Assembly (NCBI GenBank): GCA_965248175.1
Contig: OZ252093.1
Location: 2,681,108 to 2,745,107, forward strand
DNA from: Rhodothermales bacterium
Lineage (GTDB): Bacteria > Bacteroidota > Rhodothermia > Rhodothermales > VXPQ01
Direction of reading: 5' to 3'
DNA: 64,000 nucleotides
Each line of letters opens with the position of its first letter. The first letter of the stretch is position 1. The notes under the pieces are model-generated. The model made no database searches and had not been told where the DNA came from. It saw only the letters and a program-made list of their open reading frames with translations. Positions 1-64,000 of this stretch are shown in pieces. Made by a program: the position numbers and the translations under genes.

Positions 1-222
1 AACCACGGTGAGCGCCAGACTGTCCGGCATCCCCGCTTCTCCCATCCGGACCCCTCCGGTCATCTCTTTCGCGTATACGGTCCAGTCGCTCCGGTTCGAC
101 GTGCCGTCAATCCAGATTGAACTCTCCGGCGACAAGGCCAGTGTTTGCGCTTGGGCGGTCTCCGCCGGTAAGAAAGCCGCCATTGCAAAGAAGGCAGCTA
201 TCCAGATCATCGTATGTTTCAT
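1..222 (-). CDS. YceI-like secreted protein, N-terminal part (runs off window)
   Basis: Hand translation from ATG at 222: MKHTMIWIAAFFAMAAFLPAETAQAQTLALSPESSIWIDGTSNRSDWTVYAKEM...; signal peptide plus S-x-I-W-I-D-G-T-S-N-x-x-D-W typical of FCB YceI proteins. Not in the ORF track. Confidence 0.65.
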   Translation of the reverse strand, partial: MKHTMIWIAAFFAMAAFLPAETAQAQTLALSPESSIWIDGTSNRSDWTVYAKEMTGGVRMGEAGMPDSLALTVV

Positions 223-403
223 GGATCGCTTCCGGTTTTCTCAATGAGACGCCTTCCGGCACAGGTTGTTGCGAGACGCCGCACGGCCACACAAAACGCC
301 CTTAGCCGCCTGTATAAAACATCTTGATTACGGGATCCGCGGCAAGGTTTTCCCTGATTAATAATTCCGGCGACCGAACTGCATATTACTGTACGCAACA
401 TAT

Positions 404-419
404 GTTACTATTTAGTAAC
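404..419. promoter_or_regulatory. Palindromic candidate operator GTTACTA-TT-TAGTAAC
   Basis: Perfect 7-bp inverted repeat in the AT-rich divergent intergenic region 223-625; direct repeat CGTTCCCGAAA at 435 and 451 nearby. Confidence 0.4.
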
Positions 420-625
420 TTCGCAAGGATCGCACGTTCCCGAAATTTTTCGTTCCCGAAACAAACCGGATTACGCACACGGGACAGGACTTGGCCCGGA
501 ATAGAAAATAGAACAAGGCTCCGCAGGCAGCCTTGCCGCTGAAAGGGCTTCCGGCTCTACTCCATACCATCGTTTCGTCACGATAACCGCATCGAAACAA
601 CATCCCTATCAAACCATTCCCAGTC

Positions 626-1981
626 ATGACCAGGAAAAAAACTCCCACCGATAATGCAACCCGGCGCGAATTCGTAAAGAAGGGCGCGCTCGGGGCCGCC
701 GCAATGCTGGCAGGATATGCTCCGGCAATGGCCAGCCCGCGGCGCAAAACCATCGCCCATAAAACGGCGACCGCGACCGTCCTCGGTGCGAACGACCGCC
801 TGAATATCGGATTCATAGGCGTTGGCGGCCAGGGCTTCAATGCCCATGTAGGCGCTATCTCCAATCATGGCGCGGAATTCAATGCGGTCGGTATGGCCGT
901 CTCCGACGTCTTCAACAAGCGCAGGGACCGCGCGGTCGAAAAACTCGGCCTCACCGATGCAGATGCGTACAGCGACTACCGCAGCCTGCTCGAGCGGGAC
1001 GATGTGGACGCCATCTTCATCGGCGCCGTGGATCACTGGCACTCGACCATCGCCACCGAAGCCATGGACGCCGGCAAGCACGTCTACTGCGAAAAGCCGA
1101 TGACGCGCTACCTGCATGAAGCCTTCGACATCTACGATAAAACCATGGAAACCGGGATGATTTTCCAGATCGGTTCCCAGTACTGTACGGAAGGAAAGTG
1201 GCACCGCGCCGCAGAGATGATCCAGGCAGGCATGATCGGCCCCCTCGTGCTGGGGCAGGATTCCTACTGTCGCAACAATCCCGACGGCGAGTGGAATTAC
1301 AGCATCGACGAAAATTCCTCGCCGGAAAACATCGACTGGGCCACTTGGCTCGGACCCGTCTCCGACCGCCCATTCAGCGCCGACGAATACCACCGCTGGC
1401 GCAAGTACTACCCGTACTGTGCAGGCATCCTCGGTGACCTGCTGGCCCACCGCATCCACCCGCTGATGCTGGCGACAGGAGCTCCCGAATTCCCGGTGCG
1501 GGTTGCCTCGCTCGGCACGCGCAAGATCACGACCGACCGCGACGTGCCCGACAACACGCAGGTTCTGGCCGAATTCCCCAGCGGCCTGACGATCATGGTC
1601 ATTGGCAGTACTGTCAACGAGCAAGGGCTCGAACAAGTGATCCGGGGCCACGAAGGTACGCTGTACTTCGGCGGCAACACGGTCGAGCTGCGCCCGGAAC
1701 GGCCCTTCGCCGACCTTGTTGACCAGCAGATGGAAGATAACATCGAGCCTGGCGTAAGCGTGCCGGCGCACGTGGAAAACTGGCTGACCTCGATCCGCGA
1801 GAACAAGCAACCCAACGGCAACATCGACCTGGCGATCAAGGCGCAAACGATTATTTGCATGGCCGAGATGTCGAACCGCCTGGGCGAAATGCTCTACTTC
1901 GACGAGGAAACGCGCAAGATGACCACAGGCGGCGGACGCGAGATCGAATCGATCACGTACGGTACGCTCGAACTGTCGTAG
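626..1981 (+). CDS. Tat-exported Gfo/Idh/MocA family oxidoreductase
   Basis: TRREFVKK Tat motif, GANDRLNIGFIGVGGQG Rossmann start, KHVYCEKPM, GDLLAHRIH. Confidence 0.9.
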   Translation: MTRKKTPTDNATRREFVKKGALGAAAMLAGYAPAMASPRRKTIAHKTATATVLGANDRLNIGFIGVGGQGFNAHVGAISNHGAEFNAVGMAVSDVFNKRRDRAVEKLGLTDADAYSDYRSLLERDDVDAIFIGAVDHWHSTIATEAMDAGKHVYCEKPMTRYLHEAFDIYDKTMETGMIFQIGSQYCTEGKWHRAAEMIQAGMIGPLVLGQDSYCRNNPDGEWNYSIDENSSPENIDWATWLGPVSDRPFSADEYHRWRKYYPYCAGILGDLLAHRIHPLMLATGAPEFPVRVASLGTRKITTDRDVPDNTQVLAEFPSGLTIMVIGSTVNEQGLEQVIRGHEGTLYFGGNTVELRPERPFADLVDQQMEDNIEPGVSVPAHVENWLTSIRENKQPNGNIDLAIKAQTIICMAEMSNRLGEMLYFDEETRKMTTGGGREIESITYGTLELS

Positions 1982-2003
1982 CAGCCAAACGGCGGAGGCG
2001 GGG

Positions 2004-3002
2004 ATGGGTACGGTTCGATTGGCGCGCATGGCGATGGCCTGTCGTTTCGAGCTCGTCCTCCAGGGCGAGGACGAGCCGTGGCTACGGGCCGCCGGCGAGG
2101 AAGCGCTCCGGGAAATCGAACGACTGGAAACACGGCTTTCCAGATTCCTTCCCGCCTCTGACGTGTCCCGGATCAATGCGCATGCTTCGCAGAAAGCCGT
2201 GCCTGTCGAACCGTGGCTGTTCGATTTGTTGAAGCACTCTCTGTATCTGCACCATTGCACGGACGGGGCTTTTGACCTGACGGTCGGCCCGCTCATGCAG
2301 GCATGGGGATTCTACGGCGACGGGGGGTGCGTACCGGATGCAGACGAGTTGGCCGAAGCCCGCCTGCGCACAGGTATGCACCTCGTTGAACTGGACGAGG
2401 CGCATCGTACGGTGCGCTTTGCGCACGAAGGGGTTGCCCTGGATTTCGGGGCTATCGGCAAGGGATACGCCGTGGACGAAGCTATGCACTTGTTGAGGGA
2501 GGCCGGCGTGGAACGGGCCTTTCTGCACGGTGGCGCCAGCACGATGTACGGCATCGGACAACCGCTCGACGCCGACTCATGGAACGTAGCCGTTGTTGAT
2601 CCCCGGTCGCCGGACGAACCGATCGCCGTCGTGGCGATCCGGGACGAGGCCCTGTCGGTTTCGGCTGTTTCGGGTAAATTTTTCGAGGTCGAGGGGACCT
2701 GTTACGGACATGTGCTGGACCCCCGCCTGGGAAAACCTGTTCGCGGAGCGCTACTGGCAGCGACCGTTACCTCATCCGCTGCCACCGCCGACGCCGTTTC
2801 GACCGCCCTCCTCGTGCATGCTCGCCCGCTTCCCGGATACCGGTCACTGGTCATTCGACCAGACGGTGAAGGCCCTCTTCCCCGTCGCATCCTGCACCAC
2901 GGGATACTCCCGCACCGTGCGCCGGAAAGCATCCCCACCCCGCCCCCTGCGCCGGCGTTGAACGGCCATGCTACGACCTTGCAACAACACCCCCCATCCT
3001 GA
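2004..3002 (+). CDS. apbE: FAD:protein FMN transferase (ApbE family), no signal peptide
   Basis: TDGAFDLTVGPL, LDFGAIGKGYAVD, YGHVLDPRLG, ADAVSTAL motifs. Confidence 0.9.
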   Translation: MGTVRLARMAMACRFELVLQGEDEPWLRAAGEEALREIERLETRLSRFLPASDVSRINAHASQKAVPVEPWLFDLLKHSLYLHHCTDGAFDLTVGPLMQAWGFYGDGGCVPDADELAEARLRTGMHLVELDEAHRTVRFAHEGVALDFGAIGKGYAVDEAMHLLREAGVERAFLHGGASTMYGIGQPLDADSWNVAVVDPRSPDEPIAVVAIRDEALSVSAVSGKFFEVEGTCYGHVLDPRLGKPVRGALLAATVTSSAATADAVSTALLVHARPLPGYRSLVIRPDGEGPLPRRILHHGILPHRAPESIPTPPPAPALNGHATTLQQHPPS

Positions 3003-3012
3003 ACACCGCACC

Positions 3013-4281
3013 ATGAAAGACCGTACGTACGGCGGCCTCCTGAGTCGTCGGAATTTTCTGAAACGGAGCTCCCTGATCCCGCTTTCCGGCCTGCTTGCAC
3101 ATGCCCCTGCGATCGGCGCGGATGTGCGCCAGGCAGCCTTCCGGCAGCAAGTACAGGCCGCTGTGATCGGTTTCGGCCCGCAGGGGCGGGACATAGCCGC
3201 CACGCTGACGCGCATCCCCGAGGTGGATCTTGCTGCCGTAGTGGACACCTACAACGTCATGCTGCGGAGAGCAGAGCGCTCGGCGCCGGGAGTGGCCACG
3301 TTCGAAGACTACCGCGAGGTACTGGATAATCCGGATATTTCCACGGTCTTTATCGCCACGCCCACGCACCTGCACAAGCAGATTGCGCTCGACGCCCTGT
3401 CTGCCGGCAAGCATGTATACGTAGAAGCGCCGATGGCCTCGACCATCGACGATGCGCGAGCCATGGCACAGGCCGCCCGCGACAATCCCAACCTGATCTT
3501 TCAGGTAGGACTGCATGCCCGGTCGCACCCGAATTACCGTTCCGTCTTCCAGTTCATCCGCAGCGGCGCTCTTGGAAAGGCTACGATGACCCGGTCCCAA
3601 TCGCATGTAAAGGAAAGCTGGCGAAGGGCCTCTCCCAACCGGGAACGCGAAGTCGCTCAAAACTGGCGGCTTGATGCAGAGGTCTCTACCGGACTCATCG
3701 GCGAAGTTGCTACGCATCAGCTTGACCCCGCCCTGTGGTTTCTGGCCAAGCGTCCGGTGGCGGTCACCGGCTTGGGTCAGATCATGTTATGGAACGATGG
3801 CCGCCAGGCGCCTGACACGATCCAGGCCATCTTCGAACTGGGGGATGGCCTACCTATGCTGTACGACGCTACGCTGACGAGTTCTTTCGATGCCACCTAC
3901 GACACCTATTCCGGGCGCGACAGCACCATCATGTTCCGTGACCACCGGGCCTGGATGTTCAAGGAAGTCGATGCCCCGTTGCTCGGGTGGGAGGTGTACG
4001 CCAGAAAAGACAAGTTCTACAAGGAAACCGGGATTGCGCTGGTGGCGAACGCTACCCAGCTGGACGCCCAGGATATCTCGCCGACCGAAGACGACCCCAA
4101 CCTCGAGACGCCACTGTGGTACGCACTGCGCGACTTCATCGACAACCACGCCTTTGGACCCTATCCACCGGCTGCGTCTTATGAGGTGGGCTTCCAGATC
4201 GCCGTCATTACCATAAAGGCCAACGAAGCCATCCTGCAAGGAACGCGCATGGTCTATGACGACGCCCTGTTTGAAATCTAA
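3013..4281 (+). CDS. Tat-exported Gfo/Idh/MocA family protein with EAP in place of the EKP motif
   Basis: SRRNFLK Tat motif, IGFGPQG, IATPTHLH, KHVYVEAPMA; ATG 3013 preferred over track start 2968. Confidence 0.85.
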   Translation: MKDRTYGGLLSRRNFLKRSSLIPLSGLLAHAPAIGADVRQAAFRQQVQAAVIGFGPQGRDIAATLTRIPEVDLAAVVDTYNVMLRRAERSAPGVATFEDYREVLDNPDISTVFIATPTHLHKQIALDALSAGKHVYVEAPMASTIDDARAMAQAARDNPNLIFQVGLHARSHPNYRSVFQFIRSGALGKATMTRSQSHVKESWRRASPNREREVAQNWRLDAEVSTGLIGEVATHQLDPALWFLAKRPVAVTGLGQIMLWNDGRQAPDTIQAIFELGDGLPMLYDATLTSSFDATYDTYSGRDSTIMFRDHRAWMFKEVDAPLLGWEVYARKDKFYKETGIALVANATQLDAQDISPTEDDPNLETPLWYALRDFIDNHAFGPYPPAASYEVGFQIAVITIKANEAILQGTRMVYDDALFEI

Positions 4282-4311
4282 ACCGCCTCATTCCATCTCA
4301 CCGAACCCGTT

Positions 4312-5448
4312 ATGGCTCCTATGCATTCTCGCCGTACGCGGCGCACCTTTTTGCAGAAAACCGGCGCCTTGCTGGGCGGAATTGCGCTGTCGGGAGCACC
4401 GGCCGTTACGCTTGCAGGCACACAAAACATGCGAAGGCGCCCCCTGCCTCCGGGTATGAACCCCCTCGGCGTGGCGCTCGTGGGCCTTGGCAACTATGCT
4501 ACGAACCAGTTGGCCCCTGCTCTCCAGGAAACGGAGCAGTGCCGCCTGACGGGCATCGTCACCGGCACGCCCGCCAAGGCCGACAAGTGGATGGCCGAGT
4601 ACGATATCCCGGAGAAAAACGTCTACAATTACGACACCTTTGACCAGATTGCCGACAACCCGGATATCGACATCGTGTATGTGGTGCTACCGAACAGCAT
4701 GCATGCGGAATATGTGATCCGGGCTGCTGAGGCGGGCAAGCAGGTAATTACGGAGAAGCCTATGGCAACCTCTGTACGCGACTGCGAGCGCATGATCGAG
4801 GCGTGCGACAAGGCCGGCGTGAAACTTTCGGTGGGATACCGCCTCCACTTCGAACCGCATCACCAGAAGATTATGCGGCTGGGTCAGGAACAAGTCTTCG
4901 GACCGGTCACCGTCGTCGAGGCCAGTTTCAGTTTCACCTCGCGCAACACCGAGGCCTGGCGATTCAGCAAGGAAATGGCAGGGGGAGGCGCCTTGCTGGA
5001 CGTGGGCATCTACGCCATCCAGGGGGCGCGGTACACGATCGGCGAAGAGCCGGTCCGCCTCCGGGCGTCAGGGTACAACACGCGCCCGGACATCTTTACG
5101 GAAATTTACGAGACCATCCTGTGGGAAATGGAATTCCCCGGCGGTGCGGTGTCCAAGCACAGCACATCCTATTCGGCCAACGTGAATCGCCTGTACATGA
5201 TGGCCCCTCGGGGCTGGGCAAGAATCGAGCCGGCCTTTATGTACAACAGCGTAACCGGAGAGACGAACGAGGGACCGATGGGCTTTCCGCACGTGACGCA
5301 GCAAGCGCTGCAAATGGACGACTTCGCCCGGTGTATCATGGAAGACGAAATGAGCAGTGTCTCCGGCGAAGAGGGCCTGAAAGACATGAAAATAGTCGAG
5401 GCGATCTACCGCTCCATCGACCGTGACGGGAGGTGGATCGAGATGTAA
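4312..5448 (+). CDS. Tat-exported glucose-fructose oxidoreductase-like Gfo/Idh/MocA protein
   Basis: TRRTFLQK, LGVALVGLGNYA, IDIVYVVLPNSMHAEY, TEKPMA, GGGALLDVGIY. Confidence 0.9.
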   Translation: MAPMHSRRTRRTFLQKTGALLGGIALSGAPAVTLAGTQNMRRRPLPPGMNPLGVALVGLGNYATNQLAPALQETEQCRLTGIVTGTPAKADKWMAEYDIPEKNVYNYDTFDQIADNPDIDIVYVVLPNSMHAEYVIRAAEAGKQVITEKPMATSVRDCERMIEACDKAGVKLSVGYRLHFEPHHQKIMRLGQEQVFGPVTVVEASFSFTSRNTEAWRFSKEMAGGGALLDVGIYAIQGARYTIGEEPVRLRASGYNTRPDIFTEIYETILWEMEFPGGAVSKHSTSYSANVNRLYMMAPRGWARIEPAFMYNSVTGETNEGPMGFPHVTQQALQMDDFARCIMEDEMSSVSGEEGLKDMKIVEAIYRSIDRDGRWIEM

Positions 5449-5581
5449 GGAACGAAGTGGGGATCAGGAGTGCATAGGAACTTCCCCGCCGATAACACCC
5501 ATGTTCGTACTGGACGATGGTCACGGTGAAGGGGCGAAGATGGAGCGGGAAATTCAATACCTCTGAGGTAGGAGTTGTCGT

Positions 5582-6793
5582 ATGCGAAAATGCCTTTTAT
5601 CGACCCTGGCCATCGGCCTGATCTGCACCACAGCCACAGCCCAACGATTCCCCGCAGGTGAGTTGCCGGAGGGACCGGGTAAAGAACTGGTTCAGGCTGC
5701 CTGCACGTCTTGCCATAGTGCATCCGCGATCATGCGTTCTGCAGGCTATGACACGCCGGAACGATGGCAAGAGGTGTTTGCATCCATGATGACACTACCA
5801 GAGGACGAGGCCCAGGCTATTGCTCGGTACCTGGCTGAGCATTTCCCGGAGAAACCCGAGCGCCGACCGGTACTGGTTCCCGGTGATGTGGAAATAGACA
5901 TCAAGGAGTGGACAGTTCCCACGCTTGGACAGCGTTCAAGGGACCCCATCGAAGCTCCTGATGGGTCCATTTGGTGGACCGGAATGTGGGCCAGCCTGGT
6001 AGGCCGTCTGGATCCTGTCACGGGAGAGACGAAAGAATTTCCATTGCCCCCTGCAGCCAGGCCTCACAGCATCGTACCGGATCAGGATGGCAACATATGG
6101 TATACCGGTAACAGCAACGGTACGATCGGCATGCTCGATCCTGCAACGGGTGAGATTACCGAGTACGACACACAGGCTGGCGATCCTCACACTGCAACGT
6201 TCCATCCTAATGGCCTGCTTTATTTCACGGCACAGCGAGCCGGCATGCTGGGCCGCCTCGACACTAAAACGGGTGAATTGACTGAAATAGAGACCGAGTC
6301 AAGACCGTACGGTATCCAGGTGGCCAAAGATGGCACGATCTGGGTGGCATACAATGGCGCCAACAAGATCGGCGCACTCGACCCGGAATCCATGGAGGTC
6401 CGCTATTACACACTTCCTGACCCCGGCTCACGGGTTCGCAGACTCGGACTCTCCAGTGATGGCATGGTGTGGTTCGTCAATTCCACGATGGGCCGTATTG
6501 GCCGGCTGAACCCGGCGACCGGAGAGATCAAAGAGTGGGATTCCCCCAGTGGCCCCACTTCGCATCCCTATGCCCTGGCCGTAATTGACGACAAAATCTG
6601 GTACAATGAGTCGGGGATGCGTCCGGATGCCCTGGTGCGGTTTGATCCTGAGACGGAAAAATTCCAGAGTTGGGCGATTCCTTCCGGGGTGGGTATCATA
6701 CGCAACGTGTGGGTAACCCGGGACAGTAACTTGCTGATCCACCAGAGCAGTACGAATCGTGTGGGCCTCGTAACCATCAAAAAAACGTTGTGA
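5582..6793 (+). CDS. Secreted mono-heme cytochrome c fused to Vgb (streptogramin lyase)-like beta-propeller
   Basis: Signal peptide; LPEGPGKELVQAACTSCH (CxxCH); repeated DG-x-I-W-[YF]-T ... GRLDP-x-TGE blades. Confidence 0.8.
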   Translation: MRKCLLSTLAIGLICTTATAQRFPAGELPEGPGKELVQAACTSCHSASAIMRSAGYDTPERWQEVFASMMTLPEDEAQAIARYLAEHFPEKPERRPVLVPGDVEIDIKEWTVPTLGQRSRDPIEAPDGSIWWTGMWASLVGRLDPVTGETKEFPLPPAARPHSIVPDQDGNIWYTGNSNGTIGMLDPATGEITEYDTQAGDPHTATFHPNGLLYFTAQRAGMLGRLDTKTGELTEIETESRPYGIQVAKDGTIWVAYNGANKIGALDPESMEVRYYTLPDPGSRVRRLGLSSDGMVWFVNSTMGRIGRLNPATGEIKEWDSPSGPTSHPYALAVIDDKIWYNESGMRPDALVRFDPETEKFQSWAIPSGVGIIRNVWVTRDSNLLIHQSSTNRVGLVTIKKTL

Positions 6794-7800
6794 ATGCGAT
6801 GCTTCGCCATTTCATAATCGGAGAAGATGCACCAGGGCACACGTTCAGGAATGTTTCGGTGACGCCGGACCCGGCGTTGCCGAACTCCGGAAGATGCAGC
6901 CGGCTATTGAAGAAATATTCCTCTTTCAAGCCAGGCATGGTATTCCTTGTTGTGCTGTGGAGCCTTATTACGCTTACAGCGAATGCACAGCCTGGGACGG
7001 TGCACGACAACCTTTCGATAACAAGCGAAATTCTCGATTCCGAGAAGAAATATGCTGTCTATCTACCGCCGGATTACGCTTCATCTGAGCGTAGTTATCC
7101 CGTTCTTTACCTTTTACACGGAGGAGGGGACGACCAAACGGGATGGGTACAATTCGGCGAGGTGCTTCATATTGCCGATAAAGCGATCCGGGAGGGCAAG
7201 GCAACGCCAATGGTCATTATCATGCCGGATGCCAGTACAGGCCAGCGAGGATATTTCAACGACATTACCAATACGTGGCGGTATGAGGACTTCTTCTTTG
7301 AAGAATTCATGCCGCACGTGGAAGAAAAATTCAGAATTAAAAGCGAAAAGCGCTACAGGGCCGTAGCCGGTCTCTCGATGGGCGGTGGCGGCTCCTTCAT
7401 GTATGCCCTTCACCGACCGGATCTTTTTTCGTCGGCTGCGCCCTTGAGTGCTTCTACAGGCTCCCGGTCGGTGCAGCAATACAAGGGGACGATGGAACGC
7501 AGGGGCATCGATATTGCGGGAATCTCCGATGCGCAAATTGAAGAATACATCAACCGGCACAATGCCATTTCGCTAATCGAAAGCTTGCCTGTGGATGACA
7601 TCAAATCCGTGCGCTGGTTCATCGATTGCGGTGACGACGACTTTCTCTACGAAGGGAATTCGCTGGTCCACATCGCCCTCCGGGACCGTGAAATTCCTCA
7701 TGAATTTCGTGTCCGCGATGGCGGCCATACCTGGACCTACTGGCGCGAAAGCCTGCCTGTAGTTCTGGAGTTTATCTCGCAAAGGTTTCATCAGTTTTAA
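6790..7800 (+). CDS. Secreted esterase, alpha/beta hydrolase (CE1-like); true start probably near 6937
   Basis: YPVLYLLHGGG, GLSMGGGG nucleophile elbow, DCGDDDFL, GGHTWTYW. Confidence 0.85.
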   Translation: MNAMLRHFIIGEDAPGHTFRNVSVTPDPALPNSGRCSRLLKKYSSFKPGMVFLVVLWSLITLTANAQPGTVHDNLSITSEILDSEKKYAVYLPPDYASSERSYPVLYLLHGGGDDQTGWVQFGEVLHIADKAIREGKATPMVIIMPDASTGQRGYFNDITNTWRYEDFFFEEFMPHVEEKFRIKSEKRYRAVAGLSMGGGGSFMYALHRPDLFSSAAPLSASTGSRSVQQYKGTMERRGIDIAGISDAQIEEYINRHNAISLIESLPVDDIKSVRWFIDCGDDDFLYEGNSLVHIALRDREIPHEFRVRDGGHTWTYWRESLPVVLEFISQRFHQF

Positions 7801-7825
7801 GAGAAAAAGACGGCCGCCCTTCTCC

Positions 7826-8764
7826 TTACGGATCCACCGAAACGTACGCATCGATCAGGGCCTGTTCCCCTTCCTTGTCGGGCTGGGCATTCCCATGCTC
7901 CATCCCGAGGATGTCCGTATACCCCCGCTCGTGGATGTATTTGAACACGTTGCCGTAGTTGATCTCGCCCGTGGTCGGTTCCTTCCGGCCTGGATTGTCG
8001 CCGATCTGGAAGTAGCCGATCTCATCCCATGATTTCTCGATGTTCGGGATCAGGTTCCCCTCGCTAATCTGCTGATGGTAGATATCGAAGAGAATCTTGC
8101 AGGCAGGGCTGTCTACATGCTTGCAAATCATGTATGCCTGGGGCGCCCGGCTCAGAAACATGCCGGGGTGATTCGACCACCAGTTCAGGGGTTCCAGGAC
8201 CATGACCATGCCATGCGGCTCCAGAATCTCCGCCGCGCGCTTCAGCGATTCCACCACATGCACCGTCTGGTACTCCATCTCCTGGCGCTGGTCCACTCGC
8301 CCGGGCACCACCGTCATCCACGTAGCGTTGACGCGCTTCGCCACATCCACTGCAGCGCGGATGTCATCCAGAAACTCCTCTCGCCTGACCGGATCGCCGC
8401 TTGCCAGATTGGCCTGCTGCCAGTCGATCCTGTGAGCAACGAATACGCCCATTCGCATATTGAGACGAGTCATTTCCTGTGCAATAGCCTCCTGCATCTC
8501 GGGAGTACGACCCGCCATGCCATTGTCTTCCATCGACCGGAACCCCATCTCCGCCATAAAACGAAGTTGGTCGAGCAGATCGTCGCCTGCATGATGCCTG
8601 AACATGCCGAAATGAGGGGCATAGTCGAGCGTGAATTCGGGGCGGGTTCCGGAAAAACCGGAACGTACGGCCCCCCCGTACAAACCGGCCGCGAGGCCCG
8701 TATGGGCCAATGGAAGAGCTGCTGAGGCAGCCACAAAGGAACGCAGAAAACGACGTCGTTGCAT
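7826..8764 (-). CDS. Tat-exported hydroxypyruvate isomerase / xylose-isomerase-like TIM barrel
   Basis: MQRRRFLRS Tat motif, VLEPLN, KILFDIYHQQISEGNL, QIGDNPGRKEPTTGEINY, GMEH. Confidence 0.85.
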   Translation of the reverse strand: MQRRRFLRSFVAASAALPLAHTGLAAGLYGGAVRSGFSGTRPEFTLDYAPHFGMFRHHAGDDLLDQLRFMAEMGFRSMEDNGMAGRTPEMQEAIAQEMTRLNMRMGVFVAHRIDWQQANLASGDPVRREEFLDDIRAAVDVAKRVNATWMTVVPGRVDQRQEMEYQTVHVVESLKRAAEILEPHGMVMVLEPLNWWSNHPGMFLSRAPQAYMICKHVDSPACKILFDIYHQQISEGNLIPNIEKSWDEIGYFQIGDNPGRKEPTTGEINYGNVFKYIHERGYTDILGMEHGNAQPDKEGEQALIDAYVSVDP

Positions 8765-8848
8765 GGTTCTACAGATTTTGGTTCAAAAAGCGTAATCAAA
8801 TGGTCCGGCGGGTCCCCCGGCCTTGCCGCCCATCTCCCGCCGGTCTCC

Positions 8849-9472
8849 TCACAACGTCTTCCAGGGCGCTTCCGACAATCCCAACCGTTCGATCTCGGAT
8901 TTCGGGGCGCCCGTCCACTCGTGTACAAACACGTTCCCCATATAGCCCAGATCGGCCATGCCCGCCTCCGTGGTCCAGAACCCCGAAGCGGTCAAATCGC
9001 GGAAGAAGCTGAAAAAGATCACGCCAGCCGTAAGCGCCGGGTCGGCATCCTCGGGCCAGGCGATCGCATCGACCATATCCATGCGTTGCACATCGGAACA
9101 CGCCGCAAACGGCGCCCCGAACCGTTCCCGGGAATACGTATCCAGCCAGGCCAACCCCTGGCGCATGGGGTCCTGCATATACGGCATATCCGTCACGATA
9201 AAGTCCATGAATTCCGGCACGCCCACATCTGTCGCACTCCCTGAACGGTCGTCCGCCGGAATAATCATGTCCGCAAGGATACGCACCGTCTCGTACTCCT
9301 CGTCCGTAAAAAACTGCGGGGAAAAATCCCCCCGGGAACGGGCCTCTGCCGCCTCCCGGGCAGCGCGTTCGGCATCAGAAGCGGTCCACCGGCATCCGGC
9401 TGCCGTCAGTACGCCGGGCGCTGTGGCCGACAAGGCCAAGGCCAGCAGTTTAAGCGATTCTCGGCGATCCAT
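8849..9472 (-). CDS. Gluconate 2-dehydrogenase subunit 3 family (Tat small subunit of the GMC enzyme)
   Basis: MDRRESLK, LADMIIPADDRSGSATDVGVPEFMD, TASGFWTTEAGMADLGYMGN; directly downstream of GMC gene. Confidence 0.85.
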   Translation of the reverse strand: MDRRESLKLLALALSATAPGVLTAAGCRWTASDAERAAREAAEARSRGDFSPQFFTDEEYETVRILADMIIPADDRSGSATDVGVPEFMDFIVTDMPYMQDPMRQGLAWLDTYSRERFGAPFAACSDVQRMDMVDAIAWPEDADPALTAGVIFFSFFRDLTASGFWTTEAGMADLGYMGNVFVHEWTGAPKSEIERLGLSEAPWKTL

Positions 9473-9522
9473 AGGGCAACGTTCTATCGAGTCAATGTCA
9501 ATGCATCCGGCGTGGTTCGGAA

Positions 9523-11241
9523 CTACAAGTTACCTGCATTGCGGAGTTCGACAATATGATCCGCCGTGCGCCACGCCAGCGCCAGGATGGTCCATGTCGT
9601 GTTTTTGTGCGCCTGCGACACGAATGGCGCCCCATCCGTTACAAAGACGTTCCTTGCGTCGTGCGCCTGACACCACGCATTGAGCGGGGCCTTTGCCGGA
9701 TCGTCTCCCATACGCACCGCCCCTACTTCATGGATGATGCGCCCCGGCGCCAGAATGCCGTACCCGTCTTCCTTCGATGGCATGGGCGTAAGCACCTCGC
9801 CCCCCATCGCTTCGACAAGATTGCGGCTCACTTCCTGGGCATGCTTGACCTGGAGATGCTCTTCGTCGCTCCAGCGCACATGGAAACGCAGCACGGGGAT
9901 GCCGTACTTGTCCACGACATCCGGGTCGATTTCGCAATAGTTATCGTACCGGGCAACCATCTCCCCGCGGGCAGAGAAACCAACTACGGACCCGTACAAG
10001 TCCCGGTAATCCTGCTTGAGCTGCATCCCGTAGCCGCCCCCGCCCCGGGGGCGATCCTCAAACAGGTTATTGATCGTGTGAATACCACCCATGAAGCCAT
10101 AGCCGGGCTGCTGGCGTCCCCCCCATACTTCGAGATGATATCCACGGGCGAAATCGCGCTTTGTGTCATACCCGAACCAGGGGATGTAAATGTGCGCCCC
10201 GCCAACGCCATCTTCATTGTACGGCGTACGCCCGACAAGCTGCGGAAAGATTCCGGCCACGCTGGCGCCTGTGGAATCCATGAGATACCGCCCTACCGCA
10301 CCGCTCGAATTGGAGAGGCCGGCCGGGTGCCGGGGCGATGTTGAATTCAGAAGCAGCCGCGCCGTTTCGCACGCGCTGGCCGCCAGCACCACGGTACGTG
10401 CACGCACAGTGTACTCCTGCATATCGTTCCGGTTGACGTACGACACGCCGGTGGCCAGCCCCTCCTGATCTGTCGTGACCTCCCGCGCCATGGCATTGTC
10501 CACGATGGTCAACCGACCCGTACTCAGGGCCGGAGGCAACAGGACCGACGGCGAGGAAAAATTGGAACTCGTGGCGCAGCCGCGCCCGCATTGTGCACAG
10601 AAGTGACAGGGTGTTCGGTCATTGTGCGGCTTCGTCAAAACAGAAAGACGGTTCGCCAGGACAGGAATACCCATCTTTGCAGCGCCCTGCATCACGAGCA
10701 GTTCGTGCAGACGCGGCGCCGGAGGGGGCAAAAAGTCGCCGTCCGGTTCGTTGTAAAAGCCATCCCGGTTGCCGAAAATTCCGACGAGCTGATCGACTTT
10801 GTCGTACCACGGCGCCACGTCATCGTACCCTATGGGCCAGTCGTCCCCAAGGCCGTCAAGGCTGTATCCGCGGAAGTCGTCCGGACCGAACCGCAACGAA
10901 ATGCGCCCCCAGTGGTTCGTACGCCCGCCCAACATGCGCGCCCGGAACCAATCCCACTCCGTGCCGGGCGCGTGGGTGTACGGCTCGCCCTCGATCTCCC
11001 AGCCGCCGATGCACCCGTCGAATTCCCCGAACGGCTTCTCTTTCGAATTGGCCCCTCGCCTCGGCGAAGCGTAGTTCCAGGTAAACATGTCGCCGTCCGT
11101 GGCGGCGTCCCACATCGGGCCGGCTTCCAGCATGACCACATTCGCGCCCGCCTCGGCAAGCACGTACGCCGCCATACCCCCTCCGGCGCCGGAGCCGACC
11201 ACAGCGACATCGTATACATTGGGGCTGATGATGTGTCGCAT
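9523..11241 (-). CDS. GMC family FAD oxidoreductase (glycoside 3-dehydrogenase-like)
   Basis: VVGSGAGGG FAD motif, LGGRTNHWGR, CHFCAQCGRGC Fe-S motif, IIHEVGAVRMG, KNTTWTILAL. Confidence 0.9.
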   Translation of the reverse strand: MRHIISPNVYDVAVVGSGAGGGMAAYVLAEAGANVVMLEAGPMWDAATDGDMFTWNYASPRRGANSKEKPFGEFDGCIGGWEIEGEPYTHAPGTEWDWFRARMLGGRTNHWGRISLRFGPDDFRGYSLDGLGDDWPIGYDDVAPWYDKVDQLVGIFGNRDGFYNEPDGDFLPPPAPRLHELLVMQGAAKMGIPVLANRLSVLTKPHNDRTPCHFCAQCGRGCATSSNFSSPSVLLPPALSTGRLTIVDNAMAREVTTDQEGLATGVSYVNRNDMQEYTVRARTVVLAASACETARLLLNSTSPRHPAGLSNSSGAVGRYLMDSTGASVAGIFPQLVGRTPYNEDGVGGAHIYIPWFGYDTKRDFARGYHLEVWGGRQQPGYGFMGGIHTINNLFEDRPRGGGGYGMQLKQDYRDLYGSVVGFSARGEMVARYDNYCEIDPDVVDKYGIPVLRFHVRWSDEEHLQVKHAQEVSRNLVEAMGGEVLTPMPSKEDGYGILAPGRIIHEVGAVRMGDDPAKAPLNAWCQAHDARNVFVTDGAPFVSQAHKNTTWTILALAWRTADHIVELRNAGNL

Positions 11242-11327
11242 GGCGGTCGAAAATGGCGAGAGCTATGTGGAAAATACACAAGCCGGTTCCGGCTACAACG
11301 CTCGCATCCCGGCCATTCGACCTGTAG

Positions 11328-12416
11328 TTAACGACGTTTGCCTCTCGGATGCAATACGTTTCCTGTCTTTCCCTGGGCAAATCCCTCGATCCCCTGAAAT
11401 ATCTCGCTCACGCAGGGCATGGGAGGATTGTGGCACTCCGGTACGTTCGTGGGAAACAGCCCGGTGCATTTGGGCAGGAAGTTATATCCGGCCTGAAGAC
11501 TCGTTTCCGTTGCCGGGGTCCATACCCTGCCTATGCCCTCCCCGGCTCCGAAGAAACCGTAGCCGTTCTTCACGTTGGAAAACGTGCCCGGCACCGACAG
11601 CACGTTCGCATCGAAAACTCCTCCGGGCGGCGCCCATGCCGAATCCGCAATCAGGCCCGAAAACTCCATCTTCCGGAGCCATACGTCCGGGGCGCTTTCT
11701 TCCGGATCGGTGATCAGGCAGTTGATCTGGTAGGCGCGCCGTACGATTTCGAAATCCCGATCCATGTCGATCGTGAAGCGCCAGCCTCCGGGAATGCGCT
11801 CGACCCGATCGTCGTACGAAACGATAACCGGCAACTGCACGGCCGGAGCAACCGGAGTACCCTGCGGCCAGGCCTGAGGAGGTGGAACATTGATCGCGTG
11901 GTACGTCACGCGCAGCCCGATGAGATTCGGTACATTGCCTTCGATAAAGACAGGAATGGTAACGCTTGACTCGCCGGTTTCAAGGGTGAAATCTGCGGCA
12001 GGTGGCACGGTCACCTCAGCACTGGCCGTTTCGCCGTCCGAGCGTACCACCTCGAGCAGATAGCGATCCTCATGCTGCGGGCGGAACGGGGCCATAAAAA
12101 AATGTCCGGTGATCAGACTGTCGAAATGCACCCTCTCATACATCCATTCCCGGCGCTGGCCCGTCGTACGATTCGTGGAAAATACGCGGGCGTCGATCTT
12201 CGCATCCCGGTCGGGAATCAGTTGATCAGCGACTTCGAAGACACGTACGTACTGTGTGTCGGCAGCGGAGTCCAGAAAGCCCCAGATCGTGAAAGGGATT
12301 TCGGTCCCTGTAATAGCATCCACGCTCTCCTCGCAACCGGCGGTCGCCAGCAGCAAACCCAGGAACATCGCCATTGCAAGAATCCGGGCAAACGCCCTGT
12401 TCCGCATGTCATTCAT
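11328..12416 (-). CDS. Lipoprotein partner of the TonB receptor (DUF4249-like)
   Basis: Lipobox ATAGC; FTIWGFLD...QYVRV; SNVKNGYGFFGA near C-terminus; 9 bp downstream of TBDR. Confidence 0.65.
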   Translation of the reverse strand: MNDMRNRAFARILAMAMFLGLLLATAGCEESVDAITGTEIPFTIWGFLDSAADTQYVRVFEVADQLIPDRDAKIDARVFSTNRTTGQRREWMYERVHFDSLITGHFFMAPFRPQHEDRYLLEVVRSDGETASAEVTVPPAADFTLETGESSVTIPVFIEGNVPNLIGLRVTYHAINVPPPQAWPQGTPVAPAVQLPVIVSYDDRVERIPGGWRFTIDMDRDFEIVRRAYQINCLITDPEESAPDVWLRKMEFSGLIADSAWAPPGGVFDANVLSVPGTFSNVKNGYGFFGAGEGIGRVWTPATETSLQAGYNFLPKCTGLFPTNVPECHNPPMPCVSEIFQGIEGFAQGKTGNVLHPRGKRR

Positions 12417-12425
12417 GGAAATATC

Positions 12426-14714
12426 CTAAAATTCGACCTTCAGGCCGACAATGGGCACGATGGGCAATTGATCGGTACGCTGGGCAGTGAGCAGGTCCAG
12501 GGAAAAAAGATTCGACCGGTCATAGGCATTCATCACACCCGCCTGCACCGTCATTTCCGCCCCCAAGGCTACGTCGAACGCCCGTTCCACGGTAATGTCC
12601 AGCCGGTGATAGGTCGGGAGCACGCCCCGGTAGGGAATGCTTTCGTAGATGACACGGGGGAATCCACGCACATTTCTGACGGCAACGGGACCGTCCATGA
12701 GCACGAAACCATCGAATCCCTCGACCGGCGTGTACGGCAATCCTGAGCCGAATTGCCACCGGGCGCTGATATCGAATCCGTATACCACGGTCTTCGCCAG
12801 CACGTTGACCTGGTGGCGCCGGTCGTGGGGCGGGCGGAACCGCCCGGGGTTTATCACCGCCGGACTCTCCGGATCGATCTCGTACCGGGTAGAAGACAGC
12901 CCGTAGTTTACGAATCCGTAAAAACGGGAACGCCGCACTTCCATGCGCAAATCAAATCCGTATGCATCGCCATGGGCCTCCTGCAAGCGCGTGGTGAAGC
13001 CGGGAAACGCGGTCCACTCCCCAATGAAGATGTTGTCCATGTTCTTGTAAAACCCCTCGATGGAGCATTCCAGCCAGGGAGTCGGTTCTACCCGGTATCC
13101 GAGCAGCGCATGCATGGAGCGCATGGCGTCGCTGGAGGGTGTTTGCGCCCATGCCGTAAAAATGTTGGTGGCGTCACGTCGGTCGCTCAGGCCCACGATC
13201 ACCTGCCGGTAGATGCCCGCCGCCGCGCTCCACTGGTGGACGCCGCGTTGGAGGCGTAGCCGCAATCGGGGTTCGAAGTAATCGCCCGTACTTCCCATCG
13301 TTTGCACGGTGAGCCCCGGGCGCACGTACATCCCGGCGCCGACATATATCTCGGGTTCGACATACGCCCCCACGTTCGTTGGGGCGCCCCGCCCTATCAT
13401 AAGGTCCTGAAACAAGCCCCCTAACACGGTTTCCGTCAGGGGCGTACGCAGAAAAAATCCCCACTTTATCTCCGTACGCTGGCCGAAATTCGTCATATTG
13501 AGGGCGAGATTGAATAGCTCGAGGTCAGAGGTCCGGATCGGCTCGTCACGGGGACCGAAGGAGCTTTCGAGGCGCGAAACGGAAACAAGCACTTCGCTCA
13601 GAATGGGAAGAATGCGCGGCGCCACGAGATATCGCACACCGAGCGCCGTGTTGCGCCAGCTGACCTCATCATCCCGCCGGAATACATCATCGGTGGGCGT
13701 AAGCGTGCCCCGGTCAAACGTCTTCAGCCCTGTCACGGAAAGCTGACGATTCGGTCCTATGCGCACATGTATTTTTCCAAATACGTCATCGAATACATAG
13801 GGGAGCGGCGCAGAAACGTACCGGGAAGCCAACTGGTCCAGCGTCGAATACCGGGCGGCGCCCAGAAAAGATATGCGGCCAGGAAGGATGGGCCCTTCGA
13901 GATGCCCCGCACTGGTAAAGGGCGACAACGCCGCAGAAGCATTGAAGCCGCGCTTGTTTCCATTACGCGAATGCACATCGATGACCGAGGATATTCTTCC
14001 CGAAAATTCACTGCCGAACCCCCCGGCGTAGACATCGGCCCGGTTGACGATTTCGGAAGAAAAGGCCGAATAAAAACCCAGAACATGGAAGGGCTGAAAA
14101 ATCTCGATCCCGTCGAGCAACGTCAGGTTTTGCGTAGGTTCGCCGCCCCGGATAAATACCTGTCCGCCCCGGTCGCCCATCAACACCACGCTGGGGATCG
14201 TGGAAAGGTAGGAAACCAGATCGCCCGAAATGTCCGGTGAAGGAATGAGATCGATATCCTGGGGGCGGATGGTTTGCTGTCCGGCGGTCACGCGCGCTGC
14301 GCCATCGTCACGCTCCGCCTCCACGAAAATGCCTTCCATCGCCATCTCGTCTTCCCGCAGCACGATATTGACCAGCAGGCGATCGTCGGCCTCGATGTCC
14401 AGCGTATCGACATAGGTGACGAACCCGATAAAGGAAGCCCGGAGCGTGTACCGCCCGGGGGAGATGCGGCCTATGAGAAAAAAGCCGTCCCCGTTCGAAA
14501 CCGCACCCTCCAGCCCGCCGGTCATGTTGTCGATCGTCAGGTTGACGCCCTGCAGGGATTCTCCGCCCGGATCCGCCGTAACGAAACCGCGAATCGAAGC
14601 GGATTGCGCCCTCGCTTCAAGCAACAGCCCCGGAGTCGTCACCATGGTCAGACCCGCGACAGCCATCAACCCCCACCGGAGAATACGCCCGCTTTCGATG
14701 CCCGATAACGTCAT
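12426..14714 (-). CDS. TonB-dependent receptor with N-terminal carboxypeptidase-regulatory-like domain
   Basis: Signal peptide, GRYTLRASFIGF, plug motif FIRGGEPTQNLTLLDG, HDRRHQVN, LPTYHRLDI, C-terminal F. Confidence 0.9.
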   Translation of the reverse strand: MTLSGIESGRILRWGLMAVAGLTMVTTPGLLLEARAQSASIRGFVTADPGGESLQGVNLTIDNMTGGLEGAVSNGDGFFLIGRISPGRYTLRASFIGFVTYVDTLDIEADDRLLVNIVLREDEMAMEGIFVEAERDDGAARVTAGQQTIRPQDIDLIPSPDISGDLVSYLSTIPSVVLMGDRGGQVFIRGGEPTQNLTLLDGIEIFQPFHVLGFYSAFSSEIVNRADVYAGGFGSEFSGRISSVIDVHSRNGNKRGFNASAALSPFTSAGHLEGPILPGRISFLGAARYSTLDQLASRYVSAPLPYVFDDVFGKIHVRIGPNRQLSVTGLKTFDRGTLTPTDDVFRRDDEVSWRNTALGVRYLVAPRILPILSEVLVSVSRLESSFGPRDEPIRTSDLELFNLALNMTNFGQRTEIKWGFFLRTPLTETVLGGLFQDLMIGRGAPTNVGAYVEPEIYVGAGMYVRPGLTVQTMGSTGDYFEPRLRLRLQRGVHQWSAAAGIYRQVIVGLSDRRDATNIFTAWAQTPSSDAMRSMHALLGYRVEPTPWLECSIEGFYKNMDNIFIGEWTAFPGFTTRLQEAHGDAYGFDLRMEVRRSRFYGFVNYGLSSTRYEIDPESPAVINPGRFRPPHDRRHQVNVLAKTVVYGFDISARWQFGSGLPYTPVEGFDGFVLMDGPVAVRNVRGFPRVIYESIPYRGVLPTYHRLDITVERAFDVALGAEMTVQAGVMNAYDRSNLFSLDLLTAQRTDQLPIVPIVGLKVEF

Positions 14715-14725
14715 GCGTCCAGGTT

Positions 14726-15970
14726 TTACGGTTGGAAAAGCCGTTCGGAGGACGCGAGTTTCGCCAGCGAGCGGAGCGCCGCCTGATTGTCCGGTTCAAT
14801 GCGCAAGGCGGCTTCCCAAGCCCTGCGTGCGTTCTCGGGATCCCCGGACAACGCATACAGACTTCCCAGATTGATCAGCGCATGGGTATTTGACGTATCC
14901 GCCTGCACGATGGTCCGGAACGATCGAATTGCGAAAAGGGTGTCGCCTCGCAGCAAATGCAGCACCGCTACATTGTTGCGAAAATCGGGATTTCCCGGAG
15001 CGATATAAAGCGCTACCCTGTAGGCATGCATGGCGTCGTCGTAGCGGCCCGCCCGCCGCAGCAGGGAACCCAGGGTCGCATGCGCATACGGATCGCCGGG
15101 GTGTACCCGCACGGCGGTCTCGCGCTGCGTGATCAGCGCCTGCAATGTGCGGAGCGCCTCGGCGCGTTCCTGAAGCACCTGCGCCTCTTCCACGCGCCCA
15201 AGGCGCATGTACGCCTGGGCCATGTTGTAATGCGCCCCCTGGTGCCAGGGCCATTGCGCTACGACCGTTTCAAGGAGGTCAAGCGCCTCGTCCCAACGAT
15301 TGAGCCGAACCAGATATGAGGCCGCATGGTACCGGTATTCGAGGTTGCCGGGCTCCTGCGCAAGGGCTCGCTGCGCTTCGCGCAGGGCGCCCTCATGATC
15401 CCCAAGATCGTCCAGCAGCAACGCCAGACCAAAATGTGCGGGGGCAAATTCGCTGTCGATCGACAGCGCCTGTTCGAAGGCATAAAGGGCACTGTCTGTC
15501 TTGCCCAACTCGACGTACGACCGGGCGATTTCCCGCCACGGCCTCGGATCGGGATGCGCCTGGAACTCGCGCAGGTAATACCGGATCGCTTCGCTGAACT
15601 CCTGGCGTCGGAACGCCGTATTGCCAAGGTTATGCCAGGCGCCCGGGTAGGTCGGGTGCATGGCAAGCGCTACCCGATACGCCGAGTCCGCCTTGTCGAA
15701 ATTCGCCAGCTCGGCGTAAATTCGTCCACGCAAAAACGGAATGTCAGCCAGGTCCGACGAGAACACGGCCACGCTATCGGCAAACGCAAACGCCCGTTCG
15801 AAGTCGTGTCGCTGCAAGGCTTCGGAGCCGAGGCGCAGAAACCGCTCTGCCGTAAGACTCATCGGTTGCACGGGATCCGTTGGCGCAGAACGCCCGCAGC
15901 CTGAGGAAGCCAGTGTGCAAAGAGCGACTATCCAGAGCAACACCGGCCGACGAGAAAAAAGGGTCCACAT
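14726..15970 (-). CDS. TPR-repeat lipoprotein
   Basis: Lipobox ASSGC; multiple TPRs (AWHNLGN, AHFGLA, AHYNMAQ, ALINLGSLY). Confidence 0.9.
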   Translation of the reverse strand: MWTLFSRRPVLLWIVALCTLASSGCGRSAPTDPVQPMSLTAERFLRLGSEALQRHDFERAFAFADSVAVFSSDLADIPFLRGRIYAELANFDKADSAYRVALAMHPTYPGAWHNLGNTAFRRQEFSEAIRYYLREFQAHPDPRPWREIARSYVELGKTDSALYAFEQALSIDSEFAPAHFGLALLLDDLGDHEGALREAQRALAQEPGNLEYRYHAASYLVRLNRWDEALDLLETVVAQWPWHQGAHYNMAQAYMRLGRVEEAQVLQERAEALRTLQALITQRETAVRVHPGDPYAHATLGSLLRRAGRYDDAMHAYRVALYIAPGNPDFRNNVAVLHLLRGDTLFAIRSFRTIVQADTSNTHALINLGSLYALSGDPENARRAWEAALRIEPDNQAALRSLAKLASSERLFQP

Positions 15971-15976
15971 AGCGTT

Positions 15977-17857
15977 TTACCTGCTCCGCGCGGCTGGCAG
16001 CGCAAAGGATCCGGCGGCAAGCGTGTCGGAACGGTCGGTGGCATGGATTGGAGCATCCGGCAATCCGATGAACGGACTGGCAACAATACTGTCGGCTCCT
16101 TCGACGACCAGTACGTTACCGGAAGCCACTTCCGCATACCAATCCTCCTGACCGCTTGGCCAGTACACGGCCAGCGAATCGACCCGATCCGCTTCGCCCA
16201 GTCCAAACGTGACGACCTTCTCCGACGCCGACAGAAAACTCGATCCCGTACGCACGAATCGCTCCATACGCCGTCCCCCTACCCGGGCGACTACGCGAGC
16301 CGACAGGCCATCCCGATTACTGTTTCGCCCTTCAAGACGCACGCGCAAAGGGCGCCCCCCGGCCAAGTCGTTGCGCAAGAGCCAGGCGCCTCCCCCATTC
16401 TCGGTAATCAGAATGTCGAGGTCTCCATCCCGGTCGTAATCCGCATAGGCAGCGCCGCGTCCCACCATGGATCGAGCCAATGGACCGCCCAGGATCGGCG
16501 CCGCATCCTCGAATATCCCCTCACCCCGGTTGAGAAAAAGATGCGGGGGTTCCGCGTAGGGGATACCTTCCTGCGTCTGTTCGATTTCCGGCTGAACATG
16601 CCCGTTGGCTGCGAACAAATCCATGTCGCCATCGAGGTCCGCATCGAAAAGGAACAGGCCAAAGGTAAGCGTAAGCAAGCTGGGGCGTCCGATCCGCGAA
16701 ACGGCAGACCGGTCAAGAAACAATCCCTTCCCGTCGTGGCGAAACACGCTGATCATTTCCTTCGAGAAATTCCCTACAAAGAGCGTGGCTTCGCCGCTCT
16801 CGTCCACCACCCCGACATCAATGCCCATGCCGGCGCGCGCCTTGCCGTTCTCGTCGTAGGCCATCCCACTCAAGGCCCCCTGTTCCGTGAACGTACCGTC
16901 CCCGTCGTTAAGATAGAACAAATCCCGCTGGGTATCGCTGGCGACCACGAGGTCCGGCCACCGGTCCTTGTTGAAATCCCATTCGGAAACACCCAGCATC
17001 TTGCCTGGAGCCGGCAAAAACCCCGCCTGCTCCGTCCAGTCGACGAACATTCCGTTGCCGTCGTTGCGATAGAAACGGGAGGGTACGCCTTCGTACAACT
17101 CGGGCGTGCAATAACTTCGGATGTGCCCCTCCAGCATACATACGAGATCGGCGCCGGGAGACCATGCGACGTAGTTGCCCACATACAGATCGACATGGCC
17201 GTCGCGATCGGCGTCGAAGAAAATAGCCGAGGTGCTCCACTGCGGCGAACCCGCAACGCCTGTCCGGCTCCCCGTTTCCGAAAACGTCCGCATGCCGCCG
17301 GGGCCTGCATCGTTGCGAAAGAACAGGTTTTCACCAAGGGTCGTCAGGTAAATGTCCTGATCGCCGTCGTTGTCATAGTCGGCTGTCGCCACGCCAATGC
17401 CGTAGGCGTAAAAACCGGCCAGGCCTACCTCCTGCGTCACTTCCCGAAACGCGCCGTTGCCTTCGTTTCGATACAGGCGAATTGCTTCGACCGGGGCTCT
17501 CGGTTCGTCAGCGTGTTCCGGCCAGACGCCGCCGCCCGCAAGCAAAATATCGATCCACCCGTCGTTGTCGTAATCGACGAAGCCGCCACCCGATCCCATC
17601 GCCTCGGGAAACCAGTGGTTCCCAAATGCCCCTGTGACATGCCGGAAACCGGCAAGACCCGCTTGTTCCGTCACATCGGTGAAAGCAAGTACAGGCGCCG
17701 CCTTACCCCGCACCGTCTCTTCCCCAACGGAGGCAGGAGGATTTGCAGGCGAACAGGCAGCAAAAACGGCAAGCGGCACGCACGCACCCCATCGCAAGCA
17801 ACGCGCAATCCGTGAACCATTCTTCCCGAGCGGCGGGATGCGGACGGGTATCGTCAT
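15977..17857 (-). CDS. CRTAC1/ASPIC-UnbV family FG-GAP repeat lipoprotein
   Basis: DYDNDGWIDI/DYDNDGDQDI/DADRDG Ca-binding repeats, SNRDGLSARV...GSSFLSAS...TFGLG ASPIC domain, lipobox VFAAC. Start placed at ATG 17857 (ATGA overlap with upstream remnant). Confidence 0.9.
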   Translation of the reverse strand: MTIPVRIPPLGKNGSRIARCLRWGACVPLAVFAACSPANPPASVGEETVRGKAAPVLAFTDVTEQAGLAGFRHVTGAFGNHWFPEAMGSGGGFVDYDNDGWIDILLAGGGVWPEHADEPRAPVEAIRLYRNEGNGAFREVTQEVGLAGFYAYGIGVATADYDNDGDQDIYLTTLGENLFFRNDAGPGGMRTFSETGSRTGVAGSPQWSTSAIFFDADRDGHVDLYVGNYVAWSPGADLVCMLEGHIRSYCTPELYEGVPSRFYRNDGNGMFVDWTEQAGFLPAPGKMLGVSEWDFNKDRWPDLVVASDTQRDLFYLNDGDGTFTEQGALSGMAYDENGKARAGMGIDVGVVDESGEATLFVGNFSKEMISVFRHDGKGLFLDRSAVSRIGRPSLLTLTFGLFLFDADLDGDMDLFAANGHVQPEIEQTQEGIPYAEPPHLFLNRGEGIFEDAAPILGGPLARSMVGRGAAYADYDRDGDLDILITENGGGAWLLRNDLAGGRPLRVRLEGRNSNRDGLSARVVARVGGRRMERFVRTGSSFLSASEKVVTFGLGEADRVDSLAVYWPSGQEDWYAEVASGNVLVVEGADSIVASPFIGLPDAPIHATDRSDTLAAGSFALPAARSR

Positions 17858-18170
17858 GGAGAAGCGGATAGACCGGTGGATTCGGCTTGTTCCGCGGCTT
17901 TCCGGGAAGCGACCCTCGCCACGGCCAGCGCCTGTCGTTGTTCTACGTGACGACCGGCATGGCCCAAGCCAGGCGGCAAGCGCCCGCCAGCGAGCAGGGT
18001 CGTCGGGATAACGAGCGGCGGCGGCGCGAGCCTGCTCGATCTCCTGGTCGAGATATTGCAATGCCTCCGTGGCCTCAAGATGAGAACGCGCTTCCTCCTC
18101 GCGTCCCAGCGCCTTCAGCGCCCGACCAGGATTGTACCGGGCGCCTGCATCGTAGGGCCGGGCATACAAA
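17854..18170 (-). pseudogene. 3' remnant of a third TPR gene, frameshifted
   Basis: RPYDAGARYNPGRALKALGREEEARSHLEATEAL...YPDDPARWRALAAWLG then frame change to HAGRHVEQRQALAVA...*; aligns by eye with both neighbouring TPR proteins. Confidence 0.75.
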
Positions 18171-18206
18171 AAACGCGAGGACAATGTACAATAACGGATA
18201 TTTCCG

Positions 18207-19448
18207 TCAGGGCGTGGACGACCGGGGTAATTGGGTCAGGTAGTACCTTGCTTCCGCATGATTGGGAGCGTGCCGGAGCACCGTTTCCCATGCGGTCCGG
18301 GCTTCCGCGTAGTCGCCGGCCAGCGCATGCAGCGTACCCAGATTCAGCCATACGTCCGGCTGATCCGGGGCAACCTCAAGCAACGCTTCGTACCGCCCAA
18401 GCGCCGAGGCCGTATCCCCCGCGGAGAGGTACAAATTAGCAATGTTGTTCTGCAGTTCCAGCCACTGCGGGCGAAGCGAAAAGGCCACCGTAAGGGCCTC
18501 GATAGCTTCCTCTATACGTCCAGACCGGTGCAGCGCTTCCCCGTATTCTATCCAGATCTCGGGCTCGTGGCTGTTACGCTTGATGAGTTCAACCCATTCC
18601 TCCACCTCCTTTTGCGATATAAGCAGCGTGTCGGCCCGAGCAAGATAGCGAGCGCCCTCTTCGGTCTTTCCGGTGCCCGTGAGTGCCTGTCCGAGGTTGT
18701 AATGCGCGGCGTAGTGCCAGGGAATCCCGTCGGCCACCCGCGTCAGGATTTCTGCAGCGGCTTCCAGATCGCCGTTGCGCAAACGCTGCACCCCATACAC
18801 ATACGCATAGTTCAGGTTGTCCGGGTCCAGCGCAATACCTTGTTCGGAGTACGAAAGAGCCTCTGCGAAATCCCCTGCGTCTTCATAGAGTTGCCCAAGC
18901 CACATGTATGCCGTTGGGTTGGAGGAATCCGCTGCAATGGCCCGCTCGTATGCCCAGCGGGCGCTGTCGGGCTTGCCCGTATCGGCATAGGCCCGCCCGA
19001 GTTGCGTCAGATAGTCCGTCGTTTCCGCTACGCCGCGCTCCTTGCGGTAGAGCGCAAGGGCCTCTGCCGGCTCGCCGTACATATAGGCGCCATTGCCCAT
19101 ATTGAACCACACACCCGGATACTCCGGGTCCAGTTCCAGCGTCTTTTCGTAGGCTTCCGTAGCCAGATCGAGCTGCCGAAGCGCCGTCAGGGTACGCCCG
19201 CGCATGAATGGAATATCGGCAAGATCAGGCGCATAGGCGGCTGCACTGTCCGCCAGTACAAGCGCTGCGCTGTAATACCCTGTCTCGAATGCCTGCTGGG
19301 CATCGAGTAAGAATTCCACGGCTTTCGGGTCGGTGTTGCGACGCACCAGTTCCGTCCGGGACGGGGCCTCCGCCTCGGGGCCGCATCCCCCTGCCATCAA
19401 AACAATAAAGACCCCCAGAGGGGCTATCCATGTACTTGCGTTACGCAT
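18207..19448 (-). CDS. TPR-repeat lipoprotein (paralog of 14726-15970)
   Basis: Lipobox MAGGC; LADIPFMRGR, YPGVWFNMGN, PWHYAAHYNLGQ, VWLNLGTL match the paralog. Confidence 0.9.
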   Translation of the reverse strand: MRNASTWIAPLGVFIVLMAGGCGPEAEAPSRTELVRRNTDPKAVEFLLDAQQAFETGYYSAALVLADSAAAYAPDLADIPFMRGRTLTALRQLDLATEAYEKTLELDPEYPGVWFNMGNGAYMYGEPAEALALYRKERGVAETTDYLTQLGRAYADTGKPDSARWAYERAIAADSSNPTAYMWLGQLYEDAGDFAEALSYSEQGIALDPDNLNYAYVYGVQRLRNGDLEAAAEILTRVADGIPWHYAAHYNLGQALTGTGKTEEGARYLARADTLLISQKEVEEWVELIKRNSHEPEIWIEYGEALHRSGRIEEAIEALTVAFSLRPQWLELQNNIANLYLSAGDTASALGRYEALLEVAPDQPDVWLNLGTLHALAGDYAEARTAWETVLRHAPNHAEARYYLTQLPRSSTP

Positions 19449-19524
19449 GAGACTCCTTCAGAAAATCATCTTGCCGCATCCCGGCCGCCGCGTATGCAAA
19501 CGCAGGCGCTACGGAGACGGTTCG

Positions 19525-21288
19525 CTACGGGACGACAGGCAATGCAGTCCGGGACACGATACCCTCCCCCTCAAGCAAATATACCTCATGGCCGGCCGCC
19601 AATCCGGTATGACGCGCCATCCGACCATCCGGCCAACGCACGGTGAGCGTATCGACCCGATCCGCCGGCCCCAAGCCGAACGTCAGGGTCTTTTCCGACT
19701 GCGAGAGATACCCGGAACCTGTCCGCACCCGGCGCACCTGCCGCACACCGCCCGCTGTGACCGTCACCTGAGTACCCAGTGCATCGCGATTGCCCGCTCC
19801 ATCCCCCTGACGCCCCTCAAGACGTACGCGCAACACATGCCCGCCGCCAGAAGAATCGTTGCGCAACAGGCGAACCGGACCATTGTTTTCGGTCACCAGC
19901 AAGTCCACATCTCCATCGCGGTCATAATCGGCCTTTGCCACAGCCCGGGCTACCATAGCCTCCCTGAATACGCCGCCAATGGAATCAGCCATATCCACCC
20001 ACGTTCCGCCCCCCTCGTTTACAAACAGGTGCGGCGGCTGCTTGTACGCCGACCCATCGATCGGATCGAGGTACACATGCCCGTTGGCCACGTACAGGTC
20101 AAGGTCGCCATCCAGCTCGGCGTCGAAGAGCAGCACCCCGAAAGCGAGCGTGGTAAGGCTGGGCCTCCCGATGCGGGACGCCGCTGCGCGATCGGCAAAC
20201 CACCCGCTCGCCGTACGCCGGTATACCCCGATCATTTCACTGGAAAAATTGCCCACGAAAACAGACGGCATGCCCGTCGTATCCACGATCCCGATATCCA
20301 CGCCCATCCCGGCACGGGCTTCCCCGTGTTCCCCATAGGCAATGCCACTGTAAACCCCTTGCTCGGTGAAAGCGCCGTGTCCGTCGTTGATGTACAACAG
20401 GTCCGGCTCCCCATCGTTCACCACCACCAGGTCAGACCAGCCGTCCTCGTTAAAATCCCATTCGGCAACAGCCAGCGACTTGCCGGGCGTATCCGAAAAA
20501 CCGCTTGCGTGCGTACGCTCGGTGAACGTACCGTCTCCGTTGTTATGGTAGAAATAACTCCGGGCGCCCGGGTACATGGCGGGGCGGCAATAGTCCGATC
20601 GCCCGTCCGCCCGAAAACATTCCAGGTCACTGGAAAGCGACCACAAGGCGTAACCGGGCACGTAAAGGTCGAGGTGTCCGTCCCGGTCGGCGTCAAAAAA
20701 CAGCGGCGAACTGCTCCATCCGGCGGGACCTGCCACGCCCGCGGTACGCCCTGTCTCAGTAAAAAACCGTGCCCCCGACGGCCCGGGATCATTGCGGAAA
20801 AGCAGATTCTCTCCGAAGGCCGCAAGAAAAATATCCTGATCGCCGTCGTTGTCGTAATCGGCTGCGGTTACCCCGGTTCCCCAGGCGCGGGCATCGTCCA
20901 GCCCCGCTTCACGGGTAACGTCGGTAAACGTCCCGTCCCGGTTGTTGTGAAAAAGGCGCAAGGCGCGTACGCCCGCCGGTCCCGTCGGCGACAGACTCCC
21001 GCCGCCCACCAGTACAATATCTTCCCAGCCGTCCGCGTCGTAATCCAGAAATCCGCCCCCGGCGCCCATCTGTTCGGGAAACCAGAAACGATCTTCGCTT
21101 CCGTTTTCGTGCCGGAAATCGCCCAGACCGGCGACCGGAGCTACGTCATGAAATGCAATGGGCAGAAGCCCCTCGGGCGGATTTCCCTGCTCATCCCCTC
21201 CGCATCCGCCGATAATCCCCCCCCCTGTCGCGATGAAAATCGCTACCCAGATGTCCTCACGCAGACGCACCGCCGGGAAGGTCATCAA
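19525..21288 (-). CDS. CRTAC1/ASPIC-UnbV family FG-GAP repeat lipoprotein (paralog of 15977-17857)
   Basis: DYDADGWEDI, DYDNDGDQDI, ARAGMGVDIG, NRDALGTQV...GSGYLSQS...TFGLG; lipobox-like IIGGC. Confidence 0.9.
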   Translation of the reverse strand: MMTFPAVRLREDIWVAIFIATGGGIIGGCGGDEQGNPPEGLLPIAFHDVAPVAGLGDFRHENGSEDRFWFPEQMGAGGGFLDYDADGWEDIVLVGGGSLSPTGPAGVRALRLFHNNRDGTFTDVTREAGLDDARAWGTGVTAADYDNDGDQDIFLAAFGENLLFRNDPGPSGARFFTETGRTAGVAGPAGWSSSPLFFDADRDGHLDLYVPGYALWSLSSDLECFRADGRSDYCRPAMYPGARSYFYHNNGDGTFTERTHASGFSDTPGKSLAVAEWDFNEDGWSDLVVVNDGEPDLLYINDGHGAFTEQGVYSGIAYGEHGEARAGMGVDIGIVDTTGMPSVFVGNFSSEMIGVYRRTASGWFADRAAASRIGRPSLTTLAFGVLLFDAELDGDLDLYVANGHVYLDPIDGSAYKQPPHLFVNEGGGTWVDMADSIGGVFREAMVARAVAKADYDRDGDVDLLVTENNGPVRLLRNDSSGGGHVLRVRLEGRQGDGAGNRDALGTQVTVTAGGVRQVRRVRTGSGYLSQSEKTLTFGLGPADRVDTLTVRWPDGRMARHTGLAAGHEVYLLEGEGIVSRTALPVVP

Positions 21289-21345
21289 GAAAAAAGAAAC
21301 GTCGGAAAAGACCCGGGGCGGTTACGAAGACCGGTGCGTCGTCAC

Positions 21346-22365
21346 TCAGAAGGTCAAACTGACGCCCATGCGGTGAACGGCGCCGAAGAGGCCGAAATCT
21401 GTGTAGGCGTAATCCGCCGAGAAACCGACGACCGAGGTGCCGTACTGCACCCCTCCTCCGAAACTGAGGCTCTGCTCGTCGGTCGGATACGTGTATCCAG
21501 CCCGCAACGACAGAATGTTCCTCAGCGTGTACTCACCGCCTGCCTTAAGCTGTTCGGCAAAGTCGCGCGGGCGCTCCGCTTCCACCGAAAGCCGGAAAGC
21601 GTGCATATTCGGATCCATGTCCGTCAGATCAAGCATATTCATTGACAGGCCCACATTGAAGGTGAGCGGCAACTCGAAATTCTCGTCCACATACCGGAGC
21701 TCCCTGGAGAAATTCCGTACGCTCATGGCAAGATTCAGGCTGCGAAAACCCGTCTTGTAGAGCATCCCGAAGTCGAATGCGGTCGTGGAAACCTTGTTTT
21801 CTTCGGTCGTCCCGGCCGCCGACACCACCGCCGCGCCGAGATCCTGGGAAACGTACTTCGCATTGGCGCCCACAGAGAATCGGTCGGTCACGCCCAGGGC
21901 GTACCCTATGCCGATCGCCATGGATGACGGACTCGGGTCGGGTACGTTTTTCATCTCACTATACTCCATGTACCCTCTCTCATTGGCGGCGGCCACCGTA
22001 GCGATGACGCTCCCGTAGTCGGAAAACATCAGCGACGCCCCGAATATCCCGTAGCTGGTATTCACCGCAGCGCTTGCAGCATTGTACGTAATGTCTGCGA
22101 TCCAGTTCGTGATCCCGAAACCCGCGCTGAACCGACGATCCAGCCGGGCCATACCCGCCGGGTTGTAGAACATGGCGGCCGACGAATTAAAATCGGCGGC
22201 TGTCATGGCATCACTCAAGGCAGCAGCGCGGGGGCTGAGGGATATCTCCAGGAACTTGAAACTCGTTTGCGCGAGTTTGTCCGTACCGACATCCTCCGTC
22301 GAAGTCTGAGCAAACGCCCCCGGCGCAAGGAAAAGAAGAAGCGCCAGAATGCCGATCCGTTTCAT
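21346..22365 (-). CDS. PorV/PorQ-like (UPF0164) outer-membrane beta-barrel
   Basis: MKRIGILALLL signal peptide; FKFLEISLSPRAAALSDA, AMFYNPAGMA, LSLRAGY, ADYAYTDFG...HRMGVSLTF. Confidence 0.8.
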   Translation of the reverse strand: MKRIGILALLLFLAPGAFAQTSTEDVGTDKLAQTSFKFLEISLSPRAAALSDAMTAADFNSSAAMFYNPAGMARLDRRFSAGFGITNWIADITYNAASAAVNTSYGIFGASLMFSDYGSVIATVAAANERGYMEYSEMKNVPDPSPSSMAIGIGYALGVTDRFSVGANAKYVSQDLGAAVVSAAGTTEENKVSTTAFDFGMLYKTGFRSLNLAMSVRNFSRELRYVDENFELPLTFNVGLSMNMLDLTDMDPNMHAFRLSVEAERPRDFAEQLKAGGEYTLRNILSLRAGYTYPTDEQSLSFGGGVQYGTSVVGFSADYAYTDFGLFGAVHRMGVSLTF

Positions 22366-22448
22366 GTAGTTGCAATGTGTCATTGAATCTCCTCGATTTG
22401 AGGCTTCGGTTTGGCAAGCAACGGGTAGAAACCGCTGTGACCGCATAT

Positions 22449-24680
22449 CTATCGAATGACGATGAATTTCTGGATGGCTTGCTCGTTCGTAGCGAGGTTG
22501 GTGATGACGGCAATGTAAATGCCGCTCGCAACCACCTGCCGCGAAGAGGTCGTCATATCCCAGAACTCGTCACCACTTCCGTCAAGGTGATCGATGGTCC
22601 TGATCAGCTCGCCCAGTTCGGAGTATATCTCGATACGAGACTCTCCGGGAATCTCGTAAAAAGCCATACGGTCCTGCACATCGAGACGTACGGCCGGATC
22701 GGCGCCGAGATGATAGGGATTCGGAACAATACGCACCTCGCTCAGCGATTGCCCGGGCGGACGCCGCAGGAACGCGGGGCTATAGATCTGCGCATAGTAG
22801 CGATTGGTCCTCGTACCGTCGCTGCCGACACCCTGCAGGTAGTAGTAGTAGGAGCCACCTCGCACCACATCCGTGTCCTCATAACTCGTCGCACCGCCCG
22901 GCAGAGTCTGGACCAGTGCATACGCACGCGCCTGATCCGGCACGGCCAGCCCGTCAGACCCCACTTCGAGAGCCGTCACAATCCCGGAGTAGTGCTTCTG
23001 GGCCCGGTAGAGTTCCCACGCGGCCGGCGCCTGCGAGGCGGTCCACGCGATGTCGATTTTATCCGTTCCGGACGTCACGATGAACGAGGAGGGCGGCGCG
23101 GGCGGGTGCGGTGCATTTAACCCTCCCCGGTAGTTATCGATGGCGCGCTGGAACATCTGAAACATCGAATCGCGCGCCGTCATAAACCACTCATTCTTCG
23201 TCATCGCCTCGTCGGTATCGATCACCCCGTTACCGTTGGCATCGAACTCGATAATCATGTCGTCATCCCAGCCGGATAATTTGTAGGTCCGGCCGATGTC
23301 CCACGCTGCTTCGTCGCTCAGTCCTGCAATGCCTTCCGCAATGACGACCTTCACCTCCTCGCCAAACGCTATGTCGTAGGGTCCGAAGGCCTGTACAAAC
23401 CCGAAGCCGCCGGCGCCGCCACCAAAGGTGGGGTCAGCCGTCTGGTTGGCAAAGTCGGGGTCCTCGTCATAGGGAGTGCTCGCCGTTTGCCCTTGAACGA
23501 GTCGTGCCTGTGTCGGCCAGCTACGTGGAACGCATTCTGGCGTGCCCGGCTCGGCAACCTTCCCGGTGGGTACCGGCGCGGAGCCACACTCGAACCACTG
23601 GTACTCCAACGCCATATTCGTCTCGTTGTTGTGATCCGAGGTACTGGTGAGATCACCGAAGTCCGAGTTCAAATACGATACCATGCTCGGTTGCCCCCGG
23701 TCATCGGGCGAGGATTGTCCTTCGGCATGCGCCTCCGTATCCGCATGAACGGTCACGACGCCCGTGAAATTGGCGCTGCCAAGGCGGCCCAACGTATCGG
23801 CGGGTATCGGATTCCTGCGGTGGTTGGCCCAGAAGGGGTTGCCGAGCGTGTTCAACGGGAATCCGGTAGCTTCCTTGATATTGCCCAGCCATGCGAACGA
23901 CGCGCGAAGATCGACGCCGTAATCGCTGAGGCCATCGCCGACGGCGTCGTTCATGGTGTACTGCCCCCAGGCGACTCCGCCGGCGCTGTTGTCCCAGGCG
24001 CCCGCAAATCCGGCGCCCGTCGGACGTTCGAGGAACATGACGTAAACGCCCTCCAGATCATTCTCCGCCTCGATATCGGGGTCGCCGTCCTGGTCGCCCG
24101 TGTTGACAAACGTATACTCGATAAGGTGATAGTTTTCGTGGTCTGGATGGCTCCACTGCATCGCTGCCCGGTTCACCGTCAAGCCGATGGAGGTATTGAT
24201 CTTCGAGACTACCATGCGGTCGGGCGCCATGCCGGGATCGATCTGGTCGGGGATCACGGGCTGCAGGAACGTGTCGAACCCGTCCACCTCCACCGTCGTC
24301 GGTTCGTATCGGGAATACAGGGCATGTGAATTTGTAACACTGAACACCTCCCCGATGCCGGGCACACGGGGGCCCGTGTGCGAAACGCGGATGGGAAAAG
24401 TCTTCCCGCCTTCCACGTCCTGCACGTTTTTTGCCCCGACCCAGAATCCCTTCCAACGGCTATAACCCGCACTGGGCCGGATGGCCGGGTAATTCCAGAC
24501 CACATTGCTTCTTTCGGGATTGGCTCCTCCGGACAGGTACCAACTCTGGAGGTCACCAACATTGAGCCATTTGGGGATCCACTGGGCTTTCGCCTCCTCA
24601 ATGGGCCCGGCCAGCGACAACACCAGCGCCAGGCCGGCTGCCATGCATCCCCATGTGCGGATGGATTGAACGATTCGCAT
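22449..24680 (-). CDS. Secreted protein with Fn3-like domain and T9SS-type C-terminal domain
   Basis: Signal peptide; PHPPAPP linker, DIAW...YEDTDV...YYYY Fn3-like; EVRIVPNPY...IYSELGELIRTI...WD...VASGIYIAVI...KFIVIR CTD. Confidence 0.75.
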   Translation of the reverse strand: MRIVQSIRTWGCMAAGLALVLSLAGPIEEAKAQWIPKWLNVGDLQSWYLSGGANPERSNVVWNYPAIRPSAGYSRWKGFWVGAKNVQDVEGGKTFPIRVSHTGPRVPGIGEVFSVTNSHALYSRYEPTTVEVDGFDTFLQPVIPDQIDPGMAPDRMVVSKINTSIGLTVNRAAMQWSHPDHENYHLIEYTFVNTGDQDGDPDIEAENDLEGVYVMFLERPTGAGFAGAWDNSAGGVAWGQYTMNDAVGDGLSDYGVDLRASFAWLGNIKEATGFPLNTLGNPFWANHRRNPIPADTLGRLGSANFTGVVTVHADTEAHAEGQSSPDDRGQPSMVSYLNSDFGDLTSTSDHNNETNMALEYQWFECGSAPVPTGKVAEPGTPECVPRSWPTQARLVQGQTASTPYDEDPDFANQTADPTFGGGAGGFGFVQAFGPYDIAFGEEVKVVIAEGIAGLSDEAAWDIGRTYKLSGWDDDMIIEFDANGNGVIDTDEAMTKNEWFMTARDSMFQMFQRAIDNYRGGLNAPHPPAPPSSFIVTSGTDKIDIAWTASQAPAAWELYRAQKHYSGIVTALEVGSDGLAVPDQARAYALVQTLPGGATSYEDTDVVRGGSYYYYLQGVGSDGTRTNRYYAQIYSPAFLRRPPGQSLSEVRIVPNPYHLGADPAVRLDVQDRMAFYEIPGESRIEIYSELGELIRTIDHLDGSGDEFWDMTTSSRQVVASGIYIAVITNLATNEQAIQKFIVIR

Positions 24681-24726
24681 AATGTCTCTCGGTCTTCAGG
24701 ATGTCAGGAATGGTTGCCGGCTATGT

Positions 24727-27700
24727 TCAGAAGGATATCCGCAAGCCGAAGAACACGTTGCGCGGGTTCAGGAACTGGCTGGACATCCGGTTCGGCATGT
24801 TGATGTATGCCTTGTCCTCCAACACCTGGTCCACTTTGCCCTGGTCCGCAGCCGCAAAGGAACCGTCGCTCCACTCGTAATACTTGTTCTCTTCCGGCAC
24901 ATAATAGAGCGGCCCTCCTTCGCCGGCCCCCGGCAACTGCCCTTCAACGATAGGCACATAGGCCACGTCCGGCTTCCGAAAATCACCCGGCCGGTCGTCT
25001 CCGTAGAGCCCGGCGTCAGGAGAATCGGGAAGTGTGGATTGCGGAAGGTGCAGCGACCCCATATACCGCGACAGATCCTGGTCGCCAGCGCCGAAGAGTG
25101 CGCCGCCCGCAAAGTACAGGTGGCGGATGTTGAGCACGTTCGTCATGTCCACGAAGAACTGGGCGGAGCCGAGGCTGGTGTTGAAGCTCTTGCTGAAACG
25201 CATGTCGAGCGTGTAGTAGTCTTTCCAGCGAACATTCCCTTGCAGTTCGCGGGGGCCGCTGCCTGTAGCACCAGTCAGATTTAGACCGTCCCAGGTCATG
25301 GACACTCCCTGACGCCATTCGCCGAGGAAGTTGATACGCCAGTCGCCGAGCGGATAACTGCCCCCGACTTGAGGGCCGATCTCTTGCGGAAAGAGAAACT
25401 CAAGGTTGAACCGCGCAAAGGGCTCGGGGATTGGCTTGCTCGTGTAGTGCTCCTCCGTGGTCGTGACGAAGTTCTGTTGCGCCGTGCGGTTCTCGTCAAA
25501 CCGGCTGAACCCGAAATTGCCCGTCTTTCGCACCATGTACGTGTAATTGACGAATCCGCGGATCCACTGGCCCCGGTTCCTCGTGAGCGTAACCTCGAAG
25601 CCGCGCACATCGCCGTAGTTCCAGGGCAGGGCGGTGGTATATCTGACCAGGTCGTCGAGGCTGATGTACTGGACATTGCGCGGCTGGTTACCCAGATCCC
25701 GGTAGTACCCGGCCAAGCGCAGCAGGTACTGGTTGAACAGGCTCTGGTCGAAACCCAGTTCGTAGGCCACCGTTCTCGGCATCGGGTGGTTGGGGTTGCC
25801 GATGTTCACGAGCGCGCCGGCGGATCCTTCCTCGATGTTGAAGAGCCTCATGGGGTTGAGTGCGTTCCGGAAATGGCCGTAGTTGAAATACAACTTGCTG
25901 TCGTCCGTGACCGGGAAGGAGATGCCGATGCGGGGACTCAGGGCAAGCTGACGCTGCGTGGGTTCCTGATCAAGCAGTTCGTCGATGTGGGCCCGCCCGA
26001 TGGCCGCTGAAAACGTGCGCTCGTACGTGTCGTACGTGTACCAGTCTCCGCCCGCATGGAAATAATCCAGCCGCACGCCCACATTGGCGACCATGCCCCG
26101 GAATTCGAGTTTCGACTGGGCATACGCCGCGGCTTGCTGTGGCTTGCGGTTCCAGAGCCGCTTGGGATTCGTATGGTGCGGGTGCTCCGGATCGTTCTCA
26201 CCGAAATCGGTATCGTAGTTCGAGTAGATGTACTCGACGCCCGCCTTGCCCAAAAGGAAACGGTTGCGCTGGCTGGTGACGTCGAACCGGCCCGTGAAGC
26301 GGTTTACGCTCGAATTATCGTACCCGCTGCCCCAGTGGCCCGACGTGCGGATGCCCAGCACTTTATCGAACTGGTCCTTGATGCTGAAGCCGTAAGGCTC
26401 TTCGTTGAGCATGATCCCCCCGTTCAAATAGGGGTAGGTCGGCTCAAGGTTCCGAGGTTCGATCGTGCGCGTATCATAGTCGGTGGTGACGTTCTGGAGC
26501 TGCACCTCGTAGAAGGTGTTCGCGTTCAGCGCGTGCGTGAACTGTGCGCCGAGCATCAGGCGGTCGACATCCATCAGGTTGTACAGCATGGGGGAGAAGT
26601 ACCCTCCGAATTGATCGATTTCTTCGTCGTCCTGCCAGCCGTACATCGATTGGTGGAGACCCGAGCTTTGCCAGGGGTAATACAGCCTGTCGCCCGTCGT
26701 GAGATCGGGCCACCCTGATTCATTACGATTGAGCCCCATTTGCTGTCCGTAGAGCCCGGAGAGCGTGAGTTTCATGCCGGGGGAGAAGTTCGAGATCAGT
26801 TTGGCCTGGCCGGTGCGTTCCTGGAACGCGTCCCGCGCATGCCCACCGAACGCATAGGCCGTCTGTGTCTGCCGGAACGAGGCCGTGAACCGCAGGTCGC
26901 CGAGCAGGTTACTCAGCACCGGCACCGGCCCCCCAATGGTAGCGTCGACTTCGTAGTCGGGCGCTTGCACCGATATGTCGTTCCGCAGGTAGTGATCGAA
27001 AAAGACCGACTGCAGCTGCTGACCCGTAAAATTGGTTCCCTCTCGACCATTATAGCCCTCCGCTATCGCGTCCCATCCCGCAAACGTGTAGTATTCCGTC
27101 TGCATCCAGGACGGCCACGCTCCTGTTCCCGCAAACGTCGTAACCGAATCCACGAGCGGGCGGATGTAGAAACTCGTTTCGGAGCTCAACATGTCAACGT
27201 CATTGCCCTCGACATCGACGCCCGGGAAGTTTTTCTGCGACGTTGGGCTGTAGCGCACAATGGCGTCTACGAAGTACTGGTTCCGCTCCGGCTCTTTCGT
27301 AACGACATTAACAAGCCCCGAACGCACATTGCCGTATTCCGCATTGAAACCGCCCGTCTGCACCTGAACTTCCTGTACAGAGGTATAACTCACGCCCGTA
27401 TACGGCGTGTTGTCGCGCCCGCTGGCCATCGACAGGCCGTCCACCATGAACTGGATCTGGTCGCCGCCGAAGCCACGCACGGTAAGACCCCGCTCGAAAC
27501 CAGCCTGCAACCCGATAACCCTTTCAATGTCGGTCACCGGAAGGTTCTCTATTTCTTCCGCCGTAATGTTCGCCACGCTGGCCGAAACGTCGCGTTGCAC
27601 GACAGGCCGCACATCCGTAACGACCACCTCCTCGAGGCCGACCGCTTCTTCCTGCAGGACAAAGTCAATCTCGGTCGTCAGGCCGATATTGACTCGGACA

Positions 27701-27957
27701 CCCTCATGCACCTCGGGGGCGAATCCGATGAACGAAGCCCTGAGATCGTGCGATCCGGGACGCACGTTCACGATGAAGTAATAGCCGTCCGCATCGGTAA
27801 TGGCGCCCTGCGTCGTGCCCGAAATGGACACGTTTACACCGGGTAACGCCTCGCCGGTTGAAGATTCCGTGGCCTGACCGGCGATTTTACCTGTTTGGGC
27901 CCAGGCAGAGGCTGGAAGAAAGAGAGCAAGCGCAAACAGTAGCTTTGCGAATCTCAT
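24727..27957 (-). CDS. TonB-dependent receptor (1076 aa)
   Basis: AQTGKIAG...LPGVNV, VRGFGG...QTGGFNAEYGNVRSGLVNVVTKE plug, SPRIGISFPVT, C-terminal FGLRISF. Confidence 0.92.
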   Translation of the reverse strand: MRFAKLLFALALFLPASAWAQTGKIAGQATESSTGEALPGVNVSISGTTQGAITDADGYYFIVNVRPGSHDLRASFIGFAPEVHEGVRVNIGLTTEIDFVLQEEAVGLEEVVVTDVRPVVQRDVSASVANITAEEIENLPVTDIERVIGLQAGFERGLTVRGFGGDQIQFMVDGLSMASGRDNTPYTGVSYTSVQEVQVQTGGFNAEYGNVRSGLVNVVTKEPERNQYFVDAIVRYSPTSQKNFPGVDVEGNDVDMLSSETSFYIRPLVDSVTTFAGTGAWPSWMQTEYYTFAGWDAIAEGYNGREGTNFTGQQLQSVFFDHYLRNDISVQAPDYEVDATIGGPVPVLSNLLGDLRFTASFRQTQTAYAFGGHARDAFQERTGQAKLISNFSPGMKLTLSGLYGQQMGLNRNESGWPDLTTGDRLYYPWQSSGLHQSMYGWQDDEEIDQFGGYFSPMLYNLMDVDRLMLGAQFTHALNANTFYEVQLQNVTTDYDTRTIEPRNLEPTYPYLNGGIMLNEEPYGFSIKDQFDKVLGIRTSGHWGSGYDNSSVNRFTGRFDVTSQRNRFLLGKAGVEYIYSNYDTDFGENDPEHPHHTNPKRLWNRKPQQAAAYAQSKLEFRGMVANVGVRLDYFHAGGDWYTYDTYERTFSAAIGRAHIDELLDQEPTQRQLALSPRIGISFPVTDDSKLYFNYGHFRNALNPMRLFNIEEGSAGALVNIGNPNHPMPRTVAYELGFDQSLFNQYLLRLAGYYRDLGNQPRNVQYISLDDLVRYTTALPWNYGDVRGFEVTLTRNRGQWIRGFVNYTYMVRKTGNFGFSRFDENRTAQQNFVTTTEEHYTSKPIPEPFARFNLEFLFPQEIGPQVGGSYPLGDWRINFLGEWRQGVSMTWDGLNLTGATGSGPRELQGNVRWKDYYTLDMRFSKSFNTSLGSAQFFVDMTNVLNIRHLYFAGGALFGAGDQDLSRYMGSLHLPQSTLPDSPDAGLYGDDRPGDFRKPDVAYVPIVEGQLPGAGEGGPLYYVPEENKYYEWSDGSFAAADQGKVDQVLEDKAYINMPNRMSSQFLNPRNVFFGLRISF

Positions 27958-28110
27958 GTGCGGGATCCTCCAGATATGGTTTAGGTGGAAATCCGTTATT
28001 AATTAAGGAGTTCAGTGCGCAATGCGGACACTAACATCCCTGCTCGACATGCATCGCATAACCCGAGCAAGTACATCTTACGCCTTTGTGAAACAAAAAA
28101 CAAGAAGAAG

Positions 28111-28121
28111 TTTTTTTTTTT
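28111..28121. repeat. T11 homopolymer upstream of the TBDR operon
   Basis: 11 consecutive T about 160 bp upstream of ATG 27957, in an A/T quasi-palindrome. Confidence 0.8.
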
Positions 28122-28202
28122 GCTTTGATCTTTTGTATTAGCCGGAACGATCCATATTGCCGAAACATGTTTTGATTGGCCCGTCTCAAGGAGGCCCGAC
28201 TT

Positions 28203-29163
28203 TTAATTTTCTTCCGGCGAACGGAAGCCCGCTTCCTCGATCGCCTCGACCGGCGGAAGCCACTGTCTGTAAAGACGGTATCCCGCCCCGACGAATCCGA
28301 ACCCGTTTTGGACATTGCGCATCACGTTCGGCTGCACCAGAATTTCCTCATCGAATATTCCTCCAGGCGGATCCCAGGCCTCGTTGGCCGCAATCAGCCG
28401 CAACGTCACGCTCAACAGAATGACGCCCACGCGCAAATCGATGCCTACATCGACCTGCTGCGCAATGCTGGCAGTGATTTCCAGAAAATCCTGCCGCAAG
28501 TCAACCGGGACAATCCAGCCTCCGTCCGTCTTCTCGTGCTTGAGGAGATAAGGAATGACGATGTTGTTCGATTCGATATCCGCCTCGTCGCTGCGCTTGT
28601 ACGCCACGGCATAACTGACCTCCACTTGCACGAGGCCGGCCACATCCCCTCGAACGAATACCGGCTGCACCACGGAAGAAAGACGAATAACCGGCTCCCG
28701 GAGAATGATTTCCGCCTCAGGCGGCACCGTCACCTCGACCATGGATTCCGCACCGTCCGAACGGGTCGCCACAATCCGGTAGGTATGCCCTCCCCGATCC
28801 CCCGTTGTGACAATGCCGGGTTGCGTAGACAGATTAGGTGGCAAGATCGCCGGTCACGTCCTGTTCCGGCACGTATTCGATATCGGCGGCCCGGATCGTC
28901 TGCTGACCGGCTGTCACACGGGCGCCGCCGTCCTGTTCCAGCGGTTGTCCATCCGTAACATCGGTGACGAACCCGCTGACAGAAGCCTGCTGCGCCTGCA
29001 CATTGCCCAGTGCAAGCAAAAAACCCAGCCCACAAAATACTCCCGCCCACAGCATGACCGCACGCCGTACAAAAGGCCGGGGGGGTACATCCATATGCAG
29101 GAAATCTTCGGGAGCGTTGCGCAACCGTTCGTTCCCCATGTCAACTCCAAACTTCACGGCCAC
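28203..29163 (-). pseudogene. Internally deleted paralog of the TBDR + lipoprotein pair (12426-14714 / 11328-12416)
   Basis: AQQASVSGFVTD...QDGGARVTAGQQTIR...GDLAT(fs)LSTQPGIVTTGDRGG fused directly to HTYRIVATRSDG...NVQNGFGFVGAG. Confidence 0.85.
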
Positions 29164-29203
29164 CCCTGTTTATTGCACGGCCGGAAAGCCGTTCATGCCA
29201 TTT

Positions 29204-30526
29204 TCAGCGTGTCCCGTTCGATGCGCCCGTCGAAGCGGCATCCATGACATCCCGAATAGCCTCGACCACGAAATCCGGCGCTTCCCGGTGAAACCACGTT
29301 CCGCTGCGCCGGGTCTGCACATGCCGGCTCCACGTGAGCCCATCCAGCAATTCTTCCCGCAATTCGGCCTTCGCCCGAATCCCGGCCTCTGTTTCGCCCA
29401 CCCAGCGCGGCGTTTCCGGGGTTTGCAGGGACGTAAGCACAACCACGGGTATATCCGGCAGCGTCCCGGCGCCTGCAAAAGCGCCTGTTTCCATCATGTC
29501 CCTGTATATCTCGAATTCGCCGCGTTCAGCATCCGAAGCGAGACCGTACAACATGCTCTTTCCGGCAATATATCGATCCATGGAATCCTCATCCATGGCG
29601 CCAAGCCGCTGTCCCTCCCCTTCATGCACCGGCTCTACCAGCACCAACCCCGCCACCGCACCGGGATATTGCCCGGTAAACGCCCGGGCAAACACGGCTC
29701 CGAGCCCGTGCGCCACCAGTATGTACGGCGGCTCAGCCTCCAGATTCTGCAGAAGGGTATGGAGTTCTTCCGCAATGTAGGAGGGCCTCCTTTCGGTCTG
29801 GCGGGACGGCGGCAAGGTATCCGAATATCCCAGACCTGAACGCGAATACGATATAGCCCGGGCGAACGCCTGTACATCATGGTGCACATAATCCCATACG
29901 CGCAGGTCCTCGCCCAGATCGGACACGAAGACGACGGGCATGCCTTCGCCTTCGTCCAGCGCATACAGATTGTAGCCCCCGGCATCCACTTTCCCTCCGC
30001 GAGGGCCATCGAGCATGTCCAACTCGCGGTACTTGACCAACCGGTCAACCCGATCCAGGCGCTGCTGCACCCGCTCCCGGGAAAGACGCTCCGCAGATGT
30101 GACGCTGCCGGGCGGCGCGATCGTCACGGGCCCCATACTCGCCTCCTCGTCGGAACAAACCCCTACAAACACCCCATCGGGTTCACGCTCAAGCTGGCAA
30201 GCTATCCGAAAAGAAGGCCACCAGGCAAACGACAGAAAACCTTCCAGCAAGCGCACCTCTTCCACAAGGAATTCCTCCCGGGCAAGGTGCTCGACATACA
30301 AGCGCGCCGACGCCGATTCTCCGGCGTCGGGCAGAACGATCGTCACGCCGAAGGGCGTACCGCCGGGGTTTTGCATGAACCCGGTCCATCTGCCCGCTTC
30401 GGGCACATCGCCAGCCGGAATGGCGGTTTGGCCTTGAGCGTGTTGAAAGCCACACGAAAGAATGAGTACGGCGACACAAGTCGCCATCGCAGCAAAGCGC
30501 ATGGGTACGTAAAATGGTTGGATCAT
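29204..30526 (-). CDS. Secreted alpha/beta-hydrolase-fold protein lacking the canonical Ser and His
   Basis: Signal peptide; YSRSGLGYSD, PPYILVAHGLG (usually GHSxG), GLVLVEP, SGTWFHREAP (usually SGH). Start uncertain. Confidence 0.7.
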   Translation of the reverse strand: MIQPFYVPMRFAAMATCVAVLILSCGFQHAQGQTAIPAGDVPEAGRWTGFMQNPGGTPFGVTIVLPDAGESASARLYVEHLAREEFLVEEVRLLEGFLSFAWWPSFRIACQLEREPDGVFVGVCSDEEASMGPVTIAPPGSVTSAERLSRERVQQRLDRVDRLVKYRELDMLDGPRGGKVDAGGYNLYALDEGEGMPVVFVSDLGEDLRVWDYVHHDVQAFARAISYSRSGLGYSDTLPPSRQTERRPSYIAEELHTLLQNLEAEPPYILVAHGLGAVFARAFTGQYPGAVAGLVLVEPVHEGEGQRLGAMDEDSMDRYIAGKSMLYGLASDAERGEFEIYRDMMETGAFAGAGTLPDIPVVVLTSLQTPETPRWVGETEAGIRAKAELREELLDGLTWSRHVQTRRSGTWFHREAPDFVVEAIRDVMDAASTGASNGTR

Positions 30527-30548
30527 CGTAGAGAAAGCAAAAAATGCA

Positions 30549-30687
30549 TTATTCTTCGCTCGCCATGCGGGCAAGCATATTCAGGTTGTTTCGGGCGGTG
30601 CGGTTGCCCGGATCGAGCCGGATCGTCATTTCCCAAGCCTGGCGCGCCTCGTCATACCGCTCGGCATTGCCATAAGCCACGCCCAGG
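30549..30687 (-). pseudogene. C-terminal remnant of a TPR gene cut by the IS3 end
   Basis: Hand translation: LGVAYGNAERYDEARQAWEMTIRLDPGNRTARNNLNMLARMASEE* (TAA 30549-30551). Confidence 0.75.
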
Positions 30688-31872
30688 AGAAATGGTCCAT
30701 AAAAGTTGGACAATCCTTTAAGTGTCCTGTCACATCGGGTTCATGCCGCCTTGGTCAGCGGTTTGCGCTTGTAGAATACGTCGTCGGGGGTTCGGTTGTC
30801 AAGTCCCTAATGGGAGCGCTCTTCGTTGAAGTAGCGCAGGTAGTCGGCGATGCGCCTCTTTGCCTGGGCCACCGTCTCGTATGCGTGCCGATAGACTTCT
30901 TCCTGCTTGAGGCTGCGCCAGAGACGCTCCACGTACACGTCCGCCCGGCCAGCGGCCCTTGCCGTCCATCGAGATCAGCACGCCATGCGCCTTGAGCGCA
31001 TCGGTGAAGGCCTGCCCAAGTAAAATGCGCTCCCTGGTCGGTGTTGAATATCTCCGGCGCACCGTAGCGGGCAATGGCTTCCTCAAGGGCTTCGACGCAG
31101 AAGGCAGCGTCGAGCCCGGTGGGCAAGCACCTTGCGGCTGTGCCAGTCGATTACGGCCACGAGATAGAGAAAGCCCTTCGCCATAGGGATATACGTGATA
31201 TCCGCCGCATAGACCTGTCGGGGGCGCACAACCTTTATGTTCCTGAGCAGATACGGATAGACCTTGTGTCCGGCTCCCGGAGACGACGTGGGCGCTTCGG
31301 GTAGATGGCCCGCAGGCCCGCATGAGGCGAACGACGCGGCTTCTGGCGACGCCGACGCCTTACGCTCGGAGAGCATGCTCTTGATCGTGCGCGATCCGCT
31401 CGTGGGGCGTTCCATATAGAGCCTGTCTATCTCTTCCGTCACGGCAAGATTCTCTTCGCTCTCGCCCCGAGGCCGATAGTAGGCCGTCGAACGGTTCAGC
31501 GACAGGAGCGTACACTGGCGAACCACGGGCAAGGGATGGAGGCGATCTATCGTCGCCCGGCGTTCGACTAACGGTCGCGACCGAGCGCCTTCGATAAAAA
31601 ATCCTTCTCGATCGACAACTCTCCGATCTTTGCGTGAAGCGCCTTGACCTCGGCCTTGCGCTCGCCCGTAGCGCCGCCCTGGCCTCGAGCGAAAACCTCC
31701 TCGGCGGTCTCCACCAGCTGCTTCTTCCAAGATGGTATCTGGATCGGATGTACCTCGAAGCGTTCGGCGAGTTCGGCCAGCGTGCTCTCGTCGGGTTGGT
31801 TGAATCGGAACAAGGTCGCAACAGTACACCTTAATTCCACCAAAATCTGTCCAATCAAACCGAACCACCTCT
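30688..31872 (-). mobile_element. Degenerate IS3-family element (frameshifted, deleted relative of 45211-46500)
   Basis: Ends AGAAATGGTCC...TTGGACA and CTGTCCAATCAAACCGAACCACCTCT match the intact copy; orfA/orfB fragments in several frames; no flanking DR. Confidence 0.9.
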
Positions 31873-32905
31873 ATCCCACAGGAATTAACAGCGTCTTAAC
31901 ACCGCGCCGGCGCTCGAACCCCTCGAAGGCCTGCTCCCACTTCGTTACTTCACGGATATCGGTGATGAGCGGCTTCGTACGCACCTGCCCGGTTTGCAGC
32001 AGTTGCAACGCACGCAGCCATGCGGCAGGCACGCTCGCGTTGCTGCCGGTTACGACAAGTTCCTTGTAGCATACCTGATCAAGGTCCCATGCGATCGGTT
32101 TGCCGAAAAGCCCGATCTGAACATACCGCCCCCCTCGGCGAACAAGGTCCAGCAACCCTGCGGCGGCAGGTCCTGCGCCCGAGCATTCGTACACCACGTC
32201 GGCCCCCATTCTTTCAGGAGTGATACCGGCAACGAGTTCCGAAGGGTTCTCGCGCTGTACGTTTACGATGTGGTCGGCCCCGAACGCCCGGGCCATGTCC
32301 AGACGGTGCCCGTCGCTGTCCGTACCGAGCATGACTACGGTCGCGCCGGCTGCCTTTACCACCTGCAACGTAAGCAGGCCGATGGCTCCGGGACCCGCCA
32401 CGACCGCCACATCGCCGGGCGATACCGTCGGGGTGCTCGAAACACCGTGAACAACGCATGCAAGCGGCTCGGTCAAGGCGCCGGCGTGAAAATCCACATT
32501 GTCCGGCAAGGCATGAATATTGGAAGCCGGCACGATCACGTACCGGGTGAATCCTCCGTTGACGGCAGATCCGATCGAAAGGCGATTCAGACACAGGTTG
32601 GCGCGCCCGGTGCGGCAATAGCGGCATGCGCCGCATGTAGAAAAATAGGTCTCGGTCGTTACGCGAAGGCCCGGCGCAAGATGATCCACATCGTCTCCGG
32701 CGTCCACAATTTCACCCGCAACTTCGTGTCCGAGAACGACAGGGGGCCGTGAAGCGAATTCGTCCTTATATATATGGAGGTCCGTGCCGCAGATGCCGGC
32801 AGCCTGCACGCGAATCTTGACTTGTCCGGGAGCCGGGTCGGGTTCGGGAATATCACGGAGTTCGATATGCCCCACGCCCGGCGCCACTTTCATTACGGCT
32901 TTCAT
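31871..32905 (-). CDS. Zn-dependent alcohol/polyol dehydrogenase (MDR family)
   Basis: [36 protein letters not shown]; start MKAVMK at 32905. Confidence 0.9.
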
Positions 32906-33077
32906 GGCAACCATTTCATTCGATGTACGTTCACGGGGTGATTTTCCCCAAGCGTGTTTGCCCTCCCTGTACATACCGCTTGAAAACCGGGTTCCTGTCC
33001 TACGCAACAATGTTACATTTCCGCAGTGTACGGCCAGAGGAACACAGAGGCGGTTCGCCGGATTTACCATGTGCGGC

Positions 33078-33225
33078 GCCGGGTGCATGCTGCGGACCCG
33101 CCCCGGTGTGCGGATGCATGCTGTGGACCCGCCGGAGCCGGGTGCATGCTGCGGCCCACGCCGGTGCGCGGATGCATGGCGTGAAGAGCGTGGCCCCTCG
33201 GACCCTGTACTGTGGACCCGCCGGC
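33078..33225. repeat. Degenerate tandem repeat (core TGCATGCTG[C/T]GGACCCGCC, about 30-bp period)
   Basis: GCCGGGTGCATGCTGCGG at 33078 and 33137; CGGATGCATG twice; CTGTGGACCCGCCGG twice. Confidence 0.7.
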
Positions 33226-33309
33226 CGCCGGCTACATGCCACTGACCTCCGCCGCGCGTAGACACACGCCGCGCCAAATATCTTTACAAAATATTCTCAT
33301 CCTGACCCC

Positions 33310-34785
33310 ATGCCCCCCGCTCCCCTGCATCATTATATCGAAGGCGACTGGCGACTCCGCCGGGAAAGCCCCCTGCTGGACGTGATCAACCCGGCCACCA
33401 CTGCACCGCTGGCGCGGGTTCCCCTCTCCTCGAAGGAAGAGGTGGACCATGCCGTGCAGGCGGCGCACAAGGCGTTCCGGGAATGGCGGGCTACGCCGGT
33501 CACGGAACGGATCGGATACCTCTTCCGGCTCAAGCAGTTGCTGGAGGAGCACGTAGACGACCTTGCCAGAACCATCACGAACGAGTGCGGCAAAACCTTC
33601 CGGGAAAGCCTGGGCGAGCTCCGGCGGGGCATCGAAAACGTGGAGGTGGCTATCGGAACGCCCATACTCATGCAGGGCGTGAACAACGAGGACATTGCGC
33701 GCGGCATCGACGAGCACATGATCCGGCAACCGCTGGGCGTGACCGCAGCCATCACTCCATTCAATTTCCCGGGCATGATCCCTTTGTGGTTTTTGCCCTA
33801 CGCCGTCGCCACCGGCAACTGCTTCATCCTGAAGCCAAGCGAGCGCGTCCCCATGACCAGCACCCGGCTATTCGACCTGATCGACGCCTGCGGCTTTCCG
33901 CCGGGCGTGCTGCAACTCGTCCACGGGGGCAAGGACACGGTGGATGCGCTCCTCGATCATCCGCTGGTGCGCGCCGTGAGTTTCGTAGGATCGACGCCGG
34001 TGGCGCGGTATGTCTACAGCAGGGCATGCGCTGCAGGAAAACGCGCGCAGTGCCAGGGAGGCGCCAAAAACCCCGTGGTGATCATGCCGGATGCGGACAT
34101 GGACATGACGACGCAGATCATGGCCGACTCCGCTTTCGGCTGCGCCGGACAGCGATGCCTTGCCGCCTCCGTAGCCGTAACGGTAGGAAGCGCAGGCAAG
34201 GCATTTACCGAACGGATTGCAGACGCCGCTGCATCCCGCCGGGTGGGCTACGGCCTGGACGAGGATGTGCAAATGGGGCCCGTCATTTCCGGGCAAAGCA
34301 GGCAGCGCATCGAAGGACTCATTGAAACGGGTACGAAAGAGGGCGCCCGGCTGGTCGTGGACGGCCGGGGCAAACAAGTCGGGGGCTACGAAGACGGGTA
34401 TTTTCTTTTTCCCTCCGTGCTTGCCGACATTCCCCCTGCAAGTACGCTGTCCCGGATCGAAGTATTCGGTCCCGTGCTGAGCCTGTCCCATGTCGAGACC
34501 ATCGACGAGGCCATCCGGTTCGTGAACGATCGCCCCTATGGAAACATGGCCTGCATCTTCACAAGCAGCGGGGCGCACGCACGGCAATTCCGCCACGAAG
34601 CGGACGCCGGCAACATCGGCGTCAACATCGGCGTGGCCGCCCCGATGGCCTTTTTTCCGTTCAGCGGCTGGAACGAAAGTTTCTTCGGGGACTTGCATGC
34701 GCAGTCCTGGCACGGCGTGGAGTTCTACACGCAAACGAAAGTGGTGGTGGAACGCTGGCCGAGCACATGGACCCGCACCTTCTGA
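33310..34785 (+). CDS. iolA: CoA-acylating (methyl)malonate-semialdehyde dehydrogenase
   Basis: [55 protein letters not shown]...FYTQTKVV. Confidence 0.9.
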
Positions 34786-34800
34786 TTTATCCGGCCAAGC

Positions 34801-35760
34801 ATGTCCGAACGAACTTTTGACGTCATCAGCCTGGGGCGGCTGGCGATCGACCTGTACGCCGACGAGGTCGGCGTGGAACTGTCCCGCGTACGGCATTTCA
34901 GCGTCTATGCGGGGGGATGCCCGACCAACTTCGCCACAGGCGCAGCGCGGCTGGGTCTGCGCGTGGCGATGGCGTCCCGGATCGGCACAGACGGCTTGAG
35001 CGACGGTCTGGTCGACTTTCTGACGAAAGAAGGGGTCGACACCCGGTATGTCGTACGCGATCCGGAGCACTTGACGGGGCTGGCTTTTCTGAGCATCCTC
35101 CCCCCCGACACGTTCCCGCTCGTCTACTACCGCCCCGATCCGGCCGACATGCACATGACGGCAGAGGATATCGCCCCCATCGCTTTCGACGATACGAAGG
35201 TGCTGTTCGTGGCCGGGTCCCGGTTCAGCGGCGAACCCGCCCGCAGCACATCACTGGGCGCTATGGAGCTCGCGCGCGCGGCAGGGGCGGAAATTATCCT
35301 CGATATAGACAGACGGCCCACGCTCTGGGCAGACCTTGACGCCTTCGGCGGACACCTTCGCAAAGCGCTCCCTCTTGTGGACATCGCCATTGGGACGGAG
35401 GATGAAATCACTGCCGGCGCCGACCGGCCAAGCGTTGAGGAAGCCGTACCCGTGCTGCTCGACCTGGTGCAGCAAGCCGTCGCCGTCAAGCGCGGGGAAA
35501 ACGGCTCGGAGGTGTATACGAAAGACGGAGGCGTACATCGCGCGCTCCCCTTTTCCGTGGATATACTCAATGTGCTTGGCGCCGGCGACGCCTGGGCCGC
35601 CGGATTCGCCTATGCGTACTTGCAGGGATGGGCATGGGAAAGATGCGCCCGGTTCGGCAACGCCACCGGGGCGATCATCGTGACGCGCCACGCCTGCGCG
35701 AACGACATGCCCACGCGCAAAGAAGTGGCTTCCTTTATCGAGGAGCAAGGGGGATTCTGA
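34801..35760 (+). CDS. iolC: 5-dehydro-2-deoxygluconokinase-like PfkB kinase
   Basis: FDVISLGRLAIDLY, GGCPTN, ILPPDTFPLVYYR, LNVLGAGDA, AIIVTRHACANDMP. Confidence 0.8.
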   Translation: MSERTFDVISLGRLAIDLYADEVGVELSRVRHFSVYAGGCPTNFATGAARLGLRVAMASRIGTDGLSDGLVDFLTKEGVDTRYVVRDPEHLTGLAFLSILPPDTFPLVYYRPDPADMHMTAEDIAPIAFDDTKVLFVAGSRFSGEPARSTSLGAMELARAAGAEIILDIDRRPTLWADLDAFGGHLRKALPLVDIAIGTEDEITAGADRPSVEEAVPVLLDLVQQAVAVKRGENGSEVYTKDGGVHRALPFSVDILNVLGAGDAWAAGFAYAYLQGWAWERCARFGNATGAIIVTRHACANDMPTRKEVASFIEEQGGF

Positions 35761-36743
35761 TGGGGACCGCACCCATTCGGGCAGGCCAGGAAAACCGCGA
35801 AGACGGAAGCCATAAGGACCATCCCGCGGCGCACGTTGCGGTCGAGCGCCATTTGAGCCGGTGCGCGGGGGCGGAAGGCGCGTTTACCGTGCTCGCCATC
35901 GATCACCGGGCCAACCTTGCGGAGGATATGGCGAACGCACGGGGTCGCTCCGTGAGCAGGCAGGACATTCTTGCATTCAAGCGGGCGGCCATCCGGGGAC
36001 TTGCCGGTTCGTACAGCGCCGTACTGACCGACCCGGATTACGGCTTCCCTGCACTGGCGGATATGCCGGGCGCCCCCGAAAACGGATTCGGCCTCCTTGC
36101 CCCCCTGGAGGTCACCGACTACAGTGCACATCCAAGCCGGCGGGAAACAAAGTTCATTGAAAACTGGGGCGTGGAGGAAATCGTCCGTTCCGGTGGCAAC
36201 GGCGCAAAATTGCTGCTGTTTTTTCACCCGGAGGCCCGCCGCGCCGATGCGCAAACGGAACTTGTCGACCGGATCGGGGCGCAGTGCCGCGCCTGCGGCC
36301 TGCCATTCTTCCTGGAACCGGTGGCCTGCTCGCTCGACCCCGACCAGCCGCTTTCAAACGAGGAACGTGCGCAGGTTACGGTGGAAACCGCACGACATTT
36401 TTCGCAGCGCAGTGTGGATGTGCTGAAAATGCCCTTCCCGCTGAATCCCGATGCGCACCCGGACACCTGGGAACCGGCGCTCCGGGACCTCGACGAGGCC
36501 TGTGCGGTCCCGTGGACACTATTGAGTGGAGGCGTGTCGTTTGCATTGTTTGCAAAACAGGCGGAGGCGGCGTGCCGGGCCGGCGCCAGCGGAGTCATCG
36601 CGGGGCGGGCCGTTTGGGGCGAGGGGGTGGCGTTGCAAGGCGATGCTCTGGACACTTTTATGAAGACCATCGCCCGCAAACGCATGGAAACCCTCGCTAC
36701 GCTGTGCAACCGGTACGGTACCCCGTGGCATGCACGGTCGTAA
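35760..36743 (+). CDS. Class I tagatose-bisphosphate aldolase-like (LacD/YihT family)
   Basis: LAIDHR, SAVLTDPDYG, AKLLLFFHP, FFLEP, VDVLKMPFP, WTLLSGGV, GASGVIAGRAVW; ATG overlaps the iolC stop. Confidence 0.8.
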   Translation: MGTAPIRAGQENREDGSHKDHPAAHVAVERHLSRCAGAEGAFTVLAIDHRANLAEDMANARGRSVSRQDILAFKRAAIRGLAGSYSAVLTDPDYGFPALADMPGAPENGFGLLAPLEVTDYSAHPSRRETKFIENWGVEEIVRSGGNGAKLLLFFHPEARRADAQTELVDRIGAQCRACGLPFFLEPVACSLDPDQPLSNEERAQVTVETARHFSQRSVDVLKMPFPLNPDAHPDTWEPALRDLDEACAVPWTLLSGGVSFALFAKQAEAACRAGASGVIAGRAVWGEGVALQGDALDTFMKTIARKRMETLATLCNRYGTPWHARS

Positions 36744-36925
36744 CGCCCCGGTCTGCCTGAAACATGGTATGCTTCCGGTAGATAAGCAGCGCAAAACACC
36801 CGGAAACGAATAGTGCAATGGTAACCCGGCGCGCCCGGGCGCGTTGCATCGGGGCAAGCGATTTGCAAAACACCGGCCTTGCGCCCATTTTGCATACTTC
36901 ATCCTACAAATCAATCAATAATCGG

Positions 36926-38323
36926 ATGGCGACACAAAACTCCTTCACTATCATCCGGCGCGGCGCCGAGCGCCTGCTGCACATTGCCGGGGATCCACCG
37001 GACGGATTCCGGGGCGAGGCCGCCGCGGACGGATTCCAGGGCGAGGCCGCCGCGGACGGGCTACACTGCCCGCTCAATGCCCACAATGCCGACGTCCTTC
37101 GGAAAGTGCTCCCATGGACGGCGCCGGTACTCGTGGGCCTGCGTAAATCCTTCGGGTTCGGAGACCGGCTGGGCATCGCCACGCCCGGGCACCTCGACGC
37201 ACTCGGCAACCTGCGCGAAAGCGGCTTTTTTCCCGTCCTTGCGCAGCAATCCATGCGTGAAATGGCGCGCGCGCGGCGCAGCCCCCAGCAGGTGATGGAC
37301 GATGTCACCTGGGCTGTCGTCGAAACCGGATACCGGGGCGGATTCGGCTGCGACGCCGACCATGTCAAAACCGAGGAGGAAATCGACCGGTGCATCGACG
37401 CGGGCTTCATCGGTTTCACGCTCGATCCCGGGCAGTATGTGTGCGCTACGGCCGATACGGAGGACCCCGTCGCACTCCGGAAACACCTGGCCGAACTGCC
37501 CTGGGATACCCTCCAAAGCAACCCGAAGGATCATCGCCGGCGCTATGTGACCAGGCAAACATCGGGGGATGCGTTCTCTGAAGAGACCTACCTGCGAGCC
37601 GCCGTCAAGTACGGCCCGGCCCTTGCGCAAACGGCCAGGCTCCATGCGCACCTGCGCGACCGGTTCGGCGCAGCCCCCTTCGACCTCGAGGTCTCGGTCG
37701 ATGAAACGGATACGCCCACGACCCCCGAACAACACCGCTTCATTGCGCTGGAACTGCACCGCCTCGGAATCGACTTCATCGGTCTGGCTCCCCGATTCGT
37801 CGGAGACTTTTACAAGGGCGTGGATTACGTGGGCGATGTGGATGCTTTCGACAGGGACTACGCCATGCATGCCGCTATTGCCCAAGAACTTGGCCCCTAC
37901 AAACTGAGTGTGCATTCCGGCAGCGACAAACTGGCCATCTACCCGGCCGTTCAGCGGCGCACGCCGGACTATGTCCACGTCAAAACATCCGGCACGAGCT
38001 GGCTGGAGGCACTGCGCGTCATCGCGACGTATGCGCCCGGCCTCTTCCGCCGCATTCTGGATATGGCCGTGGACGGCTATGCAACGAACCGCCAAAGCTA
38101 CCACCTCGACGGACGCATCGAATGTATCCCGGACGTGGACGAAGGCGCTCTGCCGGACCTGCTCGACGATCATCACGCCCGACAGGTCGTTCATGTGGCG
38201 TTCGGCGCGGTGCTCGAAAAATACTACGACGAGGTGTACGCTGTGCTCACCGAACACGCCGATGCGCACCGGGAAGGCATCCGGCGGCATTTCGAAAAGC
38301 ATCTGGCGCCGTTCCGGGCATGA
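36926..38323 (+). CDS. uxaE: Tagaturonate/fructuronate epimerase
   Basis: SFGFGDRLGIATPGH, AQQSMREM, GCDADH, EVSVDET, LSVHSGSDK, HVKTSGTSWLEAL. Confidence 0.9.
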   Translation: MATQNSFTIIRRGAERLLHIAGDPPDGFRGEAAADGFQGEAAADGLHCPLNAHNADVLRKVLPWTAPVLVGLRKSFGFGDRLGIATPGHLDALGNLRESGFFPVLAQQSMREMARARRSPQQVMDDVTWAVVETGYRGGFGCDADHVKTEEEIDRCIDAGFIGFTLDPGQYVCATADTEDPVALRKHLAELPWDTLQSNPKDHRRRYVTRQTSGDAFSEETYLRAAVKYGPALAQTARLHAHLRDRFGAAPFDLEVSVDETDTPTTPEQHRFIALELHRLGIDFIGLAPRFVGDFYKGVDYVGDVDAFDRDYAMHAAIAQELGPYKLSVHSGSDKLAIYPAVQRRTPDYVHVKTSGTSWLEALRVIATYAPGLFRRILDMAVDGYATNRQSYHLDGRIECIPDVDEGALPDLLDDHHARQVVHVAFGAVLEKYYDEVYAVLTEHADAHREGIRRHFEKHLAPFRA

Positions 38324-38358
38324 CGGGAGACGCTACCTATGTGAGCAGGACGGTGAGG
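38294..38358 (+). repeat. 65-bp direct repeat, left copy (uxaE/lutC convergent 3' ends)
   Basis: 60/65 identical to 39944-40008 by manual alignment. Confidence 0.9.
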
Positions 38359-38384
38359 GTCCGTGACGGAGACAAGGGCGCAGC

Positions 38385-38436
38385 GGCGCAGGGCATGGAG
38401 GGCAAGCGGCTCCGGTACGCGGACCTGATCGCCTGA
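38385..38436 (+). pseudogene. C-terminal tail of an IS1595-family transposase
   Basis: AQGMEGKRLRYADLIA*; DNA GGGCAAGCGGCTCCGGTAC is shared with the tail of the transposase at ~52495 (MVGKRLRYRTLVA*). Confidence 0.7.
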
Positions 38437-38557
38437 CTCGAAAAACGAGAAAAATGCTTTCACGCCTGAACAAGAGGGATTTATTCTCGTATATTACGAC
38501 ATTCCAAAAAACCCTAAAACCCATGGAGGATCATGTTTAACACAGAGCTACAATACC

Positions 38558-38917
38558 GTGGAAATAAAAATAGCAGATCGTCGCCTCAGCAAAATTCTGC
38601 ATGACCAGCGGAAGATGTACAGAGAATACGGGCAGGTATCAGCACGTAAGATCCAGGAGAGGTTAGATGAAATCAGGCTGGCAAAGAACCTTAGAGAGCT
38701 TAAGCAGATTCACCCACGATTGCACGAACGCACAGGTAATCAAAAGGGCTTGTTTTCCGTTGATTTGGATCATCCGTTCCGGATGATTATGATACCGGAT
38801 CACGATCCTTTACCGTTGCTTCCTTCTGGCGGTATCGACCTCAGAGGGGTTGATCGGGTTGAAATCGTACGAGCGAAAATAGACGATCATGGAAAACGCA
38901 AAGGGCTTCAAGCCTAA
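38558..38917 (+). CDS. higB: HigB-like (RelE superfamily) toxin
   Basis: REYGQVSARKIQERLDEI, RLHERTGNQKGLFSVDLDHPFRMI; lies upstream of an HTH antitoxin. Confidence 0.8.
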   Translation: MEIKIADRRLSKILHDQRKMYREYGQVSARKIQERLDEIRLAKNLRELKQIHPRLHERTGNQKGLFSVDLDHPFRMIMIPDHDPLPLLPSGGIDLRGVDRVEIVRAKIDDHGKRKGLQA

Positions 38918-39503
38918 TTGGACCGTACACCCAGGAAGACATGTCGCTAACTTCCTTGAAGACAATGGGGTCAGCAAGCAGGCACTGGCTCGCCGAATGG
39001 GGGTTGCCATGAAAGAGGTGGAGGATATACTTGAGGGGGGCGAAATAAACAGGGATATTGCACGCGCTCTTGAAAAAGGAACGAGCGTACCAGCGAGTTT
39101 TTGGCTCAGGGCGGAAACCCATTACAAACGGGACTTAACCCGCTTAGCACCGAAGACCGTGGGACCTATGAGAATCACTGACAAGTTTTTGCGGTTGAGA
39201 GGGCGCGCTGCGACATCCTTCAAGAAGGATTATATAGAACGCCTTGCCGATATGGAAGATTTCGAGCAGGCTCAGCTTCTAAAAGACGCATGCGATTACG
39301 TTATTTTCGCGGAGGTGTACGACGAGGCTATACACATTTGTGTAGGTGTTGATACTGGTAAGGGGACATATGTAGCTTTTGGCCCTAAGCTCGTGGAATT
39401 TCACATGAAGAAGGAAATATCCCGGCGTCGCCGAGCCTCCATGTCTTTTTGGGGATTGCCCCTTGTCCCATCTGAACAACACGATAACCAGGTATGGACA
39501 TGA
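38889..39503 (+). CDS. higA: HigA-like Xre HTH antitoxin with an unassigned C-terminal domain
   Basis: FKPNWTVHPG...SKQALARRMG...IARALEKGTSVPASFWLRAE. Confidence 0.8.
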   Translation: MENAKGFKPNWTVHPGRHVANFLEDNGVSKQALARRMGVAMKEVEDILEGGEINRDIARALEKGTSVPASFWLRAETHYKRDLTRLAPKTVGPMRITDKFLRLRGRAATSFKKDYIERLADMEDFEQAQLLKDACDYVIFAEVYDEAIHICVGVDTGKGTYVAFGPKLVEFHMKKEISRRRRASMSFWGLPLVPSEQHDNQVWT

Positions 39504-39658
39504 GCAGCAAGCCCAAATCCCCCAAGCGCATCCGTCCGGCGGACCGGGAAATGCCGGAGTAGATTCCCGACACGCCGGAGAACATCGCGAAGTCGATCCT
39601 GTTCAGTCCGCCTCGTAAGAAGGAGGATTGGAAGTTTATGAAGAAGGAGAAGGATTAG
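39500..39658 (+). pseudogene. Small basic ORF with an internal TAG
   Basis: MSSKPKSPKRIRPADREMPE*IPDTPENIAKSILFSPPRKKEDWKFMKKEKD*; ATGA overlap with higA; in-frame TAG at 39560. Confidence 0.55.
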
Positions 39659-39734
39659 CGCATTCGATATCCGGCCAAAGCTATGTGCCCGAAGCACATA
39701 CGTTTTTGGCCATATCCAACCCCCTCCCCCACAG

Positions 39735-39771
39735 AAGCCCCGTCCAGCGAACCGGACGGGGCTTTTTGTTT
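39735..39771 (+). terminator. Intrinsic terminator
   Basis: AAGCCCCGTCC-8 nt loop-GGACGGGGCTT followed by TTTGTTT. Confidence 0.8.
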
Positions 39772-39880
39772 GGGGCAAAACGGCAATTTTTGCCGATTTG
39801 GGAAATGACGCAGATTCCGGGCTTCGGCACTATTGGATATAATTCCCGAAAAAAACATGCGAAAGAGAAAAAATGCAATG

Positions 39881-39950
39881 GTAAAGACAAAATACGATAG
39901 TAAAGAAAAGACGCAAGAGTAAAGGAAAGGGAGCAACGGTAAAGAAAAGT
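39881..39950 (+). repeat. A-rich GTAAAG repeat, four copies
   Basis: GTAAAG at 39881, 39900, 39919, 39939 (spacing 19, 19, 20). Confidence 0.7.
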
Positions 39951-40008
39951 ATCTGGCGCCGTTCCGGACGTAACGGGAGACGCTACCTATGTGAGCAGAA
40001 CGGTGAGG
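39944..40008 (+). repeat. 65-bp direct repeat, right copy
   Basis: See 38294-38358; offset 1650 bp. Confidence 0.9.
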
Positions 40009-40622
40009 CTGCGCGGGCCGTGCGCCCCGATAACCAGTGTTTGTTCAATGTCGGCGGTCTTGGACGGACCGGCCACAAACACGCCATAGCCTTCCCGGGC
40101 CACATCAAGGGTATCGTATGCTGCGTGCATGTCCGGCACGATGACGCTCCTGTCCAGCACAAGCACCAGATGCTGCGTCAGAAACGGGGCGGCCCGCGGT
40201 CCCATCCCTGATTCGCCCAGCCATACGGCCCCGTTCTCCGCCACGCCGAGTTCACCGGGGCACACCAGTACATCGAGCCCGGCCAGGGTGTGCGCGTCGG
40301 TGCGGGCGTCCATCCGGTCGAAGGCCCACGCCGGAACCGTCGCAGCGATGGAGGCAGCCTCCGGGAACCGCTCCCGCACAGCCGCTTCTACCCCTCCCGT
40401 TTCCACAATCTGTACGGCCGCGGCGGCGGCCTCCACCGACGCCATGAAGCGGGAGACCAGATCGCCGGTATCCGCATCCCGGACGCCGGTGATGGGCGGA
40501 AGGGGCACGGCAGGCAGCCTGGCGCGACGCACCGCTTCAAGGATGGCTTCGCGGGCTTGGGATCCGTTTTGCGTTCCGTTCCCTGCCCTGTTCCGGGTGG
40601 TATGATCGTCCTTTCGCTTCAT
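39987..40622 (-). CDS. lutC: L-lactate utilization protein C (LUD domain)
   Basis: GVAENGAVW, FVAGPSKTADIEQTLVIGAHGPR. Confidence 0.9.
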   Translation of the reverse strand: MKRKDDHTTRNRAGNGTQNGSQAREAILEAVRRARLPAVPLPPITGVRDADTGDLVSRFMASVEAAAAAVQIVETGGVEAAVRERFPEAASIAATVPAWAFDRMDARTDAHTLAGLDVLVCPGELGVAENGAVWLGESGMGPRAAPFLTQHLVLVLDRSVIVPDMHAAYDTLDVAREGYGVFVAGPSKTADIEQTLVIGAHGPRSLTVLLT

Positions 40623-40864
40623 GCCTTCCTCCGCTCAGCGGCATACCATTCACCAAGCGACCGGGTGGTATGATCGTCCTTTCGCTTCATGCCTTCCTCC
40701 GCTCAGCGGCATACCATTCACCAAGCGACCGGGTGGTATGATCGTCCTTTCGCTTCATGCCTTCCTCCGCTCAGCGGCATACCATTCACCAAGCGACCGG
40801 GTGGTATGGTGGTCCTTTCGCTTCATTCCTTCCCCCGCTCAGCGGCATACCATTCGCCAAACGA
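40593..40864. repeat. Four tandem 68-bp units spanning the lutB-stop/lutC-start junction; encode three 23-aa mini-ORFs on the minus strand
   Basis: Units start at 40593, 40661, 40729, 40797; first three identical, fourth divergent. Mini-ORFs at 40755-40826, 40687-40758 and 40619-40690. Confidence 0.95.
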
Positions 40865-42220
40865 CCGGGCGGGATGTTCCGGAAGCTCCCTCGCCCGTCC
40901 CCAGGCATTCCAGCGCCCATAGAGCAGGCGGCGCGGCGCATACCGCAGCAGGCTCCGGGCCAACCGGCCCGCCAGCCGGTACCGGGCCGGGCCACTGGTA
41001 ATCCATCCGGTCAGTTTCATCCCCAGACGTTTGCCCCGGGAGACATGCCCTTCACGCACCGCAACCTCCCGCCACCGGTATAACTGGGCATGGATATCGA
41101 TCTTGACCGGGCATACGTCGCTGCACGACCCGCACAGGGACGAGGCAAACGGCAGCGCAGCATACTTCTTCATATCTATGCCGGGCGCCAGAATCGCCCC
41201 GATCGGACCGGATGGCGTGGCTCCGTAGCTGTGGCCGCCGCTGCGCCGGTATACAGGGCACGTATTCAGGCACGCCCCGCACCGTATGCACTTGAGCGAA
41301 GCGCGAAAATCCTCCCGCGCCAAGTGGCGCGTGCGCCCGTTGTCCACGAGCACGATGTGAAGCTCGCGGCCCGGCGCCGGGCGGTGAAAATGCGATGTGT
41401 AGATGGAAAGAGGCTGGCCTGTGGCGCTGCGGGCCAGCAGACGCAGGAAAACCCCGAGATGCTCCGGTTTCGGGATGAGTTTCTCTATACCCATGCAGGC
41501 AATGTGCACCGGCGCCAGGTGTACGCCCAGGTCCGCATTTCCCTCGTTGGTTACCACCACCAGTCCGCCGGTGGCGGCCACGGCGAAATTGACGCCCGTG
41601 ATGGCGGCATCGGCGGTCAGGAAGCGGGCGCGCATATCCTGGCGCATGGCCCCGGCCAGAAACTGCGGATCGGACGATCCGGCGGGTGTGCCCAGCTTCT
41701 CGTGGAACAGGACGGAAATCTCCTCCCTCCGGACATGGATCGCCGGCGCCACAAGATGGCTGGGGGGCTCCTCTCTGAGTTGTACGATGCGTTCGCCGAG
41801 ATCCGTATCCACGACCTCGAGGCCGCGTGCTTCGAGATACGGGTTCAGACCGCATTCCTCCGTCAGCATGGACTTGCTCTTGACCACGCGGCGGACGCCC
41901 CGCGCTTCGAGCAGATCGTACACGATGCGATTGTGCGCCTCGGCGTCCGCAGCCCAGTGGACCTGCACGCCGTTCGCCGTTGCGCACGCCTCGAACTCGA
42001 CCAGGTACTCGTCCAGTTTCGACAGCGTGTGCTCCTTGATCTGCGAAGCCAGATCGCGCAGCCGCTCCCACCCTTCCACGCTCCCGGAGACCGCATCACG
42101 CTTGCCGCGGAGGTGCCAGAGTACGGAATCGTGCCAGGTTACCTGCTCTGCATTCGCAATGAAGCGTGCCGCCCGGTCGGAGTGATCGACGGGGCCAGCG
42201 TTCTGTATAGCGTCATGCAT
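40823..42220 (-). CDS. lutB: L-lactate utilization Fe-S protein B
   Basis: VKSKSMLTEE, TDLGERIVQL, TNEGNAD, CIRCGACLNTCPVY, SSLCGSCSDVCPVKI. Confidence 0.92.
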   Translation of the reverse strand: MHDAIQNAGPVDHSDRAARFIANAEQVTWHDSVLWHLRGKRDAVSGSVEGWERLRDLASQIKEHTLSKLDEYLVEFEACATANGVQVHWAADAEAHNRIVYDLLEARGVRRVVKSKSMLTEECGLNPYLEARGLEVVDTDLGERIVQLREEPPSHLVAPAIHVRREEISVLFHEKLGTPAGSSDPQFLAGAMRQDMRARFLTADAAITGVNFAVAATGGLVVVTNEGNADLGVHLAPVHIACMGIEKLIPKPEHLGVFLRLLARSATGQPLSIYTSHFHRPAPGRELHIVLVDNGRTRHLAREDFRASLKCIRCGACLNTCPVYRRSGGHSYGATPSGPIGAILAPGIDMKKYAALPFASSLCGSCSDVCPVKIDIHAQLYRWREVAVREGHVSRGKRLGMKLTGWITSGPARYRLAGRLARSLLRYAPRRLLYGRWNAWGRARELPEHPARSFGEWYAAERGKE

Positions 42221-42941
42221 GATTCGCCTCCGCACTTCCGTTCAGAATCTCGGCCACATGCAGCACCCGCAGCGACATTTCCCGGCGACGAATCAGCCCG
42301 TCGAGGTGCATCAGACAGGACATATCGGCGCCCGTGATGACCTCCACGCCATGCTGCAGGTGATCGTCGAGACGATCAGCGCCCATCCGAACCGAAACCG
42401 CCTCTTCCTGTACCGCGAACACCCCTCCGAAGCCGCAACATTCGTCGGGACGGCTCAACCCGACCAGTTCCAGCCCGTTTACCATACCCAGAAGGCGCGC
42501 CACATGATCGAACGGCGGCTCGCGGCGCTCCGAGGAACTTGCCAGACGCAATCCCCGGAGCCCATGGCAGGAAGCATGCAGACCCACTCGACAAGAAAAG
42601 GACGCATCCAGGCAGTCCACCTGCAACACTTCCACAAGAAACTGGCACAATTCGTAATAACGGACGGCTGCCGTCTGCTCGACATGCTCCCGGAGATGCA
42701 GCACACAACTCCCCGACGGCCCCACCACATAATCGAATTCCCGGAAACAGGCCGCCGTATGCCGGTGCGTCGCTTCGGCGTCCTCCGCGCACCCGGCGTT
42801 CGCCATCGGCTGGCCGCAGCACGTCTGCTCGCGGGGATACGCCACCTCGCAGCCGAGATGCTCCAGCAGTTCGAGCGTCGCCACGGCCACCTGCGGGTAG
42901 AACTGGTCGATATAACAGGGAACGAACAGGCCTACTTTCAT
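42213..42941 (-). CDS. lutA: L-lactate utilization protein A (CCG domains)
   Basis: MKVGLFVPCYIDQ, QTCCGQP, ECCGFGG, DMSCLMHL; ATG overlaps the rhaD stop. Confidence 0.92.
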   Translation of the reverse strand: MKVGLFVPCYIDQFYPQVAVATLELLEHLGCEVAYPREQTCCGQPMANAGCAEDAEATHRHTAACFREFDYVVGPSGSCVLHLREHVEQTAAVRYYELCQFLVEVLQVDCLDASFSCRVGLHASCHGLRGLRLASSSERREPPFDHVARLLGMVNGLELVGLSRPDECCGFGGVFAVQEEAVSVRMGADRLDDHLQHGVEVITGADMSCLMHLDGLIRRREMSLRVLHVAEILNGSAEANHA

Positions 42942-45097
42942 CGCAGGAATGCCTCCGGCAGCCCGCCGTCCACTTGAAGGATCTGCCCGGTGGTCTTGCC
43001 CAAACGGCGGCTCGCCAGCAGAAAAACAGCCTCGGCCTGATCCCCGACGCCAATGATCTGCCGGGTGAGCGTACGCTCTGCGTAGAAATCCGCCAACCGG
43101 CGGCACAGCGTTTCCGTATCCTCCTGCTCCTCGCAGGGCAACCCGTAACGGGCCAGCGAGGCTATGACGCGGTCCCTCGAAAACATGGCGCTCCCATCGA
43201 GCACCGTTGCCGGCGCCACGGCGTTGACGCGAATCTTCGGCGCCAGCCGCATGGCCAGTTCGCGCACGAGATGGTTTGCGGCGGCCTTGCTCGTGTCGTA
43301 CGCGAGGCTTCCCGACTTGACGACGACAGCATTGGCGCTGGTCGTCAGTACGAGGCTCCCCGGCAGGTCCTGCGCCGACCATATCCGGGCCGCCTCGTCC
43401 GCCACGATCCAGGAGCCGGTCACGTTCACGCCGAACGCATGGGCCCAGGCCGCATCAGATATGTTGCCCCCGGCATCCGGGGTCGGATACAGTCCGGCCG
43501 TGACCACCACATGATCTATCCCCCCGCAGGCAAGCACCACATGCTGCAATGCGCTGCGCACCGACGCCCGGTCCGTTATATCGGCTCCGAAAGCAAGCAC
43601 ATCATCCGTACCCGTGCGGCGCATCATCTCAAGCGCCGTGGCGCGGGCGGCGCTTTCGTCCAGATCGACCACCGCCACTACCGCCCCCTCGTCCGCAAGA
43701 CGCTGCGCCACCGCGGCCCCGATCCCGCTGCCTGCCCCCACGACCACCGCCACCTCGCGCGCCAGTTCTTTCTCGGGAGGCATACGCTGCAACTTCGCCT
43801 CCTCCAGCGCCCAGTATTCGATATCGAAAGCTTCCTGCCGGGGCAGCGCCGTATACGCCCCGATCGCTTCCGCGCCGCGCATGACCTCTATGGCGGCAGC
43901 GTAGAACTCCGCGGCGAGACGGCTCTCGCGTCCGGTCTTGCCCCACCCGATCATGCCAAGGCCCGGCAGAAGCAACACCGACGGCAGGGCACTGCGCATC
44001 GCCGGAGAATCCGGGTGGCGGCACGCCTCGTAATAGGCCGCGTAGTCGTCCGCGTAGCCGGCCAGCGCCTCGTCGAGATGCTCCCGAAGCGCATCGGAAT
44101 CCCCGTCCGCGGGATGCCGGTCCACGTACAACGGCTTGATTTTCGTGCGCAGAAAGTGATCCGGGCACGACGTGCCCAGTTCGGCGAGCCGGGCAGCTTC
44201 GCGGGAGTTCACGAATTGGAGTACCTCCTTCGACGTATCGACCGTAGCGACTGCCTTCCGGTCCCGGCTCAGCCGCCCGCGCAGCCAGGGCAACAGATCG
44301 GCCAGCACGGCGTTGCGCTCCGCCTCGGAAAGCGCCTCGTATTTTGCCCCTCCGAACGGGGTGTTTCCGGCCCGCTCGGCTACAAACTGCTCTGCTCGAT
44401 CCATCAGGCGGAGTGTGAGTAAGTAGCATTCCCGGTCGTCGTCGGCCCAGTTGATGAGGCCGTGACCGCCCAGCATCACCCCCTTCGCCTCCGGGTATTC
44501 CTCGCAAACGCGCTGCATGTCGAGGCCCAACTCGAAACCGGGCCGTTTCCAGTCCACCCATACCACCTCGTCGCCGTACGCCTCGCGCGTCAACTCGGCG
44601 CCGTTGTCCGCCGTGGCGATCGCGATGGCGGCCACCGGGTGCATGTGATCCACATGCCGATACGGCACGAACCCGTGCAAGGGGGTGTCGATGCTGGGCG
44701 CTCGCCGGTTCAGATTGAAAACGGCATGCGCGTACATCGCAGGCATGGCGTCCTCTGCCTGCGTCTTCAGGCCCCGATCGGGGAATCGCGCATAGGTCTC
44801 CTGCAGGGCAAGCAGTTTTTGCTGGTACAGGGAAGAGAAATTTTCCCTCCCTGCGGAGCCCAGGTCGCCGCCGGACCCCTTGACCCACAACACCTCCACC
44901 TCCTCGCCCGTGACGGGATCCCGCTCCATGATCTTCGACGACGTGTTGCCGCCCCCGGTATTCGTGAAGCGCAGGTCGCTACCCAGCAGATTCGAGCGAT
45001 ACACGAGGCGGCCCAGCCCGTCCAGCCCGGCGGCAATGGCCTCGTCCCACTTGTCCTCTACATGCAGGAATTTCGGGGATTCGGGAGTGTTGTTCAT
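42938..45097 (-). CDS. rhaD: Bifunctional rhamnulose-1-phosphate aldolase / short-chain (lactaldehyde) dehydrogenase
   Basis: LVYRSNLLGSD...GGGNTSSK, VKGSGGDL, PSIDTPLH, SCPDHFLRTK, IEYWALEEAKL, GAGSGIG, YDTSKAA. Confidence 0.92.
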   Translation of the reverse strand: MNNTPESPKFLHVEDKWDEAIAAGLDGLGRLVYRSNLLGSDLRFTNTGGGNTSSKIMERDPVTGEEVEVLWVKGSGGDLGSAGRENFSSLYQQKLLALQETYARFPDRGLKTQAEDAMPAMYAHAVFNLNRRAPSIDTPLHGFVPYRHVDHMHPVAAIAIATADNGAELTREAYGDEVVWVDWKRPGFELGLDMQRVCEEYPEAKGVMLGGHGLINWADDDRECYLLTLRLMDRAEQFVAERAGNTPFGGAKYEALSEAERNAVLADLLPWLRGRLSRDRKAVATVDTSKEVLQFVNSREAARLAELGTSCPDHFLRTKIKPLYVDRHPADGDSDALREHLDEALAGYADDYAAYYEACRHPDSPAMRSALPSVLLLPGLGMIGWGKTGRESRLAAEFYAAAIEVMRGAEAIGAYTALPRQEAFDIEYWALEEAKLQRMPPEKELAREVAVVVGAGSGIGAAVAQRLADEGAVVAVVDLDESAARATALEMMRRTGTDDVLAFGADITDRASVRSALQHVVLACGGIDHVVVTAGLYPTPDAGGNISDAAWAHAFGVNVTGSWIVADEAARIWSAQDLPGSLVLTTSANAVVVKSGSLAYDTSKAAANHLVRELAMRLAPKIRVNAVAPATVLDGSAMFSRDRVIASLARYGLPCEEQEDTETLCRRLADFYAERTLTRQIIGVGDQAEAVFLLASRRLGKTTGQILQVDGGLPEAFLR

Positions 45098-45100
45098 CGC

Positions 45101-45210
45101 ATTGTGAAGATGTTGTGAATATACTATTAAGAGGTTATATAAAAGTTATGGGGGTGTTGTGGAGGTTACGGAGGCATGAGGAAATTACCGGAAATTATGG
45201 AAGGGTATTG
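45101..45210 (+). repeat. Purine-rich 10-bp-periodic satellite, left part
   Basis: gaggttatat / aaaagttatg / ... / gaggcatgag gaaattaccg gaaattatgg aagggtattg. Confidence 0.7.
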
Positions 45211-45272
45211 AGAAATGGTCCGAAAAAACTGGACAGTTTTTTTTGCGTTTTTAAGTGTACTGTCGCGTCGGG

Positions 45273-46150
45273 TTATGCCGCTTTGGGCAGCGGTTTTCGT
45301 TTGTAGAATACGTCGTCGGGGGTCCGGTTGTCAAGTCCCTGGTGAGGCCGCTCTTCGTTGAAGTAGCGCAGGTAATCGGCAATCCCCTTCCCGGCCTCGC
45401 TCACCGTCTCGTACGCGCGCCGGTAGACTTCTTCCTGCTTGAGGCTGCGCCAGAGGCGCTCCACGTACACGTTATCGAGCCAGCGGCCCTTGCCGTCCAT
45501 AGGGATGCGCACGCCATGCTCCTTGAGCGCACCGGTGAACGCCTCGGAGGTAAACTGCGCTCCCTGATCGGTATTGAAGACCTCAGGTGCACCGTAGCGG
45601 ACAATGGCTTCTTCCATCGCTTCGACGCAAAAGGCGGCGTCCATCGTGTTCGATAGCCGGTGGGCGAGCACCTTGCGGCTATACCAGTCGATCACGGCCA
45701 CAAGATAAAGAAAGCCCTTCGCCATAGGGATGTACGTAATGTCCGCCGCATAGACCTGCCGGGGTCTCGTCACCTTCATGCCTCTGAGCAGATAAGGATA
45801 AATCCTGTGCCCTTCTCCCGGAGACGACGTGCGGCGCTTGGGGTAAATGGCCCTAAGGCCCATCAGGCGCATGAGGCGAACGACGCGGCTTCTGGCGACA
45901 CGGACGCCTCGCGCCTCGAGCATGCTCTTTATCGTGCGCGATCCGCTTGTGGGACGCTCCATATAGAGCCTGTCGATCTCTTTCATCGCCGCAAGGTTCT
46001 CTTCGCTCTCTGCGCGAGGGGTATAGTAGGCCGTCGAACGACTCAACGACAAGAGCCTCGACTGGCGAACCACGGGCATGGTATGGGCGCGATCTATCCT
46101 CGCCCGGCGCTCGGCTATCGGTCTCGACCGAGCGCCTTCGATAAAAAATC
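45273..46150 (-). CDS. IS3 transposase OrfB (DDE), probably reached by -1 frameshift
   Basis: YAADITYIP, FNTDQGAQFTS, DGKGRWLDNVYVERLWRSLK. Confidence 0.9.
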
Positions 46151-46408
46151 CTTCTCCATCGACAACTCTCCGATCTTCGCGTGAAGCACCTTTATCCGGT
46201 CGTCGCGCTCGTCCGGAGCGCCGCCGCGGCCTCGGGTGAAAGCCTCCTCGGCGGTCTCTACCAGCTGCTTCTTCCACGATTGTATCTGGTTCGGGTGCAC
46301 CTCGAAGCGCTCGGCGAGTTCGGCCAGCGTACGGTCGCCGCGAACGGCGGCGAGGGCTACCTTCGCCTTGAACGAAGGACTATGGGTTCTGCGTGTGCGT
46401 CTTGACAT
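46115..46408 (-). CDS. IS3 transposase OrfA (HTH)
   Basis: HSPSFKAKVAL...LAELAERFEVHPNQIQSWKKQL...KIGELSMEKDFL. Confidence 0.9.
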   Translation of the reverse strand: MSRRTRRTHSPSFKAKVALAAVRGDRTLAELAERFEVHPNQIQSWKKQLVETAEEAFTRGRGGAPDERDDRIKVLHAKIGELSMEKDFLSKALGRDR

Positions 46409-46503
46409 GGGTCTCGTCGGGTTAGATTGTATCGAAACAAGGTCGCAACACTACACCTTAAATTCCCCGGAAATCTGTCCAATCAACCCGAACCACCTCT
46501 TTG

Positions 46504-46800
46504 GGGCTATGAAGAAGTTACCGGGAGCTATGGGAAGATATTGGCGCTATGAGAAAGTTACCGGGGATTGTGAGAGGGTATGGGCGATGCGGGGAAATTA
46601 TTGGCGCGATCATGTAACGAGAAATTTGCGGGGAATTTTCAAAATAACGGGGAATTATATTATTTTCAGGGAATTACAAAAATAGCGGGTAATTATCAAA
46701 TTTACGGGGAATCGCGAGAGTGCTATCGGGAAATTACCGGAGTGCTGTGCTATCAGGGAGCCATGAAGGTATCGCAGGGCTGAGGAAACACCATGGGGGC
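46504..46800 (+). repeat. Purine-rich satellite, right part (40-bp higher-order units, then GGGAATT repeats)
   Basis: 46504-46543 and 46544-46583 align in register with 45171-45210 once the IS and one TTG are removed. Confidence 0.75.
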
Positions 46801-46802
46801 AC

Positions 46803-48206
46803 TTATGGAGATATCTGGCCGGTTGGCGTATATGTGCGCACGGTGCAGGACCGGGCGGACACCTCGCGCAGGGAAACGCCATGCGGCAGGGCGCCCAGCG
46901 TCCTGAGCTGGATCAGCACATTCCCAAGCGCTGTCGCCTCGACGGGGCCGGCCACCACGGGCCGGTTGCACGCCTGTGCCGTCAATGCACACAGCAGGCT
47001 GTTCTGCGCCCCGCCGCCCATGAGGTGCAGCACGTCGATGCCTTGCCCCGTCACCCGTTCCAGATCGGCGAGCGCCCGGCGGTAACTGTCCGCAATGCTC
47101 TCCACGATCAGGCGGCACAACGCGCCGCGCGACGCCGGAAGCGGCGATCCGTTTTCGCGCAACGCACCCAGCAGACGTTCCTCCATGCCGTCCCGGTGCA
47201 AAAAGCGCGGATCCTCCAGATCCACCACGACTCCCATAGAGGGCGCCGCGCGAGCCTCCTCCTGTAATGCATCCCATGCCACGCCCCCCCATTCGCGCGC
47301 GCATTCCTGCAACACCCACAGCCCGGTCAGGTTCTTCAGCAACCGGATGGAGCCGTCCAGCCCCGCCTCGTTCGTGAACCCGGCGGCGAGCGCCTCGGAG
47401 GTCACGACGGGCGTAGCGCGTTCCACCCCGAAAAGCGACCAGGTCCCGCAACTGATGTAGGCCCATGCCGCATCCGGATCGACCGCCGGAGCAGCCGCTA
47501 CAGCCAGCGCCGTATCGTGGCTGCATGTGGCCACGACAGCGATTTCCGGATGGCCATGCACCGACCCGAGGATCGTGCCCGACGGAACGATTTCGGGCCA
47601 CCGGGCAGGATCGAGGCCAAGCTTTCGCATGAGCGGGGACGCCCACTGCCTCGTATGCACATCCATCATCTGTGTGGTGCTGGCCAGCGACGCTTCGATA
47701 GCGCGCCTGCCCCCAAGCCGGTGGTTGAAATAATCGGCCATCGTGAGGCAATGCGCCGCCTGCGCATCTTCCTGGCGGTCGGCCACCCACTGGTACAGCG
47801 TATTGAACGGCAAAAAGTAGATGCCGGTGCGTTCGTATATCTCCTCCGGCGGCACCGTTTCGGACACCGTCTCCATCACCCCGTCGAGGTGATGATCCCG
47901 GTAGCAATACGGCAAACGCATCGGGCGTCCATCCGCATCGAGCGACACATAATCGACGCCCCACGAGTCCACGGAAACCGACCGAACTCCGGGCGCCTCG
48001 GCAAGCGCCGCCCTCAGCCCGATCCCTATCTCCTCCTCGATGGCGTGAATGTCCCACCGGATATGCCCATCTTCCTCCACGATGGGCGTCCCGAAACGGT
48101 GCACTTGCCGGATCTCCATACGCTCTCCGTCGAACCGACCCAGCACGACGCGCCCACTCGCAGCGCCGAGGTCCACGGCAAGCATATGTTGTGCCCGTTC
48201 CCGCAT
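46803..48206 (-). CDS. rhaB: Rhamnulokinase
   Basis: LAVDLGAASGRV, VDSWGVDY, FNTLYQ, SHDTA, ISCGTWSL, FTNEAG, LKNLTGLW, GPVEATALGN. Confidence 0.92.
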   Translation of the reverse strand: MRERAQHMLAVDLGAASGRVVLGRFDGERMEIRQVHRFGTPIVEEDGHIRWDIHAIEEEIGIGLRAALAEAPGVRSVSVDSWGVDYVSLDADGRPMRLPYCYRDHHLDGVMETVSETVPPEEIYERTGIYFLPFNTLYQWVADRQEDAQAAHCLTMADYFNHRLGGRRAIEASLASTTQMMDVHTRQWASPLMRKLGLDPARWPEIVPSGTILGSVHGHPEIAVVATCSHDTALAVAAAPAVDPDAAWAYISCGTWSLFGVERATPVVTSEALAAGFTNEAGLDGSIRLLKNLTGLWVLQECAREWGGVAWDALQEEARAAPSMGVVVDLEDPRFLHRDGMEERLLGALRENGSPLPASRGALCRLIVESIADSYRRALADLERVTGQGIDVLHLMGGGAQNSLLCALTAQACNRPVVAGPVEATALGNVLIQLRTLGALPHGVSLREVSARSCTVRTYTPTGQISP

Positions 48207-48234
48207 AAGCGCTCCCGTGTGCGTTCGTATCCGA

Positions 48235-49527
48235 TCAAAGGCTTTGGGGCGGAACGTACGCAGCGCCGGTACGCGCCTCGGAAACCTGCTCCCGGTACTG
48301 CGAGGCCCGGAACGCGGCAATGGGGTCGATGGCGCCTCCAAGGCGTTTGCGGGCTGCCGCCGCCAGCGCGCTCACATCCGTTTCGTAGGCTTCCCGGAGC
48401 GTCTCCTCGGCCATCAGCACATCGTTCGTTTCCTGATAATGCGCCAGCGCATCGCGCCGCACGATCAACGCGCGGGCCCAGGATTTCTGCAGCCGGTCCA
48501 CCGTTTGCAGAAGCGCCTCGATCGGATCCTTCACGTTATGACTCTGGTCGATCATGCAGGAAGGATACGCGGGCAGGGCGCCGTCCGCAAGCGCATCCGC
48601 CAACTCGTTGAATACGAGAAACAACTGGTAGGGCTTGATGGACCCGGCCGTGAGGTCGTCGTCTCCGTACTTCGCATCGTTGAAATGGAACCCGCCCAGC
48701 CTGCCCGCCGTGATGAGGCGCGCCACCACCTGCTCGACATTCACATTCGGCAGATGGTGCCCCAGATCGACCAGACACGACGCCCGCTCCCCGGTCTCTC
48801 GCGCCAGCATGAGCGACGACCCCCAGTCGGCCACCACCGTGGCGTAGAACGCCGGCTCGAACGGCTTGTGTTCGATAAACAGGTTCCAGTCCGAAGGCAT
48901 CGCCTCGTACACGTCCGCCAGGCAATCCCGCACCCGCTCCCAGGCCTTGCGCAGGTGCATCTGTCCGGGATAATTGGCCCCGTCGCCAAGCCAGATCGTC
49001 AGCGCTTTCGAACCCAGCGCAGCGCCCACTTCGACCACATGCACATTGTGCGCCACCGCCTGCTTGCGCACTGCGGCGTCCGTGTGCCGGAACGATCCGA
49101 ACTTGTAGCTGGACGCCTGGCCGGCCTGATCCTGAAACGTGTTCGAATTGACCGCATCGAACCCCACCCCAAGAGCGGCGGCCTGTTCGCGCAGGGCCTC
49201 GGGGTCGTCGGGTTCGTCCCAGGGAATATGGAGCGATATCCGCGAAGCCGCACCGGTGAGCCGGCGCACGACGGACACATCCTGCATCTTTTCAAATATG
49301 TCGCGGGGCTCGCCCCGGCCCGGAAAACGCCCAAACCGCGTGCCGCCGGTCCCCAGCGCCCACGAAGGCACAGCCACCTCAAAGGCGGCTACCTGCTCCA
49401 CTACCGCATCGGTATCCAGGCCGCGGCGGCGCAATTGCTCGTCGAGATGCGCATAGTCGCTGCGCCAGGCTTCGTCAGCTTCCTCATATTCCCGATTCGA
49501 AGCGTCGATCGTATCCGGGTTCATCAT
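48235..49527 (-). CDS. rhaI: L-rhamnose isomerase (RhaI type)
   Basis: PSWALGTGGTRF, SLHIPWD, NSNTFQDQ, WLGDGANYPG, EHKPFEP, VDLGHH, FHFNDAKYGDDDL. Confidence 0.92.
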   Translation of the reverse strand: MMNPDTIDASNREYEEADEAWRSDYAHLDEQLRRRGLDTDAVVEQVAAFEVAVPSWALGTGGTRFGRFPGRGEPRDIFEKMQDVSVVRRLTGAASRISLHIPWDEPDDPEALREQAAALGVGFDAVNSNTFQDQAGQASSYKFGSFRHTDAAVRKQAVAHNVHVVEVGAALGSKALTIWLGDGANYPGQMHLRKAWERVRDCLADVYEAMPSDWNLFIEHKPFEPAFYATVVADWGSSLMLARETGERASCLVDLGHHLPNVNVEQVVARLITAGRLGGFHFNDAKYGDDDLTAGSIKPYQLFLVFNELADALADGALPAYPSCMIDQSHNVKDPIEALLQTVDRLQKSWARALIVRRDALAHYQETNDVLMAEETLREAYETDVSALAAAARKRLGGAIDPIAAFRASQYREQVSEARTGAAYVPPQSL

Positions 49528-49601
49528 GGCGTTAGAGCAATACGGGGTATGGAATACGGATTCGGCGACACGGCGCACAGCGTATCCCGGCCGGGCCGCT
49601 A

Positions 49602-49778
49602 TCAGGAGGAACCGGCACGATCCATCCAGAACGAAGATGTCGCAAACCAGAGTACGGCGCCAACCAGCATGAGCACCGTATGCGTGCGCCAGGACCATAC
49701 GCCCGCAAGCACCAGTACAGCCGGAACGATCGTCAGGGCAAGGCCGCCGTACGACAGTATTTTCAACACGGTGGTCAT
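49602..49778 (-). CDS. Small two-helix membrane protein (58 aa)
   Basis: MTTVLKILSYGGLALTIVPAVLVLAG...LMLVGAVLWFATSSFW; co-directional between permease and rhaI. Confidence 0.65.
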   Translation of the reverse strand: MTTVLKILSYGGLALTIVPAVLVLAGVWSWRTHTVLMLVGAVLWFATSSFWMDRAGSS

Positions 49779-49848
49779 CGGTGCATAATCTCGTACATGG
49801 CTGCGAATAACTGTACAGTGAGACGACGGGCGCGAAGCGGCGGAACCG

Positions 49849-51264
49849 TTACGGATGCGTGGCAAGGGGCGCCCGGTCCGATCGTTGCCGGATCACGCTA
49901 AGCCCTATAAAGAGACCCGTCGCAATGAACCAGCCGGGCAGGCCCAGAAAAAATATATCCCATCCCCAGATCACATGCATCAACCGGCATGCGCCCAGCG
50001 TCCCTATCCACGCCAGGGCAGCGGGCCAATCGAAAGCGATCTGTTTCCAGCCGGCGTACCCCGAGCGCAGCCCCATCTTCGGCAAAATCCAGAAATCGGC
50101 GAAAATCACCGCCCCCATCGGCATCAGAATGAGCCCGTAGAGCGCCACGAAGTCAAGCAGGCGCATCATCAGCGCGGGAAACAGCGCCGCCACGGTCGTA
50201 ACGCCCCCCACCGCAAGGGTCACCTTCCAGCGCTTCCAGTTCGGGGTGATGGTCTGCATGGCAAGGCCGGCGCGGTAAATCGTCGGATTCGCCGTAGCCC
50301 ACCCGGCCAGCACCACGGCAATCAACCCGGCGACCCCGGCTCCGAGCCACGCAATCGGGCCGGGCGCCACTTCGCCCCCCTGCTGAATGGCCAGAGCCAC
50401 CAGCACGCCCGACGCCACCCAGGCCATGTAATGCCCGAGATACATCCCGAAGGCGCTGGCGAACCCGTACTGCCATTTTTTGGCGTACCGCAAAATGGTC
50501 AGGTCCGCCATGCCTATGTGCATGGCCATGTTCGCAAACCAGGCGAAAAACGTTACGTGCCAGAAGGTAAACCGGATCCGGCCTTCCACCGGCATGCCCG
50601 TCCATATTTTTTCGTTCGCCACGGTGCGCAGATCCTCGAACGATCGCACGCCCAGCTCCGGCAGCACGGCAAGCCCCGAAGCCAGAAACACGAGCAGCAG
50701 CCACGGCGATGCGATCTTCGAAAACCGGGCGATTTTGTCGAACCCGAGCACGGCGAGCACGGTCACCACGCTCCCGACCACAAGCACCGTTACCACCCAC
50801 GCCGCACTGTTGGGATAGAGGTCATTCAGACCCGGCATGGGCATATCGAACGGAATGCCCACCGCCGTGGCCGCCACGGAAATCATCGCCCCCGCCAGAA
50901 AACAAAACATCAGGGCGTTGACGATATTGTACACGAAAAGCAGGTTGGGACCGGTAATCTTCCGCAGGCGCCAATACAGATTCAGCCGGGTCCTCGTGGC
51001 GATGGGCGCACACAGAAAAGCCCACGACAGCACGGCCAGCAAATTGCCCACAAGCAGGCCAAGCAGCAGATCGCCCGTCGCTACGCCATGCGCCACGAAA
51101 AGCGGACCGATCACGAATTCGGTGCCCGCGACATGCTCGCCCGCATACAACCCGATGAACCCGCCCGGCCCCCTCAGGCGGTCCTCGGAGACCGGCTCCC
51201 GGTCGAACTCGTTGATCGCATCGAGGCGGGAGGCCAGGGCGCTTTTTCGGGAAGAACCCGTCAT
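49849..51264 (-). CDS. Purine/cytosine permease-like (NCS1/APC fold) transporter
   Basis: About 12 hydrophobic segments; NEFDREPV, YAGEHVAGTEFVIGP, AGWATANPTIYRAG. Confidence 0.75.
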   Translation of the reverse strand: MTGSSRKSALASRLDAINEFDREPVSEDRLRGPGGFIGLYAGEHVAGTEFVIGPLFVAHGVATGDLLLGLLVGNLLAVLSWAFLCAPIATRTRLNLYWRLRKITGPNLLFVYNIVNALMFCFLAGAMISVAATAVGIPFDMPMPGLNDLYPNSAAWVVTVLVVGSVVTVLAVLGFDKIARFSKIASPWLLLVFLASGLAVLPELGVRSFEDLRTVANEKIWTGMPVEGRIRFTFWHVTFFAWFANMAMHIGMADLTILRYAKKWQYGFASAFGMYLGHYMAWVASGVLVALAIQQGGEVAPGPIAWLGAGVAGLIAVVLAGWATANPTIYRAGLAMQTITPNWKRWKVTLAVGGVTTVAALFPALMMRLLDFVALYGLILMPMGAVIFADFWILPKMGLRSGYAGWKQIAFDWPAALAWIGTLGACRLMHVIWGWDIFFLGLPGWFIATGLFIGLSVIRQRSDRAPLATHP

Positions 51265-51350
51265 GGAACATGCAGAGGAATGGTGCGGGCGAATCACGGG
51301 AGGAAGATTACAAAAGCACATCGCAAAAACCCGGCAAGCGGCCTCTCCCG

Positions 51351-51393
51351 AAAATACGACATGCCCAAAATACAACATGCCCAAAATACAACA
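51351..51393. repeat. 16-bp tandem direct repeat AAAATAC[AG]ACATGCCC (about 2.7 copies) upstream of the rha operon
   Basis: Units start at 51351, 51367, 51383. Confidence 0.8.
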
Positions 51394-51532
51394 CTGAGCC
51401 GCAGATTTCGTAACGGCATTCCTAACATACTTTTTACTTGATATTACCACTCCGTACACAGCATTTCGACAGAATGCGCCTGTGCGATTCCCTGACGAGC
51501 GCAGGGCTAAAAAAGGGAATTATAAGGAATTG

Positions 51533-51561
51533 TTGACAAGAAGGAATAAATATCGTATTAT
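51533..51561 (+). promoter_or_regulatory. Sigma70-type promoter of the IS1595 transposase
   Basis: TTGACA-17 nt-TATTAT; -35 overlaps the left IR. Confidence 0.7.
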
Positions 51562-51587
51562 TACAGGTGCACAAAATGGAGACCGTC

Positions 51588-52530
51588 ATGGCACATGTAG
51601 CACCTGGAAAAGCGCACCGCAGCGGCATTACCCTGATGCAACTGGCCGATATGTTTCCCGACGAGGAAGCGGCCCGCAAGTGGTTCGAATCTCGTATCTG
51701 GCCGGACGGTCGCCATTGCCCGCGCTGCAAGGGAACACGCACCCGCGAAGCGTCTCATCATTGCATGCCCTACTGGTGCACCGACTGCCGCAAGTACTTT
51801 TCCGTCAAGGTCGGAACGGTCATGGAGGGGTCGAATCTGTCGCTCCGCAAATGGGCGTATGCGATTTACCTGCATACGACAAATCTGAAAGGCGTTTCCT
51901 CGATGAAACTGCATCGGGATATCGGGATCGCGCAGAACTCGGCGTGGCACCTGCTCCAACGCATCCGCAAGGCGTTCGAGGGCGCCGATAACGACCTGTT
52001 CGGCGGCCCCGTTGAAGTCGATGAGACGTACGTAGGGGGCACGGAATCGAACAAGCACGAATCGAAGAAACTCCACGCTGGCCGGGGAACTGTAGGCAAG
52101 ACCGCCGTTGTCGGAGCAAAGGATCGGGCCACTGGCAAGATCAAGGCGGAAGTCGTGCAGAATACGACAAGCCGGACGTTGCAAGGCTTCGTTCTGGACA
52201 ACGCCGAATTGGGTGCGGTCGTCTACACGGACGACAACAAGGCATACGCGGGTCTGCCGGTACATCTACGACCTTGCGAGCGTCCAGCACTCGGTAGGCG
52301 AATACGTACGCGGCATGGCGCACACCAACGGCATAGAATCGTTCTGGGCAACCCTCAAACGAGCACACAAGGGCGTATACCACAAGATGAGCCGCAAGCA
52401 CCTTCACCGCTATGTGGCGGATTTCTCAGGCCGCCACGGATTGCGCGAACTCGACACGCTGGAACAGATGGGCCTTGTCGCCTGCGCAATGGTGGGCAAG
52501 CGGCTCCGGTACAGAACGCTGGTGGCTTAA
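51588..52530 (+). pseudogene. IS1595 transposase, frameshifted near 52260
   Basis: CPRC/CTDC zinc ribbon, EVDETYVGG, VYTDD in one frame; HSVGEYV...HTNGIESFW...GKRLRY in another. Confidence 0.9.
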
Positions 52531-52839
52531 TCCGGCACGGACCGCAAGCCCGCGCCATGCGATAGGCCCGCAGCGTCGATGATTGCGTACACCGCAGGGG
52601 ATATCTCGCCATGCCAGGCAAGGTCTACGTCAGAGAGTGTCCACGTATCCTTAAAGGCGGCCTCTGAACCTATTGGGGCGGAATAGTTGCGGTTAGAGTT
52701 GAACGGCGGGTCGAGGTAGATGAGATCGACCGAGGCGGAGTTCATGCCCCTCATTACGTCCAGATTGTCGCCCGTCCACAGGGTCCGGTTTGCCCAATTC
52801 GGCCCGGTTGTTGCCGTGTGTGTGTGTGTGTGTGTGCAT
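52527..52839 (-). pseudogene. 5' fragment of an N6A/N4C DNA methyltransferase
   Basis: NWANRTLWTGDNLDVMRGMNSASVDLIYLDPPFNSNRNY; no FxGxG motif before the stop. Confidence 0.85.
52816..52836. repeat. (GT)10G dinucleotide tract directly after the candidate MTase ATG
   Basis: 21-nt tract; minus-strand ATG at 52839-52837. Confidence 0.9.
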
Positions 52840-53052
52840 CGTATACCTATAAAGCCCTATACTGCAGGGGCCTGTATACGAGGAAGATCGCAGGCCGTCA
52901 ACAATTCCTTATAATTCCCCTAAAAAACGCTGCCCCTACAGTTACGCAAGGCAACGCGATTCGGACCCGACAACCGAAACAGTAAGGACAATAATATTAT
53001 GTAAGTACTATGCGGCACCTATGCCAACGGTAAACGATATTTCGTTTCCATT

Positions 53053-54380
53053 GGCGGTGTCCTGAAAACTGTGTAAGTGGTCATTCGTACATATAGTTTC
53101 ACAGGGAGGTGAAGCCGATGACCGAACTTACAGCCAGACAGCAGGCTCTTCTGGACGAATTGCTAAAGGATTTCAAGGGAGACGCCCGGGAGCTTTTCGG
53201 AGAGGGCGGTTTGCTCAAGACGATAGGCAAGCGGGCTCTCGAGGCGGCTCTGGAGGGTGAGATGACACACCATCTTGGTTATCCCCCGCACAATCCGTCT
53301 GGCCGCAAGAGCGGCAATTCCCGCAACGGACGCAGTACGAAGCGCCTTGAGAGCGAATCGGGTTCTTTCGATCTGGAGGTTCCTCGGGACCGCAACGGCA
53401 GTTTCGAGCCGAAGATCGTAGAGAAGCGCCAGCGCCGCGTAGCGGGTCTTGACGATGTGATCGTGTATCTGTACGCGCAAGGGCAGAGCACGCGCACGAT
53501 CCAGCAGACGCTGAAGCGTCTCTACGGGGCGGAGGTGTCCTCGACGCTTATATCGGAGGTGACTTCAAGCGTTCTGGAGCAGGTGAACGCCTGGCAGGCC
53601 CGTCCGCTCGAGAGCGTCTATCCGATCGTGTACTTCGACGCGCTGTTCGTGAAGTCACGCGAGGAGGGTGCGGCGAAGACGCGTGCGGTCTACGTGGCAT
53701 TGGCGATAGACATGCAGGGGGAAAAGCAGGTGCTCGGTCTTTGGATCGCTCCGACGGAGGGGGCCGTTTCGTGGTTGAATATTTTCTCGGAGTTGCAGGC
53801 TCGCGGCATGCAGGATTGCTTCATTGCCTGCGTCGACGGCTTGAAGGGTCTTCCAGAGGCTATAGAGACGATCTATCCTCGCGCTCGGGTGCAGTTGTGC
53901 ATCGTGCACCAGGTTCGCAAGAGCCTGCGGTATGTTCCGTGGAAGGAGCGCAAGCAGGTAGCAGCCGGTTTGCGTGCGATCTACGCCGCTCCGAGCGAGG
54001 AGACGGCCCTTTCGGCGCTCGATACGTTCGAGGCGGCCTGGAGCGAGAAGTATGCGGCGATCGCGCCGCTGTGGAGGAAGCACTGGGCAAGGCTGGCGCC
54101 TTTCTTCGATTACCCTCCGGCGATCCGCAAGGCGGTCTACACGACGAACGCGGTCGAATCGCTGAACTACAGCCTTCGCAGGATCGTCAAGGACAAGGGC
54201 GCTTTCCCGAACGACGAGGCGATCTCCGAACTGCTATGGCTCGGCCTGCGGGAAGCCTCGAAAAAGTGGAAGCGACCTATACGCGACTGGAAGGCCGCAC
54301 TCAACCAGTTCGTCATACTTTACGGGGACCGTGTCCCTATTGAACAATAATCCCGCTTACACAGTTTAGCGGACACGCCC
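53053..54380 (+). mobile_element. IS256-family element
   Basis: Imperfect IRs GGCGGTGTCCTGAAAACTGTGTAAG / CTTACACAGTTTAGCGGACACGCCC; no flanking DR seen. Confidence 0.9.
53109..54350 (+). CDS. IS256 (Mutator-like) transposase
   Basis: GNSRNG, VPRDRNGSFEP, YPIVYFDAL, CVDGLKG, QLCIVHQVR, YTTNAVESLN. Confidence 0.95.
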   Translation: MKPMTELTARQQALLDELLKDFKGDARELFGEGGLLKTIGKRALEAALEGEMTHHLGYPPHNPSGRKSGNSRNGRSTKRLESESGSFDLEVPRDRNGSFEPKIVEKRQRRVAGLDDVIVYLYAQGQSTRTIQQTLKRLYGAEVSSTLISEVTSSVLEQVNAWQARPLESVYPIVYFDALFVKSREEGAAKTRAVYVALAIDMQGEKQVLGLWIAPTEGAVSWLNIFSELQARGMQDCFIACVDGLKGLPEAIETIYPRARVQLCIVHQVRKSLRYVPWKERKQVAAGLRAIYAAPSEETALSALDTFEAAWSEKYAAIAPLWRKHWARLAPFFDYPPAIRKAVYTTNAVESLNYSLRRIVKDKGAFPNDEAISELLWLGLREASKKWKRPIRDWKAALNQFVILYGDRVPIEQ

Positions 54381-54492
54381 TTCTTGTCATCACCGACAAG
54401 GCCGCATAGTCTACAACGCAACCGGTCGCGGTCGCATTTTTCGCTATGCGTGATGCGCCGGTTATCCTGATTTCCGGAACTGCCTGTTCCGT

Positions 54493-55284
54493 ATGATACT
54501 CAGCGCTACGCATCGTTACCTCGAACGGCTCGTTCGCTATTTTGAGCGGCCGTCCTTTATCGACAGGGACCCCATCTCCATCCCTCACGGATTCGACGAT
54601 CCGCGCGATCGGGAGGTCATCGGCCTGTATGCCGCTCTGCTCGCCTGGGGCCGCCGGGAAACCGTGCTGGCGAAGATGAACGATCTCTGCGAGCGCATGC
54701 GTTTTCGCCCCTATGCATTCGTCCGTGGATTTGATGGAGGGCGAGACGCCGACCGGCTGTACGAATTCAAGCACCGGACATTCCAGCCGGAGGACCTTTT
54801 CTGGTTCACGCACAACCTCGGTATCCTGCTGCGCCGGTACGAAACGATGGAGGATCTCTTTGCGCGGCATGTGCCGGCCTCCGCTCCCAATGTTGGCCCC
54901 GCCATACAGGGATTCAGCGAAGCGGTCCTGTCCGCTCATCCGGATACCCCGCCGCGCCTGCGCAAACACCTTGCGCGCCCGGCGACAGGAAGCGCCTGTA
55001 AGCGGCTGAATATGTACCTGCGGTGGATGGTGCGGCCCGGTCCTGTGGACATGAACCTGTGGCAACGCATCGCGCCGAAGCAACTCATGCTCCCGCTGGA
55101 TGTGCATTCGGGGCGGGAGGCCCGTCGCCTGGGTATGCTCACCCGCAAGAGCAACGACTGGAAAGCCTGTATCGAGTTGACGGAAAATTGTCGGCGCCTG
55201 TGTGCGCAGGATCCTGCGCGTTACGATTTCGCTTTCTTCGGCGTAGGAGCTTACGGCCCGCCCGATTTCGGCGAAACCGATTGA
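54493..55284 (+). CDS. TIGR02757 / DUF2400 family protein
   Basis: FIDRDPISIPH, LAWGRR, SACKRLNMYLRWMVR, PLDVHSGR, DPARYDFAFFG. Confidence 0.85.
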   Translation: MILSATHRYLERLVRYFERPSFIDRDPISIPHGFDDPRDREVIGLYAALLAWGRRETVLAKMNDLCERMRFRPYAFVRGFDGGRDADRLYEFKHRTFQPEDLFWFTHNLGILLRRYETMEDLFARHVPASAPNVGPAIQGFSEAVLSAHPDTPPRLRKHLARPATGSACKRLNMYLRWMVRPGPVDMNLWQRIAPKQLMLPLDVHSGREARRLGMLTRKSNDWKACIELTENCRRLCAQDPARYDFAFFGVGAYGPPDFGETD

Positions 55285-55424
55285 CCGAGCGCGTCTGCTC
55301 ACACAGGTATGCGGACACACCCCAACGCTTCTGTGAGAGGTTTATCCTTCCAGGAGTATCTGGCGGCGAGAGGTCACCGTGCTTGCCCGCTGGCTTCTGG
55401 CGGCGAGCATTTCAGCCAATCCTG

Positions 55425-55470
55425 CAAAATATACAAGGCCCCCGCCTGCCGAAAGGCAACGGGGGCCTTG
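55425..55470 (-). terminator. Hairpin terminator between convergent genes
   Basis: CAAGGCCCCCG..TGCC-GAAA-GGCA.CGGGGGCCTTG followed on the minus strand by TATATTTT. Confidence 0.65.
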
Positions 55471-55511
55471 CTTGAGCCATAAGCCGAGAGGTGATAACTC
55501 TCTCTTGTCGC

Positions 55512-57863
55512 TTATTTGACAAGAACCATTGTGCGCGTAATTGTCTTGTCTGCCGCCACGAGGCGGTACACGTAGGCACCGTTCGGCAAGTGGTTCGCAC
55601 CGAAACGCACCGTGTGGCGACCTGCGACCTGCGGACCGTCAAGCAACACATCCACTTCGCGACCAAGCATGTCGTACACGATCAGGCTCACGTCGCCCGC
55701 CTGCGGCAAAGCGTAGTCGATGGTCGTCTGCGGGTTGAACGGATTCGGATAGTTCTGCGAGAGCTCGACTTCCTTCGGCAGTTCCTCGTCTTCCGTGCCA
55801 GTTATAACGCCTTCGCATGGAGCACTCATATCCACGCCATCACAAGACACAACCGTGATCATCACCGTAGCCGATTCCTCGTTACGTTCACGGTCTGTTG
55901 CCCATATCGTCACTTCCGCTGAGTTAGCACCGACAGGAATGACCGTCAGCGTAGCCTTGTACGGATCCAACATGATACGCATAGCCGACGTGTACACGTC
56001 GTTATCCGTGCTCAGGTTATCGTAGCGATGATCGGCTACCACGTTCGCTAGCGGCATTTTCAACAACAGCCCACCCGGAAGGGCATCGCTTGCGCTGGCA
56101 TTCGGATCGATGAAAAGGGGCACATAGTCCTTTACTCCCTCCGCGTTCGTCAGATTTATCAGCTTCCAGGTCGTCGGATCGTCGCCCGTCTTCAGCACGA
56201 TGCCGGCGTCAAGGATGGGCTGCGCGTCCGGATTGACGATCAGCATCGTGGCGCTCTTGACCGTTACTTCGAAGTCCTGCGAATTGGTTTCTTCATCGCT
56301 ATTTTCGGCCGTGACCGTAACCATAGTGGATTTGTCATCCATCCGCCATATCGGCTCAATCGTTATAACGGATCCATCAACACTTACTTCAATGATGTCA
56401 TCATCCTTCGCTGTAGCCGAATACGTCAGTCCCTTTCCGGCAGGATCTCCGAACGCAGCCGGTTCCCCGGCGTCATCGCCGTTCAAATCCTCCAGATCCA
56501 CCGTGATGATGCTATCGACGTCGGAAACCAATGTCGCCCCGTCAGGAAGAATATCCTCAGCTAAGGTCGGCGTAGTCCTGCTGATGATCCTCACCTCGAA
56601 AGAATCCGATACGGATTGAGAATTCGGATACGTCGGATCACCGGGATTCACGGTAATACTAGGATCAGCATCATTCACACAGCTAGAGGTTTCCGTCACA
56701 GGATCGTCGATCGTCGTATGCCCGGTAGGGCACGCGTACAGCGGAACTCCCTTATCCGTGGCTGTCACCGTAAAGGAGGTACTGCCCGACCCAAGCGGAC
56801 GGATGCTCAAGGTCTGCTCGGTCGCTCTCAGGTCGACCGTCGCCACCATGATATCCGTAACCCACACAAACTCGTCGGTTGAGGCGCCTGATACTTTCGT
56901 CGCATCCTGGTCACTGATATCGATTGACAAGTCCAGCGTACGAGCAGGAGTGCCAAGATCGTCATCCGCGAATCCGGCGCCCAGACTCTCAACCTCGAGG
57001 TCGCTAATAGCATTTTGTCGCCACTGCATGTCTTCAAGCTCCGTCATGACATAAGGCCTGGTAGCTGTACCTACCGTCACCTGAATCCGCTTTCTGGCGT
57101 ATTCGCCGGCGCCATCCGTCGCAGTCACCCAAACATCGGTCACGTCGCCTATCGTCGCCTTGTTGGTAAGCGCAATCGTCAGGTCATTGTCGATTTCCGT
57201 CGCGGTTACGATATCTTCACCATCAGACCCATCAGCCGCTCCTCTACCAACACTATCCGCCTGGGGGTCATAGGTAAGGTAAATATCATTCGGGTCGCTG
57301 AACCATGCAAGCAAGTCGTACTCTGCGGACGCGTCATCCCTCGGGATCAGTTCAAGAGTCACCATATCGCTCTGCACTTCCGTATTGCTCGCAGTCCCCA
57401 CAAGCCTGGGCGCATTGGCCGACATGATTGCGAACTCGATGGTGGTGGCAGCATTGGTCAGGTCTCCCGTATAAGCGGCATCCAGCGTGATCTTGAATGC
57501 GCCCGTCGCAATCGGGGTGACCAGCAAGCCACTGGCTTGAACGGTGACCAAGGCAAGGGGGTCGACGAGAAACGTATTCACGAGGCCGCCCGTGGTAGGA
57601 TCCTGCACGGCGTCCGCACCCCCGATCTGGTAGTGATGCACGCGTTGGCTGTTGGGATCAACGGTTATCGACCTGTCTCCAATGCGGAGGATATGGTCCT
57701 GCGCCATTGCGGACCCCACACCCAGGAAGCTCGCCATTAACAGGCAAGCCGCAAAGCGGCCGGTGAAAGCGATACCACTTGCGGAAGACCGCAAGCGGTT
57801 CCGGGTCCGTACCTCGGCACGAGTGCGGTTGATCGCATTGAATTTCTGAAGCAAGAACGTCAT
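55512..57863 (-). CDS. Acidic surface protein with Ig/cadherin-like repeats and T9SS type A CTD
   Basis: Signal peptide ending AMAQD; VTATD motifs; ELSQNYPNPFNPQTTIDY...YDMLGREV...GAYVYRL...TMVLVK. Confidence 0.85.
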   Translation of the reverse strand: MTFLLQKFNAINRTRAEVRTRNRLRSSASGIAFTGRFAACLLMASFLGVGSAMAQDHILRIGDRSITVDPNSQRVHHYQIGGADAVQDPTTGGLVNTFLVDPLALVTVQASGLLVTPIATGAFKITLDAAYTGDLTNAATTIEFAIMSANAPRLVGTASNTEVQSDMVTLELIPRDDASAEYDLLAWFSDPNDIYLTYDPQADSVGRGAADGSDGEDIVTATEIDNDLTIALTNKATIGDVTDVWVTATDGAGEYARKRIQVTVGTATRPYVMTELEDMQWRQNAISDLEVESLGAGFADDDLGTPARTLDLSIDISDQDATKVSGASTDEFVWVTDIMVATVDLRATEQTLSIRPLGSGSTSFTVTATDKGVPLYACPTGHTTIDDPVTETSSCVNDADPSITVNPGDPTYPNSQSVSDSFEVRIISRTTPTLAEDILPDGATLVSDVDSIITVDLEDLNGDDAGEPAAFGDPAGKGLTYSATAKDDDIIEVSVDGSVITIEPIWRMDDKSTMVTVTAENSDEETNSQDFEVTVKSATMLIVNPDAQPILDAGIVLKTGDDPTTWKLINLTNAEGVKDYVPLFIDPNASASDALPGGLLLKMPLANVVADHRYDNLSTDNDVYTSAMRIMLDPYKATLTVIPVGANSAEVTIWATDRERNEESATVMITVVSCDGVDMSAPCEGVITGTEDEELPKEVELSQNYPNPFNPQTTIDYALPQAGDVSLIVYDMLGREVDVLLDGPQVAGRHTVRFGANHLPNGAYVYRLVAADKTITRTMVLVK

Positions 57864-58006
57864 GGCTTATGCTCAATGTTGGTTAAAATGACGTGCCACC
57901 CTCACAGAGAGTGATCATTTTGGTATGGGTGAGTGTGTCCAGGCAGGCGTACGCGCACTGTGTGTACCCCTAAGGGACACACCCGACAATGTACGGCACC
58001 GCGCTC

Positions 58007-58021
58007 ATACTTGTCAAGTAT
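58007..58021. promoter_or_regulatory. Palindrome ATACTTG-T-CAAGTAT overlapping a minus-strand TTGACA
   Basis: Perfect 7-bp inverted repeat about 150 bp upstream of ATG 57863. Confidence 0.4.
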
Positions 58022-58143
58022 AGGCAATGCTTTTTTCAGTGTCAAGTGGAAAGTTCGCTGTATGAACAAACAGAGTCAACCCCTGTTCCATATTTTTTTT
58101 TATAACCGGGGCCATATGCAGGGTTCCAGTTCTCCCCACTCCT

Positions 58144-61100
58144 TCATTTCGCCAGAACCATCGTCTGCGTATGCCGTTTCCCGGCGGTTTCGAGTCGAAA
58201 TACATACGTTCCGCTGGGGGAGTTCCCCCGCTCTGAAACGTACCCGGTGACGGCCTGCCGGACGCATACCGTCCACAAGGCGGGCTACTTCCCTGCCCAG
58301 CAGGTCGTACACGACCAGGCGCACCGTCTCCGCTCGCGGCAACATATACTCAATGATCGTCTCCGGGTTGAAAGGATTCGGGTAATTCCTTGAAAGTTTC
58401 ACAGAAACGGGCAACTCCTCCCGCTCCGCGGAGGTGTAGACCGCCCCGTACGGCAAGGGCGGGAGCGAAGGCGGCTCAAAGCCGGGATCTGCACTCGTTA
58501 TATATATAAGGGTCTCATAAGGGGGCACCGTGACATCGAAAGCCCCCGCATATGCGGCTGATGTATCCGAAAAAATATCATAATACGGGATGGGACCGAG
58601 ATTCGACATCGTGACATGGGGGCTCGGGTCCACCGTCACGGTGCGGGAAACGGATGAAAAATTAACAAGAATCAGAGCGTTTTCATCCACATAGGGGCGC
58701 ACGTAGCCATACACGCCGAGCGTGTTCAGCGTATTCAGGTGCTGGGAGCCAAACGCGGGGAACCGGGCGCGGGCATGCGCCAGGCGCTGGTAATGACGAG
58801 CGAATTCGCCGTTGCGAGGGGTATTCCAGTCCACCGGTGCGCGCCTCGGGTCGGCCCCCGCACGGAAAGCCACCTCCTGCCCCTGGTATACCATCGGCAC
58901 GCCCGTGGTCGTGAGCAGAAACCCCGCGAGCGGGAACAGGCGGTCGGGATTGGAGGCATGCAGTGAGGCAATGCGCGGTTCGTCGTGGTTCTCCAGAAAA
59001 CGGAAGTAGCGGGCATTCGGGCCTGGGTAAAAATCGTCGTTGTGCACATACTGGTCGTAGGTGGTAAGGCGGCCGTACCCTCCCCGCACCGCGTCATGGT
59101 AGAACCGCCAGTCGTAGCCAGCGTCAATGCCCCCCTCGAAACGGGCGCCGCGCAGGGCGTCAGCGTAGTAGACCTCCGTGCCGATGCCCGTCCCCACGAT
59201 TTCGCCGAGAAGCCAGGCGTCGGGCTTCAGCCGCTTCATGAGCGTGCGGATGGGCCGCCCGAAGCGATCCGGCCCGTAGCGCCGCCACGGGCCCCAGTAC
59301 ACGTCCAGACGCCAGCCGTCGATGTCGAATTCGTTCACCCAGAACGCCAGCACGTCGAGCATTTCGGCTTGCAGATCGTCGTTGTTCCAGTCGAGATTCG
59401 CCAAGTCCCCGAATCCCTGGTATTTGTAATAATCGGCCCCTGCCTGCCGGACTTCGGGGAGATTGGCGCCCCGGTTGTCGAGCCCGAGATTGTGGGCGCT
59501 GGCTCCGTCTGCAGGTAGGCGCCGTACGGACCGCCGTTGCGCAGGCTGGCGACCCACGGATGCGCCGGGGATACATGGCTGGGCGTAATGTCGAGGATGA
59601 CGCGTATACCGAGCTCGTGCGCCCGCTCTACGAGGGCCTTGAAATCCGAGTTCGTGCCCAGGCGGGGATCGACCGTGTAGAAGTCGATGATGTTATAGCC
59701 CCCGGAAATCTGGTTCATCGCCTGATTGTGCATGATCGGCATGAACCAGATGGTGTTGAAGCCCATCTGCGCGATGTAGTCCAGTTCGCGGGTGATGTCG
59801 CGGAGGCGGCGGCCCGGATTCGCCGGGGCGCCGAAGGCTTCCGGCCCGAAACTGAAGGGGAATATCTCGTAGACCACCGCGTTGTGCACCCAGGAGGCGG
59901 TTTCCTCGTAGCGCATTTCCCGCGCCGTACCATCCTCCTCGATGACGATGGCGATGCGGCGGCGCTCTGTTTCGCCGTCGGAGCGACTGAAGGCGAGGTC
60001 CACGTACACTTCTCCGGGGCCCGCAGCAAGGCCGCTCAGGCCGGTATCGCCGGAAGAAAGCGGCGTTACCTCCGTGGTGTTGAACGGGTCATTGAACACG
60101 GCGCTGACTTCCACGCGCGAGACGACGGGAATCGCGGGAATCACGGGGGTAATGGAAATGTCGAACCGGTTTCCGGAGCCTGTTACGGAAACGTTGACCA
60201 GCACGCGGTCCAGCGGGTGCAGGCGGCGGTTGATCACGATCGGAGACGAGCGGGTGCGGGACGGCGCCCCCGTCGGGCTCGAGGCGGAGCTGGAATTCAT
60301 TGTCGCCAAGTTCGAGGAGCGCCGTGACATGCGCTTCTCCGTCGGTTACGGCTACCGTGCCTGCTTCCCCGCCGTTGCGCAGGAGCGTGGCCTGCGTGAT
60401 GCTCGGATCTACGGCGCCGTCGAGGCCCGTGACGCGGGCAAGGAGGGAGACTTCCTCCCTGACCGTGGAAAATGAAGGGCCCACCCACTCGACAGGAGCG
60501 AGAATGCGGCCTATTTCAGCTTCGACGCGGCGGCCCGCCTGGTCGGTGGCCACCATGCGAAACTGTGCGCCGGGAGGAATGCGGCGGGTGGTCTCGACCC
60601 GGAAAACGCCCGTGTCGGCATCGTAGTGGTCAAGGCCGTCGGCATATTCGACCCCATATGATATGGTAGACGATGGAAACGAACGGCTGCGTGGAGAACA
60701 GTCCGGCGGAGAAGGCCCCGTTTTCGATCTCCTGGGCGGGCTGGAAGATCATGGGGTCCGTGACGGTGAGCACGGAATTGTTGTTGTCCGCAGGGTTGGA
60801 CCGGGGATTCAGCGGATCGGTGAGCCAGGAACAGTCGGCGCCTGCGATATCGAGATGGACCTGCACCTTGTACTCGTAGGTGCTGCCTATTTCGAGGGGG
60901 ATCGTGTAGAGCCAGTAACGCTCGAACCGGACGAACGACATGGCCGAGGCGTGGTCTGCCCGGATGCAGGCCGTGTTTCCCTGGTACGGAGTACCCCCTC
61001 CGTTGAATGTGCCGGGGAGAAAGGCGCGCTCGGCAAAAACCTGTTCGGGGATGTAGCGAAAGGAGATGGGAAGGATCTGGGATGGAGCCTGGGTTTGGGA

Positions 61101-61190
61101 TTGGGCCTGGTTCCGGATCAAGGTTTGGGGGCTACCTTGACTCGGAGTTTGGGGGTTGAGTCCGGGGGTGGGTCCGGGTTTGTGTCCGTG
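58144..61190 (-). pseudogene. Secreted GH13 alpha-amylase-family gene with T9SS CTD; at least four frameshifts, 5' end missing
   Basis: Pieces in successive frames: TYEYK...TDPLNP; VVYEIFP...GFNTIWFMPI...GYNIIDFY...ILDITPSH; DGWRLDV, LLGEI, FLENHDEPR; NYPNPFNP...(fs)SGTYVFRL...TMVLAK*. Confidence 0.85.
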
Positions 61191-61693
61191 CGGCGTCTGG
61201 TGCTGACCCAGCAGTTTACGTATTACGGCGCGCCGCATATCTGGAACGGCGACGAAGTGGGCATGTGGGGCGTGGACGATCCCGACTGCCGCAAACCGCT
61301 GGTGTGGGCCGATCTTACGTACGAGGACGAGCGCACGACACCTCGCGAAGAAGTGCGCCGAACGGACCGGATCGCGCCGGACACGGACTTGTATGCGTTC
61401 TACCAGGACCTCGCGCGCGTTCGCAAGGCGCACATGGACCTCTTCGTGCGCGGGGATATCTCGATTATGTGCTGGCCGACGACGACCGGCGGCTGCTTGC
61501 CTATGTTCGTACCTGGGAAGGCGAAGCCGCCCTGGTGGCGTTCAATGCATCGGAGGAGGCGCACACGGCGGATATCGCGATCGAAGGAAGCTTCAAGGAT
61601 GCGCTGGCGCCGGAAACCATCATGCAATCGGAGAACGGCCAACTTACGCTGGACCTGCCTCCCCGGACGGCCATGATTCTGATTCGGGGATGA
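61190..61693 (+). pseudogene. C-terminal fragment of a second GH13 (neopullulanase/CDase-like), frameshifted
   Basis: QFTYYGAPHIWNGDEVGMWGVDDPDCRKPLVW...YQDLARVRK, then frame change to LLAYVR...LVAFN...LPPRTAMIL*. Confidence 0.85.
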
Positions 61694-61768
61694 GGGGGTG
61701 GTGTTTCACGTAAGACTTACTCCCTGTTTCAGGCGTCAATCCTTGCGCCGGTGCCGGCGACCGCCCGG

Positions 61769-63931
61769 TCAGCTTCCGGCCAGCCGGAACCGGTCAAGCG
61801 GCGCGAAGTCCGGGCGGAATACCCCCTTCTCGATACGGTATACGCGGTCTGCCCGCGGCAGGAACGCCGCCGAGTGCGAGGCCACGATCGCAATGCAATC
61901 CTTGCGATAGCGGTCCAGCACATCCATGGCCTGCTGCGCCGTAGTACTGTCCATGGCGGAAGTGGGCTCGTCGAGAAGAAGCACCTGCGGGTTGCGCACC
62001 AATGCCCGCGCCAGACCTACCAGCTGCTGCTGTCCGCCGGAAAGGGCGGCGCCCCCCTCTCCCACAAGGGTCAGGTACCCGCCGGGCAGTATGTCGAAAA
62101 AATCGGAAAGTCCGAGCTCCTCGCATTTCCGTATGGCTTCCTGCGGGTCGAGCGCAAGACCCAACCGGATGTTGTCGACCAGCGTACCGCTGAATATCTG
62201 GACGTTCTGAGGCACAACGCCAAGATTATCCCGCCATCCGGTAACTGAAAACTCATTCCAGTCGCACCCGTTAACCAGCACCTCCCCGGATTCGGGCACA
62301 GCGAGACGCTGCAACATGCGCAATAGCGAAGACTTACCGGATCCCGTGCTCCCGACAATCAACATCAGCTCCCCGGAATGGCAGGTAAATGAAACATCTC
62401 CGAGTAAGGTCAACTGGCCGGGGTAGCTGAAGGTGACGCGGCGCGCCTCGAGACGGCGTACGAAACCGATAGGACTCTTTGCGGCCTCTTTTGCAGTGTG
62501 GTATTCGGGACTGAGCGAGGTGAACTGGTAGATCCGGTCGAAAGCCACCTTCGCCTCCTGCAAATCGACGTTCGCCGTGGCCAGCGCCTGGGCGCTCGGT
62601 ACGATCATCCCGATCATTTGCAGGATGGCGACCATCGCTCCCATGCCCATGGCGTCGCCGAGCACAAGTATCGACGCCCACGCAAGTACGCCGGTGACTA
62701 TCATGGCGCCGGCAATCGCCAGCACGCTGCCGAACCGTACGGCAACCCGGCCCAAGCGGAAAATCTCCTCCTGCAGGTGGGTGTACGTATCACGCATCAG
62801 CCGGGTAAACACCGATTCGGCATTGGCCGACTTGATGGCCTCGATTCCCCGAATGGCTTCGACGTACCCACTCTTGTTCAGTGAATGCGCCGTCATGATG
62901 CGCTGCTGTCCCTTCACGATAGGCTGGTGGAAATGTCGTGACACCAGAATAAAAAACAGGAGCGCAAGAGCTACCGCCCCGGCAATCTCCGGGCTGTGGG
63001 CGAAAATGAACGCCATCCCCGCAACAAGGACAAGCGCTTCGATAACTACACCGCCCAGGACATGCGTTACGGTTTGCTGAAGCCGCTCGGTGTCGTTCAG
63101 GCGGGCAATCAGGTCGCCCGTCTTGCGCGAACTGAAAAAGGCATAGGGAAGGCGAAGCAGGTCGTCGAGAAATCGCCTCGTGATGCGGTTGTTGAACGCG
63201 CGGGCCTGTCCCAGAAGAAGCAATTGCCGGACGATGCCCATGCCCGCCTGCGCCGACAGCACCAGGAAAAGAAGCGCCAGCCCGGCAGCAAGCTGCTCCA
63301 CGTTCCGTTGCGGGAGTATGTCGTCAATGAGCGCCTTGGAAAAGAAGGCCATCGCGAGACCGAACGCAGACACAAGGCCGCCAAGCGCAACAGACAGGGC
63401 AAGGGGACGCATGTCTTCCCGGATCGCGTCCCACAACCATTTCCGTTTGGCCGACGCCCGGCGCTTTTGGGTCACGAATCCATTCGCTGGACGCAACAAC
63501 AGCAGCGCCCGGCTCTCCCATATTTTTTCGAGTTCCCCCGCATCATACCAGACAAGGCCGGCCTCCGGGTCGCCAATCAGAAACCTATCCTCGAAACACC
63601 CGAAGAGAATGACGTAATGCTGGCGGACGCCGTTCAGCACCACATGCAGCACCGCCGGCGCCTCCAGCCCGGCAAGGTCGTCCATCCCTGCTTCGTAGGG
63701 ATCCGATCTAAGGCCGATTTTACCCGCTGCCTGATGCAGACCCAGCAGCGTGGCGCCCTGCGACATGGTGCCGCTGAGGCTACGCAGCCTCTCCATGGTT
63801 TCTTCGCCCTCGAAAAAACGGACGACCCACGCAAGGCAGGCCACCCCGCAATCGGACTGGTCGAGTTGCCGAACGATCGACTTTGTCACCCGCTTTGTCG
63901 TTTCCCTGCGGAGGTTGTCGCTTCGAATCAT
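61769..63931 (-). CDS. Peptidase C39-containing ABC exporter (PCAT, bacteriocin/RiPP type)
   Basis: QLDQSDCGVACL (catalytic Cys), QHYVI, IGDP; six-TM domain; GSTGSGKS, LSGGQQQ, LLDEPTS. Confidence 0.92.
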   Translation of the reverse strand: MIRSDNLRRETTKRVTKSIVRQLDQSDCGVACLAWVVRFFEGEETMERLRSLSGTMSQGATLLGLHQAAGKIGLRSDPYEAGMDDLAGLEAPAVLHVVLNGVRQHYVILFGCFEDRFLIGDPEAGLVWYDAGELEKIWESRALLLLRPANGFVTQKRRASAKRKWLWDAIREDMRPLALSVALGGLVSAFGLAMAFFSKALIDDILPQRNVEQLAAGLALLFLVLSAQAGMGIVRQLLLLGQARAFNNRITRRFLDDLLRLPYAFFSSRKTGDLIARLNDTERLQQTVTHVLGGVVIEALVLVAGMAFIFAHSPEIAGAVALALLFFILVSRHFHQPIVKGQQRIMTAHSLNKSGYVEAIRGIEAIKSANAESVFTRLMRDTYTHLQEEIFRLGRVAVRFGSVLAIAGAMIVTGVLAWASILVLGDAMGMGAMVAILQMIGMIVPSAQALATANVDLQEAKVAFDRIYQFTSLSPEYHTAKEAAKSPIGFVRRLEARRVTFSYPGQLTLLGDVSFTCHSGELMLIVGSTGSGKSSLLRMLQRLAVPESGEVLVNGCDWNEFSVTGWRDNLGVVPQNVQIFSGTLVDNIRLGLALDPQEAIRKCEELGLSDFFDILPGGYLTLVGEGGAALSGGQQQLVGLARALVRNPQVLLLDEPTSAMDSTTAQQAMDVLDRYRKDCIAIVASHSAAFLPRADRVYRIEKGVFRPDFAPLDRFRLAGS

Positions 63932-63999
63932 GGCCTGCCTTCCCCCGCAGCGGCTTCCGCAATTTCCCCGACCGCCGCAAGACCCTCGAACGCCTTGCG
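63928..63999 (-). CDS. 3' end of an upstream gene coupled to the PCAT (partial)
   Basis: RKAFEGLAAVGEIAEAAAGEGRP* with ATGA overlap at 63928-63931. Confidence 0.45.
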   Translation of the reverse strand, partial: RKAFEGLAAVGEIAEAAAGEGRP

Positions 64000-64000
64000 C

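Follow-up and report, generated by a model that had tools for sequence, protein, structure and literature searches.

Within a 64,000-nucleotide stretch of a Rhodothermales genome (hereafter the window), nine open reading frames follow one another on the minus strand, with gaps of 2-86 nt when the longest ORFs are taken. In the direction of transcription, they encode a TonB-dependent transporter (TBDR1), a secreted protein of 743 amino acids (P0001, hereafter the middle protein), an outer-membrane barrel of the PorV/PorQ family, two pairs of ASPIC and TPR lipoproteins (ASPIC1/TPR1 and ASPIC2/TPR2), a second transporter (TBDR2), and a DUF4249 lipoprotein. The ORF listing confirmed the strand and coordinates of the nine tight co-directional genes reported in a preliminary description of this DNA, but the run is in fact 12 genes long, with three periplasmic oxidoreductase-type genes coming after them on the same strand: a GMC oxidoreductase (9523-11241), a small subunit like gluconate-2-dehydrogenase subunit 3 that carries both a Tat signal and a lipobox (8849-9472), and a Tat-signal TIM barrel of xylose-isomerase-like type (7826-8764). 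The five lipobox-like signals announced in that description were recovered at the N-termini of ASPIC1, ASPIC2, TPR1, TPR2, and the DUF4249 lipoprotein, and the other four proteins (TBDR1, the middle protein, the barrel, and TBDR2) carry a Sec-type signal followed by Gln. The arrangement is far from chance, since it is found again in other genomes. Terminator-like and promoter-like sites are no commoner in the window than in shuffled sequence; a weak terminator-like site is seen at 11281-11294, before the GMC-side genes.

TBDR1 (24727..27957; PF13715, PF13620, PF07715) is a 1076-aa transporter composed of a Sec signal, a CarboxypepD_reg-like N-terminal extension, a plug, and a barrel. Its AF2 model (pLDDT 85.0) aligns with BtuB in VIA (1nqe_A: Z 29.5, rmsd 2.5, 516 aligned), and its N-terminal extension resembles that of SusC (9hfj_A: Z 9.7, 30% identity). 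The TBDR1 barrel nevertheless shows no greater similarity to SusC structures (Z 23.6-25.2) than to BtuB and Cir (Z 28.9-29.5), and the protein reaches only 70.4 bits against the SusC family model TIGR04056, for a cut-off of 368, so that, judged by sequence, TBDR1 is not a member of the SusC family.

The middle protein (22449..24680, minus strand, no Pfam match) has a Sec signal, a Gln at its predicted mature N-terminus, and an AF2 model (pLDDT 84.2, pTM 0.83) that divides into an N-domain (residues 31 to ~525; 23106..24590), an FnIII domain (~530-640), and a variant T9SS C-terminal domain (CTD; 644-743; 22452..22751). The N-domain is predicted to adopt, with insertions, the galactose-mutarotase-like supersandwich, a carbohydrate-associated fold: in VIA, it matches the N-domains of a glucoamylase (1lf6_A: Z 18.5, rmsd 3.3, 246 aligned) and of a GH94 enzyme (2cqs_A: Z 18.4, rmsd 4.0, 274 aligned), as well as mutarotase-like proteins (Z 12-13). 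Neither Pfam nor NCBIfam yields an enzyme family match, and the (alpha/alpha)6 catalytic domain is absent from the AF2 model; together with the Foldseek and VIA results, this agrees with the initial view of the CTD protein as something other than a known enzyme. The supersandwich fold alone shows no function, and the middle protein could still have enzyme activity. Aldose 1-epimerases use this same fold for catalysis, in several lyases and hydrolases it forms part of the active site, and a number of Asp, His, and Glu positions hardly vary in the middle-protein family. These observations would suit an ordinary T9SS cargo enzyme, glycan-acting or mutarotase-like and of a new kind, which would be released or anchored to A-LPS after cleavage of its tail, the barrel serving only as a shuttle dedicated to the SprA translocon and the transporter importing the products; PorV itself is described as a shuttle (PMC10202324). 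We regard this scenario as rather improbable, the missing enzyme match and catalytic domain speaking against it, as do the properties of the tail.

Indeed, this tail, which ends in a K-F-x-[VI]-I-[KR]-type motif, is missed by the generic CTD model PF18962, which has 53 matches in the same genome and none on the middle proteins of trios, and instead resembles the CTD of PorZ, which is retained (5m11_A: Z 11.9, rmsd 2.3, 89 aligned, 20% identity in VIA); likewise, the PorZ model NF052228 matches the middle protein at its C-terminus only, through the tail part of the model (E 5.1e-5). Six further proteins of the genome match the C-terminal portion of the family profile (E<=2e-12), and all of them adjoin a PorV-family barrel. 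In total, nine variant-tail proteins lie beside 9 of the 14 PorV-family barrels of the genome, eight of them also with a TBDR. An IS-flanked paralogue bearing a generic tail instead has neither barrel nor TBDR adjoining it. The variant tail is thus a distinct class paired with private barrels. For the cargo-enzyme scenario, it is awkward that a generic-tail paralogue needs no such barrel and that the genome already has a true PorV, which would serve the 53 generic tails.

The barrel itself (21346..22446, minus strand, its start being probably at 22365) scores 180.2 bits against NF033709 (cut-off 90), but 64 bits against the PorV equivalog (cut-off 250) and 68.4 against the PorQ equivalog (cut-off 220). 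It is a private paralogue, the single true PorV of the genome being encoded elsewhere, and the T9SS component SprA is also present in the genome (1847 bits). The tail was proposed early on to sit on this co-encoded barrel, and structure prediction lends weight to the proposal: a complex model of barrel residues 20-339 with residues 528-743 of the middle protein gives an ipSAE of 0.89 against 0.21 for the best control. When the tool was calibrated, 58 of 80 solved complexes attained the mark, as did 2 of 110 mismatched pairs. The runs share >=95% of contacts, the partner pLDDT is >=76, and the confident interface residues of the middle protein all fall within 650-743. As the structure of a PorV-cargo complex has already been solved, the pass of the tail-barrel model may reflect likeness to that complex.

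The barrel also weakly matches FadL/Toluene_X (25.7 bits, below cut-off) and an NCBIfam model named BamG family (E 0.004), and a FadL homologue is a subunit of the BAM complex in Bacteroidota, according to the available text of bioRxiv 10.1101/2025.01.31.636011. It might on these grounds be a FadL-type channel or a BamF-like assembly factor for the transporter rather than the holder of the middle protein, which we find very hard to believe given that the barrel stands well above the cut-off of the PorV/PorQ family, that the tail-barrel model passes its controls, and that at another locus (G000 348709-351570) a barrel is paired with a variant tail without an adjoining TBDR. As for known systems, the SprB/SprF pair first put forward as a precedent is not the closest one: SprF is a PorP-family protein and serves type B CTDs (PMC10202324). 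The closest precedent is PorQ-PorZ, where an uncleaved CTD keeps PorZ attached to PorQ (same source), the variant tail being PorZ-like.

The association of these three genes extends far beyond the window. The gene-neighbourhood survey called for at the outset bore out a conserved TBDR-CTD-barrel order: among the best 80 related loci, and counting those with room on their contig, a TBDR1 homologue lies directly upstream of the middle-protein gene in 75 of 77 and a PorV-family gene directly downstream in 75 of 76, across six phyla (Rhodothermota, Ignavibacteriota, KSB1, Calditrichota, Fidelibacterota, and Kryptoniota). The middle protein has 41 close homologues, and a search with the N-domain profile yields 714 cluster representatives at E<=1e-3, while 53 of the 201 genomes sampled from the phylum contain a match; at one locus (L020), two tandem members with the variant tail occur without adjoining TBDR or barrel. 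Pfam and NCBIfam return no SusD, glycoside hydrolase, or lyase family for any of the nine genes, so that the reported lack of SusD and hydrolases stands for the locus; it does not stand for the organism, which is not SusD-free and whose genome contains eight trios and two SusD matches. As SusD is present, the trio is not a substitute imposed by a missing SusD.

Downstream of the trio, the duplication of ASPIC/TPR pairs noted initially was upheld, ASPIC1 (19525..21288) and ASPIC2 (15977..17860) being 54% identical and TPR1 (18207..19448) and TPR2 (14726..15970) 33% identical, all on the minus strand. ASPIC1 is a CRTAC1-like FG-GAP propeller with a UnbV/ASPIC domain (PF13517, PF07593), whose sole PDB sequence relatives are CRTAC1 (9etn) and integrin alpha chains; its partner TPR1 matches TPR Pfam families, ASPIC2 is a second CRTAC1-like lipoprotein by Pfam and translation, and TPR2 a second TPR lipoprotein by Pfam and its lipobox-like N-terminus. 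The longest ORF of ASPIC2 reaches 18184, but the gene probably starts at 17860, because its signal peptide and lipobox begin there. The 108 in-frame codons upstream of this start (17861..18184, minus strand, seen in translation) look by eye like the middle part of the TPR proteins, and may be what is left of a TPR gene. Further downstream lie the 762-aa TBDR2 (12426..14714; PF13620, PF13715, PF07715) and the DUF4249 protein (11328..12416; PF14054, 32.9 bits for a cut-off of 28.5), both on the minus strand, the latter with acidic residues after its lipobox. A TBDR with a DUF4249 lipoprotein is a published putative-lid type (bioRxiv 10.1101/2023.03.17.533168), which makes the DUF4249 lipoprotein the putative lid of TBDR2; in line with this, all seven DUF4249 matches of the genome adjoin a TBDR.

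Whether these genes belong with the trio deserves attention, as the trio, the ASPIC/TPR pairs, and the TBDR2/DUF4249 pair could be separate neighbours sharing one genomic island. ASPIC genes also occur after a SusC/SusD pair elsewhere in this genome, 47 of 63 related loci with room have no ASPIC gene, and DUF4249 pairs are found at six other genome sites without a trio. Metatranscriptomes give a weak hint that the trio is a unit: in three runs from two studies, all three of its genes are covered by one contig (6.6-6.8 kb, with 3-6% divergence from the window). The contig ends within ~150 nt of the barrel gene end, at the trio boundary, which, if meaningful, would place ASPIC/TPR off the same abundant transcript, but RNA contigs cannot show transcripts and RNA libraries may contain DNA. 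Against mere cohabitation, the 19 ASPIC-linked rows of the family tree are all contained in a single set of 26 rows (SH-aLRT 100), ASPIC is present in 19 of the 21 rows of the window's clade with downstream room versus 0 of 42 outside it, and this clade spans Rhodothermota and Fidelibacterota. The TBDR2/DUF4249 pair is found again in 8 of the 19 ASPIC-linked loci, and the gene gaps measure 6-86 nt, the uncertain ASPIC2 start aside. We therefore judge independent neighbourhood to be unlikely, and the proposal that the ASPIC/TPR pairs are accessory modules is supported insofar as they are a conserved accessory of one family clade. In other lineages the two parts form a single protein, 34 of the 120 longer homologues listed being ASPIC-TPR fusions with the order unchanged.

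The surroundings point to sugars. The window flanks hold three Tat-signal Gfo/Idh/MocA proteins, the GMC gene, and rhamnose- and uronate-type catabolic genes, and the locus of a relative includes TIG and CTD proteins, a sensor of the Reg_prop/Y_Y_Y type, and a GHL10 protein that bears a T9SS tail. For Rhodothermus marinus, the published map of an alginate locus (PMC9530828) shows, next to characterised alginate lyases, hypothetical genes annotated in turn as a receptor, a protein with a T9SS type A sorting domain, and a member of the PorV/PorQ family; the likeness to the trio consists of annotation types and gene order. The architecture had been presented as undescribed, and we indeed found no functional description of it in the literature, although its TBDR2/DUF4249 part is of a published type and the R. 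marinus map already displays a like order.

On this basis, our favored explanation, which we hold to be reasonably likely, is that the locus is a SusD-independent, PUL-like modular outer-membrane uptake locus, where a partner protein is held by a private barrel beside its transporter. In the core trio (21346-27957), the private barrel would bind the variant tail and prevent its cleavage, and the middle protein, its FnIII domain acting as a spacer, would therefore stay at the cell surface beside the transporter, probably in the manner of PorZ on PorQ. From there, it would capture a substrate, probably a glycan or a glycoside, and hand it to TBDR1. The two ASPIC/TPR pairs, as two-gene forms of the unit fused elsewhere, might bind or process the same substrate as a second module, TBDR2 and its DUF4249 lipoprotein would form a third, and the periplasmic enzymes a fourth, with Tat-exported oxidoreductases (GMC and its small subunit, and the three Gfo/Idh/MocA proteins) and the TIM-barrel protein, which suggests that periplasmic processing is oxidative and not hydrolytic. 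The role thereby proposed for the middle protein is the capture role of SusD and of the surface glycan-binding lipoproteins of Bacteroidia, and the trio looks like an unstudied alternative to the SusC/SusD nutrient-capture pair.

The nine open reading frames (ORFs) that the preliminary description had placed between 11328 and 27957 are all present there, on the minus strand, and open with a trio of genes that forms the core of this analysis. The first, TBDR1 (24727-27957), encodes a TonB-dependent transporter (TBDT) of 1076 aa with CarboxypepD_reg and Plug domains (Pfam/NCBIfam). The second (22449-24680) encodes a secreted protein of 743 aa without Pfam family, hereafter the middle protein, of which residues 644-743 resemble the tail of the PorZ model, albeit weakly (E 5.1e-5). 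The third (21346-22446) is a 366-aa ORF that encodes a PorV/PorQ-family barrel, matching the family model NF033709 over residues 60-366 with 180.2 bits for a cut-off of 90. Downstream follow two FG-GAP/UnbV_ASPIC proteins (ASPIC1 and ASPIC2, both above the cut-offs of PF13517 and PF07593) alternating with two TPR proteins (TPR1 and TPR2), then a second TonB-dependent receptor of 762 aa (TBDR2) and, last of the nine and ending at 11328, a DUF4249 protein (PF14054 score of 32.9 bits, the cut-off being 28.5). The proposed duplication of the ASPIC/TPR pairs is borne out by identities of 54% between ASPIC1 and ASPIC2 and of 33% between TPR1 and TPR2, and the five lipobox-like signals are indeed found at the N-termini of both ASPIC proteins, both TPR proteins, and the DUF4249 protein. 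In TBDR1, TBDR2, the middle protein, and the barrel, a Sec-type signal is followed by Gln, a residue that is typical right after the cleavage site of signal-peptidase-I substrates in Bacteroidota.

The co-directional run goes on past 11328 with genes for a GMC oxidoreductase, its small subunit (Tat signal and lipobox), and a xylose-isomerase-like TIM barrel (Tat signal), separated by gaps of 50-86 nt. Between 7000 and 26900, a scan for promoters and terminators returned 2 promoter-like sites for 7.3 expected and 21 terminator-like sites for 18.9 expected, and therefore yields no operon boundaries; an Rfam scan of the whole window at gathering thresholds gave zero matches, and the 1.25-kb region upstream of TBDR1 (27958-29203) holds two ORFs without Pfam match, no regulator being found there. 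Within the run, the start of ASPIC2 is most likely at 17860. The 108 in-frame codons that precede it (17861-18184, minus strand) look, as judged by eye, like the middle of a TPR protein and may be the relic of a third TPR gene; an extra TPR ORF is seen in the neighborhood of the ASPIC2 start in close relatives.

From a comparative perspective, the order of the three core genes is highly conserved. A word-indexed search returned 41 close homologs of the middle protein, and a scan of one genome per species gave 599 pattern matches, 582 of them encoding a relative; ORFs were then called in the best 80 of these 582 loci and searched with the 12 proteins of the window. Among these best 80 loci, a TBDR1 homolog lies directly upstream of the middle-protein gene in 75 of the 77 that leave at least 600 bp of room, and a PorV-family gene lies directly downstream in 75 of the 76 with room, which upholds, across several phyla, the transporter–cargo–barrel order on which the preliminary description had relied. 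Rhodothermota, Ignavibacteriota, KSB1, Calditrichota, Fidelibacterota, and Kryptoniota are all represented among the loci, as are bins labeled Bacteroidota. Exceptions are one locus (L033) in which the receptor stands about 850 bp off and another (L020) in which two tandem members of the middle-protein family are adjoined by neither a detected receptor nor a detected barrel. The latter locus lies on a Fidelibacterota chromosome (9953-14525), both of its tandem members carry the variant tail discussed below, and that genome further encodes a complete trio (L041) accompanied by ASPIC/TPR genes. With a profile restricted to the N-terminal domain (N-domain) of the middle protein, built from 68 sequences and searched among 1.84 billion, we recovered 714 cluster representatives at E<=1e-3, 317 of them at E<=1e-30, some being longer proteins in which the domain is placed after or before other parts. 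Matches to the N-domain occur in 53 of the 201 sampled genomes of the phylum, representing 32 of 110 genera, and in 10 of the 11 other genomes of the window's own order.

The predicted structure of the middle protein (AF2, pLDDT 84.2, pTM 0.83) falls into three parts. The first, from residue 31 to about residue 525, aligns with the supersandwich N-domain both of a GH94 phosphorylase (2cqs_A: Z 18.4, rmsd 4.0, 274 aligned) and of glucoamylase (1lf6_A: Z 18.5, rmsd 3.3, 246 aligned). It also aligns with enzymes of GH65 and GH116 and with proteins of the galactose-mutarotase-like type; the likeness to the last of these (Z 12-13), which bears on a comparison with aldose 1-epimerases, comes with no Pfam match at E<=0.01. 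An FnIII-like domain comes next, and residues 644-743 form a beta-sandwich resembling the C-terminal domain (CTD) of PorZ (5m11_A: Z 11.9, rmsd 2.3, 89 aligned, 20% identity), that is, by fold, a type IX secretion system (T9SS) CTD, in a genome that encodes SprA and PorV. When the whole model was submitted to Foldseek, FnIII matches dominated and little was returned on the N-domain, which the VIA wide search resolved; the ESM Atlas returned for the N-domain only unnamed "hypothetical protein" clusters (scores 0.91-0.93). Could the middle protein be a stand-alone enzyme? The (alpha/alpha)6 catalytic domain of the GH15, GH65, GH94, and GH116 families is absent from the model, in which only the FnIII domain and the CTD come after the N-domain and which has no Pfam match; the middle protein is therefore not an enzyme of these four families. 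On the other hand, His, Asp, and Glu positions are conserved in the middle-protein family, on account of which a mutarotase-like catalytic constellation was considered. Judging from the model, we regard the N-domain as carbohydrate-binding-like, bearing in mind that a shared fold shows no function and that the domain may have enzyme activity.

The genome of the window is one 2.98-Mb contig. SprA is present (1847 bits), and one true PorV is encoded at position 1969296 of the contig (288.2 bits), beside a PorU-sized gene of 1342 aa. In total, the genome counts 14 PorV-family matches (13 above cut-off), 30 Plug matches, and 2 SusD matches. The barrel of the window, although a member of the family, scores 64 bits against the PorV equivalog NF033710 (59.1 in the genome search; cut-off 250) and 68.4 bits against the PorQ equivalog NF033711 (cut-off 220), and is thus neither. 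In eight instances, a receptor of the genome is grouped with one large protein plus a PorV-family barrel, one of the eight having the order receptor, barrel, protein; a ninth protein–barrel pair has no adjoining receptor. The middle proteins vary in length between 662 and 1299 aa. Matches that span most of the family profile come from four genes (the window gene, a paralog flanked by insertion-like ORFs, and two tandem copies), and matches confined to its C-terminal part (E<=2e-12) from six other middle proteins. All of them share an ending of the K/R-F-x-[VI]-[IV]-[KR] type. The generic CTD model PF18962, which has 53 matches in the genome at E<=0.01, hits none of these variant-tail proteins, the window gene included. 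The two tandem copies belong to near-identical copies of another trio, about 10 kb apart (G000:C1:1596920-1603537 and 1606586-1613368, in the window's own genome), each with a receptor, a protein of about 740-757 aa, and a barrel, the two barrels scoring alike (185.6 bits).

The paralog, which lies outside the window (G000:C1:2208908-2211118), is instructive in this regard. A 2289-bp segment, 95.3% identical and extending from 361 bp upstream of the gene through about codon 642, is shared with the window gene, past which the paralog runs into a generic T9SS tail (PF18962, E 4.9e-5). This copy is adjoined by neither a barrel nor a receptor, and it sits near two identical 331-aa ORFs in opposite orientation, which are probably copies of an insertion sequence. 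The arrangement amounts to a natural tail swap and provides a natural control, in which a gene with the generic tail stands apart from any private barrel.

The pairing of the variant tail with its adjacent barrel is further supported by structure prediction. Complexes were modeled from barrel residues 20-339 (52-sequence alignment) and middle-protein residues 528-743 (32-sequence alignment), and reached ipSAE values of 0.89, 0.89, and 0.90 in three runs, for 0.21 in the best control. At least 95% of contacts are common to the runs, the partner pLDDT is at least 76, and all confident contacts on the middle protein fall in residues 650-743. In calibration, 58 of 80 solved complexes attained the mark used, as did 2 of 110 mismatched pairs. 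The CTD–PorV interface supposed in the preliminary description is accordingly predicted with values far from those of the controls. Complexes of PorV with cargo are, however, among the solved structures, and the success of the tail–barrel model may reflect likeness to them for that reason; the model thus supports binding of the tail to the private barrel, and does not show it.

The closest precedent for such a pairing is, by analogy, PorQ–PorZ. In the attachment complex of Porphyromonas gingivalis, as the available text of PMC10202324 has it, a PorV-family barrel keeps a T9SS protein with uncleaved CTD at the surface, both in PorQ–PorZ and in PorV–PorU; the PorZ tail is retained and binds PorQ, and cognate PorV-like barrels are suggested to shield tails from cleavage. 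The window's system is alike in that its tail resembles the PorZ CTD, its barrel belongs to the PorV/PorQ family, and the predicted interface passes its controls. It differs in that its barrel is the equivalog of neither PorQ nor PorV, and in that its cargo is sugar-binding-like and linked to a TonB transporter instead of being part of the secretion machinery. Furthermore, nine such pairs occur in the window's genome, in which the tails would be retained as in PorZ.

Regarding the transporter, the AF2 model of TBDR1 (pLDDT 85.0) is that of a standard TBDT (BtuB: Z 29.5, 516 aligned; Cir: Z 28.9), with somewhat lower values for SusC-type chains (ButC: Z 25.2; BT2264: Z 24.1; RagA: Z 23.6) and Foldseek TM scores all between 0.39 and 0.48, and a sequence search of the PDB gives 0 matches at E<=0.001. 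Both receptors of the run carry the Plug domain of TonB-dependent transporters (PF07715). TBDR1 has an N-terminal extension before its plug (PF13715 and PF13620) that resembles the one of SusC (BT3090, 9hfj_A: Z 9.7, rmsd 2.2, 80 aligned, 30% identity). Against the SusC/RagA model TIGR04056, TBDR1 reaches only 70.4 bits of the required 368.25, over model positions 2-118, and TBDR2 34.6 bits. No SusD-family lipoprotein is found by Pfam or NCBIfam among the nine proteins; the label "SusD-independent" thus holds for the cluster, but not for the genome as a whole, where the 2 SusD matches lie elsewhere. Like SusC/SusD (RagA/RagB) systems and utilisomes, the trio combines a large TBDT bearing a SusC-type extension with an adjacent surface partner, in a locus containing sugar-related genes. 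Unlike them, it lacks a SusD homolog, its TBDT falls under the TIGR04056 cut-off, and its partner is a T9SS substrate with its own barrel and not a lipoprotein, all-beta where SusD is helical; the place of this partner on the transporter may be lid-like.

The second receptor of the run appears to be of a different, already proposed type. The DUF4249 protein has the features of a putative lid, namely the PF14054 match, a lipobox-like N-terminus, and a gene adjoining a TBDT; all 7 of the 7 DUF4249 matches in the window's genome adjoin a receptor of about 800 aa, and a sequence search of the PDB with the protein returned 0 matches at E<=1. In the available text of Price, Deutschbauer, and Arkin (bioRxiv 10.1101/2023.03.17.533168), BT2173, a lipoprotein of DUF4249, is put forward as the lid of the TBDT BT2172, on the grounds of AlphaFold-Multimer contacts, with predicted binding at the outer face, and of cofitness, and the alternative Bacteroides lids comprise BtuG, XusB, and DUF4249, DUF4625, and DUF4876 lipoproteins; the words T9SS, PorV, "type IX", and "secretion" are absent from that text. 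These lids are non-SusD partners beside non-SusC TBDTs, a type to which the TBDR2/DUF4249 pair conforms. All those described there are lipoproteins, whereas the partner in the trio would get to the surface and stay there in another way.

The ASPIC/TPR pairs have a narrower distribution than the trio. Among the best 80 of 582 loci, ASPIC genes come after the trio in 16 of the 63 that leave at least 4 kb of room, and ASPIC and TPR genes together in 14 of these 63. We inferred a quick maximum-likelihood phylogeny of the N-domain (68 rows), in which all 19 ASPIC-linked rows fall into one 26-row set (SH-aLRT 100), including Rhodothermota and Fidelibacterota, and 0 of the 42 other rows are ASPIC-linked. 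As for the 7 unlinked rows of this set, 5 are on contigs that end soon past the barrel gene and 2 belong to the tandem locus L020. In the other large clade, a TIG-domain protein and generic-tail proteins are found downstream instead of ASPIC/TPR; the locus of Stygiobacter electus, which belongs to this clade, also contains, upstream, genes for a T9SS-tailed GHL10 protein and for a sensor kinase of the Reg_prop/Y_Y_Y type.

Among the 120 longer ASPIC1 relatives listed, 34 combine ASPIC with TPR families; in these fusions, the ASPIC portion (about residues 5-620) comes before one with homology to TPR1 or TPR2 (E down to 6e-39), and several have lipoprotein-like N-termini. The order of the separate genes is kept in the fusions, and the pair is therefore taken as one functional unit. 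Three ASPIC genes also follow a SusC/SusD pair in the window's genome, and thus the same accessory would serve both transporter types. That second cluster spans G000:C1:1273775-1286000, its ASPIC/UnbV genes encoding 631, 1125, and 1121 aa, and two more ASPIC genes stand near the second SusD match at 1355722. Both ASPIC proteins of the window have FG-GAP repeats followed by UnbV_ASPIC, the make-up of CRTAC1/ASPIC-UnbV proteins, and a PDB search with the ASPIC profile retrieved no solved relatives other than CRTAC1 and integrin alpha chains. Lyase families were absent from its results, and the fold may nonetheless be lyase-like. Vertebrate CRTAC1 (PDB 9etn) is the closest solved sequence relative (81.5 bits, profile) and has the same FG-GAP propeller and UnbV/ASPIC parts; its bacterial counterparts differ in being lipoproteins that occur paired with TPR proteins or fused to them, and in being encoded beside outer-membrane transporters. 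Literature searches for ASPIC/UnbV with SusC/TonB gave only table entries in the accessible part of PMC3174227, and none was found linking the CRTAC1 family or VCBS repeats with SusD. We know of no bacterial function for CRTAC1-like ASPIC proteins.

The genes surrounding the run point to sugar metabolism. One flank encodes three Tat-motif Gfo/Idh/MocA proteins along with ApbE, an esterase, and a propeller protein that has a CxxCH motif; on the other are an alpha/beta hydrolase, alcohol and aldehyde dehydrogenases, a PfkB kinase, a DeoC aldolase, UxaE, LutABC-like genes, an aldolase-II/SDR fusion, and an FGGY kinase, the last group of which we read as rhamnose- and uronate-type catabolism. By reference to 3-keto-glycoside pathways, an imported glycoside or oligosaccharide would undergo oxidative processing in the periplasm; literature searches for glucoside 3-dehydrogenase with GMC and Tat, and for 3-keto glycoside with xylose isomerase-like and Gfo/Idh/MocA, found nothing.

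Several observations concern these flanks. The propeller protein (5582-6793, plus strand) has a signal peptide, a CxxCH haem-binding motif, and a Vgb_lyase/SGL-type propeller; it lies beside the three Tat-signal Gfo/Idh/MocA genes and ApbE, and so may be a periplasmic redox partner. The LutA/B/C-like genes, the fusion, and the FGGY kinase (39987-48341, minus strand) look like a rhamnose catabolic set, broken by an rve-type integrase gene (45273-46277). Other mobile-element genes flank the sugar loci, namely a fragmentary rve integrase match (31083-31868, minus strand) and a Mutator-family transposase (53109-54350, plus strand). At 58100-60330 (minus strand), two overlapping ORFs match separate parts of an alpha-amylase catalytic domain (profile positions 18-104 and 143-401); a GH13 gene that is broken or frameshifted may account for this, or else an error in sequencing. 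Finally, a 783-aa protein with a generic T9SS tail (55512-57863, minus strand) and a bacteriocin-type C39-peptidase ABC exporter (61769-63931, minus strand) appear unrelated to the system.

With regard to expression, three metatranscriptome runs from two studies each contain a single contig (6656, 6810, or 6832 nt), 3-6% diverged from the window. The stretch covered begins at 21202, 21247, or 21401, reaches about 28000, and comprises little more than the trio. Such contigs show no transcript, and DNA is possible in these libraries; neither the uncovered parts nor differences in depth were used as evidence. For a close relative, the contigs give a faint hint of the trio being a unit.

A similar arrangement can be recognized in the published alginate locus of Rhodothermus marinus, where the available text of PMC9530828 gives, in order, a TonB-dependent receptor (2,805 nt), hypA with a T9SS type A sorting domain (2,181 nt), and hypB of the PorV/PorQ family (1,056 nt), beside PL6, PL17, and PL39 alginate lyases (locus accession ON640824), and treats the three genes as hypothetical without studying them. 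The order of annotation types is the same and the gene sizes are close to those of the window's trio, a likeness of annotation and size; that locus differs by its lyases and by having no ASPIC/TPR genes (PMC9530828). In line with the preliminary description, no functional description of the trio was found in the article texts searched; supplementary tables may list such trios.

Overall, the trio and the tail–barrel pairing are well supported by comparative and model evidence, and this part of the earlier interpretation stands; the lid role, the substrate, and the role of the ASPIC/TPR pairs are what we infer beyond it. We assign the trio to TBDTs with a surface partner, combined with an anchor of the PorQ–PorZ type. 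A wider reading can be proposed tentatively, its parts being considered jointly and, as such, falling somewhat short of an even chance. T9SS-delivered proteins anchored by their own barrel would form a third general class of TonB-transporter partners beside SusD and lipoprotein lids. Their tail subclass, with its K-F-x-[VI]-I-[KR] end missed by the generic CTD model, would act as an address: instead of undergoing PorV/PorU cleavage, the cargo would dock permanently on a cognate PorQ-like barrel next to its transporter. In Rhodothermia, Ignavibacteria, Fidelibacterota, KSB1, and Calditrichota, glycans would be captured mainly by this architecture and not by SusC/SusD, and in the clade of the middle-protein family to which this locus belongs it would work with CRTAC1-like propeller–TPR units, making their bacterial function testable for the first time.

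The window's genome has 8 trios for 2 SusD matches, and the recognition and counting of polysaccharide utilization loci are defined by SusC/SusD; trio loci are invisible to SusD-based prediction. Trios occur in several phyla abundant in marine, sediment, and hot-spring communities and, among cultured carriers, in Roseithermus sacchariphilus, S. electus, and, putatively, R. marinus (at the alginate locus). In R. sacchariphilus MEBiC09517, the locus (L016) combines the trio with both ASPIC/TPR and TBDR2/DUF4249 genes. If the wider reading were true, the glycan-uptake capacity of the groups carrying trios would have been underestimated so far, the T9SS would gain a role in positioning transport partners, the tail subclass could serve to predict whether a given cargo is cleaved or retained, and the large CRTAC1-like/TPR family would be given a concrete physiological context.
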